IMG/VR virus record: IMGVR_UViG_3300012983_000033
Span: 64,001 to 128,000 of that record
Length of the DNA: 64,000 nucleotides
Reading direction: 5' to 3' (one strand)
Origin: a virus
Lineage: Duplodnaviria > Caudoviricetes
Positions within the stretch are counted from its first letter, which is position 1, and each line of letters begins with the position of its first letter. The notes beneath the pieces were generated by a model, which was given only the letters and a program-made list of their open reading frames with translations, was not told where the DNA came from and searched no databases. The translations under genes and the position numbers were made by a program. Of this stretch, positions 1 through 64,000 are shown one piece after another.

Positions 1-568
1 CTCCCGCAATATAACGAGAGATAAAATCCTCAATACGAAGTAAGTGATGAAGCTGCTTAGGGTCATAACCATATTTATTAATCATATGCATACGCTTTGG
101 ATAATGATGCTCCATTGCGTGATATTTTTCTTTTGCAACACCCTGCATTGCTTTGATTGCCTGATATGGATTCATATGGGCAATCTCTTCTCGAGCATCA
201 ACAAGCTTCTTCCATTCACCAAAATATTCCTCATTGATAAGACAATATTTTGTGAAAAGAATTTCAAGAAAGTTTAAGTTCTGTTTGCGGAAAGTTTGCA
301 TATATAAGCGAACATCCTTAAAATCAATATGTTCATCATTTGCTCGGAAGTGAGTTGTGCTTATAGGTTGTTTGTTCATCGCTATTTTATAGAATGAAGG
401 AACAACAATTAACTTTGTGTCGATGTCGGATTCTTCATAGTCGAGACCGTAGTTGCCACTACCCTGATTAAAGATACCTACAATTTCATCTTGTAAGAAA
501 TATTGATAAGACTCTTCAAGATGTTCATTGACTTTATCCATAATCCATTCATCACTATGAAAGTTCAT
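1..568 (-). CDS. Nucleotidyltransferase-like protein (partial, runs off window start)
   Basis: Own translation from ATG 568: MNFHSDEWIMDKVNEHL...GIFNQGSGNYGLDYEESDIDTK, a GS...DxD Pol-beta-type NTase motif; absent from ORF track because truncated. Confidence 0.7.
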   Translation of the reverse strand, partial: MNFHSDEWIMDKVNEHLEESYQYFLQDEIVGIFNQGSGNYGLDYEESDIDTKLIVVPSFYKIAMNKQPISTTHFRANDEHIDFKDVRLYMQTFRKQNLNFLEILFTKYCLINEEYFGEWKKLVDAREEIAHMNPYQAIKAMQGVAKEKYHAMEHHYPKRMHMINKYGYDPKQLHHLLRIEDFISRYIAG

Positions 569-959
569 CTGTATCCTCCTTTAGCTTAACATATAATCTG
601 TAACCTGTACCGTACCATCCATTATCATATCCCTCATAGGAAACGCAGTTAATGCGGCGGTCCTCAGCGAACACAAAGATATGATATCTGCCGTCGTCTG
701 ATTCGTCTTCAGTAAGACACTCAACATTTGTGATAACATTATCACACTCATTCAGTTCAAAAATATCATACCAACCATGGCCGCAGCCACCACAACCTTC
801 GTTGCCAATAGTTATAAATTCCACTCCGTTATCAAGAATGAATCTGGCTTCCATATCATCAACTTGTATTACTTTAACTATCTTATGAAAAAGTAATAGT
901 TCTTTTACCTTATCATTAAAATCGCGGTCATCAGAATGACCAATATATTTTTTATCCAT
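552..959 (-). CDS. Hypothetical protein
   Basis: GGAGG RBS; ends TAG (555-557) followed immediately by TGA (552-554). Confidence 0.7.
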
Positions 960-970
960 TAATATCCTCC

Positions 971-1288
971 TTATTGATAATCTTCGTCGATGTCATCAGG
1001 ACCAGATGCTTCTTCTACCCAATAATTAAGCCAGCTTTCTCGCTGTCCGTAGTAGACATCCCAACAATCATCTTCAGAAGCATTGCTATCAAGACCGAAG
1101 TCTTGCATATCTCCCATAATATCTCCGATATCAGGAATACCGTGATAACCCTCAAAAGACTCGTAGTCATCTATTGCCTCAATACGAGCCTCGGTCATAG
1201 CATCTTCTTCAGTTTTATACTCATAAGGACCTACACAATAAGTGCCGCCGCCCACAGAGTTAATATATAATCTATACCATTTACTCAT
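971..1288 (-). CDS. Hypothetical acidic protein (similar to 25964..26245)
   Basis: ORF; shared A..EA...AID.(Y/W)ES motif. Confidence 0.65.
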   Translation of the reverse strand: MSKWYRLYINSVGGGTYCVGPYEYKTEEDAMTEARIEAIDDYESFEGYHGIPDIGDIMGDMQDFGLDSNASEDDCWDVYYGQRESWLNYWVEEASGPDDIDEDYQ

Positions 1289-1500
1289 TTGCACTTTTCC
1301 TTTCTTTTAAAGTTTTCACAACGATCGCCCGTATGTATTGAAAGACAATAACAAGTAACTTCTTTAATGGGGCTATCAGAGTATGATTTTAAAACATACA
1401 TATCACAATTTAAACAATTACTATGTCTACAAACTTCATATTTACATTTTTGACAAAGTTCTTCTCTTTTAATTGGATATACTTTTATCTTTCGCTTCAT
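1285..1500 (-). CDS. Small Cys-rich hypothetical protein
   Basis: ORF from MKRKIK, several CxxC motifs, overlaps neighbours. Confidence 0.55.
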   Translation of the reverse strand: MKRKIKVYPIKREELCQKCKYEVCRHSNCLNCDMYVLKSYSDSPIKEVTCYCLSIHTGDRCENFKRKEKCK

Positions 1501-1675
1501 TTCGACTCTCCTTACTGCGAAGACGCTGACATTTTCTTCGCCAATTTCGATTTGACTTTTCAAGTCGTTTGTTTTCTTGAAGTAAGCTCCAAGCAAGTTC
1601 GATTAAATCAATTTCAGTCACTGCAACTTCTCTATTGCGTATAAGAATAAGCATTTCTTCAACATCTTTACACAT
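1469..1675 (-). CDS. Hypothetical coiled-coil protein
   Basis: ORF in tightly packed operon. Confidence 0.5.
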   Translation of the reverse strand: MCKDVEEMLILIRNREVAVTEIDLIELAWSLLQENKRLEKSNRNWRRKCQRLRSKESRNEAKDKSISN

Positions 1676-1844
1676 ATTCTTTACCCTCAATTTCTGCCTT
1701 AAGTTTCTCTAAAATTCTTTCAACCCCTGCTTTATCTGTATTAAAATATTGGATTTTATTTGTTTCAACTGCCCAACACAAAAGGTCATAAAGAAGTTCA
1801 ACTTCACTCTTTTCAAAAGGCAACATTATACTATGCATTATCAT
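1668..1844 (-). CDS. Hypothetical protein
   Basis: ORF with GGAGG RBS. Confidence 0.5.
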   Translation of the reverse strand: MIMHSIMLPFEKSEVELLYDLLCWAVETNKIQYFNTDKAGVERILEKLKAEIEGKEYV

Positions 1845-1997
1845 TTTCCTCCGCTTCCACAATTTCGTTAATAGAATCTTCACATTCTTCAATCATAATT
1901 TTCAGACAATCTGGGCAATAAACTCCAAAGGAGTTTGATGAAACATAAGGATGAACCTTACCACAAAAATCACAATCCATATTTTTAAAAACTGCCA

Positions 1998-2237
1998 TTA
2001 CTCATCCTCCTCATCTTCAGCACCGACTTTTTCGTATCCGCAAATTTCAAACACACTCTGATATTCTTCAAGTTCTTCAAAACATTTTTCTCTTTCTGCA
2101 AATTCTTTGGGTGTTTGGGGATTTGGAAAAGCATCCACGATTAAGTTAATACATTTGTTTCGTGCAAGATACTCTGATGAATAGAAATAATCGTTGCAAT
2201 TCCAGTCCCAAACTCTCCATATTTCATCTCTACCCAT
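1998..2237 (-). CDS. Hypothetical protein (similar to N-terminus of 15946..16464)
   Basis: MGRDEIWRVW...AR..CI..IVD...EL.EY.SV...CG(Y/F). Confidence 0.6.
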   Translation of the reverse strand: MGRDEIWRVWDWNCNDYFYSSEYLARNKCINLIVDAFPNPQTPKEFAEREKCFEELEEYQSVFEICGYEKVGAEDEEDE

Positions 2238-2256
2238 AATATCCTCTCCTTTTGTA

Positions 2257-2604
2257 TTAGAACTGACGCTGAATAAGAAGAAAACGAGGTTCAGGAATTT
2301 CATCACGATTGGGAAAAAGTTCCTTATAAATTTCCATAAGACCTTCTTTTGTGTCTTTTACTATTTTACCCATAGCATAATCAGTGATATCAAGAATATC
2401 ATCTGTTTCATAACATTCAACACCGAGAACAAGAGGACTTTCAAATTCCCAGCTGTGGTAATAGAAACCCTGACCATAATGCTCACCAATATACCAGTCA
2501 TCATCAATAAATTTTTCGACCGCTTCTTCATTAGCATTAAATAAAATATCGTTATCCTCGATAATAAAACCGTAATAAATTGATGCAAGATTTTCTATAC
2601 TCAT
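2257..2604 (-). CDS. Hypothetical protein
   Basis: ORF with RBS. Confidence 0.65.
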   Translation of the reverse strand: MSIENLASIYYGFIIEDNDILFNANEEAVEKFIDDDWYIGEHYGQGFYYHSWEFESPLVLGVECYETDDILDITDYAMGKIVKDTKEGLMEIYKELFPNRDEIPEPRFLLIQRQF

Positions 2605-2624
2605 AATATCATTTCCTTTCTATA

Positions 2625-2957
2625 TTAATCCTCGTCGTATTCAATATCAATAAGTTCAAAACTCTCTTTCCAATCAAAACCTTTCTGGCAGTGAGGACAG
2701 TAACCACTCGCAAGAAAGATTACTTTGTCTTCATCGCAATCCTTGTGTTCAAAAATATTATAATCAAGTTCGTGACCACATTTAGGACATACTGCCCAAT
2801 ATTCTTTGGGTTTCTTCTCTTCTTTCTGAACAAGTTTTTCAAGAACGGCTTCTGCAAGACCAATTTCTTCAAACTCAGCCTCAGCCTCACTACCATAGTA
2901 TTGATAAAGCGAATCAAGTGCTCCGTTGATTATATCCATAGCTTCTCTTACTTTCAT
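2625..2957 (-). CDS. Zn-ribbon hypothetical protein
   Basis: CPKC...CPHC motifs. Confidence 0.65.
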   Translation of the reverse strand: MKVREAMDIINGALDSLYQYYGSEAEAEFEEIGLAEAVLEKLVQKEEKKPKEYWAVCPKCGHELDYNIFEHKDCDEDKVIFLASGYCPHCQKGFDWKESFELIDIEYDED

Positions 2958-2958
2958 A

Positions 2959-3249
2959 TTATAACTTCCTTTCTATTTTATCAAAAAATTTTTTCTTCTA
3001 TTCAGCCTTATATAATCTGGAAAATAGTTCAATTTCTTTTCCACAAACTGGACATTTAATATAGAAAACAGATACCCATTCCTTACTAAAATCAATCTCT
3101 CGTTCAGGACCAATATAACAAAATCTTTTGTATGTTTTTTCTGGGTCACAAAAAACTTTTTCATATATATCACTATGTGTGTATCCAAGCAATGAATTAC
3201 AAGAAGGGCAAGTATATTTTCGCATATCTCCATATTTAAGAACTTCCAT
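2959..3249 (-). CDS. Zn-ribbon hypothetical protein (one in-frame TAG at 2998-3000)
   Basis: CPSC/CPVC motifs; reading through TAG gives TAA at 2959, next to the following ATG at 2957. Confidence 0.55.
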
Positions 3250-3348
3250 ATTAAAACTCCTTTTTAAAAATTATTTTTTTCCTACTTTCTATAATAATTA
3301 TATCAAAATTTTTAAGAAAAATCAAATCACTATCATATAAATAACACT

Positions 3349-3383
3349 ACGGCCGCACCCTTTACACAGAAGGATGCGGCCGT
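3349..3383 (-). terminator. GC-rich hairpin after nadE
   Basis: cggccgca...tgcggccg inverted repeat. Confidence 0.5.
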
Positions 3384-3386
3384 CTA

Positions 3387-4160
3387 TTATTCCCAACCAT
3401 AAATTTTTTGGAATGAATAAGGCTGCGGGAGTGTCATCTGTTTAAAGCGATTAGCCTTATGTTTTGTCTTAATAAGTTCAATTACCTTTTCACTGTCGCA
3501 CTTACCAGTCCTGATATAAGTATCTAACTGTTCATAAGTAAAACCAAATCTATCCTCATCCGTCTGACCACAGAGTCCGTCAGAAGGAGTTTTGTGTGTA
3601 AGGAAATGCGGCAATCCAAGAGCATCACCGATGGCTACAACCTCGCTCGCTGTATAATTGGCGAGAGGTGCGAAATCACCAATATTATCACCCCAACGGG
3701 TTGAATAACCGATATATGATTCAGAAAGATTATCTGTGCAGACCACTCGACCTCCAATTGACTGGGATACAAAGTAAAGAACCGTCATACGAATACGGGG
3801 AGGTAAATTGATTATTGCCTGCTCAGAAGGCTGAAAGGCTCTTCCTGCTGTGGCAGCAACTTCTAAACCAAGAGCCGACACAACGGACTCTATATTTACT
3901 ACATATCGATCAATGTCAAGATAATTACAAACATTAAAAGAATCCTTAATATCTTTTTGTTCACCATTCGGCATTAAAACTCCTACTACTCTATCTTTAC
4001 CAAGAGCTTCTACGCACAAAGCTGCGGCGACCGTGGAATCCTTACCACCGCTAATGCCAATAACAGCATTGCAATCTTTCCCGTTCTCTTCAAACCAATC
4101 TCGTATCCACTGTACGATACGGTCTTTATGTTCTACTGCATTAAAATCTTCTCTTACCAT
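3387..4160 (-). CDS. nadE: NH3-dependent NAD+ synthetase
   Basis: GISGGKDS PP-loop, RIRMT, N.SE..IGYSTRWGD, PSDGL...TDE motifs. Confidence 0.92.
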   Translation of the reverse strand: MVREDFNAVEHKDRIVQWIRDWFEENGKDCNAVIGISGGKDSTVAAALCVEALGKDRVVGVLMPNGEQKDIKDSFNVCNYLDIDRYVVNIESVVSALGLEVAATAGRAFQPSEQAIINLPPRIRMTVLYFVSQSIGGRVVCTDNLSESYIGYSTRWGDNIGDFAPLANYTASEVVAIGDALGLPHFLTHKTPSDGLCGQTDEDRFGFTYEQLDTYIRTGKCDSEKVIELIKTKHKANRFKQMTLPQPYSFQKIYGWE

Positions 4161-4345
4161 ATATATTTAGTTACCTCCCAATCTTCTAAAAAATCTTCAA
4201 GACTTGAATATGAACAGGATTTTGTTTCCCAAGTAATCTTTAATAATCCAAGTTTTATTTCTGATGTGATGGTGTAGAGTTCATCGGTATGAAGTCCCAT
4301 TGAACCATTTTCACCAATATATCTTGCTACGATTTTCTTATCCAT
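4154..4345 (-). CDS. Hypothetical protein
   Basis: ORF overlapping both neighbours. Confidence 0.55.
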   Translation of the reverse strand: MDKKIVARYIGENGSMGLHTDELYTITSEIKLGLLKITWETKSCSYSSLEDFLEDWEVTKYIW

Positions 4346-4700
4346 TTTCAGTCTTTTCCCTTATAATATAAATCTTACCGTCTTGATCAACAATCTCATA
4401 TTCTTCAAAAAATTCATTCATTTGGACTTCATCGGATATTATGACTTTATATTGGGTTTCATATGTTTTGGGAATTTCAAAAACGGCACCCATCATTGCT
4501 CCTGTCAAACCGCCCGCAACCACTACAATTACTGCAGCAAATATTGCAACAGCGTCCCAGCCTACATCATGTAAGGCTATGATAGAAATAATAATTCCTA
4601 TCACCCCTACTACTGCAAATGCGATCCAAAACGCCTTCCAGTTAAATATAGCTTCAGCTACTACTTCTGCCTGTGATAAAACTTCAATTCCTTTAAGCAT
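4338..4700 (-). CDS. Two-TM membrane protein (similar to 15135..15470)
   Basis: Two hydrophobic helices plus C-terminal Y.V.I.D...Y..VD..GK domain. Confidence 0.7.
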   Translation of the reverse strand: MLKGIEVLSQAEVVAEAIFNWKAFWIAFAVVGVIGIIISIIALHDVGWDAVAIFAAVIVVVAGGLTGAMMGAVFEIPKTYETQYKVIISDEVQMNEFFEEYEIVDQDGKIYIIREKTENG

Positions 4701-5254
4701 TAGTAAATATTCACTCCTTTACTTACCAACTTTTTATATGCTTCACTTAAAATATGGTCATACCCATCTTTATCGCCTCTAACAACACCACAATCAATAC
4801 GATGATAATCAAGCATATGAAGAATTTCCTCTGCAAGAGCATCACTCTCTGCTTCGGTCTGACTGCGGCCCTTCGGATTATATACTTTACCTCGTTTAAT
4901 AAAGAAGTTTATGTTGTCATATGTATTAAAAACATTTAAGATAACCTCATTAAAGGGTTGTCCAAGTGCGGGATTTGTATTGTAGATAATAGCAAGAGGA
5001 AGCGGACTATCTGTGATAATAACATCAACATCATCGCGGCATCTTGCAAGTCGATAAGACTGTTTACCAAACACATATTCCTGACAACTTAAGGCAAGTG
5101 TATTACCTTCCCAAGTTTTATCCTTCGCAAACTCTGTAACGAGCTCGGCGTTTATGCCACACTGTTTGAGTTCTGAAAAGATGTATGCGGCACCTGTGCT
5201 TTTACCAGCACCCGGCGCTCCAAATAGATTTATTACAAGCGGTACTTTATTCAT
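4700..5254 (-). CDS. P-loop kinase, NadR/AAA_28-like
   Basis: INLFGAPGAGKST, VTEFAK, IITDSPL motifs. Confidence 0.75.
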   Translation of the reverse strand: MNKVPLVINLFGAPGAGKSTGAAYIFSELKQCGINAELVTEFAKDKTWEGNTLALSCQEYVFGKQSYRLARCRDDVDVIITDSPLPLAIIYNTNPALGQPFNEVILNVFNTYDNINFFIKRGKVYNPKGRSQTEAESDALAEEILHMLDYHRIDCGVVRGDKDGYDHILSEAYKKLVSKGVNIY

Positions 5255-5426
5255 ATTATCCTCCTTACTTTAAAGCTCCAATTACGACTGCGATTATATC
5301 TAATATTGTAGTTGCACCATAAAAGGCTGCCCAACCCCATTTCTTTTCAGCAAGACAGTGAATGGTTTCATTTAAGAAAAAGCCTATAAAAACCAGATAA
5401 AACATTTCTAACATATGTTGTTCTCC

Positions 5427-5669
5427 TTATCCTATCGATATACTTACTGTTGCAATTTCATCAGTTCTTACAAAAATATTTTTTGTGTGCATTCTATCGC
5501 CAAGGCTTATGAACTGATTATCGCCACTTTTTAAATAATCTTTTGCAAGATCATATGAATTATCATAATCATTTTTATCATAACCCTCAATCTTTTCTCC
5601 CGATTTAAGGATTATTTCAAATTTCCACCAATATTTTCTTTCGTGTTCATCTTTACTCGTCAATAACAT
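5427..5669 (-). CDS. Hypothetical protein
   Basis: ORF with RBS. Confidence 0.55.
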   Translation of the reverse strand: MLLTSKDEHERKYWWKFEIILKSGEKIEGYDKNDYDNSYDLAKDYLKSGDNQFISLGDRMHTKNIFVRTDEIATVSISIG

Positions 5670-5860
5670 ATTTATTCACATACTCCTTATAATCTTCATT
5701 CTCAAGTTGCCATTGTCCTTCAAAAACAATTTTAATCGGCTTTGGTGCTGGAATTAGTATTGGTATTAAAGGCTTATTACCAGCCACATATATCGAATCC
5801 TCACCTTCAAATGGTTTTATCTATGCAGAATCAACACTAAAAAGTTTTTCACACATATTT

Positions 5861-6121
5861 TTATTCCTCCCTCGATGGCATCTCAAGATAGTTATATAGT
5901 TTTTCAATACCGTCTGGTGTATCAACTCTAATAACTTTTCCTTCATCCGAACTACTTCTTCGAAGTTTAATAGCAAACACAGTATTATCGCGGGAGTCCC
6001 AAGTCGCCTCAATATACTTATAAGGGATACGATTTCTTTTACAAGTATTATACATATTTGGACCCCAAGCATTATTTTCACTTACAAAATTGAGAAACTC
6101 TGCAAACTGTTCTGGTGTCAT
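5861..6121 (-). CDS. Hypothetical protein
   Basis: TAATG coupling to upstream ORF. Confidence 0.6.
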   Translation of the reverse strand: MTPEQFAEFLNFVSENNAWGPNMYNTCKRNRIPYKYIEATWDSRDNTVFAIKLRRSSSDEGKVIRVDTPDGIEKLYNYLEMPSREE

Positions 6122-6390
6122 TATTCTTCCTCCAATGCCTTTCTTAATAATCTTCTAAGATCAAGCGAATATCCATTCTCAAGCCAAGCATCTTTTAATA
6201 GATTCCAATTATCTGGTTGTTCAAAGAATGAGGCAATCTGGTCGATTATTTCTTCTTCTGCATCAGGGATTTCAGAAATATGTTTATAAGGTAACAGCAC
6301 AAACTTTACTGTATCAGTTACTGAACCAACCTTTGCCTCTGCTTCAGCTACATAGTTTGGAAGTTTATCAACATTTATATATCGACCCAT
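6121..6390 (-). CDS. Hypothetical protein
   Basis: ORF from MGRYIN with RBS. Confidence 0.55.
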   Translation of the reverse strand: MGRYINVDKLPNYVAEAEAKVGSVTDTVKFVLLPYKHISEIPDAEEEIIDQIASFFEQPDNWNLLKDAWLENGYSLDLRRLLRKALEEE

Positions 6391-6391
6391 A

Positions 6392-6619
6392 TCAAAACTC
6401 CTTCCACTCATTGAGCTTTTTCTGTATCTGTTCATACTGCATAAAAGCGATATCAACTCTATCATAATAATTCTCTTCGCCGCCGATATTAAGCGACTCA
6501 ACAAGTCTTATAACAACTTCTTCCTTATTCGGTGCGGGCGGTGATGATTTCTGAACACCCGTGCCGCGATTTGGAGGGGCAGTTTTACTTTCTTCAGTTG
6601 GTTGCCAAGTATTCATCAT
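6392..6619 (-). CDS. Hypothetical protein
   Basis: ORF downstream of sigmaA-like promoter. Confidence 0.55.
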   Translation of the reverse strand: MMNTWQPTEESKTAPPNRGTGVQKSSPPAPNKEEVVIRLVESLNIGGEENYYDRVDIAFMQYEQIQKKLNEWKEF

Positions 6620-6721
6620 ATATATAATTCTCTCCTTTATCTATCTTATATAAATATTATATCAAAAATTTAATAATTTTGCAAATAATTTAAGCCATAG
6701 TATTATTACTATGGCGTCTTA

Positions 6722-6964
6722 TTATTCAATGTTTACAATATTATTTGTATAATAGGTTGTAGATGCAACAGGAGTTCTACAATGTGTTCCTTCCATAGAA
6801 GTGCCAGTCACAAACATTGGCTGGGTTGCTGTGCCAATTGAGGCTAAAGCCTTTTCCATTCGTTGGATTGCTTTCTCACAATCTCTCTCCTGACCAGAAG
6901 AATGGCTATCCCAATAACACTTTTCAACTGGATCGTAACTTGTACAAAAATCACATTTTGTCAT
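6722..6964 (-). CDS. Hypothetical protein
   Basis: ORF with RBS. Confidence 0.5.
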   Translation of the reverse strand: MTKCDFCTSYDPVEKCYWDSHSSGQERDCEKAIQRMEKALASIGTATQPMFVTGTSMEGTHCRTPVASTTYYTNNIVNIE

Positions 6965-7122
6965 ATTATCACCTTCTTTTTAGTGAGTATAATTCCATAA
7001 TATTGTTGCAAAAAATACAGCAATTATCCAGAATGTGCTACCAATAAAATAATGGTTTTTATCAAAAGCACAAACTGTGATAATACCGAATATTACAGTC
7101 ATCAATAAGAGAATAAAAACCA

Positions 7123-7431
7123 TCAATTTTCTATTCCCTCTCTTGACTTCATCTGTTCATATGAAATTGCTTTATTCCTAACAAGTTTAGGAATAGAACA
7201 CTCAGGAATCTGAATAAATGAACCACAACAAGGACATATTACACCATAATCGGTTTGTAATTCAGAAGAAAAAATAAGTTCTTTCCACATACGATAGCAA
7301 ATATCACTTTCATCAATACTAAGCACTGCACCACAATAATCAGATTCTTCTCCCCAATAACCGGTTTTATTTTTATATTGTTTACAAATTATTTCTGCTT
7401 CATATGTATCAGGCTTTTTTATAATTTTCAT
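7123..7431 (-). CDS. Zn-ribbon hypothetical protein
   Basis: C...CG and CPCC motifs. Confidence 0.6.
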   Translation of the reverse strand: MKIIKKPDTYEAEIICKQYKNKTGYWGEESDYCGAVLSIDESDICYRMWKELIFSSELQTDYGVICPCCGSFIQIPECSIPKLVRNKAISYEQMKSREGIEN

Positions 7432-7778
7432 TATACATCACTTCCCCACAATTTATCTTCAAATTCTCCTGCGAACCAAAGGCGATAAATATTATGACCC
7501 TGCCGCAGTTCACGATTCGTTAAATCTTTGAGTAACTTCCATTCCCCTCTTTTATTGCGAAGATATATTTCAAATGTGTCTCCATTCCACGCAAATTTAT
7601 CAGCATTTAAGAGAATAATTAAATCGTTTGTATATATTGATACATTCCCAACAAAGGACTGTTGAAGATATTGTGCTTGATTAAAGCAATAACTTGCCCC
7701 TTTCGTGGCATCTACCCAAAACGCCCTACTCGGTGCAGTATCGTGAGTGAGTATACCATCTTCAAAATAAACTTTCAT
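7431..7778 (-). CDS. Hypothetical protein
   Basis: ORF, translationally coupled. Confidence 0.65.
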   Translation of the reverse strand: MKVYFEDGILTHDTAPSRAFWVDATKGASYCFNQAQYLQQSFVGNVSIYTNDLIILLNADKFAWNGDTFEIYLRNKRGEWKLLKDLTNRELRQGHNIYRLWFAGEFEDKLWGSDV

Positions 7779-7946
7779 TTAATTCCTCCTGTTTCATTCT
7801 CTCATAAAGTATCTTCATACTAATTCCACGACATCTTACTTGATTTGGGCAAATTATACAAACAGAGGTAATGGTAGTAAGTTTATTTGTTTCTAACAGA
7901 CACGCTCGCAGCTCTTCATCTGTGGCGTCTATATTCGTTGTAAACA

Positions 7947-8255
7947 TTAAACTTCCCTCCAACCATTTTTCTGTATAATTGCTCTCATATTCGCCACACC
8001 GACAGAATTCATACTATGAATTCTGATTGGATAGTTGCGGCCGGTCTCTTCGAGCCAGTCAAGAAGTTTTATATAGTCGCCGCCATACTGAGCATATTCA
8101 CCAGCATCGTGGTCTATGTCAATGAGTTCAATTGTATAACAATATTGAATGTGTGGATCTATTAAAAAACGCTTAGCCTCATTAACACTTTTACACCAAA
8201 TATATCCCTCAGGTGCGGGTCTTACATCGTCAATCCAAAGCTTCAATTTCTTCAC
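7947..8255 (-). CDS. Cyclic-phosphate-processing receiver-domain protein
   Basis: KLWIDDVRPAP, DIDHDAG and IHSMNSVG motifs. Confidence 0.75.
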   Translation of the reverse strand: MKKLKLWIDDVRPAPEGYIWCKSVNEAKRFLIDPHIQYCYTIELIDIDHDAGEYAQYGGDYIKLLDWLEETGRNYPIRIHSMNSVGVANMRAIIQKNGWREV

Positions 8256-8403
8256 TTCCTATCATAACTAATTCACCAGATATATGGAGGTAATAATAGC
8301 TATATCCCTCATCTGCATAAGCAAAACTTGCTCCATTCTCATAAAGTTCTTCTATCGTTACTTCTCGAGCATACATTTTTTAACTCCTTTTCTACTTTAT
8401 ATA

Positions 8404-8838
8404 TTACCAAGTCATATCAAATGCTTCGATTTCTGAAGTGTCGAAAACAAAATCTTCTTCGTCTTCGCCTCCACAAAAAATAATATCATCAAAATTAAGA
8501 CGGAAGCCTATCGATTCAGAAGTAAGTTCCGCATTAATAAGTTTCATATTTCGTCTTTCAAGAAACTCTTTTAAAAACTGAGGAGAAGGATTATCAACCT
8601 TATTAAGACGACCGTTTTCACCATAAAACATATAAATTGTTTTCCAACGCATTGAATAGCAATTCTTACCTATATCATTGGTATAGCAATAACCTTCAGC
8701 ATCAACGCCGCAAAGGCACATATTATTTTCTTCTACTGATAATTCACTTGCATCCGCAGTTTCATCACCAAACCAAAGGGCATCAATAAGAAGAGTTTCT
8801 ACATTGTCTGAAGTTGAACCGTTAATATATGCTTTCAT
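8404..8838 (-). CDS. Hypothetical protein
   Basis: ORF after sigmaA-like promoter. Confidence 0.6.
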   Translation of the reverse strand: MKAYINGSTSDNVETLLIDALWFGDETADASELSVEENNMCLCGVDAEGYCYTNDIGKNCYSMRWKTIYMFYGENGRLNKVDNPSPQFLKEFLERRNMKLINAELTSESIGFRLNFDDIIFCGGEDEEDFVFDTSEIEAFDMTW

Positions 8839-8957
8839 ATAATCATTCCCTTTCTAAATTTATATACTTTTCTTACTTTCTATAATAATTATAACATTAT
8901 TTTATAAAAAAGTCAAAAAGAGACTTATTGCTAAGTCTCTTCATCAAGTGGACATAA

Positions 8958-9140
8958 TCAATTTATTTTCTTGAAAACTACGGTAAGATAATGTCTATCT
9001 GTAGAGTAACTGAAAGCTCGAACCTCATGGGTGGCAGAAATGATTTCTTCGTTGTACTTTTCTGCCCACTCATTAGCTTCATAAACTACTTCACTGCTAC
9101 TATCACCCGAAAATATTTTAATATAAGTATTCATACTCAC
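8958..9140 (-). CDS. Hypothetical protein
   Basis: ORF with GAGGTG RBS. Confidence 0.5.
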   Translation of the reverse strand: MSMNTYIKIFSGDSSSEVVYEANEWAEKYNEEIISATHEVRAFSYSTDRHYLTVVFKKIN

Positions 9141-9196
9141 ACCTCAATTGTATTGATACGACCGCCAAATGATTTTGCCATAATAATCTTCCTTTC

Positions 9197-9694
9197 TTAT
9201 CCTTTATCGCACTCACAAACAAGCACAACAGTATCTGTAAAATGTTTTTCCATTAAACCGAGAACCTTTTCCCAGTCACCACCGCCACGAGCACATCCAA
9301 ACTTATATGGAAATGCGAGAACGGGAGAGGAAATTGGGAAAAATTCCTTACAAAAGAAATTAATTGTAGCGAAGCATTTTTCCAAAGCATCATAGTCAGT
9401 ATAACACTTTCCGTCATATCCATAGTCTAACTGTCCATAGATATTCAAAACACCCAAAAAGTCGTTTTCATTTCGTGCTTCCCACGGAGATTTAAGTTTT
9501 ATAAATTGTGTACATCCAAGCAAGTCTTCTGGTGAGCGACTTTCGCACCAATTCATATATTCACTATATACAATAGGAAATCGTTTCTTAACTTGCTTTG
9601 CAACGCCGCTGCCCATTACTCCCTGACAATTTACTTGATGACAGAGAATATCAGCACCACTTTCAAATATATCACACTTTTTGTGTACTATCAT
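9197..9694 (-). CDS. Macrodomain (ADP-ribose processing) protein
   Basis: DIF...HQVNCQGVMGSGVAKQ and P..FGCARGGG.W motifs. Confidence 0.9.
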   Translation of the reverse strand: MIVHKKCDIFESGADILCHQVNCQGVMGSGVAKQVKKRFPIVYSEYMNWCESRSPEDLLGCTQFIKLKSPWEARNENDFLGVLNIYGQLDYGYDGKCYTDYDALEKCFATINFFCKEFFPISSPVLAFPYKFGCARGGGDWEKVLGLMEKHFTDTVVLVCECDKG

Positions 9695-10151
9695 CTGCTT
9701 TAGCCTCCTTTTGCAATCTCGCCCTTATTGATGTTAAACGAGAGCAGAATTCAGAACGAGTTAAAACCGTCTCGGTAATTTTAGTTTTTCCAATTGAGTG
9801 AGTGAGAACTGCCGTTCCAGTAGCAAGTAACGCTTTCTGGAACGAAGTGTTCTGCGCGAGGGCATCAAATGCTCTGTCAAGCAATAACTGATATTCAACA
9901 CTATCTCTCTTAAAGGACTGACCCTGCCAGTGTAAGGTCTGTGTCCTCCACCATTTCTTTTTCTTTCCCTTAAACTTCGCCGCCTTGCCCACTAAAAGAC
10001 AAACTGTCTTCTGCATCTCGGGGTCTTGGAATTTTAAACTCTGCAAGAACCCTTCCATTGAATTGCATTGGACTCCGTCAATAATGAAGGGATGCGGCGA
10101 GAAGTTAGATAATGCTGCGGCAGGGAAACCGCATCCTGAACCTATATCCAT
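9672..10151 (-). CDS. NADAR/YbiA-like protein
   Basis: LSNF..HPF..DG....SMEGFLQ..KF and ALLATG motifs. Confidence 0.75.
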   Translation of the reverse strand: MDIGSGCGFPAAALSNFSPHPFIIDGVQCNSMEGFLQSLKFQDPEMQKTVCLLVGKAAKFKGKKKKWWRTQTLHWQGQSFKRDSVEYQLLLDRAFDALAQNTSFQKALLATGTAVLTHSIGKTKITETVLTRSEFCSRLTSIRARLQKEAKADDSTQKV

Positions 10152-11641
10152 TAAAATTCTCCTTTGTGTAATCTATTACGAATTGTCTGTAAGTTTTCTT
10201 CTATAAGCATTTCGCTATCCTTAAAGATAGGGCGAAGAAGATTGTTTTTATTATTACAAGCTTCTTCCCAAGTATATTCATCAGCATAACCAAGTTCAAA
10301 ATGACAGCCATTCCAGTCCATAACCGCACAATGTGCTACAACACAACAGCCTTTCTGTGATTTCTTGAAGCCGCCGTCTTTGGGGTCTTTAAAGATAAGA
10401 TAAGGCTTACCATTAATCTCACAGTAAGTAGCCTTAATACAAGAGCTGAATGTATCACGAGTGAAGGGTTTGAGGATACCGTCCTCTTCGACACACTGGA
10501 ATGAGAATGAACCAACACCAAGTGCTACATTTGAACAAGCAAAGCCGTTTCTTTCAAGAATACTATAAATTTCACGACAACGCTGAATTGTGATACTGTC
10601 ACCGTAGATAGCCTTTACGTGAGGGTCAAGAACTCTATAGCCCTTTGAGTTGATTGTACCGCCAAAGATATCCCAAAGCTTGAAGACTGTCTGAGTAACA
10701 ACCTCAACACAATCTCCTGAGTCGCCGCGAACGAGGAAGCAACCTTCGTGTTCAAGAATTTCTTTCTTGAGTTTGGGGAGAATATTGTCTACAACATTCC
10801 AATAATCATAACTATCACAAACACAAGAGAAAGATCTTGTGGGATAAATTTCAGTAAGAAGGCGTCTGATAAGAGTTTCTTCATCACCATCAACCGCATA
10901 ATTTGAACACATTACTGCGTGCTCTGTTGAGGGTGAACCAAAAGCAACTGGTTCTCTTGTACAGTCGCAATTATAATACTGTTCAAGATAGGGAATTGTA
11001 GGAACAGTTGCTGTATTAAGGAATGAAAGACACCAACCGGCACCAGCTTTTACAGCAGACTGAAGACACTCTTCACCGCGGAAGTCGAAGGCACCAAGTG
11101 CTCTTGCTCTTGAAACACTATCATCACAAGTCTTATCGTAAAACTCATTAACAATCTGACGGTAAGTATGTCCTACTGTTGCGGCGAGCATCGGATGCCA
11201 CATCTCTGCAGAAATAAGGCTTTCAAGTGCCTGCGGCAGCCACGCAAAATCGGGATGTGTATTTGTGATTGCGAACATCGGCACGTGCATTGGAACAAGA
11301 GTGCCTTCGGGAAGAGCACGAATTTCAATAGGAAGATAACCGACTCTCCAAAGCTGTTTGATTTTTTCAATGCCATAAGCACCCTTACCGAGTGCCGCAT
11401 CCATAATGCGTTCATACTGTGTAATCACTTCAAGAAAATCTCTCTTAAAGAAGTTGTCATTAAAGTAATCAATAAGATATTCTTTACAAAAACTCTGAAT
11501 ACCAAACATAACAACTTCATCCCACATCTTAACACGACTCATACGAGGTGTAAAATAGGAAACTGATTTTGTAATGCCCTTCGGGAGCATCTCTGCGTGA
11601 ACTGCTTTATAAAAGTCAATAAGTAACATAGGATTTGTCAT
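10151..11641 (-). CDS. Nicotinamide/nicotinate phosphoribosyltransferase family protein (NAMPT-like)
   Basis: DFYK..H, DFRG, STEHAVM, DSYD, VRGDSGD, YGDSI, K.SQKG motifs; start at MTNPM. Confidence 0.9.
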   Translation of the reverse strand: MTNPMLLIDFYKAVHAEMLPKGITKSVSYFTPRMSRVKMWDEVVMFGIQSFCKEYLIDYFNDNFFKRDFLEVITQYERIMDAALGKGAYGIEKIKQLWRVGYLPIEIRALPEGTLVPMHVPMFAITNTHPDFAWLPQALESLISAEMWHPMLAATVGHTYRQIVNEFYDKTCDDSVSRARALGAFDFRGEECLQSAVKAGAGWCLSFLNTATVPTIPYLEQYYNCDCTREPVAFGSPSTEHAVMCSNYAVDGDEETLIRRLLTEIYPTRSFSCVCDSYDYWNVVDNILPKLKKEILEHEGCFLVRGDSGDCVEVVTQTVFKLWDIFGGTINSKGYRVLDPHVKAIYGDSITIQRCREIYSILERNGFACSNVALGVGSFSFQCVEEDGILKPFTRDTFSSCIKATYCEINGKPYLIFKDPKDGGFKKSQKGCCVVAHCAVMDWNGCHFELGYADEYTWEEACNNKNNLLRPIFKDSEMLIEENLQTIRNRLHKGEF

Positions 11642-11642
11642 A

Positions 11643-12206
11643 TTAGTTAGCCTCCTTGAGATATTTAATAATTTCATTTCTGTGCATAAATACAAAGTTT
11701 GGAACGAGATTAAGAAGCACTCCTTCTTTAAGAGTTGGTTCAAGAAGGGCTTTTCTTACCATAGTTGCACTGATATTCTCAAATCTATCAAGAAATTTGA
11801 AACGCAGACACCAACGGTCATCTGTATCAAACCAACTGAGCATAATCTGAGGATTATCACTATAATAAATTGTCATATCTGGGTCGTGAGTATAACTGAG
11901 CATCTTCATAAAAAGATATCGACCCCACGCATATGAATTATCTGCCTCATCAGTTAAATCATTAAGCGGATGGATATGAACTCTGTGAAGTTCTTCTGAA
12001 CTTAATACTTCGTGAAGTGCGCCCTGAATAAGCATCATACGAAATTCAATCGGTAATGGATTTCGCTTTGTACCACACTTATCAGCACTACCAACAAAGA
12101 TATGCAAATCTCCGCAGTATTTACGAGCGTCATCGAGAGCTTTCTTTACCATACTTAAATGTCCATTATGAAAGGGCTGTGCCCTAAAAAGAATTACACC
12201 AGTCAT
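11643..12206 (-). CDS. NMN/NaMN adenylyltransferase (NadM-like)
   Basis: RAQPFHNGH (HxGH), GSA...RNPL, ISATMVR motifs. Confidence 0.85.
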   Translation of the reverse strand: MTGVILFRAQPFHNGHLSMVKKALDDARKYCGDLHIFVGSADKCGTKRNPLPIEFRMMLIQGALHEVLSSEELHRVHIHPLNDLTDEADNSYAWGRYLFMKMLSYTHDPDMTIYYSDNPQIMLSWFDTDDRWCLRFKFLDRFENISATMVRKALLEPTLKEGVLLNLVPNFVFMHRNEIIKYLKEAN

Positions 12207-12305
12207 ATTATTTTCCTTTCTTTTCTAACTTTCTATATATATTATAACAAAAATTTGAAAAAAAATCAAATAACCCTCTATTTAAGTAGAGGGTTATATC
12301 TTTAA

Positions 12306-12560
12306 TTATTCATTAACTAAGTGACAGTTAAAAGAACTTACGAGCCAAACTTTTCCTTCGGTATCTGTGATCTGAAGCTGTTCTCCGTCATAATCACGCC
12401 ACTTAGCAATTTTAATGGTCTTTGAAGTGCCGTCAAACATATCAATAATAGCTGTATCATATTCATAGTTGAGGTCTACAATTTGTTTATTAAATCCACA
12501 TCCTGTGAAAAGACAAGCAATAATCAATACACCGAGTATGATAGCAATAATTTTCTTCAT
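12306..12560 (-). CDS. Lipoprotein
   Basis: Signal peptide with lipobox LFTGC. Confidence 0.75.
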   Translation of the reverse strand: MKKIIAIILGVLIIACLFTGCGFNKQIVDLNYEYDTAIIDMFDGTSKTIKIAKWRDYDGEQLQITDTEGKVWLVSSFNCHLVNE

Positions 12561-12572
12561 TTTTATTTCTCC

Positions 12573-13043
12573 TTATTTCATCAATTCATTGAGGACTTTC
12601 TGTGCAATTTTCATATCGCAATTGTAAGTTTTAAGAATTGGCATTACGGTCTTCATAATCTTACCCTTATTTTGCATAGTAACAGGTATTTCATTTTTAA
12701 ATAAAATTTTATCAATGAGATTAGTAATTTTCGTTTCGTCAGTAATCAACTGGGGAGCATACTCATTTACAACTGTCATATTATACTGATATTCTGCCTT
12801 ACGTGTTGCATACTGTTCCGTATCAGGGCAGGTATCAATCATTTCCTGAACTGTTTTCTTGTACTTTGTCAAGACTTCATTTACAAGTGCGTCAGTAATT
12901 TCAACTCGTGTCTTACCTGAGGTTGAAGCCTTATCAATTGCCGCTACAATGTCTGCCAACACAGAGCGGCGGGCTTTATTACCACTTTTAAGTGATTCAT
13001 TCATATCATTTTTTATTTTTTCATATATCGTCATTATAATCAT
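12573..13043 (-). CDS. GatB/YqeY-domain protein
   Basis: EKIKNDM...LKSG.K.R..VL, Y.P.L, KGKIMK.VM pattern. Confidence 0.75.
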   Translation of the reverse strand: MIIMTIYEKIKNDMNESLKSGNKARRSVLADIVAAIDKASTSGKTRVEITDALVNEVLTKYKKTVQEMIDTCPDTEQYATRKAEYQYNMTVVNEYAPQLITDETKITNLIDKILFKNEIPVTMQNKGKIMKTVMPILKTYNCDMKIAQKVLNELMK

Positions 13044-13051
13044 ATCCTTTC

Positions 13052-13867
13052 TTATATATTTTCAACAAAAGAAACAAACTCTGTTTCTATATCACGTGGA
13101 AAGATTGATTTTGTAGTGAAGACGTGTTCAACAAGACCGCTATTGGGAAGGTCTCCTTTAAGCATAGTAGCTTCACAATGTGTTACATAAAGATATACAT
13201 TCTTCGCGCCCGCTTCCTTGAGAGCCTTGGCTGTATAATAAAATGTGCCGCCGCGTGAACAAATATCGTCAACAATAAGTACGTGTTTTCCAGCTACGAG
13301 TTCTTTATTCATAAGCTCGAGACCTTTAATTTTACCTGTTTCCCAATCTCTTTTCTTAATGCCAAAAGCATAGGGAACACCAAGTGATTCAGAATAGCGT
13401 TTCATCGCACCCTCATCGGGGAAACAAACAATAACACTCTCATCTGAAAGGTCTGTAAGAAATTCATAAATAGTTTTTGCATTGTTGTGTGCGGGGTCGA
13501 TAGGATGATAATTGTGAATAAGAGCCGCCGCAACATTACTATGCACATCATCACAGAATACAAGTTTAAAATTAAGTGAATTTAAAACTTCTGTAAAGTA
13601 TTTAAGAGTAAATACATCTTCGGAATTTTTTACTCTATCCATTCTTGCGTGAGGACAATAAGGCATATAAAGAACCATATCCATATTTTCAAAATGTTTG
13701 CGAAGACAAATCAGAGTAAAAAGTTCAGCATCGTTTTCATAAAACCATTCGATAAGCGTAATCTGGTTATCATCAAGGCTATCATAAACTCCCTGTTCAA
13801 TTTTCATCATAAGAGTATTATCAGGAAAATGTCCCTGTTCAATTTCAATACCGTTAAACTTAATCAT
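13052..13867 (-). CDS. Ribose-phosphate pyrophosphokinase-like protein (Prs/Adps-like)
   Basis: FPD, MPYCPHARMDR, DVHS, FPDEGA, VDDICSRGGTF, YVTH motifs. Confidence 0.88.
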   Translation of the reverse strand: MIKFNGIEIEQGHFPDNTLMMKIEQGVYDSLDDNQITLIEWFYENDAELFTLICLRKHFENMDMVLYMPYCPHARMDRVKNSEDVFTLKYFTEVLNSLNFKLVFCDDVHSNVAAALIHNYHPIDPAHNNAKTIYEFLTDLSDESVIVCFPDEGAMKRYSESLGVPYAFGIKKRDWETGKIKGLELMNKELVAGKHVLIVDDICSRGGTFYYTAKALKEAGAKNVYLYVTHCEATMLKGDLPNSGLVEHVFTTKSIFPRDIETEFVSFVENI

Positions 13868-13878
13868 AAAATCTCTCC

Positions 13879-14463
13879 TTAATCTTCGTTAATCACATTT
13901 ATCTGGCACATCTTCATTGCGGCGAGTGCATTTTTGTGAGATTCAGGTGTTACACCGGCACAGCAACTTGCATCAACTGTAATAAGAAGCTCTGGGCAAT
14001 ATGCCTTGAGAAGCATTGCATTTGAGATAACGCAAATATCTGTACATACACCCATAAGAATTACTTCGTCAATATCAATATGGGGGTTATCATTAACCAA
14101 ACCGCGAATTGTATTTGCAAGTTCGAGTGAACCAAAAGTGGGTTTAAGAACTCTACCCTTGCGAATATCGCGAGTTGAATAACTAAGGAAATTGCTACCA
14201 TAATCAGTATAGCTTGAAATTTGCTTATTAATACTCCAACCCGCAGTTCCTTCGATACAGTGCATAACGGGAAGATTTTTTCCTTCCTGAGTTTCAAGAT
14301 AATTAGACTGATGAGTGTCTTTGGTGAAGAAAAGAACTGTTTTTCCGTCATCAAGTTCGTGAAGTCTATCAACCATTACAGGAACAATCGCCTGAGCTTC
14401 TGGTGAACCAAGAGGACCGTCAATAAAGTCATTCTGCATATCAACTACTACAACAATTTTCAT
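13879..14463 (-). CDS. pncA: Nicotinamidase/isochorismatase-family cysteine hydrolase
   Basis: VVDMQNDF, DTH, HC..GT.GW, K.TFG, GVCTDICV motifs. Confidence 0.85.
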   Translation of the reverse strand: MKIVVVVDMQNDFIDGPLGSPEAQAIVPVMVDRLHELDDGKTVLFFTKDTHQSNYLETQEGKNLPVMHCIEGTAGWSINKQISSYTDYGSNFLSYSTRDIRKGRVLKPTFGSLELANTIRGLVNDNPHIDIDEVILMGVCTDICVISNAMLLKAYCPELLITVDASCCAGVTPESHKNALAAMKMCQINVINED

Positions 14464-14551
14464 ATATAAAATCTCCTTTATTTATTTTCTATAATAATTA
14501 TATAAAAAATTTGAGGAAAAAGCAAATTAACTTTTGCCTTTTCCTCTTTAC

Positions 14552-14755
14552 TTATCTATCTTTTACTTCGAAGTATGCGGCGAGACCAACTCCAGCTAAA
14601 ACAATAATTCCTATATAGGCTAAACCAATCCAAATAGAAAGTTGCATTAAATGTGCGCCAAATACTGCCATAAAGAATATCGCGCCCGCACATATAAAGA
14701 CAAAAAGGGTTCTCAATATCATAAGAATGAATTCTCTTAACCAATCTTTAAACAT
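14552..14755 (-). CDS. Small membrane protein
   Basis: Two hydrophobic segments. Confidence 0.55.
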   Translation of the reverse strand: MFKDWLREFILMILRTLFVFICAGAIFFMAVFGAHLMQLSIWIGLAYIGIIVLAGVGLAAYFEVKDR

Positions 14756-15012
14756 TATTTATCTCCTCTCCATTTCTCTTTTATATCTTCAAGGTAATCA
14801 GAAATGATAAACCAATTATCGTAAATTGTATATATAAGCGTCCCTAAAGGTATTGCCAAAACGATGATTAAAATAGTTATTGCGACCCATTTTAAAAATG
14901 TGAACAGCATAATCCATAAAAGCGTAAGCACAGAAAGTGCGAGTAAGCCGCCTATGATTATAAGCACTATGAGACAGACATTAAACATTCTTTCAAGCCA
15001 TTCTTCAAACAT
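14755..15012 (-). CDS. Small membrane protein
   Basis: Two hydrophobic segments; N-terminus resembles that of the downstream ORF (MF..WL). Confidence 0.55.
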   Translation of the reverse strand: MFEEWLERMFNVCLIVLIIIGGLLALSVLTLLWIMLFTFLKWVAITILIIVLAIPLGTLIYTIYDNWFIISDYLEDIKEKWRGDK

Positions 15013-15134
15013 TGTTTACTTCCTTTCTTAATCCATTACAATAGATACCATCTTGAGGATAATAATGAGCCAATAGGCAACCCAAAACCAAGCTGGCGCA
15101 TCAACAACATACGCTAAAAGTCCCATTAATATTA

Positions 15135-15470
15135 TCATTTATCTGTCTCCTTATCTTTTAAAGTCCAAACTTTTCCGTTTGCGTCTACTACATCATATTT
15201 TTCATATATTTCAACAAAAGGTGTATCATCATCAATTAAGACAGTATATTGATATCTGCCCGTTTCTACTGAAGGAGCACCCCAAATAATTCCAATAAAA
15301 ACAAGAAGACAAATGACTGCAGAAAAACCACCAATTGGAACCCAAATTGACCACTTATCGGCACTTAACATTATACCAAAACCTATTGCACCAATAATTG
15401 CGATTACAATTGCGGCTATCTTATAACTTTGAGCTATTTCCATAATTGGCTCTTGATATAATATTTCCAT
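15135..15470 (-). CDS. Two-TM membrane protein (similar to 4338..4700)
   Basis: Start MEILYQ; same architecture. Confidence 0.65.
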   Translation of the reverse strand: MEILYQEPIMEIAQSYKIAAIVIAIIGAIGFGIMLSADKWSIWVPIGGFSAVICLLVFIGIIWGAPSVETGRYQYTVLIDDDTPFVEIYEKYDVVDANGKVWTLKDKETDK

Positions 15471-15946
15471 TACTCTATCTCCTTTAAGTCTTCTTTTTCT
15501 ATCCAATAGGAATTTTTCCAATATGGGCAACGCATCTGCTGAATAAGATGCAAACAAAGCGTCATATAATCTTCAACTTGTTGTTCTGTCGGTTCTGCTT
15601 CGGGATCTTCATAATTATAATCATCCCACTGAATACTCTGAAGGGTATCGCATACTGTGCAAGAACCATAACCTACTTCTGTTATCATGTAATCGCCGCC
15701 AGACGGCTGATATCCGCGTCTGTGGAAGAGAAATAGCAGCGTGCCCTGATAATCACCGTGATCAACCTCAATAATCTCGGTTTCATCCCACAGTTCATAA
15801 GAATTTTCGCTATCATTAAGAACATACTTAATAATCATTTCAACCAAATTCTCATAATCCCAGAAATGATGACCTTTAGAAGTTGCAATTTTTTGTTTAA
15901 GAACTTCTTTATTCTTATCCCATTTATCTATACAATACTTATTCAT
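15470..15946 (-). CDS. Hypothetical protein
   Basis: GDYQG and YGSCTVCD motifs. Confidence 0.7.
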   Translation of the reverse strand: MNKYCIDKWDKNKEVLKQKIATSKGHHFWDYENLVEMIIKYVLNDSENSYELWDETEIIEVDHGDYQGTLLFLFHRRGYQPSGGDYMITEVGYGSCTVCDTLQSIQWDDYNYEDPEAEPTEQQVEDYMTLCLHLIQQMRCPYWKNSYWIEKEDLKEIE

Positions 15947-16464
15947 TATTCTGCCTCCTGAAATCTTCCCTCTTCATCAATAATGAAGTTGGTTGCATTA
16001 ACATATCCACCGTCATAGAAAAGCATATCTTCCTTAATATAGGCTCCGTTAAGGTCAAAATCCATATTCTCTTTTACAGAGAGAAGAAAACGCAATGCCG
16101 CTTCTTCAGTATCGAATTCAAGAGCATAACCCTCATTAGTTAATGGAAGATCGTCATAATACTTATTATAAATGTGAAATTTAAAATCAGGCAAAAGAGA
16201 ATCACTTTCTTCTTCACAATTTTCAGTTACTTCTTCATTCGCACACTCTTCTTCGTCATATGGATCTATAACATCGCTATAAAAACCACAAACATCCGTA
16301 ACACTATCATATTCAGCGAGTTCAAGCAAACACTCAGCCATTTCATCACGATCATCTACCATTGTGTCTACGATAATATCTATACAGCGTCTGCGTGCTT
16401 TTTCTTTTGTTGAGAAAAACTCGTATTCGTCATCTCTGGTCCAAACTACCCAAATTTCTTTCAT
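15946..16464 (-). CDS. Hypothetical acidic protein
   Basis: ORF, translationally coupled. Confidence 0.65.
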   Translation of the reverse strand: MKEIWVVWTRDDEYEFFSTKEKARRRCIDIIVDTMVDDRDEMAECLLELAEYDSVTDVCGFYSDVIDPYDEEECANEEVTENCEEESDSLLPDFKFHIYNKYYDDLPLTNEGYALEFDTEEAALRFLLSVKENMDFDLNGAYIKEDMLFYDGGYVNATNFIIDEEGRFQEAE

Positions 16465-16465
16465 A

Positions 16466-16807
16466 TTACATTACCTCCCACTGTTCAAGAAAAGTTTCAA
16501 GTCCGCCTGCCTCGGTTACAAATGCTATCATAATTGCACCAGTTGTATAACTGGCATTATCAAAGGTTTCAATAGAGTCAATCTGATATAATGATACTAT
16601 ATCACGATATTCTTCAATAGTTTCCTCAAGTGCCGCCGCAAGTTCCACCTCTTCTTCTTTATCTTCATCATAAAGATAAGGAGAAAGATAGCCACCCCAA
16701 GAGAAGCGATCAAATACTTTATAAATATCAATTCTTAAATTCATAAGTCTTTTTTCAGCAGGAGAAATTACTCTTTCTTCTGAAGTGTTATCAAGTGAAT
16801 ACATCAT
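16466..16807 (-). CDS. Hypothetical protein
   Basis: ORF with RBS. Confidence 0.6.
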   Translation of the reverse strand: MMYSLDNTSEERVISPAEKRLMNLRIDIYKVFDRFSWGGYLSPYLYDEDKEEEVELAAALEETIEEYRDIVSLYQIDSIETFDNASYTTGAIMIAFVTEAGGLETFLEQWEVM

Positions 16808-16819
16808 ATCTTTTCTCCT

Positions 16820-17131
16820 TTACCAACTTACATCAACAAGAATATGTTCATATGGATAATCTTCGGGAATTGTTGAATCAAGAAAACTTATAACAGCCAA
16901 TTGTTCAGGGGTGCTATAGTCTGCAAGAGCGTTGCCGTCACGGAACCACAGACACTTATAGCAATCATTCATATAATCGCCTTCCCAAAATACTCTTGCA
17001 AGATTTTTAATCTCAACATCGCTATGCTGATTAACAAGACTTGCAAGATAGCCTGCTTCAATAACAAAAGGAGTATCGAAAGAAAAAGTTGACTGTCCAC
17101 CTTTTGCTGAATAATAATGTACATTAAACAT
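16820..17131 (-). CDS. Hypothetical protein
   Basis: ORF from MFNVHY. Confidence 0.55.
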   Translation of the reverse strand: MFNVHYYSAKGGQSTFSFDTPFVIEAGYLASLVNQHSDVEIKNLARVFWEGDYMNDCYKCLWFRDGNALADYSTPEQLAVISFLDSTIPEDYPYEHILVDVSW

Positions 17132-17148
17132 AAAAATATCTTCCTTTC

Positions 17149-17400
17149 TTATCTCATAACTCTTAAGCCAATGACGGGTCCGATCCAAAGAATAAGGGCA
17201 CTTACTGTACTTGCAAAGAAGCATTTGATAACAGTTTTTCCTACCATTAATGCCGTGAGTGTACCTGCGTCAAAAGCCTTGCACGCATCAATAATCGGTC
17301 CGATGAACATTTCCCAGATTCCTACATAGGCGGCCGCGACAAAACTTCCCACGATAATAATACCGCCAATTATAAGTTTTATTGTGTCTTTTGCTTTCAT
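17149..17400 (-). CDS. Membrane protein
   Basis: Two TM segments; upstream promoter. Confidence 0.6.
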   Translation of the reverse strand: MKAKDTIKLIIGGIIIVGSFVAAAYVGIWEMFIGPIIDACKAFDAGTLTALMVGKTVIKCFFASTVSALILWIGPVIGLRVMR

Positions 17401-17502
17401 TAATAATTACACCTCTCTTAACTTTCTATAAATATTATATCAAAATTTTGGAATTTTTTCAAATAATAAAAAGAGGAGTTACAAGTGTAACTCCTCAATG
17501 TA

Positions 17503-17793
17503 TTAGAATGTATCAACTTCAAATTTTGTTTTTACTTCGTGTTCTTCAATATAGAAGAAACACTCGACATAACCATCAAGCATTGACTGAAGGTCAAAAG
17601 TAAGTCTATCAAAATTAAGTTCTTCACCACTCTGTTTTTCCTGCTTCAATTCAGCGATATAGGCATCAATCATATGACGCTGTGCTTCTGCTTTTGAGGT
17701 ATATATACCAACAACATCATAGCCGTCTCCATCGAAACAAACATAGACTTTCTGATTTTCATTTTCGTGATAATTGCATGTGTAAGTATTCAT
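17503..17793 (-). CDS. Hypothetical protein
   Basis: ORF with RBS. Confidence 0.6.
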   Translation of the reverse strand: MNTYTCNYHENENQKVYVCFDGDGYDVVGIYTSKAEAQRHMIDAYIAELKQEKQSGEELNFDRLTFDLQSMLDGYVECFFYIEEHEVKTKFEVDTF

Positions 17794-17816
17794 TCTTCAT
17801 TCTCCCTTTCTTTTTT

Positions 17817-18044
17817 TTAAACAGCAATATAATCATTAAAAGGAATCCAATCGTGTTCCTCAAATTTAATATCGTTTTCTTCTGCCATTTCAATCACATC
17901 TACGATGTTAAAGACACCACCGCAACAAGAACATATGATGACATCATTATAAGCGATACCATAAATTCTTTCGATGTTTTCGTATTCATCTGCGTCAAGA
18001 AAACTAACCATAGTAGGTTCGCTGTAATAAGATTTGATTTTCAT
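17817..18044 (-). CDS. Hypothetical protein
   Basis: ICSCCG motif; RBS. Confidence 0.55.
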   Translation of the reverse strand: MKIKSYYSEPTMVSFLDADEYENIERIYGIAYNDVIICSCCGGVFNIVDVIEMAEENDIKFEEHDWIPFNDYIAV

Positions 18045-18113
18045 TAGACATCAATTCCTCTCTTTTTTATCTTACATATATATTATATATGATTTTTATG
18101 ATTTTTTCAAATT

Positions 18114-19679
18114 TTATTTTGCAATTTTGAAATTATATGATGAAGTTAAAACAACATTATTAGCAATTTCACCAATGGTCTTATCACGATCGCCGCTATT
18201 ATATGCCTAAACAATGTTTTCTTTTGTTGAATATTTTATATTAATGCGTTTTGGCTCATTTACCTAAATATAATAATATATATTTTCTAAAATTTGTGAA
18301 GCTAAAACGAAGGTTTTTCCTGCAACAAAAAATAAAGAGTTTTTGTCGATATTTTGTAGCTCAGACATGTCATCTACTGCTAAATACATAAGACTACTTG
18401 CAAAAGCACTAAAAGCCTATTCTATTTGTGGAATCATATTTAATAAATTTTTTCTACGAGAAAGAAAGCTGTTCATTTGTGGTGTAGGATTATATTTCGC
18501 ACCAGATACAGCGGTTCCTTTTGATGAAATATAATATGGAACGTTAAAACCTAAACTACCATAAAAATTAGTAAGAATTTCTTTAACCTCTGTATTAGGC
18601 AATGTATTGAGCACTGTTTCTAAAGAGGCATTTGCAAAATAAGAAGAAAAATTTGAGTCAATATCTAATGCTGTATTTTTTACCTAAATACCAAAATTAT
18701 TTAATAATATATCTCTGTGAGGCTTTGCTTTGTCTTCTCCAACATGAAGTCCACCGAGCCAACGAATACTTTTTCCAATCTCTTCTATTCCAAGAAACTG
18801 TGCTAAATAATACATAGCTTTTATTTCTCCTAATAAACCAGTAATATCATGCTGATTATATCCTACAAAAAACGCAGTGGGATCTGCAACCAAAATATGA
18901 CCAATTATCTTTTTTATGTATGGGTCGCCTCCACAAACTTTGATTATTTCTTGGGCAACTCTAGAATTCATTTTTTGTAATTCTTTTTTATCTATATTTC
19001 GTGCCTCTGAAGGAGTTAAAAAATTTGTCTCTTCCTGCCAACTAAAATGAGCGTTTGCGTCCTACCCATTTTCTGAAACAGATAAAGTAAAAGCCTATGG
19101 TTTTATTTTTTGCTCTTTTGAAGCTTTTTTGTTGTAACTTTTTATTGCTTTATTTAAGGCTATTTTTTGTGCCTTAGATAATTCAGAAATTTTAAAAAAA
19201 CTTTTTCCATTAGAACTTTTCTATATTTTTGAAGCAGAGAATCTTATTTGTTTATTTCCTCCATGAAACTAATTAAGAACAATATTCATTACTTTTCCAT
19301 AGTCTACAACATCCATTTCTTTACAAGCATCCAATACTTCATCTTCTAAAAGGGCAGTAAAACTACTTACATCATAGCCTTTCATCTATTCATATCCTAT
19401 AAAGGCTTGTTTTAAGGCAGAGCCGGACAATGGACAAACCGCTTTTTCATATTGTTTTATTTTTTCATTTAATTCTTGTATTGAACCGACTTTTAATCTT
19501 GCTAAAATATTTTTTTCAATATTCTCGGCTCTTTTGATATCTTGTAGTATCTTCTAAATCCCCACTTGTTTTAAATTACTTAGCGTGGTTATCTTCTCTT
19601 GGCTTGAAAAAGATTGGGTAATATCATAATATCCAGTTAAACTCATTAAGTTAGTTGGAGACTATATTATTGCACTCAT
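18114..19679 (-). CDS. 521-aa protein with 11 in-frame TAG codons; possible PD-(D/E)xK-like nuclease fold
   Basis: GGAGGTG RBS, ATG 19679, no TAA/TGA until 18114; joins ORF-track fragments 18684..18971 and 18417..18614; H.DILL...GI(TAG)VKN motif. Confidence 0.8.
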
Positions 19680-19745
19680 TATCCCACCTCCATAAATTTC
19701 TTCTTATAATAAGTAAAAAAAAGAGTGGAAAACTCCACTCTTTCG

Positions 19746-20132
19746 TTATTCAAGTTCAGTTGTCTTTATATAAGATGTTGCAATATTACCACTTTTTATT
19801 TCAACATATCTTTCAGTAGCAATTTCAACTTTTACCTGCCTCATATCACTCTCAAATCGTACTTCTGCGGCGTACCAATAATTATTCTCTTGACATTCTG
19901 TCAAACCTTCCTCCCAATAGATCGCAAATAATCTTTCGCCGCCGTCCGTAGGAATTGATATAATACTTGTCGCGGATCTTGTCCAACGATGATTTTCATC
20001 AAATTCTTCTACGATAATTCTATTATTGCATAAAACTTCCCTCAACATAAATTCAGGAATATACTCATTATTATCATAAAGTCCAAGAAATTCGGTATTA
20101 TAATCTCTCATATTAACCTCTACATCCAACAA
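19746..20132 (-). CDS. Hypothetical protein
   Basis: HRW and W..GLTECQEN motifs. Confidence 0.65.
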   Translation of the reverse strand: MLDVEVNMRDYNTEFLGLYDNNEYIPEFMLREVLCNNRIIVEEFDENHRWTRSATSIISIPTDGGERLFAIYWEEGLTECQENNYWYAAEVRFESDMRQVKVEIATERYVEIKSGNIATSYIKTTELE

Positions 20133-20856
20133 ATTTTATTTCAGTACAGTCGTCATAAATTTCAATAATATCATCATATATAAACCGCACATTTTCATTA
20201 TATAAAGTTAAATTTAAATCGTGATGATAGTGACCAGTAATCCACATTTTAAAGTCTATATTATAAAATAAATCTTCAAGAAGTTCACCTGAAGGAGTGG
20301 CTTCAAAAGTATGGAATACCTGTTTTACTACGGTATTTGGAAGGGAATGAGAGATGATATAGTCGATACTATTGCCGACAGTAGCAAGATTGCGATTTGC
20401 ATTTTCAATATCAGAAGGAAGAATTGTTTCCTGCGGCCACCAGCTCACATTCTCTGTACGCCATTCTTTGTCGTGGCTATCTGCTCCGCCCATACAAAGG
20501 ATTTTTAAGTCATCAAATTTCAAAATTTCACCACGAAGAATATGGTATACAGAATCAGAAATTTGATGTGCTTTTGCACCACAAAATTCTGTGATAGGAT
20601 ATGCATTAAGGCGAAGATGATTTTCGTGATTCCCGTCAATAAAAACTGTTGTCCACGGCGCAACTTCATCAAGCCATTTTAAATACCATTTTTCTTCACC
20701 GTCAGGCTCATTTGACCAAATAAAGCCAAAGTCACCTGCAATAATCAGTATATCGGACTTGTTAAACGCATTTTTAAACTTTCTGCGAAAGTCTACGAGT
20801 TTATCAAAGTCAATAGTACCGTGAGTATCGCCAGTAACTAATATCTTACTCATCAT
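20113..20856 (-). CDS. Calcineurin-like metallophosphoesterase
   Basis: GDTHG, AGDFG, DGNHEN, SHS, GHYH motifs. Confidence 0.9.
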   Translation of the reverse strand: MMSKILVTGDTHGTIDFDKLVDFRRKFKNAFNKSDILIIAGDFGFIWSNEPDGEEKWYLKWLDEVAPWTTVFIDGNHENHLRLNAYPITEFCGAKAHQISDSVYHILRGEILKFDDLKILCMGGADSHDKEWRTENVSWWPQETILPSDIENANRNLATVGNSIDYIISHSLPNTVVKQVFHTFEATPSGELLEDLFYNIDFKMWITGHYHHDLNLTLYNENVRFIYDDIIEIYDDCTEIKFVGCRG

Positions 20857-22015
20857 CTTCCACCTCCATTTCTTTTTTTATTCGTTCTTTTATTCTTAAC
20901 ATAATAGTTTTTTCTGTTAAATTATTCATATAATCATTTATATTATTTTCTCTATGGTCATAAGCCCATATTGAAAAATTAAAACCGTCTTTTGTTAAGC
21001 CTGCTGAATTAAGAGCATATACATAATTTTTTCTTGGCATCCAGCAAAGATGACGTACTTCACAGAATTGCTCCCAAAAGTGGTCTTTGATATCTTCGTA
21101 TGCCGCGATGATAAGTTCCATTTTTGCTCTATGCATTGGTGCATAAGCAAGGAAGTCATCGACTTTATCCTCACGAATAAGACGGACAGCTGTTCTCAAA
21201 CCAAGTTTACCATTATTTGTAGCGTGCGCGGCGATGAGATATTCTGGTGATTTGATTTTAATGCGGTTATGATTCGCATCGACAACAACCATACCCTCTT
21301 CGTCTTTTGTCATTTGTTCTGCGACATCAATACAATCTTCAAGAGAAGATAAATAAAATCTCTTTGGTTGCTCAACTCCAAATTCCCTCCATACAGGATC
21401 GAACTCATAATACTCTCCATAGAGAATATTATCTCTTTGACCAAGATAATAGAGAGTTGTGTGGTCATAATGGATTGTTACTTGGCTTTCTGGTGAAACC
21501 AATTCAAACATATAGGTGTAATGTTCGTCAAGTTCACGACAGAAAGAAAGCCAATTACAACCAAGAGCACGCTCAACTAAATTACCAAAAGTCAATCCTT
21601 CTATTGAGTTTGACACAGGCGCCTCGAAAGCGTCAATAGAGTTATTAGTTGATAAATGCCAACCTTCGTAGTTGTGCCAGAACTTGATAAGCGAACCGTC
21701 AATTTTTTCATTAACAAATGCACTACACCAATCAATTTCTGCGGCGTTTGGATCTCCATAGTTAAAGAACTTATCGAAAGGATAACAAACAATACTCCAC
21801 TGACCGCTTAATCCTTTTTGCACAATTATGCCACGACACGCCTGACATAAAGGTAAAGACATATCAGATTCAAGCTGATTATACTTGAAAAGGTAATAGT
21901 TACCTTTCTGACGAACTTCAATATTATAAGGCGGTTCCTGTATTAACTTAACCCATTCGTCATTAGGATGCTCATTGGCAAAGTCAATAAAAGCATCAAT
22001 TATTCTTTTCTTCAT
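20846..22015 (-). CDS. RNA ligase (T4 Rnl1-like)
   Basis: CRG, PFDKFFN, EKIDGSL, FELVSP, EGMVV, RIKIKS..Y motifs. Confidence 0.88.
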   Translation of the reverse strand: MKKRIIDAFIDFANEHPNDEWVKLIQEPPYNIEVRQKGNYYLFKYNQLESDMSLPLCQACRGIIVQKGLSGQWSIVCYPFDKFFNYGDPNAAEIDWCSAFVNEKIDGSLIKFWHNYEGWHLSTNNSIDAFEAPVSNSIEGLTFGNLVERALGCNWLSFCRELDEHYTYMFELVSPESQVTIHYDHTTLYYLGQRDNILYGEYYEFDPVWREFGVEQPKRFYLSSLEDCIDVAEQMTKDEEGMVVVDANHNRIKIKSPEYLIAAHATNNGKLGLRTAVRLIREDKVDDFLAYAPMHRAKMELIIAAYEDIKDHFWEQFCEVRHLCWMPRKNYVYALNSAGLTKDGFNFSIWAYDHRENNINDYMNNLTEKTIMLRIKERIKKEMEVEDDE

Positions 22016-22073
22016 AGTTTATTCTCCTTTCTCAATTTCTTTTATTATATCAAAATTTTAAGATAAAATCAAA

Positions 22074-23004
22074 TTAATGCGCCGCCATATCGCATTTATG
22101 AATAATATCAAGTTCCGCGCCCAGTCCTGTTTTCTTATAAAACTTCTCAAGATTTTCGGGTGAACGGAAGAAATGCTCCATATGGAACTGAATAAGATTT
22201 GCAACGATAAGACGCTTATAATTTCTTACTTCATTAAAGTAAATTTCAGGATGTGTCATAAGATAGATATAAGCAGAATAATTCTGATGACCATAGTAGT
22301 GGGCTTCTTTTGTGGGTTCGCCTTTTGAGTTTGTGAATACTTTTGTAAAAGGCTTTCCAATATCGTGATAGCGAATTGCTTCAGTAAGTAATTCAATATC
22401 AACATCATGTCCACAACTATAATTTACTCCAAGATGAAGCAAAGCCATATCTATATGATCGCTCACTGTTTCAGTTGAATGATTATGATTATCATTTTTT
22501 ATTTTATCACAAAGTTCAATATATTTTTCAGTTTTTTCTTCAAGACAAGTATTATCCCAAAGAATAAGGATATTATCCCAACCTTCGTATTCAAAAGGAC
22601 ACTGGAAACTACGAAGTTGTTTTTCAATTACTTCATTAGGGACTTTACGCTCTCTATTTTTCATTCTTTCTTTTATAACTTGCGGCGGTGTGATAATTAC
22701 TATGCATTCTTTTTCGCAGTTAATATGCTGAATCTGTTTTAAGAAGCCTTCACGACGACGAGCTGATAAGTTGGTTGCATCGAACACAACCCATTCACCA
22801 TCTAATAAGCCTTTTTTTATGCGGCGGTGTGCTTCCTGAAAAACTTTCTGCGGGTCTTTCTGCTCATTTTCATCGCCCCAAAGTTCACCACGAATAGCAT
22901 CAGTAGACACAATAATAGCACCCATTTGTGCTAAATCTTTTGCTAAAGTTGATTTACCACAACCAGCGCTAAGATACACCAACCATCATAGTTAGTGTGC
23001 TCAT
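22074..23004 (-). CDS. Polynucleotide kinase (AAA_33) fused to HD domain; 5' end carries a 7-nt frame disruption
   Basis: GCGKST, STD.IR, FDATNL..RR, HDIGK, D..AH motifs; ATG 23004 MSTLTMMVGV is out of frame with AGCGKS. Confidence 0.75.
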
Positions 23005-23005
23005 T

Positions 23006-23950
23006 TTACATCACCTCTTCTTTCATAATATACTTACTGCTATCTAACAGCAAGTCTTCAATTTCTAATGTTTGTAACTTTGTATATGGAATTCTGATTA
23101 ATGGTATCTTGTTTTCTCTACACCACTCATTTTTTATGGAATCTCGCCTTTGATTTTCTTTAAGGCTTTCAATACCTCCATTGTCAAACTAACGTGTGGA
23201 CTCAAAATGCTAAATTCCATCAAATTCAATTAAATAATCAATTGTATTGTTCTTTAAAATTGCAAAGTCAAAAGCATAGAATTTACCACTTTCACTTTTT
23301 AAGTTTTCAAAAGTTGCTTGTCTGCAAAAACTGATATTAAATTCGGATAGTAACTTTGCTATGATTGCTTCTCCCTTTGAATTCATACAACCACAAGAAG
23401 CAACCTTACCACGTTTTAAATCAGAAGTAGATACTATATGTTTTCCACCACAATCGCATTCGCAAAACCAATATCGAATTCCCTTAGGACGAAGAAAAGT
23501 CTCTTCTTTAGTAGCCCTTCGTATTACGGTTAATTTAGTAAATTTTTGTCCTATTAAATCTTCATTATGCTCTTCATTCCATTTTTCTATGGTTGCACTT
23601 GCTCTATCTAAATTATAACATCCACAAGATTTAGTATTACCAGACTTCAAACTTTTTGTTGTTACTGAAATAATATTTCCGCAATCGCACTAACAAAGCC
23701 ATCTAATTCCATTCTTATCTTTTTTAGTTAAATCTCTTTTTAATACGACAAGTCTACCAAACCGCATATTCTTTTCTATTCCAGATTTAGAACAAGGGCA
23801 CTATCCGCCGTTTTTCTTTTCTGGAACTATATTTGCAGTTTTATAAGTTCGTTCCAATCCACATTTTTGACATCTTGCCTACCAAGTGCCTTTACCTATA
23901 TAATCTTCAATAAGATAATCTCCATATTGAAGTCCCTTAAAATTTTTCAT
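23006..23950 (-). CDS. Homing-endonuclease-like protein (C.CDCG repeats plus C-terminal Vsr/DUF559-like nuclease), 5 in-frame TAG
   Basis: WLC(TAG)CDCGN, WFCECDCGG, SKGE, FDF, IEFDGI(TAG)H, LIRIPY motifs; ends TAA. Confidence 0.85.
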
Positions 23951-24040
23951 TTTACTCACCTCTACTTGTAAGTAAAAAACTCAATCATAGAATCCACGTT
24001 TTTAGGAATAAGTCTTGCGACACCGACCAACATTGTAAAT

Positions 24041-24439
24041 TTATTCAAGTAACTCACCTCCACAACTTTCTATAATTTCATTTAATTCATCTTTTATAGA
24101 TTCAAGCAAAGCTTTCGGAGTATGCCAACCTCTTCTATTTTTATACTCCCACATATATAAACCAAGTTCTGAATCGAGGTCTATACCAGTTGTATCATAG
24201 TCTTCATACTGCATTGCGGCAAGGAAAATTTCAAGGGCGCCCCTTGATTTAAAAACAACAATCTCACAATCATCAAGATTTGAAGTAAGTCCGTTCTTAT
24301 CGACCATACGAAGTTCATCTGCCTTGCAGAATAAATCAAGCTCATAATTAAGAGCATCTTCGTAATCACCAAATTCCTTGCCGTCCGCGGTAATGTAAAC
24401 TGTCATTACTGATTTAACTTCTTTAACTGTTCTTTTCAT
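24041..24439 (-). CDS. Hypothetical protein
   Basis: YITADGKEF motif. Confidence 0.6.
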   Translation of the reverse strand: MKRTVKEVKSVMTVYITADGKEFGDYEDALNYELDLFCKADELRMVDKNGLTSNLDDCEIVVFKSRGALEIFLAAMQYEDYDTTGIDLDSELGLYMWEYKNRRGWHTPKALLESIKDELNEIIESCGGELLE

Positions 24440-24453
24440 ATCATAGGCTCCTT

Positions 24454-25029
24454 TTAAATATAATATTTTTCCCACAAATATAAAATTTCATCAAGTGATT
24501 GCGGTGCATAATCATATCCACGAATCATACAACCAACATTATACATACGACAAGGCTTATCATAAAGTACTTCCATTTCATACGCAACCTGACGCATCAT
24601 ATTCCATTCAAAACTCGTGTGAACGTGACCATAAAGATGAATTGCACCATAATAGTGACGATTAAAACAAGGAATAGGATAGTGACTCAATACAAGATAA
24701 TCATCACCATACTGAAGTTCCTTATAAGGAGTGATTTCTGCAAAAAGTTCACGAAACTCTTTATTCTTGAGATACTGTTTGTCGTGATTACCAATGCAAA
24801 GATTTTTCTTACCATTAAGACGCTTAAAGATTTCAATAGTCTTTGTAACATTGTGCCAACTTACATCACCAAGAATCCAAACCTCATCATCGGGTCCAAC
24901 TTTTTCATTCCACTGTTTAATAAGGTATTCATCGTGTTCTTCAATACTCTTAAATTCTCTATTGTCATAAGCAAGACAATTTTTATGACCAAAATGAAGG
25001 TCAGAAATAAAATACATCATATATATCAA
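24454..25029 (-). CDS. Metallophosphoesterase
   Basis: SDLHFGH, LGD, GNHD, HYP, HLYGHVH, NVG motifs. Confidence 0.9.
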   Translation of the reverse strand: MIYMMYFISDLHFGHKNCLAYDNREFKSIEEHDEYLIKQWNEKVGPDDEVWILGDVSWHNVTKTIEIFKRLNGKKNLCIGNHDKQYLKNKEFRELFAEITPYKELQYGDDYLVLSHYPIPCFNRHYYGAIHLYGHVHTSFEWNMMRQVAYEMEVLYDKPCRMYNVGCMIRGYDYAPQSLDEILYLWEKYYI

Positions 25030-25130
25030 ACTTCCTTTCTTAATTTCTATAATAATTATATCAAAAATTCACAAAAAAATCAAAAAATAAAAGCCTCTTT
25101 CTCAAGAGACTTCTATTCTTAAAGACTTAT

Positions 25131-25835
25131 TTAATTCCAATAAACATTATCATACTGGCTTTCCATTGCACAAGCAAATTGCATAGCCTCGTCGTGATTT
25201 AAGCCCGCATAGATATCAATAACATTACCTTTAACTGCGCCGCCCGTATCATCTGCTCGATAAACTTTTCCATTTATGACAACTTCAGTTCCCGATGGAA
25301 TAACACGAGGGTCTGTCGCAATTGAGTAGTATGGAATTAATGTTCTACCCGAAGCTCCCTTTACAATTACATTGCCGTTGGCATCAACAGGACGATTATA
25401 AGCATACTTCCCGCAGCACTTTGAACAAGCACAGTATACTGTAATTTTAAACCGACCAATAAGTTTAGATTGTGTAGTCGTTACGATTTTAGATGAAGTT
25501 TCAACCGTAGTTGGTTGAGTAGTAGTTGTAGTGGTGGATGTTGTAGTTTTTTTAGTTTGTAAAGTAGTAGTTGTCGTCGACGTTGCGGATGAAGTTGTTG
25601 TTGTTTCCGGTTCCGTTTTAACTTCTGTCGTACTACTTAACTCGGTTGTTGTCGTACAGTGACTCCAGCTGGTTGCCGTCTCGGATGGTTCAGTTTCTTC
25701 TTCTCCACCGACTGTAATAACTGTAATACCGCAAACTAAAAAAACAGTTACCAAAATCGTTAATATGTGTAATTTGTAATTGTAAACTTTTGTGTCCTTA
25801 AATTTCCTACAATATTCCTTTAATTTTTCTAACAT
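25131..25835 (-). CDS. Membrane-anchored 3D-domain protein with Thr-rich linker
   Basis: TM helix, poly-Thr tract, ITVYC, IATDPRVIP.G, ADDTGGAVKGNVIDIY motifs. Confidence 0.88.
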   Translation of the reverse strand: MLEKLKEYCRKFKDTKVYNYKLHILTILVTVFLVCGITVITVGGEEETEPSETATSWSHCTTTTELSSTTEVKTEPETTTTSSATSTTTTTLQTKKTTTSTTTTTTQPTTVETSSKIVTTTQSKLIGRFKITVYCACSKCCGKYAYNRPVDANGNVIVKGASGRTLIPYYSIATDPRVIPSGTEVVINGKVYRADDTGGAVKGNVIDIYAGLNHDEAMQFACAMESQYDNVYWN

Positions 25836-25963
25836 TTCTGTCCTCCCATTTCAATTAGAGAATCTTGGTGGGCGTTAAGATATGCTATTCCAATAATCAG
25901 TAGTAATTCAATTATCGCAAAAGCAATTATTTTCAACATATTCTATTTTTACCTTTCATCTTT

Positions 25964-26245
25964 TTAAATATTAAAAAATCCGTAATCTTGTTCTTTTAAT
26001 ATTGAATAATGAAAATCATCAGAGTCATCGTAAGGTTCGACGGCATAATGAATTTCACTATATACTGTATCCCACCAAGCATCCGAATATCTTTCGTCTT
26101 CATCGTGTTCAACATTACTGTTATAACTCTCCCAAGAATCGATAGCACTTTCTTCTGCAAACTCTACCGCGGCGTCGTAATCATCTGCCTCAACAGCAAG
26201 ATAATTCGTGCACTGTGTACAGCCAAATTGAACAATACATAACAT
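25964..26245 (-). CDS. Hypothetical acidic protein
   Basis: ORF with RBS. Confidence 0.6.
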   Translation of the reverse strand: MLCIVQFGCTQCTNYLAVEADDYDAAVEFAEESAIDSWESYNSNVEHDEDERYSDAWWDTVYSEIHYAVEPYDDSDDFHYSILKEQDYGFFNI

Positions 26246-26329
26246 AGTAAAACTCTCCTTTCTTTAACTCTTTTTTCTTGTATTAAAATCAAAAAGTGAG
26301 AGCACGATGACTCTCACTTCTTTTGACAA

Positions 26330-26851
26330 TTAATCGCAATCGCGGTCGCAATCGTCGCCATTATAAAGATTAAAAAGTCGTGAATAATATATAGCCTCAG
26401 GACCATCAATAAACTCTTTGATAAGTTTATTGAGTTTGCCTTTACCATAAAGGCGAGTAAGAACTGCCATTGCAAAACCTTTTTCAAAATCAAACACGTC
26501 GTGTTCGCTACATTTTACAAGTGTTTTCTCTCCGTCTTTCCACATAATGCAAGTTACTCCACCTTTTTCAGGATTAAAGTAAACATTCTTAGGCAGAATC
26601 CAATCAGGAAGTCCTCGTTCAACATAAGAAACAGGTTTTGCTTCTGTAATTTCTTTGTAATCACGAGAAGGATCGGGAGCTTTCTTGTTTACTTCTACTA
26701 CAATTACAGGATTACCATACTTGTAACCATTTGAAATAATGTCATAAGCAACATTTTTTTCAAAATTAAGGTTTGTTTTGTAGTAGTAAGTCTGACCGTG
26801 AGGTTCAAAAGGTTTTTCATAAGATGTGAATTTTACGCCAATGTACTTCAT
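26330..26851 (-). CDS. Hypothetical phage protein
   Basis: T...W.DG.KT.VKC...D.FD.EKG.AMA motif. Confidence 0.7.
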   Translation of the reverse strand: MKYIGVKFTSYEKPFEPHGQTYYYKTNLNFEKNVAYDIISNGYKYGNPVIVVEVNKKAPDPSRDYKEITEAKPVSYVERGLPDWILPKNVYFNPEKGGVTCIMWKDGEKTLVKCSEHDVFDFEKGFAMAVLTRLYGKGKLNKLIKEFIDGPEAIYYSRLFNLYNGDDCDRDCD

Positions 26852-26927
26852 AATAATTTCCTCAACTTTCTTTATTTATTATTTATTTTGTATATTTATT
26901 ATACCTAAAATTTATAAGAAAATCAAA

Positions 26928-27092
26928 TTAATAGGTTCTTTTTCCTTTTACATAAGCACTCTACCCACAATTTGGACATTTGGTTTTTCTTTTTCCAAAC
27001 CAATGAAAGGGCGTATGAGCAACCCATGTAAACCAATTTCGATATACTGCGACCGCGCCGCAATAAGGGCATTTTACTTTTAATCTTTTCAT
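26928..27092 (-). CDS. Small double Zn-ribbon protein (one in-frame TAG)
   Basis: MKRLKVKCPYCG...KCPNCG(TAG)SAYVKGKRTY-TAA. Confidence 0.55.
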
Positions 27093-27104
27093 ATTATTCA
27101 CCCT

Positions 27105-28007
27105 TTAATCCAAATAATCTGCGTAAGCACTCGCCGCAGAACGTTCACATTTCTCTAAATTTACATATGCATAGAGAGGTTTGCCTCGGAGACGTTCTAT
27201 CATTTTACCAATACCGCTATCTTTATCAAAAATAGCTTTATCAGTCTGTTTCCGGTCACCCGCAAGCCAAAGTTGTGAACCCTCACCAACGCGGCCGATT
27301 AAAAGTTGAATTTGTGCGGTTGTAAGGTTTTCAGCCTCATCACAGAAAATAATACAATTGCGGAGGTCACGACCTCTAATATAGCCGAGCGGTGCAATCT
27401 CAAATTTTCTATCTTGGATAAGCATTTTTAAACCGTCCATTCCACCAACGTGGTCGCCAACATTAGCCGCCCAGTTAATCATCTTTTCATCAAGAGTACC
27501 AGGGAGCGCGCCAAGTGGTGTAGTATCTTTAAGTTCGATATTATTACGAACATAAACGATTTTATCAAATTTATTTTTCTCAATGGCTGTTAAGGCGTGA
27601 GCAATCATAAGAACTGATTTACCACTACCAAAACGACCAGTAATCAATTTAATATGAGTATCAAGATCTTGAAGCATATCAAATGCAAATTCTTGTTGAG
27701 TGTTTCTTGGTGACATTTTACCAAGATGCTCACTATGAACACGATTATATTTAAGAGGAATTAACTCTCCATTTTTACAACGCATTTTATCAACAATCTC
27801 ATTATCGAGTTTAATGATAAGATATTCATTATCGCAAATAGCAATATTAGTATCTTTTTGACGAAGTTCTTTATTTAAAAATTCATTGTTAATAAAAGCA
27901 ACCTTATCTTCTGTTTGATAGAACTGCGCAAGCCTTTCTTCTCCTTTAAGACCATAAGATGTACTAAATCTAAGTTCAGTATAACCTTTTTTAACTTCAA
28001 TTACCAT
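27105..28007 (-). CDS. phoH: PhoH-family ATPase
   Basis: PRN.QQ, GRFGSGKS, GALPG, YIRGR, DEAENL, GD..QTD, ERS motifs. Confidence 0.88.
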   Translation of the reverse strand: MVIEVKKGYTELRFSTSYGLKGEERLAQFYQTEDKVAFINNEFLNKELRQKDTNIAICDNEYLIIKLDNEIVDKMRCKNGELIPLKYNRVHSEHLGKMSPRNTQQEFAFDMLQDLDTHIKLITGRFGSGKSVLMIAHALTAIEKNKFDKIVYVRNNIELKDTTPLGALPGTLDEKMINWAANVGDHVGGMDGLKMLIQDRKFEIAPLGYIRGRDLRNCIIFCDEAENLTTAQIQLLIGRVGEGSQLWLAGDRKQTDKAIFDKDSGIGKMIERLRGKPLYAYVNLEKCERSAASAYADYLD

Positions 28008-28641
28008 TCTTATAAGCCTCCCTTATTGTAAGAACATCGTTAAGATTTTTTACGACATAATCAGTAACCCCATATTTAAGAGCTTCTTCTTGTCGAATAT
28101 ACCATTCAGTAGCAATCTTTTCTTCGATTTCTTTTTCTGAATATTTGGTCTTTTCTTTAACAAGATTTACAATAAGTTCAATTGAATTTTGATAGTCCAT
28201 AATCTGTGCCAAGACTTGTTCGTAAGTTCCTTGATAACCACCACTGCCGCGATGAATAAGAAAACTTGAGCGTGGGAGCATAAAGCGTTTATGGCAAGAT
28301 AGGAATATAAAGCACGCAGCACTCGCGGCGATGCCCATATTTACACCATAGATAGGAGTATCGCTTCCTTCAATAATATCAATAAGAGAATTGCATACAT
28401 CCAAGTCGCCGCCGTATGAAAAAATCATTAAAATGATTGGTTTTCTTTTCTTCGGTTTCTTGGTGCGGTCTTCCATATTCCAACGAAGGATTTTCTTACC
28501 AATTTCAATGGTGTCACCTTCTATTGTGTTATCAAGCCATATAATTCTATCCTCATATTCTTGATATTGATTTAGGAGAAATGGGTCTGGAAGTGCCATA
28601 TTCTCTGCATTAGTTGGAAGATTAATTGTGATATTTTCCAT
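27997..28641 (-). CDS. clpP: ClpP-like protease
   Basis: RIIWL, SYGGD, AASAA (catalytic Ser), LIH, EAL.YG..D motifs. Confidence 0.8.
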   Translation of the reverse strand: MENITINLPTNAENMALPDPFLLNQYQEYEDRIIWLDNTIEGDTIEIGKKILRWNMEDRTKKPKKRKPIILMIFSYGGDLDVCNSLIDIIEGSDTPIYGVNMGIAASAACFIFLSCHKRFMLPRSSFLIHRGSGGYQGTYEQVLAQIMDYQNSIELIVNLVKEKTKYSEKEIEEKIATEWYIRQEEALKYGVTDYVVKNLNDVLTIREAYKNGN

Positions 28642-28816
28642 AAATTGATCTCCTTTACTCCTTCTCATAGATTTTAGTCGAGACTAATAGAAAGAAGAAG
28701 ATTTTGCTATATATAAGTAGATTTATCACGTCTCGACTCTATGAAAAGAAGGTAGACAATAAAGCCTACCTTCCTTCCACGCAGGGGGTGATAACATGAA
28801 AAAAACGAACCGCTAT

Positions 28817-28890
28817 TGGCGGAGATAATAGGATTCGAACCTATACTAACGGAATCAAAATCCGTTGTGCTACCATTACACCATACCTCT
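28817..28890 (-). tRNA. tRNA-Gln(TTG)
   Basis: Cloverleaf, ACGGA-TT TTG AT-TCCGT, encoded CCA. Confidence 0.9.
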
Positions 28891-29029
28891 ATATATGACT
28901 ACTGAATTGGCAGCAGTCTTATATGTATATTTTTCTGCACTCTGTGCGTAAGTTGGAAACGGGCACTATATACAAACCTTTCAGAGTCTCCACATCCACT
29001 GACCAACGAAGCAGTATGTTTCATCGACT

Positions 29030-29104
29030 TGGCATAGGCAAAAGGATTTGAACCTCTATCTTACAGTTTTGGAGACTGTCGTGTTACCGTTACACCATAC
29101 CTAT
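29030..29104 (-). tRNA. tRNA-Trp(CCA)
   Basis: ACAGT-CT CCA AA-ACTGT. Confidence 0.9.
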
Positions 29105-29198
29105 ATATAATAACAAGATGTTTCCTAAATGACTTTTCAATTTTTATAGGCTTTCAGTTCCTTATAGTCGCGACCATCATTGACTACACCTTGTTATA

Positions 29199-29284
29199 TG
29201 GTACAGATAGTGGGACTTGAACCCACACGTCAAAATGACATTAGACCCTCAATCTAACGCGTCTGCCTATTCCGCCATATCTGC
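29199..29284 (-). tRNA. tRNA-Leu(GAG)
   Basis: TTAGA-TT GAG GG-TCTAA, long variable arm. Confidence 0.9.
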
Positions 29285-29432
29285 ATATAAAAGTCCTTCC
29301 ACCTTAAGCCCCAAGTACCACCTAAGGTTTCCAGACAGTTGTGGTTCTTTAAACTTGGAGCATACGGTACAGGGCGTACGCTCAACTACAAACTTGAATC
29401 ACGAAGTTTTCTTACCACTATGAGTAAAAGAC

Positions 29433-29509
29433 TGGTCTGAGTAGAGGGATTTGAACCCCCAGTCCCTTGAACCCAAATCAAGTGCTCTGCCAAATTGAGC
29501 CATACCCAG
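29433..29509 (-). tRNA. tRNA-Pro(TGG)
   Basis: CTTGA-TT TGG GT-TCAAG. Confidence 0.9.
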
Positions 29510-29602
29510 ATATCGAGTTTGCGCCGAACATCCTATTGGAACGCTTTCACCATAGACCTAACTCGCACTCATTCTTCATTATGATAGGGAGGCATAATAT
29601 AT

Positions 29603-29725
29603 AACGAATGCTTGGGGATTCGAACCCCATATCACTAATGCGGGACTTCTATTCAACCTTAATTGTCGGTAGAATTTAAGTTCATTAACCGTAGCGCTGT
29701 CTTACCTTTGTACAGACGACTCATT
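29603..29725 (-). ncRNA. tRNA-like element with ~55-nt expansion in place of anticodon loop
   Basis: D-arm-like GTCT..GGTAAGAC and perfect T-arm TGGGG-TTCGAAT-CCCCA; weak acceptor stem, no CCA. Confidence 0.4.
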
Positions 29726-29744
29726 GACTATACGAAGGGATGCA

Positions 29745-29820
29745 TGGTCACCCTACAGAGAATTGAACTCTGGTTTAGAGGATGAAAACCTCTTGTCCTA
29801 GGCCACTAGACGATAGGGTG
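29745..29820 (-). tRNA. tRNA-Glu(TTC)
   Basis: AGAGG-TT TTC AT-CCTCT. Confidence 0.9.
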
Positions 29821-29823
29821 ATG

Positions 29824-29897
29824 TGGTTGCAGTCGTAGGATTCGAACCTCGTCTCTTGGTTATGAGCCAAGTGAGCTACCTTTGCTCCACCACTGCG
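29824..29897 (-). tRNA. tRNA-Met(CAT), initiator-like C1:A72
   Basis: CTTGG-CT CAT AA-CCAAG. Confidence 0.8.
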
Positions 29898-29984
29898 ATA
29901 TATAGCCTTGAGGTCAGCCAACCACGCATCTTTTCCTTATTTATTAATCGCTTTTCAGAGCATTTGTTCATCTGGTCGCGATTT

Positions 29985-30062
29985 TGGTGCAAGTGGATGG
30001 ACTTGAACCATCGACGACTCGCGTATCAGACGAGCATTCTAAACCAACTGAATTACACTTGC
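29985..30062 (-). tRNA. tRNA-Ile(GAT)
   Basis: CTCGT-CT GAT AC-GCGAG. Confidence 0.9.
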
Positions 30063-30070
30063 ATATAAAA

Positions 30071-30146
30071 TGGTGGGACGCCTGAGACTCGAACTCAGAA
30101 TCTATCGGTTATGAGCCGAGTGCATTAACCATTATGCTAACGTCCC
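30071..30146 (-). tRNA. tRNA(CAT), Ile2 or Met
   Basis: TCGG-CT CAT AA-CCGA. Confidence 0.8.
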
Positions 30147-30218
30147 AAAAAACAAGAGGGAAGGCGCTCGAGACACCCGTGTGCTTGCGCCCCTCTTCAT
30201 TGCGAACATCACACTTTA

Positions 30219-30295
30219 TGGAGCAGTATACGGGACTCGAACCCGTACCCTCTGCTCGGAAGGCAGATATGCTATCCGTTAAACACCAATACTGC
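30219..30295 (-). tRNA. tRNA-Gly(TCC)
   Basis: TCTGC-CT TCC GA-GCAGA. Confidence 0.9.
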
Positions 30296-30335
30296 ATATG
30301 TGGGTTGAGTACTACTAAGCCCCCAACCAAGGCAA

Positions 30336-30412
30336 TGGCGACTCCAGCGGGGATCGAACCCGCGCTCTCAGACGTGACAGGCCTGCGTTTTAGCCTATTA
30401 AACTATGGAGCC
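30336..30412 (-). tRNA. tRNA-Asp(GTC)
   Basis: CAGGC-CT GTC AC-GTCTG. Confidence 0.9.
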
Positions 30413-30415
30413 ATA

Positions 30416-30492
30416 TGGCGCCTCAGGTAGGGCTCGAACCTACGACATCCTGATTAACAGTCAGGCGCAACTACCAACTGTGCTACTGAGGC
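30416..30492 (-). tRNA. tRNA-Asn(GTT)
   Basis: CCTGA-CT GTT AA-TCAGG. Confidence 0.9.
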
Positions 30493-30542
30493 ATATCTCT
30501 CTTTAACTTACAAATATATTATATCTTCTTTTTAAAAGAAAA

Positions 30543-31271
30543 TCAAATTTTTTCCCATTCTTCATCAGTATATGTTTTTATAATATTTTTTGTGCTTGGT
30601 AAATTTTCTGCTTTACACCATTTTCTAACAGCATTATCAGAAACTCCATATTTTTTACCAATATTAACAAAACTTTCAGTTCTAATTAAAGTCTTTAAAA
30701 TCTCTCTATCCGGACGAGCGCATTTTCTCTGTTCTTTTCCAGAACATTTAACACACTTTGTTGCATTTGAAGAAATTTCAACACCACATTCAATACAAAA
30801 ATTCTTTTTTGGTGCTTCATATACAGCATTTTTACTTCCAAAAGTAGGTAATTGTCTATCACAATTTGGACATACCCAACGCAAATTTTCTACCCTATCA
30901 TCTTTATTGTTTCCATTAATGTGATCTAAAGTTAGTGACAAGGGTTGCCCATTCCAAAAAGGTTCTTGTCCACAAATGGCGCAAACATATGGAGTATATT
31001 CTTGTTTAAGATACCAACGACGCAAAACTGCCTGAGATACTGTTGAATTTTCTACAAAAATTGTCTCTGGAGTCCACACTTGATTAGAATTAGTTTTACC
31101 TAATTCTTCCAATGAAATATTTAAAATTTTGCATCTATCTTTTATCGGTTTTGTTGCTGTACTATTTTTTGAATATCCTATTTTTTGAGAAATTTCTGAT
31201 AAAGAATTGCTATTTTTAACTATCGCAATAAATTCTTCATCTGAAAGTAAATCAACCTTTGTCATAATCAT
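30543..31271 (-). CDS. HNH endonuclease within tRNA array
   Basis: CAICG...LDHINGNNKDDRVENLRWVCPNCD, Zn ribbon, C-terminal HTH. Confidence 0.88.
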   Translation of the reverse strand: MIMTKVDLLSDEEFIAIVKNSNSLSEISQKIGYSKNSTATKPIKDRCKILNISLEELGKTNSNQVWTPETIFVENSTVSQAVLRRWYLKQEYTPYVCAICGQEPFWNGQPLSLTLDHINGNNKDDRVENLRWVCPNCDRQLPTFGSKNAVYEAPKKNFCIECGVEISSNATKCVKCSGKEQRKCARPDREILKTLIRTESFVNIGKKYGVSDNAVRKWCKAENLPSTKNIIKTYTDEEWEKI

Positions 31272-31353
31272 TTCCTCCTTTAAGTTCTATTTATAAGTAA
31301 ATAAATCATAAAGGTATTATATATTTTTCGAACCAAAAATATGGTAAATTTTA

Positions 31354-31443
31354 TGGCAGCCCCGTAGGGATTCGAACCCTAACTAACGCCCTCAGCAGGC
31401 CACAGATTTAGAGTCTGCTGTGCTACCATTACACCACGGGGCA
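31354..31443 (-). tRNA. Amber suppressor tRNA(CTA), Gln-like body, long variable arm
   Basis: GCAGA-CT CTA AA-TCTGT; D-arm identical to that of tRNA-Gln; T-arm TAGGG-TTCGAAT-CCCTA; G73-CCA. Confidence 0.9.
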
Positions 31444-31491
31444 GTATTTAATACCCTCAGTCCTAGCCTTTGAACGAGGGGGCAATATAAT

Positions 31492-31683
31492 TTAATTTAT
31501 ATGAAAAGAGAATTCTTGTTGTTTAGACAACATATCATAATTATATGATGAAACAAGCAAAATATTATCAGTATCTGCTCTAACAACCAAGAATTCATCT
31601 TCTATATTACACTCTGTATTCAAATACACAAAGGCGTTTTCATCAAAATTTTGTAATTTTTCTATGAGGTCTTTAACTCTCAT
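31492..31683 (-). CDS. Hypothetical protein
   Basis: MRVKDLIEKLQ.FD motif; GAGGTG RBS. Confidence 0.6.
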   Translation of the reverse strand: MRVKDLIEKLQNFDENAFVYLNTECNIEDEFLVVRADTDNILLVSSYNYDMLSKQQEFSFHIN

Positions 31684-31703
31684 ATACTCACCTCAAATAA
31701 TTA

Positions 31704-31779
31704 TGGTGCGAGTGTTGGGATTTGAACCCAAGCAACCTTGATTAAAAGTCAAGTGCTCTACCAACTGAGCTACACCCGC
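31704..31779 (-). tRNA. tRNA-Lys(TTT)
   Basis: CTTGA-CT TTT AA-TCAAG. Confidence 0.9.
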
Positions 31780-31791
31780 ATATTTGGCGAT

Positions 31792-32259
31792 TTACATCGC
31801 CTTAAGAAGTATTGATATTTCTTCTACAATTTGGACTTCAGGAATAAAACACCACTTAAGAAGTTCCGAAACACTGATTATAAGAAAAGGAATACTGGTT
31901 ATGAATAAAGTTGCTCCAACGATTGCACTTGCATAACCAAAGAATGTCAGATCCCAATCTTCTCCGTTATAATAACTAATATCTTTTGTCCAATAAAGTG
32001 TTTGAGAAACACCCTTTTCTTTTACTTTTTCAAGTTTTTTAAAGTCTTTAAATATGGCGATAGCACCAACTACACAACCGATCATTATAAGACTCCAACA
32101 AACAACACTAATAACTTCTTCAATGATATTAAAAGTTATATATCGTTCACATAATTCCATAACATAAGGAACTACATTTTCCTGTGTCCAGTCAATTGCA
32201 ATACCCATTTTGTCGCAAATTAACTCAAAAACTTCTTTAAACTGCTCACTAAAAGTCAT
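31792..32259 (-). CDS. Membrane protein
   Basis: Start MTFSEQ; GIAIDWT..NV.PY motif, two TMs. Confidence 0.7.
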   Translation of the reverse strand: MTFSEQFKEVFELICDKMGIAIDWTQENVVPYVMELCERYITFNIIEEVISVVCWSLIMIGCVVGAIAIFKDFKKLEKVKEKGVSQTLYWTKDISYYNGEDWDLTFFGYASAIVGATLFITSIPFLIISVSELLKWCFIPEVQIVEEISILLKAM

Positions 32260-32289
32260 ATACACTTTCCTTTCAAAATTATTTATAGT

Positions 32290-32933
32290 TTGCACCTTGA
32301 AAATACATACTAGACGAACCTTCGTTCTACTGTCAACATTCTTCAACCATATTCAGTCACAGAGGAGATGACTGTGAGCTAAAGGGAGCTACCCTTTAAC
32401 TTTTTCACCCCAGAATTGATCGTTGCACCGAAGTGCGCTGGACCTAAATCAATTCATAAAACTCTGACGGGATTGCTTACCCGCACCTTTCACCTACAAT
32501 TCACATAATTTTATAGTCTTTTACTATAACTATTAATTAATTAATCCTAACATTCGTATTGCTACGCCTTCGGCTACTTGGAGTTGCTTGCATATGTTAT
32601 ACACGAATTTCTTCGCTTCACGGCATTACGGATTATTGGTATTTCACAAGGTTTGATACAGTCACCAGCTAAACCCTAACTTGGATTCGGCACTTGCTAT
32701 TAACAAATGCTTCTATTGTTCCGTCCATACGCATACTACCTTTGATTGCAAATGCTGAAGTGCTATACCTTGGTTTGGGAGTTCATCCTCTTCCACTAAA
32801 TTATCACTAATTTAATGACAGTCCAGAATTGTAAAGTATCCTTTATTTCTTCTGCTGACCTTCCGGTATACCTCAGCACAGTCTGCGAAACTGTGTTTGC
32901 ACTGAGTTGTTAGTATATATTTTCAAGGTGCAA
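32290..32933 (-). ncRNA. Large structured RNA, ROOL-like
   Basis: ~645 nt without a credible ORF, closed by a 23-bp terminal helix, many internal hairpins, own promoter at ~33012-33041; family name by recall only. Confidence 0.6.
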
Positions 32934-33044
32934 CTTGCCAGATAACGAACTGGCTCGCCCTTTACATTCTTAGCCAATGGGTTTGAAGTTTTTTCCTTAA
33001 CTTTCTATAAATATTATAGAATATTTTTGATTAAAAATCAAATT

Positions 33045-33182
33045 TTAAGCGATCTGTTCTTCTGATTTTTCAATCTGACGAACCTTACGAAGAAGTTTAG
33101 CGATAAGTCGTCTATTTGTAGACGCGTCGCGTTTTTCGAGCAAATCTGCCCTCATCTTGTAATATGCTGCTGTTCGATTCAT
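33045..33182 (-). CDS. Small basic hypothetical protein
   Basis: GAGGAG RBS, MNRTAAYY. Confidence 0.5.
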   Translation of the reverse strand: MNRTAAYYKMRADLLEKRDASTNRRLIAKLLRKVRQIEKSEEQIA

Positions 33183-33210
33183 TTTTAATCTCCTCTCATA
33201 ATTTTTATAA

Positions 33211-33290
33211 TGGCACGCCCAGAGAGATTCGAACTCCCGACTAACCGTGGTTCGTAGCCACGTGCTCTGTCCAGACTGAGCTATGAGCGT
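33211..33290 (-). tRNA. tRNA-Arg(ACG)
   Basis: CGTGG-CT ACG AA-CCACG. Confidence 0.9.
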
Positions 33291-33297
33291 ATATAAT

Positions 33298-33371
33298 TGG
33301 AGCAAATAACGGGATTCGAACCCGTGCTGTCTGCATGGCAAGCAGAAGTACTACCACTATACTATATCTGC
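33298..33371 (-). tRNA. tRNA-Gly(GCC)
   Basis: TCTGC-TT GCC AT-GCAGA. Confidence 0.9.
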
Positions 33372-33379
33372 ATATAATT

Positions 33380-33451
33380 TTATACTACTGGGAATTTAAC
33401 CACAGCTCTCCTCCTTTAAAGGGAGGCGAATTTTCGCTATTCGATAGTATA
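33380..33451 (-). tRNA. Degenerate tRNA-like cloverleaf, anticodon TTA
   Basis: TATACTA/TAGTATA acceptor stem, GAAT/ATTC D-stem, CCTCC-CT TTA AA-GGAGG; aberrant T-arm, no CCA. Confidence 0.5.
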
Positions 33452-33459
33452 AAAGCATA

Positions 33460-34350
33460 TGGTAAGTAAAAACGAAAACCTGAGAATACAGTTTTCAAAT
33501 TGCTACGCCTTAATGACCTTATGTGTTAGTCACTTTTCCACTTCCTTTTGGGAAGTAGCGCTCATGCCTGCGTTTTTACATCCCCAGCACAAGGGACGAG
33601 GTCCGCTAATCTACCTTTAACGAGTACTTACTCGATTATCACTCCACTATCAACCTTGCGGGCTGTTCGCGGTTGCTACACCACTATAGATTCGTTTCAA
33701 TCAAATACAAGATGCTTGTGACACCTTATATCCCGTATTGCTTACCACTACGGGCTTAAGACACTTTTCGTTACTCGCAATAACAGATTTTTACTTTTAA
33801 CATACCTTCCATTTAATAGTATTGCTCTACCTACTGAGCTACCCGCGTATGTATGGGAGATAGGTGCTTACTATCTCCGCGTGAATAATAATTGGCACGC
33901 GGGGTGGGACTCGAACCCACGCTAAGTTAATTTGACAGAAGACAGACTGTTATCGTAGTTTCCATACCTTTTGAGCACAGAAATGCTACCCGCCTTCAAC
34001 ACTTTCCTTGGCTTCGTACTCGTGTTTCCTAAAACCACCGTAGCAGTAATAGATGGAAGCCGCCCTTGATTGCTAATCTCGAACTTATCTTCCTGCGGTT
34101 TACCATACCTTATTCTATCCTTTTTGCGTTGAAGCCAGTCCCTTGCGAGAACGGTCGTTCTCAGACATTTGTCCATTGATCGACATTTTCACTTCATCAA
34201 GAATAAGTTAAGACATAGGGGATATATCCGTAGTGGTCTTTTCAACCAACTACTGGTCCCGGCGCGCAGTGCTTGGGGTACCACTTTCGTGGCGGAAGTT
34301 TGTCAGTATCTTCCTTTCGTTCCCTTACGGGAAGTTATCAGCCAAGCCTG
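33460..34350 (-). ncRNA. Large structured RNA, GOLLD-like, with central permuted tRNA halves
   Basis: ~890 nt rich in GNRA/GCAA-type hairpins, own promoter at ~34410-34439; tRNA 3' half at 33893-33920 and 5' half at 33822-33848; ends approximate. Confidence 0.6.
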
Positions 34351-34446
34351 AATATTTCAATAAATTACCGAAGTAATTTATGTTATATTTTTTTTCAGAT
34401 TATGTATATATTATACATAAAATTTTTGAAAAAATCAAATTTTTAA

Positions 34447-34526
34447 TGGCGCCCCTTGAAGGATTTGAACCTCCGACACACGGGGTAGAAACCCGTTGCT
34501 CTAAGTCCAGACTGAGCTAAAGAGGC
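34447..34526 (-). tRNA. tRNA-Arg(TCT)
   Basis: ACGGG-TT TCT AC-CCCGT. Confidence 0.9.
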
Positions 34527-34649
34527 ATATTAAACGAGAATACCATTTCCTATAATCAAAAACCCTTTGGTCATCGTTTGTCCGGATGCACATATCAAAC
34601 TACCATTGGATAATCGATGTGCTTCGCTTGTATAGTGACATATTCTCGT

Positions 34650-34726
34650 TGGTACAGGATGACGGGATCGAACCGCCGACCCTCTCCTTGTAAGGGAGAT
34701 GCTCGTTCCAGCTGAGCTAATCCTGC
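34650..34726 (-). tRNA. tRNA-Val(TAC)
   Basis: TCTCC-CT TAC AA-GGAGA. Confidence 0.9.
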
Positions 34727-34792
34727 ATATCTTTTCTCTTTCGAGATTATATATTTATTATATATGATTTTTATGATAAAATCAAATTTTTT

Positions 34793-34866
34793 TGGAGCAC
34801 GATACTGGAGTCGAACCAGTCTATCTCGGGTTGCAGCCGAGTACATATCCGCCCTGACCATCGTGC
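34793..34866 (-). tRNA. tRNA-Cys(GCA)
   Basis: CTCGG-CT GCA AC-CCGAG, U73. Confidence 0.85.
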
Positions 34867-34926
34867 ATATCTCGTCTTTCCGAGTGTCAGAAGGTTGAGT
34901 TATCGTCATTATACCTACAATATGAC

Positions 34927-35003
34927 TGGTACCTGAAGTCGGGATTGAACCAACAACCTTGCGGGTATGAACCGCACGCTCTGGCCAGTTGAGCTATTCA
35001 GGC
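34927..35003 (-). tRNA. tRNA-Met(CAT), elongator-like
   Basis: TGCGG-TT CAT AC-CCGCA. Confidence 0.85.
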
Positions 35004-35006
35004 ATA

Positions 35007-35083
35007 TGGTTCCGAGGCTTGGAATTGAACCAAAACTTGTAGAGCCACAATCTACCGTACTAGCCATTTATACTACTCTCGGC
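35007..35083 (-). tRNA. tRNA-His(GTG)
   Basis: GTAGA-TT GTG GC-TCTAC; acceptor stem imperfect. Confidence 0.8.
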
Positions 35084-35091
35084 ATATCAGT

Positions 35092-35176
35092 TGGTGGGCG
35101 AAGTTGGACTCGAACCAACGAAGTCTTGCGACGGCGGGTTTACAGCCCGCAGCAATTGCCACTATGCGATTCGCCC
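35092..35176 (-). tRNA. tRNA-Tyr(GTA)
   Basis: GCGGG-CT GTA AA-CCCGC, long variable arm. Confidence 0.9.
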
Positions 35177-35237
35177 ATATGAAGCCTTAAGGTCAGCCAA
35201 CCGCACATTACTTAACGCATTCCATTTGCTCGCGCTG

Positions 35238-35325
35238 TGGCGGAGGATCAGAGACTCGAACTCTGAAGGCTGTTACACCTAACGGTTTTCAAGACCGGCG
35301 CAGTACCAGTTATGCTTAATCCTCC
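35238..35325 (-). tRNA. tRNA-Ser(TGA)
   Basis: CGGT-CT TGA AA-ACCG, long variable arm, G73. Confidence 0.9.
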
Positions 35326-35330
35326 ATATA

Positions 35331-35406
35331 TGGTGTCTCAGGTCAGGATCGAACTGACGCGACATGGATTTTCAGTCCATTGCTCTACCTACTGAGCTAC
35401 CGAGAC
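35331..35406 (-). tRNA. tRNA-Phe(GAA)
   Basis: ATGGA-CT GAA AA-TCCAT. Confidence 0.9.
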
Positions 35407-35429
35407 ATATCCTCGGTCTGAGGATTAGC

Positions 35430-36551
35430 TCAGACCGCATAATGAATATTTTTAGAACTCTTACGACGGAAGAGAAGAAAATCAAGTTCTTTATTCTCTT
35501 TAAGTGCAGCATATTCTGCTTTTTCCTGTTCAGTGTCATCTTCATAAGAGTTATATGAATCATTCCATTTAAAGTTAACCGATTTTGCAAGAATGATGTT
35601 GCCGCCGCGCTCATAATCATAACGAATATCAAGAGCACTAAACTCAACAGAAAAACGCTTATCTTCAAGATAGAACCAGCGAGTAATCTGTTCATCACTG
35701 AACATATCAAGTGAAACTTCCTGACTTAATTTTGTTCCGTCTTTGAAACAAGCAATAAGATTATAAGTTTCATTATCAATATTTAAGATATTCAAATCAC
35801 CGATAGCATCTTCAAAGGGCGTTCCACACTGTAATTCAAATGAAATCGCACGAAGACAGTCATAGTTAAGAGGAACTTTATTTGCAAAAGCAACTACCTT
35901 TTCAATTTCACAAAAATACTGATCATCAATCTTATCACGAAGATATTCCTCAATTTCTACTTTTGTGGGATAATCAAAACGAAAATGATAATGGAAACGA
36001 CCAGGGCGGTTCACGATATAATCATTCAAGTGATTCAACTTGTTACAAGTAACAATGAATAACTTTTTACCTTGTGAGAGACCATCAAACAAAGTAAGCA
36101 TACTTGCCTGAGGATCGTTCATTGAGTCACCGTCTTTGGCATAAAAAGTCTTATCAAATTCATCAAAAAGAACGACAACTTCCTGCTGAATTGAGGTAAG
36201 GAAATCCGCAATTCCGGGAATAAAAGCATTTACAATAAGTACGGGATAACCCTCATTAGCCATTTTTGCTGAAAGCATTTTGGCAAATAATGACTTACCA
36301 ATACCTTTTTCGCCACTAAGAATAACACCAAGACTTCTTTCAAAACATTTAAAAGCACCAACAACTTTCTCAAGTTTTTCAGGTGCAACACCATACACTT
36401 TTTCAGTAATTTCAATATCATCAAACTTCTGAAGATAGAAGCCAGTCATTTTACTAAAATTAACAGTATAAATCTGTGCGGGCAACTGATCAAAAGTCTT
36501 GACACCATCATCATAGATTTGGTACATATGACCTGTATTAACTATCTGCAT
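35430..36551 (-). CDS. AAA+ ATPase
   Basis: GEKGIGKS Walker A, LFDEFDK Walker B, TCN sensor, RPGRFHY. Confidence 0.88.
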   Translation of the reverse strand: MQIVNTGHMYQIYDDGVKTFDQLPAQIYTVNFSKMTGFYLQKFDDIEITEKVYGVAPEKLEKVVGAFKCFERSLGVILSGEKGIGKSLFAKMLSAKMANEGYPVLIVNAFIPGIADFLTSIQQEVVVLFDEFDKTFYAKDGDSMNDPQASMLTLFDGLSQGKKLFIVTCNKLNHLNDYIVNRPGRFHYHFRFDYPTKVEIEEYLRDKIDDQYFCEIEKVVAFANKVPLNYDCLRAISFELQCGTPFEDAIGDLNILNIDNETYNLIACFKDGTKLSQEVSLDMFSDEQITRWFYLEDKRFSVEFSALDIRYDYERGGNIILAKSVNFKWNDSYNSYEDDTEQEKAEYAALKENKELDFLLFRRKSSKNIHYAV

Positions 36552-36620
36552 TTTATCATTTCCTTTCTTAACTTACTATAATAATTATATACGATTTTTA
36601 TTATAAAATCAAATTTAAAA

Positions 36621-36708
36621 TGGCGGAGCGGGTGGGATTCGAACCCACGCATCCGTAGACCTAACGAGTTAGCAACCCGTCCCCTTATAGCCACTTGGGT
36701 ACCACTCC
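36621..36708 (-). tRNA. tRNA-Ser(GCT)
   Basis: ACGGG-TT GCT AA-CTCGT, long variable arm. Confidence 0.9.
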
Positions 36709-36714
36709 ATATAA

Positions 36715-37050
36715 AGCTTTCGCACTGATTAGTAAAAGTCTCTCCTACTCTACGCCGAAGCACTCTTGAGTTGGTTTGCGTAGCCACTCCTCATCCGACC
36801 TTAACCCGCAAGTTAAGATACTCTCCTTAGAGAGCTTACCTACTAATCAGCACTACTCATCTTCGCGCACCTTGAAGGCAACCACAAAATCTGTGGCGAT
36901 ACCAGCTCGCAATATAGCTGTTGATCGTCTTCAAGACCGCTTACACTTAGTTCCACAAATATTAATCTATATGTCCCTCACATATTGCGTTTACCCCGAT
37001 TTAAGTATCGGTAGAGGGTGTAACTTTTACTGTAGTCAGTAAACCAGTCA
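36715..37050 (-). ncRNA. Candidate structured ncRNA
   Basis: Long helix 36722-36745 with 36829-36853, plus several hairpins; no credible ORF. Confidence 0.4.
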
Positions 37051-37073
37051 TATATATCATTTCAATGACAAAC

Positions 37074-37149
37074 TGGTAGGGTGCGTGGGATTCGAACCCA
37101 CCCTGTACGGATTTTAAGTCCGCTATCTCTGCCTCTGGATTACCACCCC
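37074..37149 (-). tRNA. tRNA-Leu(TAA), short variable loop
   Basis: GCGGA-CT TAA AA-TCCGT. Confidence 0.85.
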
Positions 37150-37168
37150 ATATAATAGAGAAAATATT

Positions 37169-37375
37169 TTAATTGTGCTCTCTATAACACAATTCTGCTT
37201 CAATTGCATGAATTTCTTCTTTTGCTGTCTTAATACAATGTGTTAAGAAAATCTGATATAAAGTAGATTTAGTGACAGCCAATGATTCTTCGTGCTTTTC
37301 AATTTCTTCTAAAAGCATCTCTTTTCTTTTAATAAGAGTTTCTGCTGAACAATGCTGAAATTGATATCCCTTCAT
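37169..37375 (-). CDS. Hypothetical coiled-coil protein
   Basis: ORF with RBS between tRNAs. Confidence 0.55.
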   Translation of the reverse strand: MKGYQFQHCSAETLIKRKEMLLEEIEKHEESLAVTKSTLYQIFLTHCIKTAKEEIHAIEAELCYREHN

Positions 37376-37408
37376 TCAAACACTTCCTTTCATTCCTATA
37401 TTAAAAAA

Positions 37409-37485
37409 TGGTGGCGGAGGTAGGACTTGAACCTACGACCTTCGGGTTATTGAGCCCGACGAGCTACCAACTGCTCTACTCCGCG
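37409..37485 (-). tRNA. Initiator-type tRNA with 8-nt anticodon loop (CTCAATAA)
   Basis: fMet body CGCGGAGTAGAGCAGTTGGTAGCTCG, TCGGG/CCCGA stem, unpaired 1:72. Confidence 0.8.
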
Positions 37486-37619
37486 ATATATACTCCACAA
37501 TGCACTGTGGAGCCTTCCTTATAATAGGTTTTCAAAACTTACTCTATATATCTTTTCAAGAGTAGGACGACAAGTTTTGAACTATTATAGTTTGCCGCCG
37601 TCCGTCCAAAACGGGACAA

Positions 37620-37702
37620 TGGTGTCGCTGGTGGGACTTGAACCCACACGGTTTCCCACTAGTTTCTAAGACTAGCACGTATGCCTGTTCCGTCACAACG
37701 AC
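37620..37702 (-). tRNA. tRNA-Leu(TAG)
   Basis: CTAGT-CT TAG AA-ACTAG. Confidence 0.9.
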
Positions 37703-37816
37703 ATATAAAAGAAAAGTTATTCTCCGTCGTAGCCTCTGTTTATAACGGAATTTTGACGCGCCGCCTACGAGCTTCTATCCTTTCGGTCTGGTATGAACAC
37801 CCAGATAACTTTTCTA

Positions 37817-37891
37817 TGGAGGTGGATGTCGGAACCGACCCGACAACAAAAGGTTACAAATCTTTCGTTTTTCCTGTTAAACTAATCCACC
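37817..37891 (-). tRNA. tRNA-Thr(TGT), atypical T-loop
   Basis: AAAG..TT TGT AA..CTTT; T-loop GTCGGTT. Confidence 0.75.
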
Positions 37892-38063
37892 ATATAAAAG
37901 GGAATTATAATATGATAGAAAGGGGTAACTTTACTTTACTTTCGTTTTCTTTGTATACCGAATCCCAATGACTAAGCCACATACCAGTCTACGGTCTTCT
38001 TTCGTAGCGTCTGTCGGTGGTAGTTTAAGAAAGTCACCAAAAGAAATCCATCCTCTCTCGGTC

Positions 38064-38140
38064 TGGTACCTCGAGTGGGATTTGAACCCACAAAATACGG
38101 TTTTTGAAACCGTCACGTATGCCAATTCCGTCATCAAGGC
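38064..38140 (-). tRNA. tRNA-Leu(CAA), short variable loop
   Basis: ACGGT-TT CAA AA-ACCGT. Confidence 0.85.
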
Positions 38141-48152: not shown

Positions 48153-49496
48153 TTATATTGTTTTCAATAACGCTTCAATATTACCGATTTGCATTTGAAC
48201 TGCGGCGGAGGTAATAGGAAGAGTATTATCTTCTGAAAGCTCGTTTGTTGTATTAACTGCAAGTTTTCCGTCTTTATATATAAGAGTTTCATCTAATTCT
48301 GGTAAAGTATCTTCGTTAATATTAGAGAGATACTTTTTCCATATAATTTTACCCTGTTCGTTTTTATCAGCGATATAGAAGGTTTTTGATAAACCATCGT
48401 CTTCTTCTTCAGGAGTATCAATAATTATTCCATCTATAGAACAAAATTGCTTTAACACATCAATGCAAATTTGTGGTGTCATTACTATATTTGCATTTTC
48501 TAAATCTTCAGTGTATCCACCAAACATTTCCCATAAATCTGCTACACCCCATTCTTCTTCCCAAAGTTGTGTAAAATATTCAAAATCTTTTTCGGTGGCA
48601 ATATTTGTAGTTTTATTTTTATTATCAACTACATACCAAATATTTGGTAATGTATCTATACCATTATAAAAATTTTCATAATTGGCGAAAAAGAGTCCTT
48701 TTCCACTAAAATTTCCTTCGCCCGTCTGTTCCAATATTTCTATAACAAATAAATCCTGAAATACTCCATCCTTTATTTCTATATTTTTTGCACTACCAAC
48801 TCTTACAATATAACGAATACCAAAAAAGTCTCCAATACCAATCAAACCATACATATTTTTTGTTGCATCATATTTAAAATCACGATAATTGATTGGACCA
48901 AATTGAAGTTTATTATCATAAAAAATGGCATCATCTATATTAACACCAACAAGTTTTCCATTTTCATCATATATAAAGAATCCCGTATCTGGACCATTTA
49001 TAACAATATTGTTCCAAGGATCTTCAATACTTTCTTCAATTTTTACAGGTTTTCTAAGAGCTATAATATCACCCACTTTAGGGCTTTTTGGAAGTGCGTC
49101 CACAACCTTAACTGTATTTTTATACAAATAATCAGCTAAAGAAGGATTTAATTCCTCTAGCTCTTTCTAAAGAGCATTAACACTTTTCGCAACCTTTGCA
49201 ATATAAATGCAAGATTTTACGGTAGTTTCAGCTTGGTGTCCAATGATCTAAATCTCAAGTTTTCCTTCTTCAAGAACAATATCTTTTAATGGTACTACAG
49301 CATAACCATCTTCTAATACTTCTAAATCTTCTAAAGTAAAAACTTTTTCATTGGACATTTTAAAATCAGCATCGTAACTTTGACAATCTTTTATTCTTTT
49401 ATCAATTAAAACATGAAGTTGAGTATAATTATGCTCTTTGGCATAACCGACAATCCCAATATTTTTCTTTTTGGGATCAACTTTAATTATTTCCAT
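48153..49496 (-). CDS. Baseplate/tail protein (BppU-like N-terminus), two in-frame TAG
   Basis: GKLEI(TAG)IIG; joins ORF-track fragments 49248..49496 and 48153..49127 in frame. Confidence 0.72.
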
Positions 49497-49509
49497 TTAA
49501 TCAACTCCT

Positions 49510-49815
49510 TTATTCACAAGTATTAAAAGCGTTTATCATATCTGGAGTAACTTCAACACCTTTTTCAATAAGGAATTCTAATAATTCTTTATTAGCTCTA
49601 ATCTTATATTCTGTGCGGCCGCGCCATATATACAATCCCCATATCGCAGTAGCAAGAACTTCTACAGAAGGAATTAAGTATATTAATGGCGAAGTATCTT
49701 TTGTTTCAACAACAATCCAACAAGCAAAACCCGTCACAAAAAGCACGAGAGCTGTAGCAATATAAGCAAGAATTTTTGTCAAAGTAAACCAGTCTTTTTT
49801 CGGTTTTTGTGACAT
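49510..49815 (-). CDS. Two-TM membrane protein (holin-like)
   Basis: Two TMs, Y.W...E motif. Confidence 0.65.
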   Translation of the reverse strand: MSQKPKKDWFTLTKILAYIATALVLFVTGFACWIVVETKDTSPLIYLIPSVEVLATAIWGLYIWRGRTEYKIRANKELLEFLIEKGVEVTPDMINAFNTCE

Positions 49816-49829
49816 AATTATCCCTCCTT

Positions 49830-49955
49830 TTACTGGAACATATTAAGGAAATTTTTTATAAGATCCTCAATAAGGGGAAACCAAATGTCGATTGGAGCCA
49901 CACCAATAAGTGTGTAGTAAATAGCCGCAAATGTTAATGCGAAAGGATTTACCAT
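49830..49955 (-). CDS. 41-aa hydrophobic peptide
   Basis: GAGGTG RBS; first gene of the minus-strand operon. Confidence 0.5.
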   Translation of the reverse strand: MVNPFALTFAAIYYTLIGVAPIDIWFPLIEDLIKNFLNMFQ

Positions 49956-50097
49956 ATTATTCACCTCGATTTAAAAATTTGTATATTATTACTAAAATAA
50001 AGTAAACTTAGTCAGTTTTGAATCCACTAATTTAAAATTTGCATTTTAGTATAAATTTGATTATACTATAATAGAGAGGTAGATAAGGAGTAAATAA

Positions 50098-51150
50098 ATG
50101 GTATATATCGGAATCTCATTATTAATTGGAATTATATCAATAGGAATATCATTCTATATACGATATAAAGTAGAAGAAGATAAATTTATTAAAAAATTAG
50201 AATTAGAATAGACAAGAAAAATATAGAATAAATATAAAGAATTTTAGATGGAATTCGAGAAATATGAAAATTTATATAGAGATGCATTAAATAAAAAATA
50301 GAAAGAAATTGATATTTTAATAGAAACTTATGATAATGAAGAATTAAGATTAAAAAATGAATTTTTATCTAAATCTATTCTCCATAATTAGAAGATAGAT
50401 GAAATAAAAGAAAAATATAATAAAGCAGAATATGAATTAAAAATAATTGAAGAAAGAAAACAACATACACAAGAAGTATTAAATACTTATTATGACAGTG
50501 AGAAATAGAGAATTGAAGATAAAATTCAAAATATTACTGCAAGTTGTATTGAGGAAATGATGCAACAAGTTGGAATAAAATCTGTAGAATGTGAAGAACA
50601 AATTAAGAAATTCCAAGATGTATTATTATCATATCAACAACGACAAGCCGCAGTAAACGAAGCAATTATGCGCGAGCGTCAATTACAAGAACAATCAGAA
50701 TTTTATACAATCAACCTCTCACAATCAGAAATTGATGACTTGCTTATGATTAAAGAATTATCGCCTCGATTTAATAATCGAGAATTATTAAATAAAATTA
50801 TATATGAAAGTTATATAAAACGTCCTCTCCAAGAAATGATAAAAAGAGTATTGAACGGGCGCAGTCCCAGTGGTATATATAAAATTACTCGAAAATCTAC
50901 GGGTGAAATTTATATAGGTCGTGCAGTTGCTGTCGATAAACGCTGGACAGAGCACGTAAAAATGGCTTTCTCTATTGGTTCGATTGCTCATTCAACTCTT
51001 CATACAATTATGGAAAAAGAAGGAGTTTGGAATTTTACTTTTGAATTACTTGAAGAAGTTCCAAAAGACCAATTAAATGAGCGAGAAAAATACTATATTG
51101 ATTTTTATGATAGTAAAAATTTTGGACTCAATCAAAAAAATGGTGGATAA
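50098..51150 (+). CDS. TM-anchored coiled-coil protein with C-terminal GIY-YIG domain, six in-frame TAG
   Basis: AAGGAG RBS, ATG 50098; TAG at 50209, 50224, 50245, 50299, 50389, 50506; SGIYKIT...YIG...RW..H...E.YYI...GLN. Confidence 0.8.
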
Positions 51151-51174
51151 TAATAAAGAAAGGTGATATAGATT

Positions 51175-52257
51175 ATGACATTAACAGGAGAACAAAGGGC
51201 GGCAGTTGAAACTACTCGTGATAAAGTAGTAATAATTGCAAGTGCCGCGTGTGGTAAAACGCGTATTATTACTGAAAGAGTTAAATATCTTTTGGACAAC
51301 GGCGCCGACCCAAAGAAAATTGTTGTTATTACTTTCACAAATGCGGCGGCTGATGAAATGCGTACAAGGATTGGTAGTGCTGGTGATGATTGTTTTATTG
51401 GAACAATTCATTCATATGCAAATCGTTTGCTTTTAAAGAAGGGTGTAGATACTGGTCGTTTAATTCAAGAAGGCGCTTTTGATATGTTTTTTAAACTTAT
51501 TGAAGAAAATTTGGACTGTATCGAACCAGTTGAACATTTAATACTTGATGAAGCTCAAGATTCAGATGCACCACAATTTACTTTTATTCTTGATAGAATA
51601 AAACCAACAAACTTTTTTATTGTTGGAGATCCTCGTCAGGCTATTTATGGTTTCCGAGGAGCCAGACCTGATATCTTAGTAGATATTTCAAATCGTTCAG
51701 ATGTTTATACTTATCGTGTAAAGAAAAATTATCGTAATGGTGGAGAGATCTTATCATTCGCAAAAGAAAAACTTGGAACTGGTGGTCCTTGGGATGATTC
51801 GATTGCAATGTCAAATGATGTTGGTAAGGTTTATCGTATGGCTGACGCACCAAATCTTATATGTAAATTAATTAAAGATACTAAAGATAGCGATTATAAA
51901 GATTGGTTTATTCTTGGAAGAACCAACGCCATTGTTGATAAATTTATTATGGAACTTCAAGAAGCTCAAATTCCTTGTGATACATTTAAAATGGCTGGTA
52001 AAACGGCAGAAGAGCTACACGATATTATTGAGAATAATTCTGTAAAAGTTCTTACAATTCATACCTCAAAAGGACTTGAAGCAAAAAATGTTATTGTCAT
52101 AGGTTGCCGTCATAACCCTTATGATGATGAAGAGTGTCGACTTAATTATGTAGCGGCAACTCGTGCGAAGAAAAGACTGTTTTGGACTTATCCAACACCA
52201 AAACAAAGAAAACAAAGAACAAAAGTAAATGACGGAATAAGAAATTGGGAGAGATGA
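51175..52257 (+). CDS. UvrD/Rep-like SF1 helicase (compact)
   Basis: ASAACGKT, TFTNAAA, DEAQD, VGDPRQAIYGFRGA, TIHTSKGLE, YVAATRAK motifs. Confidence 0.9.
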   Translation: MTLTGEQRAAVETTRDKVVIIASAACGKTRIITERVKYLLDNGADPKKIVVITFTNAAADEMRTRIGSAGDDCFIGTIHSYANRLLLKKGVDTGRLIQEGAFDMFFKLIEENLDCIEPVEHLILDEAQDSDAPQFTFILDRIKPTNFFIVGDPRQAIYGFRGARPDILVDISNRSDVYTYRVKKNYRNGGEILSFAKEKLGTGGPWDDSIAMSNDVGKVYRMADAPNLICKLIKDTKDSDYKDWFILGRTNAIVDKFIMELQEAQIPCDTFKMAGKTAEELHDIIENNSVKVLTIHTSKGLEAKNVIVIGCRHNPYDDEECRLNYVAATRAKKRLFWTYPTPKQRKQRTKVNDGIRNWER

Positions 52258-52925
52258 TAATGGGACAGTATAGTAAAAAAGGTTTGTACACAGGATATGA
52301 TAAGAATCACAAAGAGCGTGAAGCATTGGATTATTACGCAACACCTCCAAAAGAAGTAACAAATATTTTGGAAACTATGGGATTAAAGATTAGCAATAAG
52401 GATCTTGTTCTTGAACCTTGTTGCGGCGGTGGTCATATGGTTGAAGGTATTTATCAGTATAATAAAGGTGCTAATATTATTGCAACAGATATTATGCAAA
52501 GAAGCAATCCTTTTCTTGTAAGGGATGCGGTTGGTGATACTATTATGTATCACTATGGAACAAAATATGATTTTCTTTCTGACGAATATCCAATTAAAGA
52601 ATGTGATTATGTTATTATGAACCCACCTTTTTCTGTAATTATTCCTTTTGTTCAGCACTCACTTGAAGTGGCGCGAAGAGGTGTATTAATGCTTGGTCGT
52701 CTTAAATTTGTAGAAGGACAAAAGAGATTTACTGAAATTTTCAAAGATAATCCACCAACAAAGATTTGGGCTTATGTTGATAGAATTGCTTGTTACAAGA
52801 ATGGAGATTTTTCAGAGAAGCCGAGTTCTATTGAAGCATACGCTTGGTTCTATTGGGATAAAATTGAAATGGAAAATAATAAAGATAAAAAGACCGAATT
52901 CAATTGGATTTGGAGTAAGAAATAA
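52254..52925 (+). CDS. Amino-DNA methyltransferase (N6-A/N4-C)
   Basis: DYYATP, LEPCCGGG, MNPPF motifs. Confidence 0.85.
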   Translation: MIMGQYSKKGLYTGYDKNHKEREALDYYATPPKEVTNILETMGLKISNKDLVLEPCCGGGHMVEGIYQYNKGANIIATDIMQRSNPFLVRDAVGDTIMYHYGTKYDFLSDEYPIKECDYVIMNPPFSVIIPFVQHSLEVARRGVLMLGRLKFVEGQKRFTEIFKDNPPTKIWAYVDRIACYKNGDFSEKPSSIEAYAWFYWDKIEMENNKDKKTEFNWIWSKK

Positions 52926-52941
52926 TAGGAGAGTGTTTAGT

Positions 52942-53250
52942 ATGGCAAATATGTGTTATGTTACTATTAAAAGTGATAAGGTTGATCAGTATCTTGCAAA
53001 AGATATTTTTGATCAGATAGTCGCTGAAGGTTTAGTGAGAAGTTTTTCTTTTCATGACGGTTATATAAGTTATTGTACTCGAGGTTTGGCTGATATAACT
53101 TCTACATTGGTTGATTATGATATCACTAATGAAGAAATAGATGTCAAAGATGAATTTGACCTACTTTATGAAAGCTTTACACCAGAAGAACTTGAAAGCA
53201 TGAAAGCGGAAGCCAATCAACCCTTATCTTTTAAAGAATTTTCATTTTAA
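52942..53250 (+). CDS. Hypothetical protein
   Basis: AGGAG RBS, MANMCY. Confidence 0.6.
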   Translation: MANMCYVTIKSDKVDQYLAKDIFDQIVAEGLVRSFSFHDGYISYCTRGLADITSTLVDYDITNEEIDVKDEFDLLYESFTPEELESMKAEANQPLSFKEFSF

Positions 53251-53255
53251 TTATT

Positions 53256-53288
53256 AAAAGACGAGTCTTTAAGCTCGTCTTTTTTTTA
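53256..53288 (+). terminator. Intrinsic terminator
   Basis: aaaagacgag...ctcgtcttttttt. Confidence 0.7.
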
Positions 53289-53289
53289 A

Positions 53290-53320
53290 TTTGAATTTTT
53301 TGAAAAATTTTGATATAATT
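53290..53320 (+). promoter_or_regulatory. Representative of the recurrent sigmaA-type promoter TTGA(A/T/C)N-N17-TATAAT
   Basis: Similar TTTGA...TGATATAAT motifs near 3300, 6660, 12245, 17440, 22048, 25060, 39780 (minus) and 41980, 56357, 61895 (plus). Confidence 0.7.
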
Positions 53321-53352
53321 ATATTAAAGATAATAGAAAGGAGAGTATAATA

Positions 53353-53661
53353 ATGTTTTGTACATTAGAAGAACTTAAAGCAAAATATCCTATTGGAACA
53401 AAATTAAATTACTCAAAAAATACTATGACTCAGCGTTATTTTTATGCACGACCTGAAGATATTGTAGAGTACCGCAAATTGTATAAAACAGTTGAAGTAA
53501 TCAACGATAAACTGGTTGAATGTACTTGGGATGTTGAGGAATATGATTCGGTAGACGGATATTTATTCGATGGAACCCATTGGTGGCCCGCAGAAAATAC
53601 TTGGGACGGCTGGCTTCCTATTCATATTATTATTGAGGAGAATGAAGACGATGACTGTTGA
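53353..53661 (+). CDS. Hypothetical protein
   Basis: ORF after sigmaA promoter and RBS. Confidence 0.65.
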   Translation: MFCTLEELKAKYPIGTKLNYSKNTMTQRYFYARPEDIVEYRKLYKTVEVINDKLVECTWDVEEYDSVDGYLFDGTHWWPAENTWDGWLPIHIIIEENEDDDC

Positions 53662-53765
53662 GTGCGAAATTTGTGGTTCTTATGCAGAAATGAAAGAACT
53701 TCCAGTAAATAATATATGTCCTATATGTCTTACAGTAGGTAGTCTTTTTATTAAGGAGGAAAAAA

Positions 53766-54101
53766 ATGAAAGCAATAGTATGGTATAACAATAATGTTGA
53801 AACAGCAAAAGAATTTTTAAAAATGCAAATTTACAGATATAAACTTGCAAGAATTGAAGGGCGAGTTGTTGAAAGCAAAAACTATCTTCGCTTCTATGCT
53901 GATAATGGTGACTTCTGGCAAACATCTCCGTCAAGAGAAAGCAGTCGTGGTCATAAATGCAATATTAGCTATATTGAAAGAGGTATCCCCGAAGAAGTTA
54001 TAAATTGCGTAATTAAGCCGTGTACTGTAGCTGAACCCTATAATGCAATAGATTATTATGGATATAGTGAGGAGGACTTTGAATGTCAGATTACGGAATA
54101 A
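53766..54101 (+). CDS. Hypothetical protein
   Basis: GGAGG RBS. Confidence 0.65.
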   Translation: MKAIVWYNNNVETAKEFLKMQIYRYKLARIEGRVVESKNYLRFYADNGDFWQTSPSRESSRGHKCNISYIERGIPEEVINCVIKPCTVAEPYNAIDYYGYSEEDFECQITE

Positions 54102-55954
54102 AAGATATACAGTCACTCTCATTTAAAGACGGCGTTCGTCAGAGAATTGCGATGTATCTTGGTTCTGCAGATATGCAGGGCGTGTATAATGCTATTCAAG
54201 AAATTATTTCAAACTCAATAGACGAGTTCTATATGGGCTATGGTGATAAAATTGAAATCGGTCTCGCACCTGTTAAGGAAGGACAAATGGTAACAATTAC
54301 TGACCACGGCCGCGGCATTCCGTTCGGTATTAAAGAAGATGGTAGTAATGTTCTTGTTGATATTTTTTCAAAGGCTCATACGGGTGGTAAATTTGATGAT
54401 AAGGTTTACAACTCTGTTGCTGGTTTGAATGGTATCGGCGCGAAGGCAACTTGTCTTTCTTCTTTGAAATTTAATGTAAGCGTTGCGCGTGGTGATAAAC
54501 AAGCCGTAGCAAGTTGGGAGAAGGGTGAACTTGTTTCTTATAGAGAATTGGAAGCTCATAACTGTCAGTTTGGTACTTCAATTCAGTTCTGTTTGGATCC
54601 TGAAGTGTATAACCTTGAACCAATTAATATTAAATTTGATGTGCTTTGTGAGAAGTGTAAGAATTTGAGTTATCTTACAAAAGGACTTACATTTGAACTT
54701 CACGATTGCATGGACGGCGGCGATAGAATAGTAACTTATTGTGCAAAAAATGGTCTGCTCGATCTTATTAAAGATAACGCAGTAGACGGACTCCATACAA
54801 CACCCGTATATTATGAGCTTGAAGACGGCGCGAATAAGTGCGAAGTTGCGCTTATGTGGACTCGTGGTCGTGAAAAATCATTTACTTTTACGAATGGTTT
54901 GTTCCAGTCAGAAGGTGGTACATCACTTACTGGTGTGAGAACTTCTATTACAAACTTTATTAAGAAGGAATTTAAAGAGGGTTTTGAGGGCGATATGGCT
55001 CGTACTGGTTTGGTATATGCGGTTGCTTGTAAAACTCCGAATCCTTCTTTTGCAAATCAGACAAAGACAAAAATCAATAACCCCGAACTTCGTGGACTCG
55101 CGCAGAGGGCTACAACAATGGCTCTTCAGAACTTTAAAGTAAGACGAGCTAACGAATATAAGAGCGTTATTGATGCTTTGACGCGTGAAAAGAAAGCTGC
55201 GGCTGCCGCAGAAAGAGCGCGTAAGCAGGTTATGGAAGCTTCAAAAGATGTTGAAAAGAACCAGAAGAAAAAGGTTTTTGCAACAGACAAGCTGAAAGAT
55301 GCCGAGTTCTTAGGTGAAGATTCAATCCTTCTTATTGCAGAGGGTGATTCTGCTATGGGTGGTCTTGCTCAGGCAAGAGATTATAAGAAATATGGTATTA
55401 TGGCTATTCGTGGTAAAATTATCAATGCTTTAAGTCACCCCGAAGAAAAAATCTTTCAGAATGAAGAAATCAAACTTCTTTTGAGTGCAATGAATATCGT
55501 TCCCGGTAAGTACGATGCGAAGAAGCTTCGTTATGGCAAGCTCGCAATTTGTACTGACGCCGATGCCGACGGTTATCACATTGGTTTGCTTATTATGGCG
55601 GCGCTCCGTTTTATTGCGCCTCAATTTATTGAAGAAGGTCGTTTATTCTGGTTGAGATCTCCACTCCATATTGTTACAAGCGGTAAGACTGAGAGTTATT
55701 ACTTTACTGATGAAGAATTCGAAGCAGCTAAGGAAGCTGGTAAGATTAAAGGTGAAGTTATCCGTAACAAAGGTCTTGGTTCTCTTGAACCCGAGCAGGC
55801 TCATCGCTCAATGTTTACAGAAGAATTCCAGAGAATGGACCCGCTTATTCCTGATCCTGATAGTATTATTTTACTTGAGGAGTTAATGGGTAAGGATGTT
55901 GAACCGAGAAGACAGTTTGTTAATGGTATTGACTTCTCAGAGGTGAGAGAATAA
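54083..55954 (+). CDS. gyrB: DNA gyrase / type IIA topoisomerase subunit B
   Basis: EIISNSIDE, DHGRGIP, HTGGKF, GLNGIG, EGDSA, RGKI.N, TDADADG, KGLG motifs. Confidence 0.93.
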   Translation: MSDYGIKDIQSLSFKDGVRQRIAMYLGSADMQGVYNAIQEIISNSIDEFYMGYGDKIEIGLAPVKEGQMVTITDHGRGIPFGIKEDGSNVLVDIFSKAHTGGKFDDKVYNSVAGLNGIGAKATCLSSLKFNVSVARGDKQAVASWEKGELVSYRELEAHNCQFGTSIQFCLDPEVYNLEPINIKFDVLCEKCKNLSYLTKGLTFELHDCMDGGDRIVTYCAKNGLLDLIKDNAVDGLHTTPVYYELEDGANKCEVALMWTRGREKSFTFTNGLFQSEGGTSLTGVRTSITNFIKKEFKEGFEGDMARTGLVYAVACKTPNPSFANQTKTKINNPELRGLAQRATTMALQNFKVRRANEYKSVIDALTREKKAAAAAERARKQVMEASKDVEKNQKKKVFATDKLKDAEFLGEDSILLIAEGDSAMGGLAQARDYKKYGIMAIRGKIINALSHPEEKIFQNEEIKLLLSAMNIVPGKYDAKKLRYGKLAICTDADADGYHIGLLIMAALRFIAPQFIEEGRLFWLRSPLHIVTSGKTESYYFTDEEFEAAKEAGKIKGEVIRNKGLGSLEPEQAHRSMFTEEFQRMDPLIPDPDSIILLEELMGKDVEPRRQFVNGIDFSEVRE

Positions 55955-56145
55955 TGGAACGTGGACGGCGTAGAAAGGCTGGCTTATATGAAGATTGGTG
56001 CGATATTCCAATAGAGGGCGCTTTAGAAGAAGTAGTAAAACCATTAACTGATTATGAAATAGTTGATATAATAAATATTAGGATAAAAACTGAAACAGAT
56101 GAAATTGTCTGTTGGGAAAATCCTAAATATAAAAAGGAGCAATAA
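55954..56145 (+). CDS. Hypothetical protein
   Basis: TAATG coupling to gyrB. Confidence 0.55.
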   Translation: MERGRRRKAGLYEDWCDIPIEGALEEVVKPLTDYEIVDIINIRIKTETDEIVCWENPKYKKEQ

Positions 56146-56146
56146 A

Positions 56147-56335
56147 ATGCGAGTTATTGAAAGAAAACAACCATTAGAAATTGAAATTATTTGTACCGAA
56201 TGTCATTCTCATTTGGCTTATATAAAAAATGACATAAAGGTAGTTTCAATGATTCGAGAAAGACAGTTGCATACTGCCGAGGTAATTAAATGTCCTATTT
56301 GTGGTGAGTTTGTAATTATTAGAGAAATAGATTAA
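56147..56335 (+). CDS. Zn-ribbon protein
   Basis: CTEC...CPICG. Confidence 0.6.
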   Translation: MRVIERKQPLEIEIICTECHSHLAYIKNDIKVVSMIRERQLHTAEVIKCPICGEFVIIREID

Positions 56336-56416
56336 AATTTAAGAAAAGAGAGAAAATTGATTTTTCTCTCTTTTTTTGCTATAATAATTATAGATAAAAA
56401 TGAAAGGAATGATGAT

Positions 56417-56695
56417 ATGAAAACACCTTTTTTCAATTTATGTAAAGAGCCAATATCGTTTTATATCAAAGGATTAGATTTTATATCCTTAGATGATGCG
56501 AAAAAATTTCTTGAAATAAATAAAAATTTTTCAATTGCTGATTTAGAAATTTTAGTATATACAATTGGAAGACCGAATTACATAAACATTGAAGCTTCTA
56601 TCAAAGAAGAAATTGTGGTATTTTATGATGATAAAGAAATTCAATGGAAATGTGAAGAAGATTGTGATAATTGTGTAGCAAATCCATTTAATTAA
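56417..56695 (+). CDS. Hypothetical protein
   Basis: Promoter plus RBS, MKTPFF. Confidence 0.55.
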   Translation: MKTPFFNLCKEPISFYIKGLDFISLDDAKKFLEINKNFSIADLEILVYTIGRPNYINIEASIKEEIVVFYDDKEIQWKCEEDCDNCVANPFN

Positions 56696-56713
56696 AACGA
56701 AAGGAATAGTAAT

Positions 56714-57022
56714 ATGAAACGAGTAATTATTTCACCTCAGGAAAGTGATATGGGTTGTGGATATGGAGAGATTCTTACTGAAGACGCAACATTAAAAGAA
56801 TTCCTTGATTACTTTAAAAAAGAAACCAAAGCTTGGGGAACAATGACGATTTATTATCCAAGTGGTAAAATTGTTAGAAAATTTGACTATAATCTTTATA
56901 ATCGCAACTGTAATGTTTTTTATCACAATATTGACGGTTGGATAATGAAATATAAAGTTGATAAAGCAACATTTAGATATTGTTTTATGAGTGAAGATTA
57001 TGAGGTATATTTAAAAAAATAA
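56714..57022 (+). CDS. Hypothetical protein
   Basis: ORF with RBS. Confidence 0.6.
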   Translation: MKRVIISPQESDMGCGYGEILTEDATLKEFLDYFKKETKAWGTMTIYYPSGKIVRKFDYNLYNRNCNVFYHNIDGWIMKYKVDKATFRYCFMSEDYEVYLKK

Positions 57023-57065
57023 AATGAAATGAATCAACTGATATTGGATTGGAGGTATATAAACT

Positions 57066-59417
57066 TTGAGTGATTTAAAATCAATTATTAATGAAAGCTT
57101 TACTCAATATGCAGGTGCTGTTCTACAAAGCCGTGCGCTCGTTGATGTACGAGATTGTTTAAAGCCTTCGGCTCGTCAGATTTTCTATTGTATGGATAAA
57201 TACAAATATACTTCTGACAAACCCTATAGTGCAAGTACTGCGCCCGTAGCTGAAGCGATGAAACACTTCTACATTCACGGTGATGGTTCTTGTCTTGGTA
57301 TTATTATGAGAGCTGCACAGCCTTTTGCTATGCGTTATCCTCTCGTTGATGTTCACGGTAACGTCGGTAATTTGATGAGTTCTGGTAACTGGGCAGCGCC
57401 TCGTTATACAAAATCTCGTCTTTCAAAAATGTCAAAATCTCTTTTCGCAGACATTGACAAAGATACAATAAGCGAATGGAGAGATAATTTCGCAGAAGAT
57501 GAACAGTATCCCGCAGTTCTTCCTTCAAAAGGATTTTACAATATTGTAAATGGAACAAGCGGTATTGGTATCGGTATGGCTTCGTCAATCCCGCAGTTTA
57601 ATATTAAAGATGTTAATGCAGCTTTGATTAAATTGCTTTGGGAGCCAACAACACCTTTTGAAGATATTTATTGTGCACCTGACTTTGCAACTGGCGCAAT
57701 CCTCCTCAATGAAGAGCAGGTAAAAGAAAGTCTTAAAAATGGTACTGGCTTTGCTTGTAAGTTGCGCGCGGTCATAGAATATGACACAAAAGAGCGTTGC
57801 TTGGTAGCTACTGAAATCCCTTATGGTGTTTATACAAATACTATTTGTGGAGAACTTGAAGCTATTTTGAATGATGAGGACAATCCCGGCATTGATAGAT
57901 TTAACGATTTGACAGGTAAAACACCTCTTATCAAAATCTATCTCACAAAAAATGCAAATGTTGATAGAGTTATCAAGTATCTTTATAAGAATACTTCACT
58001 CCAATCTCACTATGGCATTAATATGACAATGCTTGAGGACGGTAGATATCCGAGAGTGTTTGGCTGGAAAGAAGCACTTCTTCAACACCTTAAACACGAA
58101 GAACTCGTATATCGTCGCGGTTTTGAATTTGATTTGGCAAAAATCAATAAGCGTATTCATATTCTTGACGGTTTGTTTATTGCTCTTGCAAATATTGAAG
58201 AAGTGGTTGCAATCATTAAGAGTTCTACATCTACTGCGGCGGCTCGTGAAAAATTACAGGAAAAGTTCTTACTAAGTGATGCTCAGGCAAAGGCTATTCT
58301 TGAAATGAAACTTTCTCGTTTAGCAAGTCTTGAAGTTAAAAAACTTGAAAATGAAAGAGAAAGCCTTGTTGCAGAAAAAGAAAAAATTGAAGCAATCCTT
58401 AACAATAAGGAACTTTTATATATAGAAATCGAAAATGGACTTCGCGCAATTGCGACAAAATATGGTGACGAACGCAGAACAAAAGTTATGAATATTGAGG
58501 GTGAAGAGGATGAACCCGTTGAAGTAAAATCACTTCAGCTTTCTCTTACAAACAAAAACAATATCTTCGTAACCGAATCATCATCACTTTATAAGCAGAA
58601 ACGCGGCGGAGTTGGCACAAAGCTCAAACTTGGTAATGGCGAATTTGTACTTTCATCAATTAATATTGAGAATGTGGATACAGTAATGTTTTTCACAAAT
58701 ACGGGCAACCTCTATAATTGCTCTGCAACTGCGCTTATGCTTAATACTCTTGTGGCAATTGAATCAGTATGTGCTGTTAAACCTAATGAGCAGGTTGTTG
58801 CGATTTCTTCAATGAATAAGAAAAATACAAAGCCTCATATTCTTTTCTTTACAGAAAAAGGTATGGTTAAGAAGTCTCTCGTTTCTGATTATAATACAAA
58901 AAGAACAACGGGAGTAAAAGCTCTAACTCTTGATAACGGCGACTGTATCAAGTCAATCATCTTCACAGATTCCGATAGAGTTGGAATTTTGACAGAGCTC
59001 GGAAATTTTGTTATAATTGAAACAAAGGATATAAGAGCAATCGGAAGAACTGCAAAAGGAGTTAAGGCAATTAAACTTAATGAAGGCGATTGTGTTGTAA
59101 GTGCAAAAATTATTCCTACAACAACAACTGATATTGCATCAGTAAGCAATATTGGTTTAATTAAGAAAACTCCTATCGCAGATTTTGGCGTACAGGGTCG
59201 CGGTACGAAGGGCTCGAAGATTCAGAAAATTGGTGAAGATGAGTGGATTGCGGACTTCTATCCTCTCACTACAGAAACCGAAATTCTTGTTGCTTCAAAT
59301 AATTCTTGTATTAAGTTTAGCGTTTCTGAAATACCAACACTCTCAAAAGGTGCGGCCGGTAGTCGCTCTATTAAATTAAGTCCAAATTCTAACATTGTTG
59401 GAATTTCAAAATCGTAA
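57066..59417 (+). CDS. gyrA: DNA gyrase subunit A
   Basis: RAL.DVRD.LKP, HGD, AAPRYT catalytic Tyr, NG..GI..GM, PDF.TG, GyrA-box-like QKRGGVG, pinwheel repeats. Confidence 0.93.
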   Translation: MSDLKSIINESFTQYAGAVLQSRALVDVRDCLKPSARQIFYCMDKYKYTSDKPYSASTAPVAEAMKHFYIHGDGSCLGIIMRAAQPFAMRYPLVDVHGNVGNLMSSGNWAAPRYTKSRLSKMSKSLFADIDKDTISEWRDNFAEDEQYPAVLPSKGFYNIVNGTSGIGIGMASSIPQFNIKDVNAALIKLLWEPTTPFEDIYCAPDFATGAILLNEEQVKESLKNGTGFACKLRAVIEYDTKERCLVATEIPYGVYTNTICGELEAILNDEDNPGIDRFNDLTGKTPLIKIYLTKNANVDRVIKYLYKNTSLQSHYGINMTMLEDGRYPRVFGWKEALLQHLKHEELVYRRGFEFDLAKINKRIHILDGLFIALANIEEVVAIIKSSTSTAAAREKLQEKFLLSDAQAKAILEMKLSRLASLEVKKLENERESLVAEKEKIEAILNNKELLYIEIENGLRAIATKYGDERRTKVMNIEGEEDEPVEVKSLQLSLTNKNNIFVTESSSLYKQKRGGVGTKLKLGNGEFVLSSINIENVDTVMFFTNTGNLYNCSATALMLNTLVAIESVCAVKPNEQVVAISSMNKKNTKPHILFFTEKGMVKKSLVSDYNTKRTTGVKALTLDNGDCIKSIIFTDSDRVGILTELGNFVIIETKDIRAIGRTAKGVKAIKLNEGDCVVSAKIIPTTTTDIASVSNIGLIKKTPIADFGVQGRGTKGSKIQKIGEDEWIADFYPLTTETEILVASNNSCIKFSVSEIPTLSKGAAGSRSIKLSPNSNIVGISKS

Positions 59418-59573
59418 TTTATAGGGTTTGAAAATTTGAAAAAAAGTGAAAATCCTATTATAATTATTATAGAAAGTTAAGAGAAACAAATCTCTAACTT
59501 CGTGATTAGGTATAAAGACAGGAAGTCTTTACACATATATAAAAATATTTTATTAAACAAGGAGAGAAAAACA

Positions 59574-59822
59574 ATGAAACTCACAGAAAATCAGGCAAAT
59601 GTAATCAACTATCTCAGAGACAATGGTGGAAAGGTTTCCGTTCCAGAACTTGCTGCAGGTCTTGACAAAACAGAAAAACAGATTGGCGGTGTTCGTCTTG
59701 GTCTTGTAAAGAAAGAACTCATCACTTATGAAAAAGTAGCTGGTGCAGGTGCAGACGGCAAAGATCTTGCTTACTTTGTTATCACAGACAAAGGCGCTAA
59801 CTACGAATCAATCGAAGACTAA
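59574..59822 (+). CDS. Winged-helix DNA-binding protein
   Basis: MKLTENQ..VI.YL...ELA..L...LVKK.LI...ITDKG pattern. Confidence 0.7.
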   Translation: MKLTENQANVINYLRDNGGKVSVPELAAGLDKTEKQIGGVRLGLVKKELITYEKVAGAGADGKDLAYFVITDKGANYESIED

Positions 59823-59923
59823 TTCGTTAACGGCTTATAGGGGCTATTAATTTAGCCCCTTAAATTGTCTCAAATTAACAAATGAAAAGAAGAAAAAGAA
59901 TAAAATAAGGAGAATAAGATAAT

Positions 59924-60835
59924 ATGATCAGACAGGCATTTAATCAGGTAGAAATTGAAGGTATTTTGAGCGAAATCAATCTTGACTATAAATCATACAA
60001 CGATGCTAATGGTAAACCCGTTGAAGCAATCGGTGGAGATGTTAAGGTTAGAGTAAGACAGGTTATCAATAAAAACGAAGAACCCGTTACTCTTGAAATT
60101 CCCGTATTTATGTTTTCACAGAAGTTTAAGAAGGATGGTAGTCCCAACTCTTCATATAACTCTATTCAGGATATTAAAGAAAACTTCAAATCAATCAATA
60201 TGGCAGGTGGAGAGGCAGGCGCCGATGGTATCCGTTTTGTAGGTAAATATTGCTCACTCGAAATGAATGAGTTCTATAACCAGAAAGGTCAGCTTGTTTC
60301 TTATCCTCGTGTAAAAGCAAGTTTTGGTTCAAAAGTTGAACGTAGTAAAGTTAAAGAAAAAGCTAATTTCACAGTTGAACTTATGGTTTCAGATATGATT
60401 GAAGAAGAAGTAAATGATGAAGCAACAGGTCGTCTTATCGTTGTAGGTTCAGTGCCTCAGTACGGCGGCAAGGTTGATGTAATCAAATTCATCGCTTCAA
60501 ACGAGGGTGTTAAATCTGGTATTCAGCAGATGTGGGCTGAAGCAGATACTGTTAAAGCTTCTGGTAAGCTTAACTTTACATCAAGAACAGAGACATATAT
60601 TCCCGAAGTGGCTCTTGGTGAAGCAGAAGAACAGACAAGAACTATTTCAGTAAGTGAACTTATCATCACAGGTGGTACAGAAGCATACGATCAGAACGCT
60701 TTTGAACTTGAAGATGTTCGTAAAGGTCTTACAGAAAGAAAGGCAAGACTTGATGCAGCTAAAGATAAGAATAAGTCAGGCGCAAAAACTCGTCAGACTC
60801 CCGCAGCAGGTCTTAAAGACGATCTCGGATTTTAA
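59924..60835 (+). CDS. Putative single-stranded DNA-binding protein
   Basis: N.VEIEG.L start, beta-rich, acidic DDLGF tail, replication context. Confidence 0.6.
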   Translation: MIRQAFNQVEIEGILSEINLDYKSYNDANGKPVEAIGGDVKVRVRQVINKNEEPVTLEIPVFMFSQKFKKDGSPNSSYNSIQDIKENFKSINMAGGEAGADGIRFVGKYCSLEMNEFYNQKGQLVSYPRVKASFGSKVERSKVKEKANFTVELMVSDMIEEEVNDEATGRLIVVGSVPQYGGKVDVIKFIASNEGVKSGIQQMWAEADTVKASGKLNFTSRTETYIPEVALGEAEEQTRTISVSELIITGGTEAYDQNAFELEDVRKGLTERKARLDAAKDKNKSGAKTRQTPAAGLKDDLGF

Positions 60836-60853
60836 TAATAGGAGGGGTAACTA

Positions 60854-61831
60854 ATGGCTCTTGATTTATTAAATCTTCAGCCGTCCGTTATTAGCCGAGA
60901 TTTAAAAGGTAAATTTGTTTGTATATATTCAATTCCTAAGGCGGGCAAGACATCACTTGCCTGCCAATTTCCAAAAAACCTTTTATTCGGTTTTGAACAC
61001 GGTTGGAACGCAATTTCAGGCGCAATGGCTGTTGACATCACAAAATGGTCAGACTTTAAGCTCTATTTGCGCCAGCTTGAAAAGGCAGAACTAAAAGAAA
61101 AATATAATACTATTACAATTGATACTGTTGGACTTGCTTGGGAAATGTGTGAGCAGTATATTTGTACACAGAACGGCGTTCAAAAGATTGCAGATATTCC
61201 TTGGGGCGGTGGTTACACAGCTTGTAAAAAGGAATTTGAATCTTGTTTGCGTAAAATTACCCAACTTGGTTATGGTTTGGTAATTATTGCTCATAGTGAG
61301 AAGAGAGTTGAAAAACGCTCTGATGACTCAGAAGTTGAAATTCTCGGTCCTGCTATTCCAAAACGCGCATACGATATTGTTAATCAGTTAGTGGATATTA
61401 TTGGATATATTGATGTGACTTGGGATGAGGACGGCAATAGTGAACGTTGGCTTTATACAAGAAAAACTCCTACTATTATGGCAGGTAGTCGTTTCAAATA
61501 TCTTTCTCCAAAAATCAAGTTCGGTTATCAGGAGTTAGTAGATGCTATCGCTGATGCAATTGAAAAGAGCGAAAAACTTGATGGTGCGGTGGTTGTCGAT
61601 ACAGAAGTAAACACTGTTGCTGAAACTGAACCTCTTCACTATGATGTAATTCGTGCTGAAGCTCAAGAACTTTGGGGCAAACTTATTGCTCAAAATGAAG
61701 AAAACGCAGCTCGTATTCTGAAAAAAGTTGAAATGATTTTCGGAAGACAAATGAAACTCTCAGAGATTACAGAAGATCAGGTTGATCTATATAATCTTGT
61801 AGTTATTGAAATGCGTGAAATGTTAAAATAA
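60854..61831 (+). CDS. AAA_24 / Sak4-like ATPase
   Basis: PKAGKTS, FEHG, IDT, IAHS, VDIIGY, AGSRF motifs. Confidence 0.8.
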   Translation: MALDLLNLQPSVISRDLKGKFVCIYSIPKAGKTSLACQFPKNLLFGFEHGWNAISGAMAVDITKWSDFKLYLRQLEKAELKEKYNTITIDTVGLAWEMCEQYICTQNGVQKIADIPWGGGYTACKKEFESCLRKITQLGYGLVIIAHSEKRVEKRSDDSEVEILGPAIPKRAYDIVNQLVDIIGYIDVTWDEDGNSERWLYTRKTPTIMAGSRFKYLSPKIKFGYQELVDAIADAIEKSEKLDGAVVVDTEVNTVAETEPLHYDVIRAEAQELWGKLIAQNEENAARILKKVEMIFGRQMKLSEITEDQVDLYNLVVIEMREMLK

Positions 61832-61952
61832 TCGTTAGCATTAACGATTCATATACGGTCGGCGGTAGTCTTTTTAAGGCTACCGCTTTTTAAACTTGAC
61901 AATTTTTTGTATTTTTGATATAATAAATATAGAAGATTGGAGGAATATAAAA

Positions 61953-62636
61953 ATGGGTAAAATTTATACTTGCTTATTTTGTAAACTAAAATTTGATACC
62001 GATGAAGTCGAATGGGATAGATATGGAACCCGTTATGCACATAAGTCGTGTATTGAAAAACACAATGAAAAAGAACGACTAAAAGAAGAAAAGAGAAAGA
62101 ACAAAGCAGAAGCGCCAAAGTCAACCACAAAACGAAAGAAAAATATTCGTAAGTGTTATTACTGCGGCGGTGATGTGGATATAACCACAGATAAATTCTC
62201 AAAAGTTCACTCAAATAGATATGCTCATAGAGAGTGTCATATCAAAAACTATACACCCGATGAAGAGTATATTCCAAAGATTTATGAATATTTGAAATCA
62301 ATTAATTTTAATTATAATTATACTCAATGTGATAAGCAAAGAGTTAATTTTATTAAAACAATGGGATATTCAAATGAAGAAATCTATCTCACATTAAAAT
62401 ATATGTATAGTATAAAGAAATTATCACCCGAGCGATCTGAAGGTCGTATCGGTTTAGTGCCATATCTGAAAGAAGAAGCAATCCAATATTTCCATAATAT
62501 TGAGAAACGTCAAGAAGAGATTGGTATTGCTGTTGAAAAACAGCTTGAAAAAGGAGTAAAGGTTATTAGGGTTCTTGCGCCCGAAAAACCAGTAGATAAA
62601 GGCTATATAGATTTGGATTCGATTGGAGATGATTAA
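61953..62636 (+). CDS. Zn-finger replication-associated protein
   Basis: Two CxxC...RYAH..C repeats, IGLVPY motif; upstream of helicase. Confidence 0.65.
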   Translation: MGKIYTCLFCKLKFDTDEVEWDRYGTRYAHKSCIEKHNEKERLKEEKRKNKAEAPKSTTKRKKNIRKCYYCGGDVDITTDKFSKVHSNRYAHRECHIKNYTPDEEYIPKIYEYLKSINFNYNYTQCDKQRVNFIKTMGYSNEEIYLTLKYMYSIKKLSPERSEGRIGLVPYLKEEAIQYFHNIEKRQEEIGIAVEKQLEKGVKVIRVLAPEKPVDKGYIDLDSIGDD

Positions 62637-64000
62637 TTGCTTGATAAGGACACTGTACTTCAAGTAATTGGCGGATTAATGAAGCAGCCGCAATACTTGA
62701 GTGAAAAAGATAAATATAGTCTCTCAATAGGAGACTTTCCAAATCGTTTTGAAAAATATATCTTTTCCGCTATTTATAATCTATATAAAGATGGCGCAAG
62801 AGTTATTACTCCAACCGATATTGATAATTATTTCAATGCTCATGCGCCGGCAAAAGATTTATTTGAAAAAAATAATGGCATAGAATATCTTCAAGATGTT
62901 TTGGAATTCTGCGAAGCAGATAACTTCCCATTTTATTATAAAAGATTAAAGAAATTTAATTGTTTAAAAGACCTTAAAAAATATGGTTTTGATACTTCTT
63001 CTATATATTGTGAAGATTTAACGAATCCGAAGTTTAAAGAAATTAATGATAGATTTGAACAAATTGAAATTGGGCAAATTTTTGAATCAGTTAAAAAAGG
63101 CTTAATGCTTATTGAAACAAATTATTCAACTGGCGAAGCCTCAGAAACAAACTCTGCGGCCAGTGGTGTTCGTCAGTTACTTGAAGACTTGAAAGTAAGA
63201 CCAGAAGTTGGAGCTTCACTTCAAGGTGATATCTTTAACACAATCTGTCGCGGCGCGCGTAAGACAAAGTTTTATATTCGAAGTGCTTCGAGTGGTGTTG
63301 GTAAAACAAGACACGCACTTGGAGATGCTTGTCAGATTGCTTATCCGCTTCGTTTTAATACGGAAAATTGGCAGTGGGAATCAACAGGTAATTGTGAGAG
63401 AACTTTATTCATCGCGACTGAGCAGGAACTTGATGAAATCCAGACATTGGTGCTTGCATATTTAACTGGTTTTAACGAAGAAAACTTCTTGTACGATAAC
63501 TTCAATTTTGAAGAAAGAAAAATTATTGCACAAGCTGTTCGTGTTATGGAAACTTATAATGAGAATCTTTTTATTGTAAGATTGTCTAATCCGAATATTG
63601 AGCAGATTAAGGCGGTTGTAAGACAGAACTGGATTTTACATAATATCCAAAATGTGTTTTACGACTATATCTTCTCAAGCCCAAGTTTGCTTAATGAATT
63701 TAGAGATTTACGAATCCGTGAAGATGTTGCTTTGAATTTGTTATCAACAGCTTTAAAGGACTTGGCAGTTGAGTTAAAGATTTTTGTTATGTCTGCAACT
63801 CAGACAAATGCGAAATCTGACGAAGATAAGGCAATTAAGAATGAAGCTGTTATTCGCGGCGCGCGTTCTATTATTGATAAGTGTGATATTGCGTGTGTTG
63901 TTTCAAGAGTAACAAAAGAAGATGAAGAAATTCTTGCAATTCCTATTCAAAGATGTGGAATGAAGCCAAATCAAGTTACTGATGTTTATAAGGTTAGACG
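62637..64000 (+). CDS. Replicative DnaB-like helicase (partial, runs off window end)
   Basis: TTG start; RSASSGVGKTR Walker A, FI.TE, FYDYI, LK.LA..L, SATQ.N, IRGARSI.DK.D motifs. Confidence 0.85.
   Translation, partial: MLDKDTVLQVIGGLMKQPQYLSEKDKYSLSIGDFPNRFEKYIFSAIYNLYKDGARVITPTDIDNYFNAHAPAKDLFEKNNGIEYLQDVLEFCEADNFPFYYKRLKKFNCLKDLKKYGFDTSSIYCEDLTNPKFKEINDRFEQIEIGQIFESVKKGLMLIETNYSTGEASETNSAASGVRQLLEDLKVRPEVGASLQGDIFNTICRGARKTKFYIRSASSGVGKTRHALGDACQIAYPLRFNTENWQWESTGNCERTLFIATEQELDEIQTLVLAYLTGFNEENFLYDNFNFEERKIIAQAVRVMETYNENLFIVRLSNPNIEQIKAVVRQNWILHNIQNVFYDYIFSSPSLLNEFRDLRIREDVALNLLSTALKDLAVELKIFVMSATQTNAKSDEDKAIKNEAVIRGARSIIDKCDIACVVSRVTKEDEEILAIPIQRCGMKPNQVTDVYKVR

Follow-up and report, generated by a model that had tools for sequence, protein, structure and literature searches.

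The locus described here raises the question of which base, nicotinamide or nicotinate, is used by a phage NAD+ cluster that carries relatives of both NARP1 enzymes alongside nicotinamidase and NAD synthetase genes. NARP1 (Adps + Namat) is known from the phages SPbetaL1, Bas63 and ICP1, and from Paenibacillus foliorum (bioRxiv 10.1101/2024.02.11.579819; PMC12774641; PMC13586617). In the window, the whole 64,000-nucleotide stretch that was analysed, the sequence-only reading had seen pncA, Prs-like, YqeY, NMNAT, NAMPT-like, NADAR and macrodomain genes clustered, with nadE further downstream. We found all of these, as well as a gene for an AAA_28 P-loop protein, on the minus strand inside 3387-14463. 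The features are as follows, in the direction of transcription.

14513..14546, minus strand: terminator-like hairpin just upstream of PncA, at the upstream edge of the module (consensus scan)
13879..14463, minus strand: PncA-type nicotinamidase (194 aa), predicted to convert Nam to nicotinate and NH3 (Pfam Isochorismatase, 1.2e-19)
13052..13867, minus strand: Adps-like Prs paralogue (271 aa), predicted to convert ADPR and ATP to ADPR-PP (37% full-length identity to SPbetaL1 Adps, E 4e-44)
12573..13043, minus strand: YqeY-like protein (156 aa), a recurrent companion of the module (Pfam YqeY, 2.2e-13)
12306..12560, minus strand: 84-aa ORF with no family match and a hydrophobic, lipoprotein-signal-like N-terminus
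12241..12297, minus strand: hairpin and promoter-like site (consensus scan, pattern match only)
11643..12206, minus strand: NadM/archaeal-type NMN(NaMN) adenylyltransferase (187 aa; Pfam CTP_transf_like, 3e-07)
10151..11641, minus strand: Namat-like transferase, variant form ('Namat*', 496 aa; 42% identity to SPbetaL1 Namat, E 1e-134)
11009..11011, minus strand: Ala211 codon of the transferase, at the position of the nicotinamide-amide-binding Asp (Namat D215, human NAMPT D219; alignment)
10928..10930, minus strand: Ser238 codon, at the position of the Namat pocket residue Ala242, covarying with position 215
10454..10513, minus strand: remodelled selectivity-clamp helix, residues 377-396 (GSFSFQC, a 9-residue insert VEEDGILKP, then F-TRD)
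9672..10151, minus strand: NADAR / T4 gp30.3-family protein (159 aa; Pfam Phage_30_3, 8.8e-60; NADAR, 2.4e-04)
9197..9694, minus strand: macrodomain protein (165 aa) of the Poa1p/'phosphatase' phage family (PHROG 335 'phosphatase', 7.7e-41)
4700..5254, minus strand: AAA_28 P-loop kinase-like protein (184 aa; Pfam AAA_28, 4.8e-09; PHROG 'thymidylate kinase', 3.5e-09)
3387..4160, minus strand: NH3-dependent NAD synthetase NadE (257 aa), predicted to convert NaAD to NAD+ (Pfam NAD_synthase, 5.8e-49)
3349..3383, minus strand: strong terminator-like hairpin closing the NadE unit (14 pairs, 9 of them G-C, then a T-rich tail)

Each of the cluster genes occurs once in the phage genome (139,671 bp). 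The late genes of this phage read TAG as Gln; the module sits in the TAG-free early region, and all the cluster frames are unchanged under TAG = Gln. Over 100 further loci, in phages and in bacteria, hold the same gene set, and therefore the clustering of these NAD+ genes is not due to chance. A terminator-like hairpin (12297-12270, 11 pairs) is followed directly by a promoter-like site (12269-12241; TTGATT-17-TATAAT with TG), and this pair, as pattern matches only, would split the cluster into two transcription units. The 84-aa ORF next to it has one weak homologue, near another locus (L046).

We compared the Prs-like protein with Adps, as the sequence-only reading had proposed, and with PRPP synthetases. 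In the tree it grouped with the ICP1 and SPbetaL1 Adps, and two host PRPS split off with an SH-aLRT support of 100%. It matched PHROG 619 at 233 bits and remained under the PRPS cut-off (94 bits versus 113), whereas the host PRPS reached 390–416 bits. The ICP1 residues F18, R87, H121, D161, K185, D212 and D213 are conserved. On this grouping, the gene is a member of the NARP1 Adps family. Since the ADPR-contacting residues of Adps are also conserved in PRPS (PMC13586617), sequence cannot prove the acceptor. Feeding by ADPR-PP, which had been put forward as a possibility, is the better-supported option because the Prs-like gene falls among proven Adps, apart from the host PRPP synthetases.

The transferase ORF spans 10151-11743, with its real start at the ATG at 11641, preceded by GGAGG. 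PDB entries 9w5w and 9w5x, deposited as nicotinamide phosphoribosyltransferase, matched it at 391 bits versus 148–166 bits for bacterial and human NAMPT (human, 148); the length of 9w5x (491 aa) is that of SPbetaL1 Namat. By these matches the transferase is a member of the NARP1 Namat family. It retains the core residues D9, Y11, F185, R188, H241, R305 and D307, and R36 and F379 of the selectivity clamp.

Its base pocket differs from that of NARP1. In Namat, Asp215 and Ala242 line the nicotinamide pocket, Asp215 hydrogen-bonds the amide, and the D215A change lowers the activity with nicotinamide by 8-fold (PMC12774641). According to the summary of Khan 2006 given in PMC4919578, human NAMPT D219S switches substrate and D219A is inactive. 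We observed that position 215 (Namat numbering) is Ala or Ser in 129/129 variant sequences and Asp in 19/19 canonical ones; the phage enzyme has Ala, its sister group Ser. Among 150 transferase representatives drawn from a 1.84-billion-protein library, positions 215 and 242 covary (D+A, 92; A+S, 33; S+S, 18), and the combinations D+S and A+A are absent.

The flanking PncA and NadE retain all their catalytic residues in roughly 100 homologues each. The closest solved relative of the PncA-like protein is P. horikoshii PncA (1im5), and its triad D8/K107/C144 and metal site D49/H51/H68 are invariant among 107 unique homologues adjoining Namat-like genes. Against the NCBIfam PncA equivalog model it reached 25.6 bits, short of the cut-off of 174. 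Of 50,697 phage records, only 15 hold a PncA homologue, with gut-phage relatives carrying the same operon as the best matches. NadE scored 162.9 bits against TIGR00552 (cut-off 63.65), and none of 101 homologues departs from its SGGxDS loop (S37-S42).

We counted the neighbours of unique transferases having at least 3 kb of flank. PncA adjoins 100 of the 103 variants, NadE 94 and Adps 102, whereas among the 15 canonical transferases PncA and NadE adjoin none and Adps adjoins 14 (PncA, Fisher p = 2e-16; NadE, 4e-13; no correction for phylogeny). PncA, Adps, transferase and NadE remain together despite shuffled gene orders (L132, L183, MT835544 and phAss-1). In most relatives nadE directly follows the variant transferase gene; in this phage it lies 5 kb away, in the other putative transcription unit. 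As the variant clade forms a single side of one branch of the family tree, the link between the pocket change and PncA/NadE rests on one long-kept transition and not on repeated independent events.

The locus could also be read as an ordinary nicotinamide-using NARP1, with PncA, NadE and the others as auxiliary metabolic genes that happen to be close by but have no part in it. The intact catalytic core, the distance of NadE in the window and the residual activity of SPbetaL1 D215A (about 1/8; PMC12774641) fit this explanation. However, its substrate would be destroyed by the co-expressed PncA, and neither the covariation in the pocket, the exclusive linkage of PncA and NadE to the variant, nor the persistence of the four genes across several gene orders and in bacteria would be expected from it. 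We regard this explanation as highly improbable.

We think it probable that the core of this gut/rumen phage cluster is a nicotinate-type NARP1, rebuilding NAD+ from ADP-ribose and nicotinic acid via deamido-NAD. This route is the most likely one because the transferase has lost the nicotinamide-reading residue and nearly always adjoins PncA and NadE. PncA would first deamidate nicotinamide to nicotinate, and the Adps-like enzyme would pyrophosphorylate ADP-ribose to ADPR-PP. The variant transferase would then combine nicotinate and ADPR-PP to NaAD (deamido-NAD) and PPi, in place of the NAD+ formed by NARP1 proper. Finally, NadE would amidate NaAD to NAD+, and the ammonia released by PncA could be re-used. 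The alignments and gene neighbourhoods show four enzyme-family identities, the loss of the amide-reading Asp, a covarying Ser and strict linkage in the genomes; what the transferase and the Adps-like enzyme take as substrates we infer. It had been argued that PncA is sensible only with a nicotinate-using transferase and with NadE for the last step, and Ala211/Ser238, the covariation and the linkage of PncA/NadE to the variant form alone speak for that argument. These observations likewise favour the nicotinate-based route that had been proposed, but its designation as a 'third' route does not hold, NARP3 being already in use for PnuC + NadR (PMC13464706). Among the papers searched, none links a nicotinamidase to NARP1 or nicotinate chemistry to ADPR-PP.

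In the order of its steps, the module resembles the NrtR-controlled Preiss-Handler operon nrtR-pncA-pncB-nadD-nadE of Clostridium acetobutylicum (PMC2330246): PncA comes first, NadE last, and NaAD would be the penultimate compound. The PncB + NadD block of such operons, and of the pncB-nadD-nadE clusters of jumbo phages (PMC11662467), is here replaced by the Adps-like and Namat-like genes, and the adenylyl part would come from ADP-ribose, not from ATP. Bacterial copies of the module are also linked to NrtR: in Clostridia the same operon is chromosomal and adjoins this regulator, the effector of which is ADP-ribose (PMC2330246). Hence the module is not phage-specific, and it has probably been exchanged with Clostridia. 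As a PncB-like gene is present elsewhere in 16 of the 17 operon-bearing Clostridia genomes, the transferase does more than stand in for PncB. These bacteria also have NadD.

A second alternative is a Preiss-Handler-like mononucleotide route on the NAMPT fold without ADP-ribose as substrate, in which the Prs-like enzyme would supply PRPP, the transferase would form NaMN, NMNAT or host NadD would convert it to NaAD, and NadE would finish. The pocket change and the PncA/NadE linkage would fit it equally well. Prs-nadV pairs have long been interpreted as PRPP supply (PMC2330246), the jumbo-phage clusters and the NadD of the operon-bearing bacteria speak for it, and SPbetaL1 Namat still forms NMN from PRPP in vitro (PMC12774641). 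In the window, the NMNAT gene (NCBIfam NMNAT models down to 1.8e-13; archaeal NMNAT 1ej2/1f9a in the PDB; HxGH motif PFHNGH) ends 1 nt ahead of the transferase ATG (TAAtATG), and from this junction the two are translationally coupled. This coupling speaks against our preferred reading, as it suggests that the transferase may yield a mononucleotide, be it only by a side route. The clamp helix, too, has departed from that of NARP1: position 7 (Tyr396) is Cys in 115/126 variants, and together with the 9-residue insert this could weaken the binding of ADPR-PP. Position 3 remains aromatic in 126/126 variants, and an additional Phe immediately precedes TRD in 118/126.

However, NMNAT or NadD adjoins only one of the 129 variant transferases, the Prs-like protein groups with proven Adps while the hosts retain true PRPS, and the PncB-like genes would make an NaMN-forming transferase redundant. 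The clamp residues R40 and F392 (Namat numbering) are conserved in the variant clade, and some members with the variant pocket (P0021, L116-L120) retain the full canonical motif. ADP-ribose chemistry is favoured by these clamp residues, by a core operon lacking an adenylyltransferase, by the adjoining macrodomain and NrtR genes and by the PncB-like gene elsewhere; the mononucleotide route thus seems unlikely to us.

The nicotinate-type NARP1 that we prefer would replenish the NAD+ cleaved by host NADase defences where the host salvages NAD via the deamidated route. The same chemistry might instead serve a general NAD+ economy or recycling, as a device acquired from host housekeeping that supports NAD-consuming reactions during infection and is no dedicated counter-defence; we consider this purpose possible, if rather doubtful. 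The NrtR-linked chromosomal operons point towards it, and in Pseudoruminococcus massiliensis the sole NadE of the genome lies in the operon. Sirtuins need nicotinamide removal, as established for yeast Pnc1/Sir2, and in related phages a Sir2-family gene is placed inside the module. Removing nicotinamide would also relieve the product inhibition of Sir2-type NADases, which is odd for counter-defence and speaks against our reading. In the genome of this phage we found neither an NAD-dependent ligase nor its own Sir2, so a specific NAD consumer is not evident either way. On the other side, canonical NARP1 is a proven counter-defence, that of P. foliorum rescuing from SPARSA (PMC12774641), and the module has its place in the early region, accompanied by NADAR and macrodomain genes of a kind typical of anti-DarT counter-defence.

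The accessory genes probably broaden the inputs. The macrodomain protein and NADAR may release ADP-ribose from ADPR-1''-phosphate or ADP-ribosylated DNA, and NMNAT may process the mononucleotide formed when the transferase takes PRPP. The NADAR gene overlaps the transferase stop by 1 nt. The macrodomain protein is a candidate Adpp (ADPR-1''-P to ADPR); its homologues in phages carry the annotation Poa1p-like or ADPR-1''-phosphatase. In 14 unique loci a homologue separates Namat* from NadE, 20 of the 129 variant loci have an inserted Poa1p-type macrodomain, and one homologue (33% identity) follows a canonical Adps-Namat pair (L207). Such a protein within two genes of the transferase recalls NARP1-AP (Adps-Adpp-Namat) of Vibrio phage Gary (bioRxiv 10.64898/2026.01.28.702374), but the candidate here also matches the DarG N-terminus and rides on a putatively nicotinate-type core.

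The NMNAT gene directly upstream of a NAMPT-fold gene recalls NARP2 (Nampt + Nmnat) of Vibrio phage KVP40; however, the transferase is of the Namat and not the Nampt group, without the nicotinamide-reading Asp, and the NMNAT, of the NadM type, stands alone and has no Nudix domain. Osterman et al. did not find NARP1 and NARP2 together in any phage. As in NARP1, the Adps and transferase genes are adjacent in nearly all relatives; in the window three genes keep them apart.

A NadR-like kinase had also been named, a label that proved weak: profile searches gave AAA_28 with no NadR-specific match, and PHROGs point to a thymidylate-kinase-like protein. AAA_28 and NMNAT resemble a split NadR and lie near each other in related clusters, as would fit NARP3 of phage Bas30 (PMC13464706), but no PnuC was found in the phage genome and AAA_28 is only a candidate ribosylnicotinamide kinase. 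The extended set (NMNAT, YqeY, NADAR, macrodomain and AAA_28) is found again, in a single cluster, in further large phages. AAA_28 homologues of 58% identity lie between NADAR and NMNAT in L227 and L230-L232, NADAR genes occur in the clusters of L227-L232, and NMNAT homologues (E 1e-79 to 1e-86) in those of L228-L232. YqeY homologues directly follow Adps inside the NAD cluster in six other phage loci.

Family searches bore out the cluster of NAD genes that the sequence-only reading had named in the window, namely PncA, Prs-like, YqeY, NMNAT, transferase, NADAR, macrodomain and NadE. The source phage genome is complete (139,671 bp, with direct terminal repeats; the window comprises its bases 64001-128000) and holds one copy of each of these genes; no NAD-dependent ligase, PnuC or Sir2 was found in it. 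The minus strand carries every gene of the module, and the frames are unaffected when TAG is read as Gln.

NAD module of the window
13879-14463, minus strand: PncA-like isochorismatase (family searches)
13052-13867, minus strand: Prs-like protein, Adps group (family searches)
12573-13043, minus strand: YqeY (family searches)
12306-12560, minus strand: 84-aa ORF (orf84) with a lipoprotein-signal-like N-terminus, MKKIIAIILGVLIIACLFTGC
12270-12297: bidirectional hairpin, 3' of the 84-aa ORF
11643-12206, minus strand: NMNAT, NadM-type (family searches)
10151-11641, minus strand: NAMPT-family transferase (family searches)
9672-10151, minus strand: gp30.3/NADAR (family searches)
9197-9694, minus strand: macrodomain (family searches; PHROG 335 'phosphatase', 7.7e-41)
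4700-5254, minus strand: AAA_28 P-loop protein (Pfam AAA_28, 37.1 bits)
3387-4160, minus strand: NadE, NH3-type (TIGR00552)

The transferase start was placed at the ATG at 11641, which has GGAGG ahead of it and lies one base past the NMNAT stop, rather than at the TTG with which the longest ORF begins further upstream. Scans, which give pattern matches only, suggested several transcription units: PncA-Adps-YqeY-orf84, followed by the hairpin and a promoter-like site; NMNAT-transferase-NADAR-macrodomain, with abutting or overlapping frames; and, past roughly twelve small ORFs, a unit that ends in NadE plus a strong terminator-like hairpin. One of these small ORFs (7947-8255, minus strand) codes for 102 aa that include a cREC_REC 'cyclic-phosphate processing receiver' domain (PF20274, 8.3e-17). 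We also observed that the 84-aa ORF stands amid a cluster of cytoplasmic enzymes despite its lipoprotein-signal-like N-terminus.

The transferase is 42% identical to Namat of Bacillus phage SPbetaL1. It scored 391 bits against PDB entries 9w5w/9w5x, 148 bits against human NAMPT and 148-166 bits over bacterial and human NAMPT; the two entries were deposited as nicotinamide phosphoribosyltransferase, and at 491 aa 9w5x is as long as SPbetaL1 Namat. The protein falls in the Namat group with the catalytic core intact (D9, Y11, F185, R188, H241, R305 and D307; in Namat F189, R192, H245, R306 and D308), and in its pocket Ala211 occupies the position of Namat Asp215, and Ser238 that of Ala242. Asp215 hydrogen-bonds the amide of nicotinamide and is equivalent to Asp219 of human NAMPT, and the D215A change in the SPbetaL1 enzyme lowers activity with nicotinamide 8-fold (PMC12774641). 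Among the transferases compared, position 215 is Ala or Ser in 129/129 variants and Asp in 19/19 canonical proteins. The substrate switch of human D219S goes towards nicotinic acid. A review table citing Khan et al. 2006 gives human D219A as inactive and credits D219S with a switch of substrate (PMC4919578).

Positions 215 and 242 also covary. When the best 150 of the matches among 1.84 billion cluster representatives were aligned, we found the pairs D+A in 92, A+S in 33 and S+S in 18, and never D+S or A+A. In a transferase tree built without the columns of these two positions and without the helix of the selectivity clamp, the variants make up one side of a single branch. The pocket change thus arose once and has been retained down to about 40% identity; with one origin of the variant clade, the link between pocket and partner genes offers no independent contrasts. 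These two residues seem to mark a change of substrate, and would give a simple rule by which genes labelled 'nicotinamide phosphoribosyltransferase', of which there are thousands, could be annotated.

In the clamp, the window protein keeps R36 (R40 of Namat) and F379 (F392), has Cys at motif position 7 and carries nine extra residues before F-TRD. Position 3 of the motif is aromatic in 126/126 variants; Tyr396 is replaced by Cys in 115/126, with the 9-residue insert in the helix, and Phe directly precedes TRD in 118/126. This Phe may take over the stacking role of the lost Tyr396. The full canonical motif is kept by some members with the variant pocket (the library representative P0021 and loci L116-L120). 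On three IMG/VR phage contigs (L068, L070 and L073), the transferase has the variant pocket, 26 inserted residues in the clamp and His in place of the clamp-loop Arg; it stands alone there, with no PncA, Adps or NadE found in the fetched flanks. Many Namat/Nampt-family representatives (e.g. P0040 and P0068) reach 550-1100 aa through large inserts; in two examples an intein-like insert immediately follows GS[FY] in the clamp helix, and in others the insert follows pocket residue 242.

Linkage was scanned in IMG/VR and in one genome per GTDB species, which gave 214 loci; ORFs called in them were searched with HMMs derived from the proteins of the window together with their matches.

Genes beside the transferase, among 150 unique transferases
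Variant, n = 129: PncA 117; Adps 121; NadE 107; all three 102; macrodomain 20
Canonical, n = 19: PncA 0; Adps 18; NadE 0; all three 0; macrodomain 1

Genes beside the transferase, loci flanked by 3 kb or more on each side
Variant, n = 103: PncA 100; Adps 102; NadE 94
Canonical, n = 15: PncA 0; Adps 14; NadE 0

In the full-flank set, the Fisher p values, with shared ancestry ignored, were 2e-16 for PncA and 4e-13 for NadE. Adps and transferase adjoin in 121/129 variant loci. The commonest order, PncA-Adps-transferase-NadE, was seen in 79 unique loci, and 14 more have a macrodomain between transferase and NadE. The same genes also occur as PncA-transferase-NadE-Adps (Ser-type loci L132 and L183), transferase-macro-NadE-PncA (MT835544) and PncA-Adps-transferase-orf-NadE (phage phAss-1). 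Compared with this four-gene core, the window has NADAR between transferase and macrodomain, NadE 5 kb downstream, and a 1.4-kb gap from Adps to transferase filled by YqeY, orf84 and NMNAT. Among 50,697 GenBank phage records, a NAMPT-family gene is present in 2,021 and a PncA homologue in only 15, of which the best matches are gut phages with the core operon. IMG/VR scans with NMNAT found nothing, and with the representative P0022 only one locus. The four-gene module occurs widely among gut phages and Clostridia.

The partner enzymes retain their key residues. In PncA, the triad D8/K107/C144 and the metal site D49/H51/H68 are invariant in 107 homologues; its score lies under the equivalog threshold of NF008623 (25.6 bits vs 174), and it matches PHROG 19305, which has no assigned function; it is a divergent member of the family. 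NadE scored 162.9 bits against the TIGR00552 cut-off of 63.65, its SGGxDS loop (S37-G38-G39-x-D41-S42) is invariant in about 100 homologues, and no glutaminase domain was found in it. Along its whole length the Prs-like protein shares 37% identity with SPbetaL1 Adps, a proven enzyme, and at 94 bits stays below the curated PRPS cut-off of 113; true PRPS scored 390-416 bits and was present in all 14 control genomes and in two isolate genomes with a related operon. In a phylogeny against Adps, as the sequence-only reading had proposed, it grouped with the ICP1 and SPbetaL1 enzymes, separated from PRPS by a branch of 100% SH-aLRT, with two host PRPS as the only outgroup. The ICP1 Adps residues K185, D212, D213, R87, H121, D161 and F18 are kept (structure: PMC13586617); most are also conserved in PRPS, and hence these contacts do not prove the acceptor. 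The Prs-like enzyme can be assigned to the Adps group and differs from housekeeping PRPS.

The sequences show directly to which families the four enzymes belong, that the Asp which reads the amide is lost and a Ser covaries with this loss, and how the genes are linked. The loss of Asp215, the covarying Ser and the linkage to PncA and NadE support the nicotinate-based route that had been proposed from the window alone. In such a route, PncA would deamidate nicotinamide to nicotinate, Adps would make ADPR-PP, the transferase would join the two into NaAD, and NadE would convert NaAD to NAD+, possibly with the ammonia from PncA. On balance we lean modestly towards a joint reading, in which the transferase performs an undescribed reaction (nicotinate + ADPR-PP to deamido-NAD + PPi) and PncA, Adps and NadE complete a self-contained, nitrogen-neutral four-enzyme NAD+ cycle starting from the exact products of NADases. 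Large phages of gut and rumen would commonly carry the cycle, in Clostridia it would recycle NAD from a chromosomal operon controlled by the ADP-ribose sensor NrtR, and the extended form in the window would add enzymes freeing ADP-ribose (macrodomain, NADAR) and a mononucleotide branch (NMNAT).

The donor of the transferase could be PRPP instead of ADPR-PP. The replacement of Tyr396 by Cys, the 9-residue insert in the clamp helix and the coupling of the window NMNAT to the transferase speak against ADPR-PP. Nevertheless, ADPR-PP is favoured, because the Prs-like protein is of the Adps group, an adenylyltransferase is lacking from the core operon, the clamp residues R40 and F392 are retained (and some variants keep the whole motif), Poa1p-type macrodomains are inserted as in NARP1-AP, NrtR adjoins the bacterial operons, and most carrier genomes hold PncB alongside the transferase. 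The transferase may also use both donors; SPbetaL1 Namat still works with PRPP in vitro (PMC12774641).

Many GTDB loci lie on chromosomes. The operon of Pseudoruminococcus massiliensis (L095:4623-10315, chromosome) comprises, in this order, PncA, Adps-like, variant transferase, glutamine-type NadE (648 aa) and NrtR, with AgrB and aspartate-semialdehyde dehydrogenase as flanking genes. In about 25/40 genome loci, the operon has an NrtR homologue nearby. NrtR is a Nudix-related repressor of NAD genes that ADP-ribose frees from its DNA sites (PMC2330246). P. massiliensis encodes NadA, NadC, NadD and true PRPS elsewhere, its sole NadE and sole NAPRTase-family gene are both in the operon, and no PncB was found in its genome. 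Filifactor villosus has the operon on a contig of phage size (136 kb); the bacterium's own genome holds PncA, NadD, NadE and a PncB-like gene, and NadA and NadC were not found there. A second, PncB-like NAPRTase-family gene is present in 16/17 further operon-bearing Clostridia genomes, and therefore the transferase is not simply a PncB substitute; mere replacement of PncB is ruled out for most genomes, where both are held, though not for P. massiliensis. The operon hosts salvage NAD by the deamidated route. Absence of NadD would force a direct NaAD route, and both isolate genomes with the operon hold NadD. As net NAD synthesis always needs NadD, its presence cannot decide on this route. In the C. 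acetobutylicum operon, nrtR-pncA-pncB-nadD-nadE (PMC2330246), PncB and NadD stand where the bacterial copies have Adps and transferase; either block would convert nicotinate to NaAD.

A scan with the YqeY protein gave six loci (L227-L232) on phage contigs of 68-402 kb, which share, exactly or nearly, an 8.5-kb cluster, PncA-Adps-YqeY-Sir2-orf133-transferase-macro-NadE-NADAR-AAA_28-(orf105)-NMNAT. NMNAT was not found within the fetched DNA of L227, nor AAA_28 in L228 and L229, and orf105 is confined to L230-L232; an ESM Atlas search with YqeY returned YqeY clusters only. YqeY, NADAR, the macrodomain, the AAA_28 protein and NMNAT thus accompany the core repeatedly, and the extended set, which recurs in six other phage loci, is no accident of a single genome. 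The extended cluster suggests that phages assemble a toolkit of several enzymes that release ADP-ribose or make NAD. Between YqeY and transferase, L230 has a Sir2-family gene (L230:7523-8296; Pfam SIR2, 9.2e-45) and a 133-aa ORF (L230:8293-8694), which also lie inside the NAD module of L227-L229, L231 and L232; Sir2 is absent from the window phage. The position of such a sirtuin beside PncA and a macrodomain suggests that NAD use is coupled to recycling. Directly upstream of the L230 module (L230:2745-5261) is an 838-aa protein with a major-vault-protein shoulder and repeat domains.

The window macrodomain, a candidate for the NARP1-AP phosphatase Adpp, lies within two genes of the transferase and is 33% identical to the one following the canonical pair in L207. 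Its matches to yeast Poa1p (6lft) and to the DarG N-terminus are both partial, and homologues in other phages are annotated as Poa1p-like ADPR-1''-phosphatase; NADAR is of the T4 gp30.3 family. Either the macrodomain or NADAR could release ADP-ribose that Adps then uses. The AAA_28 protein, which adjoins NMNAT in related clusters, recalls a split NadR. The sequence-only reading had called it a NadR-like kinase, a weak label: the general AAA_28 domain (37.1 bits) was its only match, no NadR model matched, and the genome has no PnuC. An AlphaFold model of the protein, from three sequences, had a pLDDT of 47.7.

NAD+ depletion is among the commonest bacterial anti-phage strategies, and NARP1, the pair of Adps and Namat, is the main known phage means of undoing it. 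The window resembles NARP1 in its Adps-group Prs-like protein and Namat-group transferase with intact core, but the transferase lacks the nicotinamide-binding Asp215. NARP2 pairs a PRPP-using Nampt with an Nmnat; in the window an NMNAT is translationally coupled to the transferase, which is of the Namat group and without Asp215 and may prefer either donor. Some variant loci have a Poa1p-type macrodomain inserted, as NARP1-AP does (bioRxiv 10.64898/2026.01.28.702374), and the window differs from NARP3 (PnuC and NadR) in having an AAA_28 domain only and no PnuC found in the genome. Osterman et al. saw no phage that combines NARP1 with NARP2; a jumbo-phage survey describes pncB-nadD-nadE clusters, a different solution, and the phAss-1 paper merely lists a nicotinamidase. 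Among the papers searched, we found none joining NARP1 with a nicotinamidase, and those with both ADPR-PP and 'nicotinic acid' do not describe a nicotinate + ADPR-PP route. By term search, nicotinic acid, PncA and NadE are absent from the Namat and RyDEP papers, and the Osterman preprint has no mention of PncA, nicotinamidase or NadE. Taken together, the genes imply a probable nicotinate-type variant of NARP1, and with it an undescribed reaction. If true, this would be a new enzyme reaction for NAD biochemistry, would explain the nicotinamidase and NAD synthetase in hundreds of gut and rumen phages, and, as a pathway common to phages and Clostridia and tied there to an ADP-ribose sensor, would bear on ordinary bacterial NAD recycling.

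The window phage is without a close cultured relative, and megablast against GenBank phages gave no match. It was first taken as T4-like from gp30.3 and the RNA ligase, an assignment we rejected; the phAss-1 record points to code-15 Clostridia phages. The ligase, of T4 Rnl1-type (PF09511, 7e-18), is directly followed by a calcineurin-like phosphoesterase (20113-22015, minus strand), and the two look like an RNA-repair pair. A metallophosphoesterase also lies near the NAD genes in the related phages L068 and L230.

Follow-up and report, generated by a model that had tools for sequence, protein, structure and literature searches.

The locus analysed here raises the question of whether TAG is read as an amino acid in part of the genes of this phage and, if so, which amino acid it encodes, in which genes, and by means of which tRNA. 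The window, a stretch of 64,000 nucleotides, corresponds to bases 64001-128000 of a phage contig of 139,671 bp (139.7 kb), which direct terminal repeats at the genome ends mark as complete. The explanation that we consider highly probable as a whole is that of a code-15 phage in which TAG would stand for Gln, a phage tRNA(CUA) bearing a hairpin with the Gln anticodon would be charged by the host, and the TAG-bearing genes would be delayed.

An earlier note on this stretch, made from its letters alone, had proposed that TAG is a sense codon for Gln in a restricted set of genes, and the comparison of coding density under tables 11 and 15 bore out the sense reading. A greedy codon-usage gene call covered 70.3% of the whole genome with code 11 and 82.9% with TAG as sense; coverage rose only in the latter case and stood at 67.4% with TGA as sense. 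Two giant reading frames, one of 3,573 aa (23 TAG) and the tape measure of 3,295 aa (57 TAG), open only if TAG is sense, and Pfam searches of these two returned nothing except the tape-measure domain. The in-frame TAG signal is genome-wide and far above chance, and in the conserved genes for TerL, portal, Dit, tape measure and endolysin, which are otherwise intact, TAG is the only interruption. Approximately 170 in-frame TAG, with no TAA or TGA, were found inside essential genes (terminase, portal, tape measure, endolysin), and independent assemblies of relatives carry TAG at homologous codons. Confidently called genes all terminate with TAA or TGA, and stop-like TAG was seen in about four early genes only. 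The phage uses genetic code 15 (TAG = Gln) and is one more Bacillota-phage lineage of a known phenomenon. Standard-code annotation would break about one quarter of its genes, including those for the terminase, the portal, the 3,295-aa tape measure, the endolysin and all nucleases, and table 15 is therefore needed for annotation.

All twelve TAG-bearing ORFs listed in the earlier note were re-derived as described: the in-frame stops inside them are TAG only, each starts with ATG after a Shine-Dalgarno-like sequence (GGAGG, GAGGTG or AAGGAG), and each ends with TAA or TGA. In-frame TAG number 11 in 18114-19679, 5 in 23006-23950 and 6 in 50098-51150; every other ORF of the list has 1 or 2. On the minus strand, 18114..19679 encodes a 521-aa MspI/HinP1I-like (PD-D..QxK) nuclease, assigned from homologues and a structure model, and 23006..23950 encodes an HNH/DUF2726-type homing endonuclease (PHROG 374/559/9084). 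The plus strand carries the gene of a dNMP-kinase-like protein (41476..42000; TAG at codon 44, where relative G002 has E), an 82-aa ORF (43144..43392; TAG at codon 3) with a start coupled through ATGA to the DNA ligase gene, and the gene of a 350-aa protein (50098..51150) in which an N-terminal membrane helix and a coiled coil are combined with a GIY-YIG nuclease domain at the C terminus. The minus-strand lysis/tail-fibre block (43797-49496) starts, in coordinate order, with a 201-aa protein that has an N-terminal membrane helix (43797..44402; TAG codon 26) and lies at the end of the lysis block. It continues with a 117-aa ORF that was absent from the earlier list (44427..44780; codon 4), the endolysin, identified as Amidase_2 by Pfam and PHROG matches (44780..45922; codon 105), a BspA-type leucine-rich-repeat protein (46635..47219; codon 19), a 301-aa protein matching the tail-fibre-like PHROG 13589 (47233..48138; codons 161 and 185), and a 447-aa protein of unknown family (48153..49496; codons 83 and 110). 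Internal TAG is absent from the NAD-salvage, RNA ligase, gyrase and helicase ORFs, as had been claimed.

For two of the twelve ORFs the sense reading is the less likely one. A single TAG close to the 3' end, with an extension of AT-rich intergenic sequence beyond it, was found in 2959-3249, 26928-27092, 552-959 and 1813-1998, and in these four it is more likely a real stop. The small zinc-ribbon gene at 2959..3249 (minus strand) has its TAG at codon 84 of 96, which is probably a true stop because the 12-codon extension overlaps the ribosome-binding site of the next gene. In a second small zinc-ribbon gene (26928..27092, minus strand), TAG at codon 44 of 54 directly follows the second CxxC and is probably a true stop as well. 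The early-region gene at 552..959 (minus strand) ends in TAG TGA TGA, a TAG stop with back-up stops, and the gene at 1813-1998 has TAG at codon 56 of 61; both were absent from the earlier list. TAG would be kept as a terminator in a few early genes.

The share of TAG among Gln-type codons was 22.7% in structural genes, 16% in the lysis block, 32% in nucleases and 1.6% in other genes (structural block versus other genes, Fisher p = 8e-31), in agreement with the proposal that recoding is limited to a subset of genes. As TAG rises over the gene classes, the CAG share drops from 54% to 18% to 6%, and in the virion, lysis/tail-fibre and nuclease gene sets CAG is largely displaced by TAG. TAG is an ordinary Gln codon in the virion and lysis/tail-fibre blocks, is densest in nuclease/homing-endonuclease genes, and is avoided in early, tRNA-region, nucleotide-metabolism and replication genes. 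The enrichment in late genes that had been anticipated was found for virion and lysis genes, but the densest users are nuclease and homing-endonuclease genes lying in early and replication operons. Along the genes TAG is located near-uniformly (KS p = 0.054), and the base 3' of TAG is similar to that 3' of CAA and CAG.

That TAG is read as Gln is strongly supported by comparison with related sequences. Tabulation of 76 aligned residues at 46 TAG sites, drawn from three related lineages, gave log-likelihoods of -197 for Q, -229 for E, -237 for K and -238 for S, with Q ahead of the next residue by 32. Standard-code relatives (G002, G003) have Q at conserved TAG sites, and a recoded relative (L010) has TAG at identical codons of the portal and terminase genes. 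S, K, E or D occupies a minority of the well-conserved TAG sites in the homologues, as would be expected for a variable polar residue, and partial mischarging may also occur at TAG sites. The large protein database translates TAG of recoded contigs as Q and returned the window proteins at 100% identity; Q counts taken from it are partly circular and were replaced by codon-level checks on the DNA of homologues.

In the endolysin, TAG105 aligns with Q in XlyA (3hmb), is Q in homologues from Clostridia MAGs (L187, L188) and is CAG in a further relative (L192). The five TAG sites of the HNH gene at 23006..23950 face R, Q, V, Q and Q (Q at 3/5) in L194, a standard-code homologue with 71% identity. 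Relatives of the GIY-YIG gene at 50098..51150 (L191-L193, 82% identity) carry TAG at two of its sites and CAA, TGG, GAT and TTA at the others, and two TAG of these relatives face CAA in the window gene. Among the motifs that the earlier note had offered as evidence for Gln, IEFDGI*H and EIW*NL proved to be good Gln sites, and WLC*CDCG had no Gln specificity, with E in the sister repeat and V in a standard-code homologue.

The nuclease at 18114..19679 has the highest TAG density within the window and is surrounded by genes for an RNA ligase, a phosphoesterase and a kinase, in an operon that is otherwise TAG-free. Full-length homologues exist, and D323, Q332 (nearly invariant) and K334 form a motif across 21 homologues. 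TAG332 lies inside the invariant G(I/V)QVKNT motif; this QxK glutamine is encoded by TAG in the window gene, L196 and L199 and by CAA in L197 and the standard-code L198. For the invariant Q171 the window gene has CAA, and L196 and L197 have TAG. The AF2 model (pLDDT 84) gave VIA-align Z scores of 8.4 to MspI (rmsd 4.7, 202 aligned) and 7.7 to HinP1I, the next being 5.3; Foldseek alone was weak (E = 0.13). The model places the D...QxK motif on a restriction-endonuclease-like core, and the protein is predicted to be a nuclease. Its family includes both standard-code and recoded members and is TAG-rich in 4/5 phages, with 10-13 TAG each, mostly at differing positions.

A single phage tRNA has the anticodon CUA. 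This amber suppressor of 90 nt with an encoded CCA (31354..31443, minus strand; ARAGORN, Rfam tRNA 55 bits) lies within a TAG-free tRNA array. GlnRS of E. coli recognizes a weak or unpaired 1:72, G73, G2:C71, G10, U35, G3:C70 and G36. The body of the phage tRNA is Gln-type, and its sequence and ARAGORN fold have U1.U72, G73, G2:C71, G10 and U35; it deviates from the E. coli rules, which may not be those of the host, at 3:70 (C:G) and at A36, the latter as in any amber suppressor. With the extra hairpin described below removed, its closest relative among the phage tRNAs is the ordinary tRNA-Gln(UUG) at 28817..28890 (minus strand; A1.C72 mismatch, G73), at 71% and with an identical D-arm. Searches of the phage for an RF-1 domain and for tRNA-synt_1c and its C-terminal domain (GlnRS/GluRS) found none, and a phage-borne release factor or GlnRS was rejected on this basis. 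Charging of tRNA(CUA) with Gln would fall to the GlnRS of the host. No clear transcription unit emerged for the suppressor when the tRNA region was scanned for promoters and terminators, and the nearest sigma-70-like site upstream is at 31905-31877.

The other accounts of the in-frame TAG differ widely in probability. Assembly errors or decaying pseudogenes can practically be dismissed, considering that the essential genes hold some 170 TAG with neither TAA nor TGA, that independent assemblies have TAG at identical codons, and that a cognate tRNA(CUA) is encoded. Serine, or a mixture, as the meaning of TAG would match the classical tRNA-Ser identity set of a long variable arm and G73, given the 90-nt length, the variable region of about 20 nt and the G73 of tRNA(CUA), and would account for S aligned at a few conserved sites such as portal 456 and tape measure 574. 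We nevertheless regard it as very improbable: S lies 41 log units below Q, TAG swaps with CAA and CAG at invariant Gln positions, the D-arm is Gln-type and not Ser-type, and the arm has a stem of merely 3 bp and a loop conserved in sequence. SerRS senses the length of the variable arm and not its sequence. A type II tRNA-Ser was rejected on the 3-bp stem, the tRNA-Gln(UUG) D-arm and the TAG sites, which are unlike those for Ser.

With TAG read as Gln, the TAG-bearing genes would be fully translated only later because tRNA(CUA) must be made first, and virion, lysis and nuclease proteins would be delayed. Such a suppressor timing gate is a published hypothesis, set out in passages of Borges et al. 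(10.1101/2021.08.26.457843). The gene layout is compatible with it, and the near-uniform TAG positions and ordinary next base fit neutral use and gating equally. The restriction to certain genes could also have arisen with no regulatory role, by C-to-T drift of CAG to TAG where translation follows the abundant tRNA; this would also cover genes that are mobile or under weak constraint, for example homing nucleases moving between recoded phages. Drift is a real possibility, although we judge it to have somewhat less than an even chance. It would explain the even placement of TAG and its CAA/CAG-like context, the fall of CAG as TAG rises, the 10-13 mostly differently placed TAG of the nuclease family in four phages, and the mixture of standard-code and recoded members in that family. 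It is at odds with the TAG-dense nuclease genes embedded in otherwise TAG-free early operons; these genes lie within early operons and are therefore presumably transcribed early, which makes them the clearest type of example of what a delay in translating dangerous proteins would look like. Additionally, a bias towards lysis genes recurs among unrelated recoded phages in the passages of Borges et al.

The variable region of tRNA(CUA) holds an extra hairpin, GCC[UGCUGAG]GGC, whose loop displays CUG, the Gln anticodon, with an A after it (U-CUG-A); CUG is present in this tRNA solely there. A scan without arm specification yielded 45 unique Gln-like long tRNA(CUA), and YUGA was found in 44 of these, compared with 7.0 +/- 2.4 in shuffles and 3/54 in the second control, ordinary Ser/Leu/Tyr tRNAs. 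In 34 of 35 distinct arms the loop frame measures 7 nt and 2-5 covarying pairs close it, and 34/40 host loci gain more ORF coverage with TAG than with TGA as sense. Among long-arm tRNA(UCA), UCCAA (the Trp anticodon) is present in 7/7 that are not tRNA-Sec and in 0/10 that are tRNA-Sec-like; the latter form a control class, as the widened opal-suppressor scan took in ordinary tRNA-Sec without the CCA loop.

By copying the Gln anticodon loop, the hairpin would probably restore the Gln identity lost through the change of G36 to A36. We tentatively suggest, with slightly more doubt than confidence, that suppressor hairpins are natural pseudo-anticodons, U-CUG/UUG-A on amber (Gln) and U-CCA-A on opal suppressors, that let an anticodon-reading class I synthetase of the host (GlnRS or TrpRS) accept these tRNAs. 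If true, a pseudo-anticodon identity element would be a general rule for phage code switching in standard-code hosts. A hairpin that is instead a relic of the origin of the suppressor, a partner of a modification or processing enzyme, or an anticodon-nuclease decoy would have no role in Gln identity, and we view this as conceivable but doubtful. In crystal structures, class I GlnRS in canonical binding faces away from the tRNA variable region, and the hairpin would have no obvious fit to that geometry, as expected if it plays no part in charging. Normal-length phage tRNA(CUA) also exist (15/100 in the loci examined), and other phage tRNA(CUA) are reported to be substrates of E. coli GlnRS (PMC12636597). 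On the other hand, the stem covaries but the loop keeps U-Y-U-G-A-R throughout 36 distinct arms and 30 distinct acceptor stems, and opal suppressors, which are built on another scaffold, have the Trp anticodon in its place; the loop therefore appears tied to the amino acid.

The E. coli supE (glnV44) tRNA is a tRNA-Gln with CUA, a Gln-inserting amber suppressor with a normal 5-nt variable loop. It resembles the phage tRNA(CUA) in the kept U35, the weak or absent 1:72 pair and G73, and the phage tRNA differs by its added hairpin with the wild-type anticodon CUG. In the work of Mukai 2020 (PMC7590224), an engineered V-arm pseudo-anticodon recruits the anticodon-binding domain of a synthetase to a tRNA with the anticodon CUA, and there, as in the phage, a V-arm hairpin mimics the cognate anticodon arm. 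That design is synthetic and built for the His system on an allo-tRNA chassis, with an additional binding domain fused to the synthetases, whereas the phage hairpin occurs in nature, is specific for Gln and is presumably recognized by a host enzyme in its unmodified form. A literature search of incomplete coverage returned no description of a natural variable-arm pseudo-anticodon in a suppressor tRNA. The hairpin offers a testable answer to how host enzymes charge stop-reading tRNAs, a question left open by Borges et al., and is possibly useful in suppressor tRNA design.

Code-15 phages have been described among crAss-like, Lak, Garnet, Topaz and other clades, according to the same passages of Borges et al., and for crAss-like phages TAG = Gln was proven by proteomics, according to excerpts of Peters et al. 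2022 (PMC9523058). As far as these excerpts extend, this phage has in common with the known ones TAG in structural and lysis genes with the standard code in replication genes, preferential recoding of an early-region homing endonuclease, its own tRNA(CUA), a low-GC genome and close relatives with the standard code. It differs in belonging to another lineage, with a 140-kb Bacillota siphophage-like genome, and, relative to those excerpts, in having no release factor/synthetase module. Neither set of passages mentions a TAG-dense MspI/HinP1I-like nuclease family or residual early TAG stops. Passages of the paper on phAss-1 and the proposed Phassvirus group (PMC10607447) describe genomes of about 136-140 kb with about 30 tRNAs, Clostridia as the suggested host, and a tRNA-Sup-CTA predicted to carry Gln with no synthetase of its own; an unusual tRNA arm is not mentioned in them. 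This phage is like phAss-1, on that description, in size, tRNA number, the lack of a synthetase, and TAG in TerL, portal and tape measure genes; it differs in that the TerL proteins are only 34% identical and that it has one suppressor tRNA, compared with two or three in phAss-1/Phassvirus.

Searches against INPHARED phages gave no match for window positions 40000-60000 (megablast) or for the 447-aa protein of 48153..49496 (tblastn), and only distant relatives for TerL (tblastn), which is 44% identical to that of Geobacillus virus E3. The endolysin was sought in relatives G001-G003 and was not found there. The window belongs to a tailed phage of Bacillota, with rumen or gut Clostridia/Oscillospiraceae as the probable host. 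Relatives of the endolysin were found in Clostridia/Oscillospiraceae MAGs, and two of the three MAGs with such relatives encode a full GlnRS.

Reading TAG as a sense codon agreed with both gene structure and coding density. All 12 genes that the earlier note had read through TAG were recovered as it had delimited them, each with an ATG start, a Shine-Dalgarno-like motif, TAG as the sole in-frame stop and a TAA or TGA end. A simple gene caller based on codon usage assigned 70.3% of the genome to coding sequence under the standard bacterial code (code 11), 82.9% with TAG as sense and 67.4% with TGA as sense. The effect was not limited to 18114-51150. In parts of the same genome outside the window, two giant minus-strand ORFs opened only with TAG as sense: a virion gene of 3,573 aa with 23 TAG codons (L002:106-10827), for which a Pfam search returned zero matches, and a tape measure of 3,295 aa, recognized by Pfam, with 57 (L003:1827-11714). 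In-frame TAG codons were likewise found in the portal, large terminase, Dit and sigma-like regulator genes. The sigma-factor-like gene (465 aa; L004:12688-14085, also outside the window) adjoins the terminase and carries 3 TAG codons, so a late regulator may be suppression-dependent as well.

The amino acid inserted at TAG was addressed by comparing all TAG-bearing proteins, with TAG written as X, to the DNA of related phages, namely the standard-code relatives G001 and G002 (64-79 kb) and G003, at approximately 45-70% protein identity, and the recoded relative L010. With an empirical substitution table built from 22,013 aligned pairs in the same alignments, the 76 residues facing 46 TAG sites gave log-likelihoods of -197 for Q, -229 for E, -237 for K and -238 for S. 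At well-conserved sites the aligned residue was almost always Q, and L010 carried TAG at the identical portal and terminase codons. Since a large protein database renders TAG as Q on recoded contigs, only comparisons at the codon level are free of circularity. TAG105 of the endolysin (44780-45922) aligns with Q in B. subtilis XlyA (3hmb) and in two Clostridia MAG homologues, and is CAG in a close relative. The five TAG sites of the HNH endonuclease faced Q, Q, Q, R and V in a 71%-identical standard-code homologue. In the protein encoded at 18114-19679, TAG332 occupies the Gln position of a D...QxK motif, where Gln is nearly invariant; this codon is CAA in the related loci L197 and L198 (the latter standard-code) and TAG in L196 and L199, and the invariant Q171 is CAA in this phage and TAG in L196 and L197. 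The earlier assignment of TAG to Gln was thus borne out by residue-level and codon-level comparison, and we consider it very probably correct.

The window comprises bases 64001-128000 of one 139,671-bp contig with a GC content of 34.6%, a 67-nt overlap between its ends (IMG/VR class, direct terminal repeats) and a CheckV completeness of 100%. By large terminase, the nearest named phages were Geobacillus virus E3 (44%), an Alicyclobacillus phage, 134-138-kb Enterococcus phages and phAss-1 (34%). Because of these neighbors, and because relatives of the endolysin were located in rumen Clostridia and Oscillospiraceae MAGs, the host most probably belongs to the Clostridia.

The genome carries 30 tRNA genes in a single minus-strand array (28817-38541), and the sole TAG-reading tRNA lies within it at 31354-31443 (minus strand). 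This 90-nt tRNA shares its D-arm, base for base, with the phage tRNA-Gln(UUG), which is also the closest phage tRNA once 15 extra nucleotides are removed. Positions 1 and 72 do not pair, G2:C71, G10 and G73 are present, and CCA is encoded. Release-factor, GlnRS and GluRS domains were looked for in the phage genome and none was found; a full GlnRS is encoded in two of the three Clostridia MAGs that hold endolysin relatives. Together with the Gln-type body of the tRNA, these observations point most simply to a suppressor that would be charged with Gln by the host GlnRS.

The 15 extra nucleotides lie in the variable region and fold as GCC[UGCUGAG]GGC. In an IMG/VR scan whose pattern fixed only the CUA anticodon loop, the long spacing and the T-loop, YUGA occurred in the arm of 44 of 45 unique Gln-like long tRNA(CUA) genes, as against 7.0 +/- 2.4 in shuffles and 3/54 among ordinary Ser, Leu and Tyr tRNAs from the same loci. 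All but one of 35 distinct arms had a 7-nt loop, N-U-Y-U-G-A-R, closed by 2-5 covarying pairs, a frame in which YUG occupies exactly the anticodon position. These long-arm loci are TAG-recoded, with a gain in ORF coverage that was larger with TAG than with TGA as sense at 34 of 40. A scan of the same design for opal suppressors returned seven non-Sec long-arm tRNA(UCA) genes, all with UCCAA, containing the Trp anticodon, in the arm (0/10 in tRNA-Sec-like genes). With the Gln anticodon in amber arms and the Trp anticodon in opal arms, the loop follows the amino acid, and this favors a role in tRNA identity. That the arm functions as a pseudo-anticodon is plausible, its chances falling just short of even, and is the most interesting lead of the analysis. 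The only precedent found is an engineered counterpart (Mukai 2020, PMC7590224); a literature search of incomplete coverage found no description of a natural one.

Use of TAG differed sharply by gene class, and to this extent its restriction to a set of genes, as claimed previously, stood. As a fraction of Gln-type codons (CAA+CAG+TAG), TAG accounted for 22.7% in the virion block versus 1.6% in 114 other genes (Fisher test p = 8e-31), for 16% in block 43797-49964 and for 32% in five nuclease genes. The CAG share was 18% in the virion block, 54% in the other genes and 6% in the nuclease genes; CAG is low where TAG is high and has therefore been displaced by it. The claim fared less well for two of the listed genes, which belong to four early-region genes with a lone TAG 0-12 codons before the ORF end. 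As one of the four has TGA TGA after its TAG and the extension of another covers the ribosome-binding site of the next gene, these TAGs are best read as surviving terminators.

The nuclease set comprises an HNH/DUF2726-type endonuclease (23006-23950), a GIY-YIG protein (50098-51150), two further GIY-YIG genes outside the window, and the 521-aa protein at 18114-19679, MspI/HinP1I-like by predicted structure (pLDDT 84; Z 8.4 to MspI, 7.7 to HinP1I and 5.3 to the next match). Homologues of the latter had 10-13 TAGs, at mostly different positions, in three of four other phages; its neighbors, an RNA ligase (T4 Rnl1 type), a calcineurin-like phosphoesterase and an AAA_33 kinase (19746-22982, minus strand), had none. 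These three genes look like a tRNA-repair set, and L196 has the same neighborhood around its nuclease homologue. In another phage (L194), a DUF559-like paralogue of 43385-43780 (8264-8557, minus strand) carries TAG in place of the conserved Q in the VDGEQH motif, beside an HNH gene without TAG.

TAG to Gln recoding is itself known, and this genome joins phages already described. Borges et al. (10.1101/2021.08.26.457843) describe it in late and lysis genes, along with phage-encoded tRNA(CUA), sister phages that keep the standard code and an early gene that holds a homing endonuclease with recoding; Gln at TAG was demonstrated by proteomics in crAss-like phages (PMC9523058), and phAss-1 (136 kb, Clostridia-associated; PMC10607447) is a similar case. 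The earlier note had proposed that suppressor accumulation acts as a timing gate. This function fits the gene layout, finds its clearest illustration in the nuclease genes, and has in our view about an even chance of being correct. The placement of TAG along genes was near-uniform and its codon context ordinary, so permissive drift of no regulatory role stays viable beside the gate as the source of the TAG distribution, a possibility that we rate somewhat below even.

Other features of the tRNA array were also recorded. At 32296-32930 (minus strand), approximately 850 nt from the suppressor, the array contains a ROOL RNA of full length (Rfam RF03087, 318.6 bits, model positions 1-574); at gathering thresholds the Rfam scan matched only this RNA and tRNAs, with no match in 33460-34350. 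A promoter-like TTGATT-17-TATAAT is repeated upstream of tRNA groups (30546, 33041, 34438, 34785 and 36612, minus strand), and a similar site follows 26928-27092. The tRNA at 37409-37485 (minus strand) has an 8-nt anticodon loop, CUCAAUAA (ARAGORN anticodon 'caat'). Two of its features are initiator-like, namely a mismatched C1.C72 and an anticodon stem with three G:C pairs at its base; it is possibly of the initiator or Ile2 type, with a single additional base in the loop.

Follow-up and report, generated by a model that had tools for sequence, protein, structure and literature searches.

A homing-endonuclease cassette in the Walker-A codons of a phage pnk gene and a candidate 7-nt ribosome hop over its amber codon

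In the 64,000-nt stretch of viral DNA analysed here (the window), the pnk gene is interrupted by an insert (24015-22968, minus strand) which, from comparison with related loci, appears to be a mobile homing-endonuclease cassette, established in the Walker-A codons of this gene by homing. Pnk is probably, though at little better than even confidence, made from ATG 23004 via a 7-nt ribosome hop over the amber codon of this cassette. An earlier note on this DNA had described two candidate Pnk N-termini that are out of frame with the kinase body, with the removal of either 1051 nt (22969-24019) or any 7 nt around the TAG giving back a GxxGxGKS loop; all of these sequence statements hold. What the note had not recognised is that its second N-terminus apparently belongs to the mobile element, the first being the probable leftover of the invaded gene.

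Organization of the interrupted pnk locus

All features described below are located on the minus strand of the window. The native pnk start consists of a Shine-Dalgarno (SD) sequence (GGAGGTGAG, 24061-24053) and TTG 24048, followed by a segment of 11 codons (24048-24016) encoding MNKFTMLVGVA. This segment equals that of L001, a relative free of the homing endonuclease gene (HEG), up to GTC GCA, with no differences within 58 nt of the junction, and the region 24016-24061 is evidently a remnant of the invaded pnk gene. Past 24016, the frame from TTG 24048 continues into unrelated sequence and crosses the cassette 5′ leader (23951-24015) as far as a TAG stop at 23964-23962. Within the leader lie a near-palindrome (ACTTACAAGT) and the endonuclease gene's SD. 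The other cassettes have homologous leaders, in which one block (CTACTTATAAGTAGAGGTGAG) is ~96% conserved. The leader is AT-rich, its first ~20 nt are lineage-specific and the left junction of the cassette varies between lineages.

The homing endonuclease gene (23006-23950; 945 nt, 314 aa) is open only if five TAGs represent sense codons. Its C-terminal codons fall within the most conserved block of the cassette (22976-23040), which further comprises an SD, ATG 23004, N-terminal codons and a hairpin. The second pnk start (SD GAGGTGA at 23017-23011, upstream of ATG 23004) opens a cassette-borne replacement N-terminus, MSTLTMMVGVS (22972-23004), the last codon of which is the proposed take-off codon TCT (22974-22972). 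A 10-bp hairpin (22998-22976) ends 1 nt before this codon. Between the N-terminus and the Pnk body lies a coding gap (22968-22971), composed of the amber codon (TAG, 22971-22969) and a spacer C (22968); the proposed landing codon, GCT, occupies 22965-22967. The sequence GCT GGT TGT GGT AAA TCA is in the +1 frame relative to ATG 23004, and this frame is open to 22074. The Pnk body (22074-22964) is intact to its stop codon and encodes, according to Pfam, a GCGKS P-loop kinase (AAA_33) and an HD phosphohydrolase domain.

Mobility and spread of the cassette

The comparison with endonuclease-free relatives that the earlier note had proposed was run, and the closest uninterrupted relative (P0001/L001) was found to be 95-96% identical, to lack the insert and to start MNKFTMLVGVAGCGKS. 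At the insertion point, the uninterrupted L001-type target reads …GGTGTCGCAGGTTGTGGTAAG…. Relative to L001, the window represents a clean insertion, and near-identical phages differ by the presence or absence of the cassette. The Pnk bodies share 96% identity with a dN/dS of 0.11. Seven of the 50 differences between the two bodies are situated in the first 33 nt (22953-22932), compared with a background of 4%, and this cluster beside the landing codon marks a short co-conversion tract.

The cassette was also found in loci L002-16, where the pnk alleles are 47-83% identical to each other and the bodies (292-300 codons) are intact; it occupies at least eight diverged pnk alleles, each with an intact body. 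Among at least 12 related loci compared, no body carries a frameshift, and the one internal stop, a TAG in the L019 body, is read as Gln recoding. The cassette 3′ block exhibits 93-99% nucleotide identity across lineages with an endonuclease dS of 0.5 to >2, and the endonucleases of the compared cassettes diverge down to 48-59% identity. Cassette and pnk-body similarities are not congruent, and this incongruence, together with saturated dS, makes the dN/dS of the bodies unusable for dating the invasions. The invasions may be recent, in which case intact bodies would be no proof of post-invasion function. The 7-nt interruption and the same architecture in independent assemblies from other samples indicate that the insert is not an assembly artefact.

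Stop codons flanked by paired codons in three classes of cassette

In every cassette, the N-terminus is followed by a stop codon (TAG, TGA or TAA) and then by 0 or 1 nt. Class I sites read GCC-TAG-T-GCT, GCT-TAG-T-GCC or GCC-TAG-T-GCC (GCY-TAG-T-GCY), and the distant cassette L017 (class II) reads TCT-TGA-A-TCT. Class III sites are in frame and read CCT-TAA-CCA (L019 and L200) or CCT-TGA-CCA (L201 and L202). The take-off and landing codons of the relatives are synonymous and co-vary as Ala/Ala, Ser/Ser or Pro/Pro, with same-tRNA codon pairs in six class I lineages (GCC/GCT pairs), L017 (TCT/TCT), and L019, L200 and L201 (CCT/CCA). Mismatched codons are present in the window, where UCU (Ser) and GCU (Ala) differ at the first position and match at two of three bases, and in L015 (GCC/GTC); re-pairing at these sites would be two-out-of-three. 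A hop over the stop would yield the canonical G-x-[ASP]-G-x-G-K-S in each cassette, with the loop length that is common to every native homologue examined.

The N-termini carried by cassettes of diverged lineages (MSTLTMMVGVA, MSPKLIMLVGIS, MTNFVMLIGLP and MSSTLYMMVGLP) retain both the SD and the ATG. MSTLTMMVGVS fits the N-terminal consensus of the family, as exemplified by P0054 (MSTFTMMVGIAGSGKS) and P0075 (MPTLTMMVGVAGSGKS), and inter-lineage variation in the MSTLTMMVGV block is synonymous in its own frame (AGC/AGT, GTG/GTA and GCC/GCT). The SD-ATG-MSTLTMMVGV block co-travels with the endonuclease into pnk alleles as diverged as those described above (47-83% identical to each other).

The hairpin at 22998-22976 has a minimum free energy (MFE) of -10.9 kcal/mol. 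Hairpins of 7-11 bp occur in all three pnk classes, terminating 0-6 nt 5′ of the take-off codon and differing in sequence between cassettes. The MFE of these hairpins ranges from -8 to -13.6 kcal/mol (12 pnk cassettes, three classes), compared with a mean of -4 for 28 native pnk N-termini, not all of which are independent and in which the hairpin is weak or absent. Across the site itself, just small hairpins of 3-8 bp were observed.

In L019, L200, L201 and L202, the endonuclease gene is free-standing and intergenic, with no pnk fragment upstream. The kinase of L019, L200 and L201 would consequently be reachable only through the stop, and splicing would not be a general solution.

Proposed ribosome hop

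A ribosomal hop over the amber codon was among the possibilities raised by the earlier note, and it is the one favoured by the comparison, given the duplicated codons around the stop in three diverged classes, the cassette-borne N-terminus and the 5′ hairpin. Translation of Pnk would initiate at ATG 23004 and, once the amber codon occupies the A site, the peptidyl-tRNA would detach from the take-off codon TCT. The mRNA would then slip by 7 nt, allowing the tRNA to re-pair on the landing codon GCT and decoding to restart at GGT 22964. Refolding of the hairpin behind the ribosome may push this forward slip. The predicted product, MSTLTMMVGVS-GCGKS..., would possess a canonical P-loop with zero added residues and would be recognizable by the N-terminal hop peptide MSTLTMMVGVSGCGK.

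By analogy with the T4 MobA/gene-60 cassette, the 7-nt gap would destroy the endonuclease's own target and thereby spare the carrier renewed cleavage. The start at TTG 24048 would be a non-functional remnant, possibly providing the endonuclease gene with a leader ORF. An amber-suppressor tRNA encoded by the phage itself (31354-31443) is predicted to read TAG as Gln, and the endonuclease would require five such readings; Pnk hopping may accordingly prevail until the suppressor has accumulated, with endonuclease synthesis favoured from then on.

Several observations count against a hop, among them the mismatched codon pairs of the window and L015 and the incongruent similarities of cassettes and pnk bodies. 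The matched flanking codons could in part reflect insertion history (codon duplication). The nascent peptide comprises just 11 residues, which makes the exit-tunnel signal essential for gene 60 impossible here. Furthermore, the synthetic stop-hops of Weiss (1987) are said to have been ~1% efficient.

A broader proposal, to which we give somewhat less than even confidence, is that PD-(D/E)xK-type homing endonucleases form a family directed at the Walker-A codons of phage genes, each carrier being protected by a minimal, efficiently bypassed 'stop-hop' module (duplicated codon, stop, 0-1 nt and 5′ hairpin). This module would need no nascent-peptide signal, and amber-recoded phages could switch it with a suppressor tRNA of their own.

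Alternative explanations

Among the alternatives, a gene knockout survives best, although it is considered unlikely. Here, the cassette would spread by homing drive, pnk would be dispensable and the intact bodies would reflect recent invasions. Consistent with this, the incongruent cassette and body similarities point to horizontal spread, a 96% identical relative that lacks the HEG coexists, the window has a mismatched pair of take-off and landing codons and gene callers give just truncated or aberrant products. However, the SD, the ATG and a bona fide P-loop N-terminal half are kept despite endonuclease identities down to 48-59%, and variation in this N-terminus is synonymous. The stop swaps identity, yet stays between duplicated codons. 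Moreover, frameshifts are absent from all 12 or more bodies, the sole internal stop being the L019 TAG that is read as Gln recoding.

A +1 frameshift without a hop, at UCU-UAG-C in the window and GCY-UAG-U in relatives, was judged slightly less probable again. It would generate ...GVSSAGCGKS, with two extra residues before the P-loop, and the N-terminal peptide MSTLTMMVGVSSAGCGK. With an Ala or Ser codon followed by a stop in the A site, the layout recalls the +1 frameshift sites of Ty3 (GCG-AGU-U) and antizyme (UCC-UGA-U). No codon match is required, so the TCT/GCT pair of the window fits, and the class I product A-S-A-G-S-G-K-S still satisfies [AG]x4GK[ST]. A one-base shift is arithmetically possible in classes I and II; it is, however, impossible at the in-frame class III sites (CCT-TAA/TGA-CCA), and it leaves the constant duplication of the flanking codon unexplained. 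The first Walker residue would be non-canonical (Ser in the window and class II), the longer spacing is found in no native homologue and the P-site codons are without +1 re-pairing potential.

Splicing by a group I-like or other intron appears improbable. Removal of 24019-22969 would place the native exon 1 directly before the body and yield MNKFTMLVGVAGCGKS, with the N-terminal peptide MNKFTMLVGVAGCGK. The remnant start is intact and in register, and the L002 and L004 remnants differ by conservative changes only. In the window, the base before the 5′ junction is a U (T 24020) and the last base of the insert is a G (G 22969), and the junctions can be placed likewise in six other remnant-bearing lineages, L002, L006, L009, L011, L013 and L015 (hand-checked). 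This U/G rule nevertheless carries little weight, as it follows from a Val/Ile/Met (NTN) codon on one side and TAG on the other, and the class III cassettes lack an upstream exon altogether. The compact intron suggested by the earlier note is not supported: no intron or ribozyme family, including group I and group II models, was matched in Rfam 15 at E≤10 (22700-24300 of the window) or at E≤1 (seven related loci), a search in which the group I model has limited sensitivity for phage introns with large ORF inserts. Outside the endonuclease ORF, the insert offers just 69 nt 5′ (24019-23951) and 37 nt 3′ (23005-22969), bearing out the statement that almost no room exists for a group I core, compared with the ~200 nt or more of structured RNA required. 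The junction complementarity that had been pointed out (CGCAAGA with TCTTAGCG) is present in the window; it looks absent from other lineages, in which the 5′ junction has another sequence. Splicing would also leave the conserved SD-ATG-N-terminus-stop module without a role, and L076, which contains the 7-nt device, has nothing to splice.

The least probable of these alternatives is that Pnk starts in the body frame at TTG 22982 or GTG 22979 (MVYLSAGCGKS), possibly by re-initiation after the 11-codon ORF ends at UAG. No stop closes the frame after TTG 22982, the start called for some native homologues lies at an equivalent position (P0012, MMVGVAGSGKS) and termination-reinitiation across ~10 nt occurs in bacteria. 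However, no SD is present at a usable distance, and the residues V-Y/W-L/P-S are neither conserved nor canonical, placing Leu or Pro at the first Walker position. Variation in the body frame is non-synonymous, and L013 has a TAG there, an argument weakened by the possibility that L013 reads TAG as sense. Such a start is also impossible at the in-frame class III sites and leaves the duplicated codon unexplained. Finally, an RNA cut-and-ligate event, likewise put forward in the earlier note, has only the gene neighbourhood in its favour.

Comparison with known systems

T4 gene 60 with its homologues, along with yeast mitochondrial elements, provided for decades the main examples of programmed translational bypassing. 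If the proposed hop is correct, the pnk cassette would be the second to unite an endonuclease with a bypass, unrelated to the first and with a gap of just 3-4 nt. The MobA element combines an endonuclease with an insert-borne N-terminal extension that includes a homology region and with a bypass in which the take-off and landing codons are paired, a stop follows take-off and the 5′ stem-loop is stronger than in the parental genomes (bioRxiv 10.1101/2022.08.31.505936). The pnk cassette resembles T4 MobA/gene 60 (Manning & Atkins; reportedly also Bonocora et al. 2011) in that a HEG inserts into a conserved coding site, and in that an insert-borne N-terminal extension re-encodes the disrupted residues, followed by a gap that is untranslated in T4 and presumably so in pnk. 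Paired codons, the third base of which may wobble, occur in T4 and in most of the pnk cassettes, although not in the window or L015. Both systems possess a stop (UAG or UGA) right after take-off and a 5′ stem-loop stronger than in parental genes, and both exhibit repeated insertion in diverged alleles and near-identical HEG-free relatives. In T4 MobA/gene 60, the gap shields the carrier from self-cleavage.

The two systems differ in their endonuclease (DUF2726/PD-(D/E)xK-like with zinc-finger-like repeats here, HNH MobA in T4) and in their target (the Walker-A codons of pnk as opposed to topoisomerase). The gap measures 3-4 nt in the pnk cassettes (a 6-7-nt shift), compared with 50 nt in T4 gene 60 and 20 nt in the shortest known clade. 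Unlike in T4 gene 60, the nascent peptide of the pnk cassettes (11-12 aa) permits no tunnel signal, and the UUCG take-off stem-loop of gene 60 is absent. The upstream fragment is a useless 11-codon stub here, whereas it constitutes a functional split subunit in the T4 MobA system. In addition, bypass in the pnk cassette is a prediction from sequence, unlike that of T4 gene 60.

Synthetic stop-hops, in which matched codons surround a stop, are functional in E. coli (Weiss et al. 1987, summarized in PMC5009743), and no natural in-frame stop-hop was known according to Atkins et al. 2016 (PMC5009743). In the synthetic stop-hop, 9 nt specify one amino acid, which corresponds exactly to CCU-UAA-CCA of class III, classes I and II adding one spacer base. 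The synthetic sites are engineered and of low efficiency, whereas the pnk arrangement is conserved in natural mobile elements; if hopping does occur here, neither an earlier natural case of a utilised stop-hop nor a shorter programmed bypass would be known. The pnk arrangement would also represent a convergent solution, in which a selfish endonuclease breaks its own target inside an indispensable motif and adds no residues. The natural variants (three stop codons and three codon pairs, in-frame and +1) provide a compact system for examining the minimal requirements of hopping.

As in a group I intron with a HEG (T4 td/I-TevI), the endonuclease ORF lies in a conserved coding site, with presence/absence polymorphism and flank co-conversion. 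In contrast to td/I-TevI, the pnk cassette has neither a detectable ribozyme core nor room for one, contains translation signals and a replacement N-terminus, and has relatives without an upstream exon. MobE in nrdA of phage Aeh1 is reportedly a free-standing endonuclease that splits its gene; there, as here, a free-standing HEG within an ORF gives the pieces new termini. Both halves of nrdA are functional and assemble, whereas the upstream piece of pnk comprises 11 codons and the downstream gene needs recoding.

Endonuclease gene and amber recoding

The endonuclease ORF contains repeated CxCxCG zinc-finger-like modules and, by Pfam comparison, a DUF2726/PD-(D/E)xK-like nuclease domain. PHROG families matching the endonuclease are annotated as HNH, homing or intron-encoded endonuclease, two of them specifically as 'HNH endonuclease'. 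The protein yielded no match to the Pfam HNH families or in a PDB sequence search. The motifs of its catalytic region are invariant among the relatives compared, and a dN/dS of ~0.1 (0.08-0.19 across all lineage pairs) is indicative of purifying selection. The window TAG in DGI*HF aligns with an invariant Gln of the relatives (I246 Q247 H248), and the five in-frame TAGs of the gene are most probably read as Gln. None of the called genes of L013, L006 and L011 ends in TAG, and these phages may also read TAG as sense. An odd tRNA with a four-base anticodon (caat) was set aside as irrelevant here; the codon AUUG is absent from the site.

Searches for further cases

The 139.7-kb phage genome was scanned as a whole for more such sites, and just ordinary in-frame TAG=Gln codons were encountered. 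Exact-pattern scans of IMG/VR and JGI metagenomes with the conserved 3′ block returned no match, and none of the loci with endonuclease homologues (80 from IMG/VR, 32-44% identity, and 80 from metagenomes) was located beside an interrupted pnk. All 20 IMG/VR pnk loci inspected were uninterrupted. A scan for a sigma-70-type promoter within the conserved block gave no support for one. A generic scan for a duplicated codon plus stop produced many chance matches and is uninformative without a P-loop anchor.

In the output of gene callers, the interrupted kinases are truncated or have an aberrant N-terminus (MWPSAGSGKS, or 285-291-aa forms), and interrupted P-loop genes of phage metagenomes may therefore be mistaken for pseudogenes. 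A P-loop-specific scan of the endonuclease-homologue loci retrieved L019 and L076 only. In L076, the same 7-nt device is present in a helicase P-loop without any insert, which suggests that the putative stop-hop module is general.

The interrupted pnk locus

All genes of the pnk region lie on the minus strand, and the native pnk ribosome-binding sequence (GGAGGTGAG, 24061-24053; rated good) precedes a TTG start at 24048. From this start, MNKFTMLVGVA is read up to 24016, after which the frame runs into unrelated sequence and a TAG codon at 23964-23962. The endonuclease ORF (23950-23006), open only with five TAG codons taken as sense, overlaps at its end a second SD (GAGGTGA, 23017-23011) with an ATG at 23004 encoding MSTLTMMVGVS. 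Directly behind this peptide stand TAG (22971-22969) and one base, C (22968), following which the +1 frame (GCT GGT TGT GGT AAA TCA) is open for 297 codons, to 22074. This Pnk body comprises an AAA_33 P-loop kinase and an HD domain, with an Rnl1-type RNA ligase and a metallophosphoesterase encoded downstream. Re-reading of the sequence thus confirmed the two candidate N-termini and the out-of-frame kinase body described in the earlier note, and its arithmetic was correct, whether 1051 nt or 7 nt are removed.

The insert as a mobile endonuclease cassette

Among uninterrupted Pnk proteins, the nearest (P0001, 307 aa, 95% identical) starts with MNKFTMLVGVAGCGKS, which corresponds to the window's upstream piece fused to the body. 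DNA of its locus (L001) diverges from the window by ~4% on each flank, with no difference in the 58 nt preceding the left junction and seven differences within the first 33 nt past the landing codon, a cluster which is, on sequence grounds, a typical co-conversion tract. Phage homing-endonuclease PHROGs match the inserted ORF, DUF2726 does so weakly, and the ORF is a member of a very large family. Its closer relatives (66-77% identity) occupy the same site in other pnk genes (loci L002-5, L006-8, L009, L010, L011-12, L013-14 and L015-16). The invaded bodies are only 47-83% identical among themselves, each being intact (292-300 codons), and the endonuclease genes of these cassettes show dS values of 0.5 to >2 with dN/dS of ~0.1. 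Very probably, the insert is a mobile cassette that carries an endonuclease gene and brings its own N-terminus.

The left junction is variable: the resident remnant runs as far as GCN GGT T in five lineages, ends with GTT in L015 and with GCA in the window. The 3' end of all class I cassettes, SD-ATGAGCACACTAACTATGATGGTTGGTGT, is conserved at 93-99%, more than any other block of the element. Its rare changes (AGC/AGT, GTG/GTA, GCC/GCT) are silent in the ATG frame and non-synonymous or TAG-creating in the body frame. This combination marks the upstream TTG start as what is left of the invaded gene. The second N-terminus (ATG 23004), by the same sequence comparisons, belongs to the cassette, and the class I peptide MSTLTMMVGVA fits the N-terminal consensus of the family (native examples: P0054, MSTFTMMVGIAGSGKS; P0075, MPTLTMMVGVAGSGKS). 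Closure of the body frame by TAG in L013 is a weak argument, as TAG may be a sense codon in the L013 phage too.

Codons flanking the interruption

Class I sites read GCC-TAG-T-GCT, GCT-TAG-T-GCC or GCC-TAG-T-GCC, with L015 (GCC-TAG-T-GTC) and the window (TCT-TAG-C-GCT) as the two exceptions. The design recurs with different codons and stops in more distant cassettes, whose endonucleases are 48-59% identical: L017 (class II) carries MSPKLIMLVGIS, then TCT-TGA-A-TCT GGT TCA GGA AAA, and the class III loci carry ...MLIGLP, then CCT-TAA-CCA GGA (L019 and L200), or ...MMVGLP, then CCT-TGA-CCA GGG, in frame (L201/202). A stop of changing identity is present in every cassette, the codon preceding it is repeated behind it (Ala/Ala, Ser/Ser or Pro/Pro), and a jump from the first to the second copy yields the canonical G-x-[ASP]-G-x-G-K-S in every case. 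Of the top 120 homologues, all whose N-terminus shows this motif have the same loop length, except for gene-caller artefacts such as MWPSAGSGKS. Database proteins with that start or shortened to 285-291 aa (P0019, P0034, P0055, P0084, P0094, P0098, P0101, P0103 and P0107) are such artefacts of cassette-bearing pnk alleles, which indicates at least five additional carriers.

RNA structure and mode of expression

A 7-11-bp hairpin occurs in every pnk cassette, its 3' arm stopping 0-6 nt before the take-off codon (window: 22998-22976, MFE -10.9 kcal/mol), and is made of different sequences in each of the three classes. In native pnk N-termini, by comparison, structure is weak (mean -4 kcal/mol, from samples not all independent). 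Small hairpins additionally span the stop.

The comparative evidence, namely a flanking codon duplicated around an ever-present stop and a canonical loop length, favours the hop over an amber codon put forward in the earlier note. The architecture matches the T4 MobA/gene-60 element, as described by Manning and Atkins, point by point: an endonuclease, an insert-borne N-terminal extension re-encoding the residues that the insertion disrupts, a gap whose take-off and landing codons are paired and whose take-off codon is followed by a stop, a 5' stem-loop stronger than in parental genes, and repeated invasion of diverged alleles. In T4, the gap shields the carrier from cleavage by the endonuclease it encodes and adds no residues to a conserved motif, a logic that also fits a P-loop. 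In contrast to gene 60, the nascent Pnk peptide is too short for a tunnel signal of that type. The class III arrangement is exactly that of the synthetic 'stop-hop' of Weiss et al., of which a 2016 review (PMC5009743) knew no natural example. From these two parallels, Pnk translation would begin at ATG 23004 and the ribosome would hop 7 nt across the amber codon. Any hop in the window would depend on two-of-three pairing or structure-driven slippage, since the UCU/GCU pair is mismatched at the first base.

Recoding of some form at the stop is fairly probable, and a true hop, slightly more likely than not, is the best single model; a +1 frameshift at the stop would likewise bring classes I and II back into frame. 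The intact bodies may reflect recent invasions instead of retained function, as cassette and body similarities are incongruent. The compact intron suggested earlier is not supported: neither the window (E<=10) nor any of seven cassette loci (E<=1) matched an Rfam intron or ribozyme family, and in L019, L200 and L201, where the endonuclease is free-standing, no pnk fragment lies upstream that could serve as an exon, which excludes splicing there. These three loci also have no start codon between the stop and the P-loop. RNA cutting and ligation found no support in the comparative evidence.

Amber decoding and related observations

The source phage, a complete 139.7-kb genome with terminal repeats, encodes an amber-suppressor tRNA (cta, 90 nt; 31354-31443, minus strand). 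One of the five endonuclease TAGs falls at a position that is invariably Gln in relatives, and TAG would thus specify Gln in this phage. Read-through of TAG is not needed for the pnk body, the RNA ligase (20846-22015), the phosphoesterases (20113-20856 and 24454-25029) or the ORF at 24041-24475. As the endonuclease needs five amber readings and the hop an unread amber, the suppressor tRNA could, speculatively, act as a switch, shifting expression from Pnk to the endonuclease in the course of infection. ARAGORN reported a tRNA with a four-base anticodon (caat; 8-nt anticodon loop) at 37409-37485 (minus strand), whose cognate AUUG is absent at the pnk site.

The L019 phage appears likewise amber-recoded, as its pnk body (L019:2724-3521) contains an in-frame TAG and no adjoining gene ends in TAG. 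Its interruption stop is TAA, a real stop under such a code; class I cassettes use TAG also where the phage is recoded.

Immediately next to the endonuclease SD lies a perfect 14-nt palindrome, CTACTTATAAGTAG (~96% conserved; L006:2478-2500), which may be an operator or translational hairpin; the window version (23957-23976, minus strand) is imperfect, ACTTACAAGT, and the L010 contig end is an assembly fold-back on this palindrome. A second, short ORF (138 aa; window 43385-43717, plus strand; G000:C1:107385-107717) is 37% identical to the nuclease domain of the endonuclease.

In L076 (IMGVR_UViG_3300028048_000073), a RecD/Dda-like helicase gene carries, at L076:60-110, GCC-TAA-G-GCG within its Walker-A codons (…VISGYA, then GTGKST…), the same 7-nt device as in the pnk cassettes, with nothing inserted between the halves. 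The relatives L071, L038 and L064 have an uninterrupted GYAGSGKST or GYAGTGKST, and a same-family endonuclease (ORF 1207-2238) lies directly downstream of the L076 helicase gene.

Follow-up and report, generated by a model that had tools for sequence, protein, structure and literature searches.

A full-length ROOL RNA gene beside a GOLLD RNA in the tRNA array of a phage

The window analysed here is a 64,000-nucleotide stretch (bases 64001-128000) of an IMG/VR phage record that is complete, is 139,671 bp long and has direct terminal repeats. It carries 30-31 tRNA genes between 28817 and 38541 (an array of about 10 kb), all on the minus strand. A gene for the large structured RNA ROOL lies within this array on the same strand, and a second large RNA, GOLLD, is found upstream of it. 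Read in the direction of transcription, the main features of the locus are:

33477-33998, minus strand: GOLLD RNA (RF02032), conserved 3' domain, with its own promoter at 34438-34410 (minus strand)
33211-33451, minus strand: tRNA-Arg(ACG), tRNA-Gly(GCC) and a tRNA-like gene (UUA), between GOLLD and the ROOL promoter
33013-33041, minus strand: sigma-70-like promoter TTGATT-N17-TATAAT, whose -10 hexamer ends 80 nt before helix P1
32934-33005, minus strand: predicted 5' leader of about 70 nt, with its start placed from the -10 hexamer and a 5-bp hairpin (GCCAG...CUGGC) immediately before P1
32290-32933, minus strand: ROOL RNA gene, 644 nt when helix P1 is counted in full, with the covariance-model match at 32296-32930
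32911-32933, minus strand: 5' arm of P1, a 23-nt inverted repeat
32290-32312, minus strand: 3' arm of P1, the other half of the inverted repeat, with 16 positions paired in the Rfam model
31792-32262, minus strand: downstream ORF of 156 aa (phrog_23747), starting 27 nt after ROOL behind a GGAAAG ribosome-binding site
31354-31443, minus strand: CUA suppressor tRNA, 847 nt from the 3' end of ROOL

A preliminary description of this DNA had assigned the element to ROOL from its length, its tRNA context and motifs, and had proposed a search with the Rfam ROOL model. The assignment is right. The Rfam covariance model RF03087 matches with 318.6 bits (E 1.7e-72), well over the cut-off of 99.1, and the match covers the whole model (1-574/574). 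This score falls within the 110-406 bits spanned by 45 other phage ROOLs, which were gathered via the ROOL core motif. Blocks that are invariant in an alignment of 40 ROOLs (e.g. GAUA, AAUA, UAGC, GUGAAA...GGUA..CAAUCC and GAA) are all kept. Membership of 32290-32933 (minus strand) in the ROOL family is practically certain. The element had also been described as approximately 645 nt without a credible ORF, and the ORF list of the stretch bears this out; its 3' edge is touched only by a plus-strand ORF of 53 aa and by the downstream gene when this is extended to a TTG start.

ROOL is present as a single copy in the genome. The nearest sampled ROOL is 66% identical, and a BLASTN search of the element against GenBank phages gave no match; judging from these sequence comparisons, close relatives appear to be absent from cultured-phage records. 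The RNA is an additional member of a known family and is, in itself, ordinary.

The gene is closed by helix P1. Its 23-nt arms are 96% complementary, and the sole mismatch, C32306 x A32917 on the plus strand, becomes a G-U wobble on the minus strand; P1 is therefore perfect only as minus-strand RNA, where it has 22 Watson-Crick pairs and one G-U. Both the 23-bp closing helix with its strand-specific wobble and the choice of the minus strand as the transcribed one, which had been proposed earlier, are correct. The arm sequence does not occur again within the 64-kb window. Two more imperfect inverted repeats lie outside P1, at 32209-32235/32985-33011 (74%) and 32272-32288/33005-33021 (82% complementary). 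These outer repeats, which bracket ROOL, could lengthen the closing helix in a precursor or could be chance matches.

The 644-nt minus-strand RNA folds to -189.2 kcal/mol, compared with -152.4 +/- 5.8 kcal/mol in 20 dinucleotide shuffles (z = -6.39), and none of the 20 is as good as the native sequence. When the Rfam consensus structure is projected onto this ROOL, 135 of 158 pairs are canonical; most of the 23 non-canonical pairs fall where the consensus is non-canonical too. Covariation was measured after this ROOL and 39 phage ROOLs had been aligned with MAFFT (40 sequences). In this alignment, 70.5% of the cells are paired, compared with 52.1% in shuffles (none of 500 is as high). Covariation scores 0.502; shuffles give 0.194, and shifting the partners by 1-3 columns gives 0.095-0.212. 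Compared with each of the six nearest ROOLs (54-66% identity), double substitutions that keep pairing number 31-51 and those that break it number 4-11; this compensatory excess shows that the lineage of this copy is itself structurally constrained. Fold and covariation agree with the earlier reading of a structured RNA with many internal hairpins.

ROOLs that have been solved by cryo-EM are protein-free hollow dihedral cages; the env-120 ROOL (PDB 9MDS) and the E. faecalis ROOL (9J3T) are octamers, while the L. salivarius ROOL (9J6Y) is a hexamer. The quaternary contacts of these cages were placed on the present sequence via the Rfam consensus alignment and the published text, not from solved-structure coordinates. 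They are listed below together with the variable parts of the RNA:

32690-32710, minus strand: optional hairpin in its long form, after the invariant AAUAG (by alignment to the model)
32664-32667, minus strand: L8 loop UGGU, a kissing partner (bridge B4 of Kretsch et al.)
32637-32640, minus strand: junction J6/8 ACCA, the partner of L8
32498-32568, minus strand: variable linker, 71 nt and A/U-rich, which aligns to an unconserved loop of the model
32416-32452, minus strand: UUCG-loop expansion hairpin, lineage-specific, 36 nt compared with 4 in the model
32387-32391, minus strand: L18 loop UAGCU (numbering of Kretsch; L15 in that of Wang), which contains the self-complementary AGCU; placed by alignment

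The complementarity between L8 and J6/8 was described as a pseudoknot by Weinberg 2017 (PMC5737381) and as the intermolecular bridge B4 by Kretsch 2025; the kissing interaction is intermolecular (bioRxiv 10.1101/2024.12.08.627333). Across the 40 ROOLs, the four pairs concerned are 79.4% paired with a covariation score of 0.318, compared with 0.145 in shuffles (0/500), and one of them splits into UA (19) and CG (15). L18 (L15) is a symmetric kissing loop that joins the half-shells, with 4 bp in the E. faecalis ROOL, according to the published structures. In the present RNA, L18 is mapped by alignment only; it reads UAGCU and not the commoner UCGCU, so that the palindrome is 4 nt long (AGCU) compared with 2 nt in most relatives.

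The optional hairpin has a 7-bp stem and a 7-nt loop, compared with 4 bp and 5 nt in the consensus. From its position after AAUAG, we infer that it corresponds to the apical stem called P7 by Kretsch and P10 by Wang. This stem is 'ultrashort' in the hexameric ROOL of L. salivarius. The linker at 32498-32568 forms two small hairpins, one of which has a GCAA tetraloop, and is unconserved even in comparison with the nearest ROOL; in env-120, the linker is reported to be disordered and to face the interior of the cage.

This ROOL shares with the solved members of RF03087 the P1-closed multi-junction architecture, the invariant motifs and the L8/J6/8 complementarity; the loop aligned to L18 would likewise be self-complementary. 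With known ROOLs it shares the setting in a phage tRNA array and the tRNA strand. It is similar in length to the env-120 ROOL (635-644 nt compared with 659 nt). Compared with the consensus, P1 is extended to 23 bp, a UUCG-capped hairpin is added and the optional hairpin is long; in addition, a GOLLD lies nearby. Like its solved relatives, the RNA would self-assemble without protein into a hollow dihedral homo-oligomer. Formation of such a protein-free cage is likely, because the L8/J6/8 complementarity and a putative palindromic L18 are kept. Since the optional apical hairpin is long, an octamer may be slightly favoured over a hexamer.

The promoter that had been proposed for ROOL, TTGATT-N17-TATAAT, does lie at 33041-33013 (minus strand). 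In all, the window has 13 exact copies, 12 of them in this orientation. If up to one mismatch is permitted, the window contains 19 sites compared with 2.5 expected, and none of 100 shuffles reaches 19. Copies lie immediately upstream of the RNA ligase gene, the AAA-ATPase gene, tRNA blocks, GOLLD and ROOL; the ROOL and GOLLD copies have extended sequence in common. At least 12 near-identical promoters are found between 3297 and 39803 of the window (minus strand; e.g. at 22044, 25055, 26898, 30518, 33013, 34410, 34757, 36584 and 39775), with an extended consensus of about AAAATTTGATTTTT...AAAATTTTGATATAAT. This promoter family, upstream of both genes and tRNA blocks, probably defines one temporal class of transcription units.

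Transcription would begin about 70 nt before P1. No terminator-like site was found after ROOL on the minus strand; the only candidate on that strand lay in a tRNA T-arm. The transcript would probably continue into the 156-aa ORF and the tRNA-Lys that follows it. Because a terminator is lacking and this readthrough is probable, the mature ROOL may be freed from a longer transcript by processing. Promoters of this kind are found at other loci: for 11 of 38 other phage ROOLs, a strong sigma-70-like site lies no more than 150 nt upstream, and for several of these it is 83-99 nt away, as in the present case. Many of the remaining ROOLs begin 19-21 nt past a tRNA. The predicted leader contains a start-stop AUG UAA (32962-32967, minus strand) approximately 25 nt after AAGGA; this is probably due to chance.

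The association of ROOL with tRNAs is general and already published. Thirty-eight ROOL loci contain 273 tRNAs, every one of them on the strand of ROOL, and 29 of the 38 ROOLs have a tRNA within 500 nt. The tRNA-like gene with a UUA anticodon (33380-33451, minus strand) scores 46.6 bits with the Rfam tRNA model and was missed by ARAGORN. A ROOL-bearing relative, G086, has a tRNA(UUA) approximately 350 nt upstream of its ROOL (L105:13662-13734, plus strand). Both ROOL-bearing relatives of the lineage have a 117-118-nt match to the tRNA model 9 nt past the 3' end of ROOL (L105:14744-14861 and L242:15919-16035), which represents a tRNA with a large insert.

Other small RNA genes are found in these arrays. 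A weak match to drum RNA (RF02958) lies in the gap between tRNA-Gln and tRNA-Trp at 28922-29029 (minus strand; 31 bits, cut-off 43). In the relative L242, drum RNA is matched with 48.3 bits, which exceeds the cut-off, about 500 nt after ROOL (L242:16415-16513, plus strand). Five ROOL loci (L006, L026, L029, L043 and L044) have a tmRNA gene in the same tRNA array, between a few hundred nucleotides and approximately 1 kb away from ROOL.

The array also contains an HNH endonuclease gene (30543-31271, minus strand; phrog_10822, E 1e-39), located between tRNA-Asn and the suppressor tRNA; this endonuclease might contribute to mosaicism of the array. Close outside the array are genes for an Rnl1-type RNA ligase, a Pnk-like kinase, phosphoesterases, PhoH and ClpP. 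Several long frames are open only if 4-11 in-frame TAGs are read through (18114-19703, 50098-51150, 23006-23980 and 46635-47330). As read from the sequence, these frames would fit a partial recoding of TAG in which the CUA suppressor tRNA reads the codon. A survey of recoded phages had been suggested for a link with ROOL; suppressor tRNAs were found in only 5 of 38 ROOL loci, and a tie between ROOL and recoding is therefore rejected.

GOLLD is matched by RF02032 over the whole model (1-416/416; E 1.8e-40) with 149.1 bits, 0.9 bit short of the cut-off of 150; GOLLDs of lineage relatives score 101-189 bits. Its 3' end lies 543 nt upstream of the 5' end of ROOL. The preliminary description had placed two large RNAs within 2 kb of each other and near the suppressor tRNA, and this arrangement stands. 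A weak match to YrlA, a Y RNA-like RNA, is found in the variable linker of GOLLD (33799-33945, minus strand; 35 bits, cut-off 69). Like ROOL, GOLLD is a large ornate RNA of phage tRNA arrays and forms a protein-free hollow cage (env-38 14-mer, PDB 9MEE). In this phage the two RNAs adjoin and have the same type of promoter. Their sequences and folds are unrelated, and 32290-32933 gives no GOLLD match.

Co-occurrence of the two RNAs was surveyed from both sides. None of 80 viral records selected by the ROOL core motif gave a GOLLD (of 50 tested for ROOL, 45 were confirmed). In these first searches, 21-30 first-look candidates were scored per large record. A repeat search of 23 large ROOL-motif records (19 complete), in which nearly all candidates were scored, again gave no GOLLD (0/23). 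Conversely, ROOL was found in none of 10 records sharing the motif of this GOLLD and in none of 26 GOLLD records overall.

Relatives of the AAA-ATPase encoded in the array provide a third comparison. Among 50 such relatives, 16 have GOLLD, one (G086) has ROOL and none has both. GOLLD is absent within 21 kb around the G086 ROOL; the region between the ATPase and the first tRNA, where a divergent GOLLD was considered, contains two small ORFs. The relative L242, a 117-kb metagenome contig with a ROOL of 322 bits, has no GOLLD within 10 kb of ROOL. A metagenome scan with the AAA-ATPase gave just two close relatives (99% and 75% identity), both of them fragments (1.5 and 2.8 kb) that lack the ROOL/GOLLD flank. 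The 156-aa protein was tried as a marker for close relatives and discarded, as it gave one weak match only.

No report of ROOL and GOLLD in one phage was found in the literature searched. The lytic phage K resembles the present case in having two abundant long non-coding RNAs near its tRNA genes, lnc001 and lnc002; one of the pair has its own early promoter (PMC9241854). The authors likened them to ROOL and GOLLD by location and abundance only and claimed no homology (PMC9241854). As the resemblance is positional only, phage K is rejected as a precedent. A tandem of ROOL and GOLLD, each with its own copy of the same promoter, is apparently uncommon and unreported. As both families are rare, finding no record with the two among about 100 is no proof that they exclude each other.

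Taken as a whole, the locus is very probably best explained as a full-length ROOL gene within a phage tRNA array; its RNA would likely self-assemble into a cage, and a trans-acting cage is the reading favoured here. Such a cage might act in trans during infection, on the side of tRNAs and translation, and might enclose or sequester tRNAs, ribosomal particles or a host nuclease. A role related to translation or tRNAs is suggested tentatively for ROOL, and one common to ROOL and GOLLD may be envisaged.

A possible, although doubtful, explanation for the tandem is that ROOL and GOLLD are functional analogues and that this phage carries a redundant pair. Both RNAs make hollow cages, they share a genomic context, and the other sampled records hold one or the other but never both. 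However, this missing co-occurrence is statistically not strong for families so rare, and both copies in this phage are intact, each with its own promoter.

It is quite unlikely that ROOL is a passenger, moved intact among phage tRNA arrays by recombination with little or no benefit to the phage, and that its adjacency to GOLLD is an accident of mosaicism. Both RNAs are patchy even among relatives: in the AAA-ATPase set GOLLD is found in 16/50 and ROOL in 1/50, and L242 has ROOL only. The low identity (66%) to the nearest ROOL and the HNH endonuclease gene inside the array fit the same idea. So do reports that the RNAs are dispensable in tested strains; ROOL is non-essential in L. salivarius, and GOLLD is dispensable for phage production in L. 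brevis. A passenger would not, however, readily account for a full-length, high-scoring RNA whose own branch shows compensatory changes in strong excess, which is served by its own copy of the phage promoter and which keeps the predicted assembly contacts.

The short distance between ROOL and the next ORF (27 nt, with a GGAAAG ribosome-binding site and no intervening terminator) is what would be expected if ROOL acted in cis, as a structured 5' leader or a processing or stability scaffold for the ORF and tRNA-Lys, and not as a free RNA. This is highly unlikely: the downstream neighbour of ROOL varies by phage (tRNAs, assorted ORFs or nothing), the single weak relative of the 156-aa protein lies in a record without ROOL, and solved ROOLs are autonomous assemblies.

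Finally, a miniature transposable element with 23-bp terminal inverted repeats, which the long inverted repeat might suggest, can be dismissed: the element is single-copy with arms at only two sites in the window, its flanks (...TTATAG / CTTGCC...) have no target-site duplication, and the arms are helix P1 of the covariance-model match with a lone mismatch that is a strand-specific G-U. The preliminary description had named the lack of an Rfam match, the lack of covariation and target-site duplications as observations that would speak against ROOL; the Rfam match and covariation were both found, and no duplication was seen.

With the trans-acting ROOL cage as the preferred reading, the neighbouring GOLLD permits a further suggestion. 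ROOL and GOLLD may not be interchangeable; both cages could be made for different, cooperating jobs in the take-over of translation by the phage, although we consider this unlikely. The setting of such cooperation would be the array of about 31 tRNAs with its amber suppressor, the Rnl1/Pnk RNA repair functions, and the adjacent but separate copies of the same promoter. An extreme and speculative version is that the ROOL cage, at about 28 nm, fits within the GOLLD cage, for which a cavity of up to about 32 nm has been reported. If the two cages do cooperate, this phage would provide a natural system in which cargo and function are genetically separable.

The annotation of ROOL alone is routine; the unusual part is its pairing with GOLLD. 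To our knowledge, no natural RNAs other than ROOL and GOLLD form closed cages unaided, and the common genomic context of the two has suggested similar roles. The same genome offers handles on tRNA biology in its suppressor tRNA and RNA-repair enzymes. One complete phage in which both RNAs are intact and have their own promoters is a compact system in which redundancy, complementarity and interaction of the cages could be told apart.

Follow-up and report, generated by a model that had tools for sequence, protein, structure and literature searches.

GOLLD RNAs were first described in 2009 and, to our knowledge, no function is known for them. Two-piece, permuted tmRNAs were reportedly described by Keiler, Shapiro and Williams in 2000 in alpha-proteobacteria, some beta-proteobacteria and cyanobacteria; the 3' piece of the acceptor domain, with its CCA, is said to lie upstream of the 5' piece in these RNAs, the intervening segment being removed while the pieces stay paired. 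Permuted tRNA genes are likewise said to occur in Cyanidioschyzon merolae and some green algae, and according to what Soma et al. reportedly described in 2007 these tRNAs mature via a circular intermediate and the eukaryotic/archaeal splicing endonuclease into contiguous, decoding tRNAs.

A tRNA-like domain that is closed at its acceptor end is present in YrlA RNAs. In the YrlA RNA of M. smegmatis the acceptor stem is closed and 7 bp long. RNase P cleaves this RNA in vivo, as does M1 RNA in vitro (Chen et al. 2014, PMC4201824), and after the cut the RNA carries CCA and its two halves remain together (PMC4201824). YrlA RNAs with shorter acceptor stems are not cut, and the S. Typhimurium YrlA and D. 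radiodurans Yrn1 RNAs are tRNA-like yet uncut by RNase P (PMC4201824); a tRNA-like shape alone is therefore no guarantee of cleavage. As regards GOLLD itself, cryo-EM of other members has revealed that these RNAs form large RNA-only cages, with the linker in the interior and with separate domains for the 5' and 3' regions (bioRxiv 10.1101/2024.12.08.627333). It has already been published that the GOLLD linker (J13/15) can hold ordinary tRNAs or a pseudo-tRNA, in normal gene order, and "inhibited storage" has been proposed for tRNAs embedded in GOLLD (PMC12990946).

We report a locus in the tRNA array of a phage that almost certainly encodes a GOLLD RNA whose linker contains a tRNA fold in permuted order, maintained by selection. 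The novelty lies in the permuted tRNA-type domain of this GOLLD RNA. In the literature searched, the scope of which did not extend to the original GOLLD paper and Morgado 2020, we found no GOLLD RNA with a permuted, tRNA-like or YrlA-like module. The statement in the initial annotation that no description of this arrangement was known was nevertheless too strong, given the published ordinary tRNAs in GOLLD linkers and the closed-acceptor YrlA of M. smegmatis that is cut by RNase P (PMC4201824).

Methods

The window is a stretch of 64,000 nt corresponding to bases 64001-128000 of a 139,671-bp virus genome, which is complete with direct terminal repeats; all positions given are those of the window. 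Prediction of tRNA genes was done using ARAGORN, and RNA families were searched for using Rfam models. The family to which the locus belongs was found using two patterns taken from the GOLLD 3' domain, which matched viral and metagenome contigs as well as a single GTDB genome, which is a Bacteroidales MAG. The contigs originate from IMG/VR, ENA, GenBank WGS and the GTDB genome, and were assembled independently. Two alignments of the module were used, a plain MAFFT alignment of 13 sequences (A1) and a model-based alignment of all 14 (A3).

Results

A GOLLD RNA in a phage tRNA array

A search with the Rfam GOLLD model (RF02032) bears out the GOLLD assignment made in the initial annotation. Positions 33477-33998 on the minus strand match model positions 1-416 with 149.1 bits (E 2e-41, permissive scan), which is 0.9 bits below the gathering cut-off of 150 bits; the insertion of approximately 100 nt in the linker costs score. 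Five homologues that were scanned, with approximately 80% identity, score 152.8-156.3 bits and hence above the cut-off. The RNA extends over 33477-34352 (minus strand), approximately 875 nt that can be aligned with homologues, and has features expected of a GOLLD RNA, which totals about 800 nt or more: a variable 5' domain, a variable linker, a conserved 3' domain and a location in a phage tRNA array. The permuted module falls in the part of RF02032 that is an unstructured linker (model positions 63-114; Table 1).

The minus strand of the window carries 30 tRNA genes as predicted with ARAGORN, and the same array also contains a ROOL RNA (32296-32930; RF03087, 318.6 bits). The GOLLD RNA is flanked by tRNA-Arg(UCU) on one side and by a tRNA-like gene (33380-33451) on the other. 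All five scanned homologues are within tRNA arrays and one of them is also near ROOL. Upstream of the GOLLD RNA there is a promoter-like site; sites of this kind are no more numerous in the region than expected from shuffling, and a TGTATAAT-type box occurs at the corresponding place in relatives. A protein-coding reading of the 5' domain was rejected: an 84-aa ORF at 33922-34176 is riddled with stops in the relatives.

Table 1. Elements of the GOLLD locus and of its permuted tRNA module, in the order of transcription
Feature	Positions	Strand	Remarks
Promoter-like site upstream of GOLLD	34410-34438	-	TTGATT, 17 nt, TATAAT; 10/12 consensus matches
GOLLD 5' variable domain, outside the Rfam model	33999-34352	-	Full-length alignment with 9 homologues, mean column conservation 0.86
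Hairpin, RF02032 positions 1-62, last helix ahead of the linker	33936-33998	-	Mean conservation 0.94
Variable-loop equivalent, ACUUAGC	33921-33927	-	Last base 33921 corresponds to tRNA position 48
T arm, 5-bp stem and 7-nt UUCGAGU loop	33904-33920	-	100% paired; 2/5 pairs compensatory
Acceptor stem, 3' strand	33897-33903	-	Pairs with 33842-33848
Discriminator G and encoded CCA	33893-33896	-	CCA invariant in 14/14; internal in the primary transcript
Spacer between the acceptor strands, 44 nt	33849-33892	-	Hairpin 33856-33878; ends with invariant A(-2)U(-1) at 33850-33849
Acceptor stem, 5' strand	33842-33848	-	Predicted RNase P site 5' of A33848
U8, A9 and D arm, 4-bp stem, 8-nt loop with G18 G19	33824-33841	-	Stem invariant; 78% of columns invariant
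Position 26 and 5-bp stem with 11-nt purine-rich loop, anticodon-arm position	33802-33823	-	Stem-loop 33822-33802; 4/5 pairs compensatory, 95-99% of cells paired
GOLLD conserved 3' domain	33477-33801	-	RF02032 alignment to position 416; mean conservation 0.90; includes hairpin loop 33586-33592

Anatomy of the module

On the minus strand the module runs from the variable loop through the T arm and the acceptor 3' strand with NCCA to the spacer, and on through the acceptor 5' strand and the D arm to a 5-bp stem at the anticodon position. It represents a whole tRNA fold; the break in the chain falls between the anticodon stem and the variable loop, and the spacer joins the natural ends. The T arm, both acceptor strands, the G-CCA, the 44-nt spacer and the D arm were all located on the minus strand where the initial annotation had placed them. 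That annotation also held that there is no anticodon arm, which was incorrect, as a covarying 5-bp stem with a loop of 9-13 nt sits at this place. Minimum-free-energy folding of the window sequence on its own yields these arms as well. The discriminator base (N73) is G where the pair 1:72 is A:U, and C where this pair is G:C.

In its natural order the module is not seen as a tRNA: ARAGORN made no call between 33451 and 34447, and a contiguous cloverleaf (RF00005) gave only partial matches of 12.5-13.2 bits (E 3.8-6). When the halves were rejoined in silico, ARAGORN called a tRNA of 77-81 nt in 12 of the 14 distinct modules with default settings, and in all 14 with a relaxed threshold. The predicted anticodons are inconsistent (four kinds at default, five at the relaxed threshold) because the loops at the anticodon position are 9-13 nt long in the 14 modules; there is no 7-nt loop and no conserved triplet. 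The module is not a decoder.

Relatives of the module

Neither a blastn search of the locus against the INPHARED phages nor an exact 25-mer from the 3' half, searched for in viral contigs, gave any match. Via a neighbouring protein we identified 80 related phage loci, and GOLLD was present in 16 of the 50 records searched, but these 16 are other subtypes with A/U-rich linkers, without any tRNA-like element. Generic patterns of the type "T arm, CCA, spacer, D arm" matched solely ordinary tandem tRNAs. With the two 3'-domain patterns, the module was found in 20 contigs from 16 datasets, the window included, with 14 distinct module sequences, and each family member with enough upstream sequence carries it. 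According to a purpose-built covariance model the module is limited, among the loci searched, to this GOLLD subfamily, the next-best matches (<40 bits) being tandem-tRNA junctions. Among 150 Bacteroidales genomes sampled it was present solely in the MAG contig that had already been found.

These contigs bear on whether the order of the halves is an artefact. A rearrangement during assembly at 33849-33892 had been named beforehand as an observation that would refute the arrangement; the order is identical in 20 contigs from 16 independently assembled datasets, which refutes this explanation and leaves it a negligible probability. The arrangement is genuine.

Covariation and selection on the fold

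In alignment A1, 98.6% of the cells are paired and the covariation score is 0.469, and in A3 the corresponding values are 99.7% and 0.482. In controls where the partners were slid by 1-3 columns, 35-52% of the cells are paired with covariation scores of 0.06-0.13, and none of 500 shuffles of A1 reached the observed values. The acceptor stem, which the initial annotation had drawn across the reversed halves, is present in 8 different versions in the 14 sequences, all of them Watson-Crick, with 6 of the 7 pairs compensatory and 100% pairing (98/98 cells in A3, 14 sequences; 91/91 in A1, 13 sequences). The D stem does not vary among the modules.

The covariation extends to the tertiary pairs of the elbow. 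Position 48, just ahead of the T stem, and D-loop position 15 are C:G in 8 and U:A in 6 modules, and T-loop position 56 and D-loop position 19 are C:G in 9 and G:C in 5; both are consistent in 14/14. The 15:48 switch is found in at least two backgrounds, and one event in a single clade may account for the switch at 19:56. Positions U8, A14, T54 and A58 are invariant in the 14 modules. All four tRNA-type arms and the elbow contacts (15:48, 19:56, U8-A14 and T54-A58) are there, in permuted order. Gene conversion from resident tRNAs was considered and rejected: none of these has the acceptor stem of the module (at least 2-3 of 7 differ), and copying from real tRNAs therefore does not explain the covariation. 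Judged from the aligned modules, selection maintains the L-shaped fold including the elbow pairs.

A competing explanation is that the module is a functionless remnant, in which two tandem copies of one tRNA have lost their outer ends by decay and the inner halves resemble a permuted tRNA. Junctions between tandem copies of one tRNA do give the same local pattern, with matches of 48-55 bits to our covariance model in Bacteroidales genomes, and one of 120 ordinary tandem junctions (L185, Ser and Phe) has 7 complementary pairs by chance. Moreover, in one homologue (L233) a decayed D arm and anticodon arm are present upstream of the T arm, which possibly represents an intermediate. However, a relic would gather mismatches, and this is contradicted by the covariation: the helices and two tertiary pairs are kept by compensatory changes in 14 sequences while the spacer drifts. 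We consider it highly improbable that the module is a mere relic.

Comparison with described systems

The GOLLD RNA in the window has in common with the tRNA-bearing GOLLDs the conserved 3' domain, the variable 5' domain, the tRNA-array context and the insertion point. It differs in that the order is permuted and the anticodon loop is oversized, whereas the published tRNAs could be released by processing. Other GOLLD linkers are A/U-rich or have an ordinary tRNA, and the 16 GOLLDs of related phages together with several subtypes are without the module.

As in two-piece tmRNA, the acceptor 3' piece and the CCA are encoded ahead of the acceptor 5' piece. The module differs from tmRNA in having neither a tag frame nor G3:U70 (0/14), but a full D arm and an arm at the anticodon position; at the locus there was no ARAGORN tmRNA call and the Rfam beta_tmRNA model gave 10.4 bits (E 1.3). 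The likeness to the permuted tRNAs of C. merolae lies in the 3' half being upstream of the 5' half, with a short intervening sequence right after the acceptor 3' end. In contrast to these, the module lacks a usable anticodon loop, and its outer ends continue into GOLLD domains of approximately 430 nt and 325 nt. Maturation of the GOLLD module through a circular intermediate is unlikely.

The best match of the module among small RNA families is YrlA (RF02553) with 35.0 bits and E 1.9e-6 (28.6 bits for the homologue L233), both below the gathering cut-off of 69 bits for that family. The alignment takes in the T arm, then the acceptor stem with an insertion closing it, and finally the D arm; this order is common to YrlA and the GOLLD module, in which it covaries, and a 7-bp acceptor stem is present both here and in M. 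smegmatis YrlA. The two also differ. The anticodon position of YrlA is occupied by a helix formed by the two ends of the RNA itself, and that of the GOLLD module by a local hairpin; CCA is encoded in the GOLLD module and added in M. smegmatis YrlA; and the module forms part of an RNA of approximately 900 nt, the flanks being GOLLD domains without a Ro-binding stem. A search of the complete phage genome for a Ro60/TROVE gene (PF05731) gave no match. We also considered whether the flanks form a closing helix of the YrlA type, and rejected this: the local hairpin covaries at this place and the closing stem of the minimum-free-energy fold is not kept in relatives.

The spacer

Among the relatives the spacer varies between 17 and 46 nt in length, and its conservation is the lowest of all segments (mean 0.70, with 7% of the columns invariant). 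The spacer hairpin in the initial annotation is real and covaries, with 3-5 of 7 pairs compensatory, although it is missing in one clade, where the spacer is 17-20 nt, and replaced by a different hairpin in one relative (L243). A CACGCGG segment that had been suggested to compete for the acceptor strand, as a switch, is absent from all relatives and the suggestion falls. The loop of the spacer hairpin (33864-33868) is complementary to a hairpin loop in the 3' domain (33586-33590) over 4-5 Watson-Crick pairs. In members with a different sequence in the 3'-domain loop, the spacer hairpin is missing or is another one; this link is a two-state correlation that is confounded with phylogeny (shuffle p 0.01-0.03). 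This hints that the working RNA may include the spacer instead of losing it.

Processing signals and a proposed two-piece GOLLD RNA

The NCCA and the A(-2)U(-1) are invariant in 14/14 modules. For comparison, the genuine tRNAs in these phage arrays (n = 139) have T at -1 in 126 cases, AT at -2/-1 in 104 and an encoded CCA in 133. Such end signals, combined with an acceptor stem of 7 bp that stacks on a canonical T arm, are features by which bacterial RNase P recognises its substrates. Because the module keeps the end signals of real tRNAs, i.e. the 7-bp acceptor stem, A-2 U-1 and the encoded NCCA, we infer a nick by the host RNase P, and we lean towards the view that the GOLLD transcript is cut 5' of A33848. 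The invariant AU and CCA could partly be due to shared ancestry in A/T-rich DNA, and packing inside the cage could shield the RNase P site.

Taken as a whole, the proposal that we favour, with some reserve, is a GOLLD RNA in which a permuted tRNA fold is kept by selection and which a predicted RNase P nick turns into a two-piece RNA. A GOLLD RNA of approximately 880-920 nt would be transcribed from its own promoter inside the phage tRNA array, and cutting by the host RNase P would give the two pieces, with the 5' and 3' domains staying clamped by the tRNA-shaped joint after the nick. Trimming would then shorten the spacer towards the CCA, unless docking of its hairpin on the 3' domain leads to its retention. 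By analogy with the published cryo-EM of GOLLD, the joint would be in the cage interior as a tethered tRNA body that tRNA enzymes would not release; the tRNA halves are unable to leave the GOLLD RNA because their order is permuted.

The main competitor of this two-piece proposal is that the module works as an uncut tRNA mimic, in which the spacer keeps the acceptor stem closed and has its hairpin docked on the 3' domain. The covariation of the spacer hairpin, the complementarity of its loop to the 3'-domain loop and the way in which its presence tracks the sequence of that loop are all consistent with such a mimic, as is the resemblance to the YrlA model, and most YrlA and Yrn1 RNAs are uncut by RNase P (PMC4201824); access to a linker inside the cage may also be limited. 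On the other hand, an uncut mimic has no evident need for an invariant NCCA right after the stem or for the A-2 U-1 of real tRNAs, the clade with just 17-20 nt of spacer lacks the hairpin, and the full 7-bp acceptor stem is the determinant of RNase P cleavage named by Chen et al. (PMC4201824). Weighing these points, we find an uncut mimic possible but rather unlikely. Its role, for which our expectation is similarly low, would be that of an internal handle or decoy, comparable to that of most YrlA RNAs; its targets could include enzymes that modify tRNAs, nucleases directed at tRNAs or ribosome-associated factors.

A stronger version of the two-piece proposal, raised in the initial annotation, is that the free CCA end is aminoacylated and that the two-piece GOLLD RNA carries an amino acid like tmRNA. 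The NCCA is encoded and invariant, the half made up of acceptor and T arm is tRNA-like, and Chen et al. raised the same idea, without data, for the cleaved M. smegmatis YrlA (PMC4201824). However, the acceptor stem varies freely with its 8 versions and has no conserved identity element, there is no encoded G-1, and the anticodon-position loop has no conserved triplet; the missing G3:U70, tag reading frame and tmRNA call likewise argue against charging, as does the result that no CCA-adding enzyme was found in the phage. Aminoacylation thus appears very doubtful. A wider reading of the nicked chain, drawn by analogy with the cages, is an unreleasable, tethered tRNA body with a free CCA in the cage interior, many per cage, which would either capture and titrate a host factor or be charged; we regard this as speculative and improbable. 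Candidates for the captured factor include a defence nuclease directed at tRNAs, a synthetase, EF-Tu and ribosomal sites.

Through a tRNA fold that is under selection and has no way of leaving the RNA, this GOLLD subfamily is linked directly to the machinery that processes or binds tRNAs. The two-piece reading predicts specific RNA ends, cleavage by RNase P and an L-shaped density within the cage, and so gives a class of RNA without a known function a testable handle. If true, it would add a case from a bacterial virus of a permuted tRNA-type domain, alongside two-piece tmRNA and the YrlA of M. smegmatis, and the covalent link between the two GOLLD domains may be dispensable. Should the tethered tRNA body prove real, it would be the first concrete molecular function for GOLLD.

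Origin of the module

The module is likely to have originated by tRNA duplication. Its T arm is unlike that of the phage tRNA-Phe, whereas the D-arm segment is identical to this tRNA over 23 nt, a match that was first noted in the initial annotation and that holds.

Possible exchange of modules and GOLLD backbones

Among the GOLLD RNAs that carry the permuted tRNA-like module as their linker, one locus (L235) has a module identical to that of L232, while its 5' and 3' domains are similar to those of L239; therefore modules and GOLLD backbones, judged from these sequence likenesses, seem to recombine. In the window (minus strand), the loop of the hairpin in the spacer joining the two acceptor strands (33864-33870) is complementary to a hairpin loop in the 3' domain (33586-33592), with 4-5 Watson-Crick pairs, and the two may form a kissing loop. 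Family members with a differing 3' loop have no spacer hairpin or one of another kind, and L235 is an exception to this correlation.

The L233 contig carries the module and the 3' domain and is without the usual 5' domain and the hairpin preceding the linker; D-arm-like and anticodon-arm-like elements are situated immediately upstream of its T arm, and the 5' acceptor strand of these elements shows only partial complementarity. It represents either a duplication intermediate or a recombinant or chimeric contig. The L226 GOLLD is of a different subtype, where a T-arm-like element approximately 240 nt upstream of the hairpin motif is preceded by an anticodon-arm-like hairpin, i.e. in normal order, and CCA is absent; this is probably a non-permuted pseudo-tRNA in the linker.

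ROOL and tRNA genes near GOLLD

ROOL is present approximately 550 nt downstream of GOLLD in the window, on the same strand, and thus both cage-forming RNAs are encoded by a single phage. The pairing is repeated in L243, where a drum RNA is also located within the same phage tRNA array.

RNA features in the window and in related loci
Feature	Position	Strand	Remarks
tRNA	window 33380-33451	-	Rfam tRNA model, 46.6 bits; no ARAGORN call
tRNA, anticodon CUA	window 31354-31443	-	ARAGORN label 'Pyl'
tRNA	window 37409-37485	-	8-nt anticodon loop (caat)
ROOL, full-length	window 32296-32930	-	RF03087, 318.6 bits
ROOL	L243:7558-8229
GOLLD	L243:12269-12780
Drum RNA	L243:2541-2667	+	RF02958, 46.4 bits (cut-off 43)
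Module and GOLLD 3' domain	L233:1650-2782	-	low-coverage metagenome contig
GOLLD hairpin motif	L226:3531-3555

Genuine tRNA genes in the phage arrays (window, L220, L224, L229, L242-L245 and L249; 139 tRNAs in total) have very uniform flanks: T is present at -1 in 126 and AT at -2/-1 in 104, and CCA is encoded in 133. The tRNA at window 33380-33451, 25 nt past the GOLLD 3' end, does not have an encoded CCA and its T arm is unusual; processing of this tRNA would set the 3' end of GOLLD. Finally, the tRNA with a CUA anticodon hints at TAG recoding.
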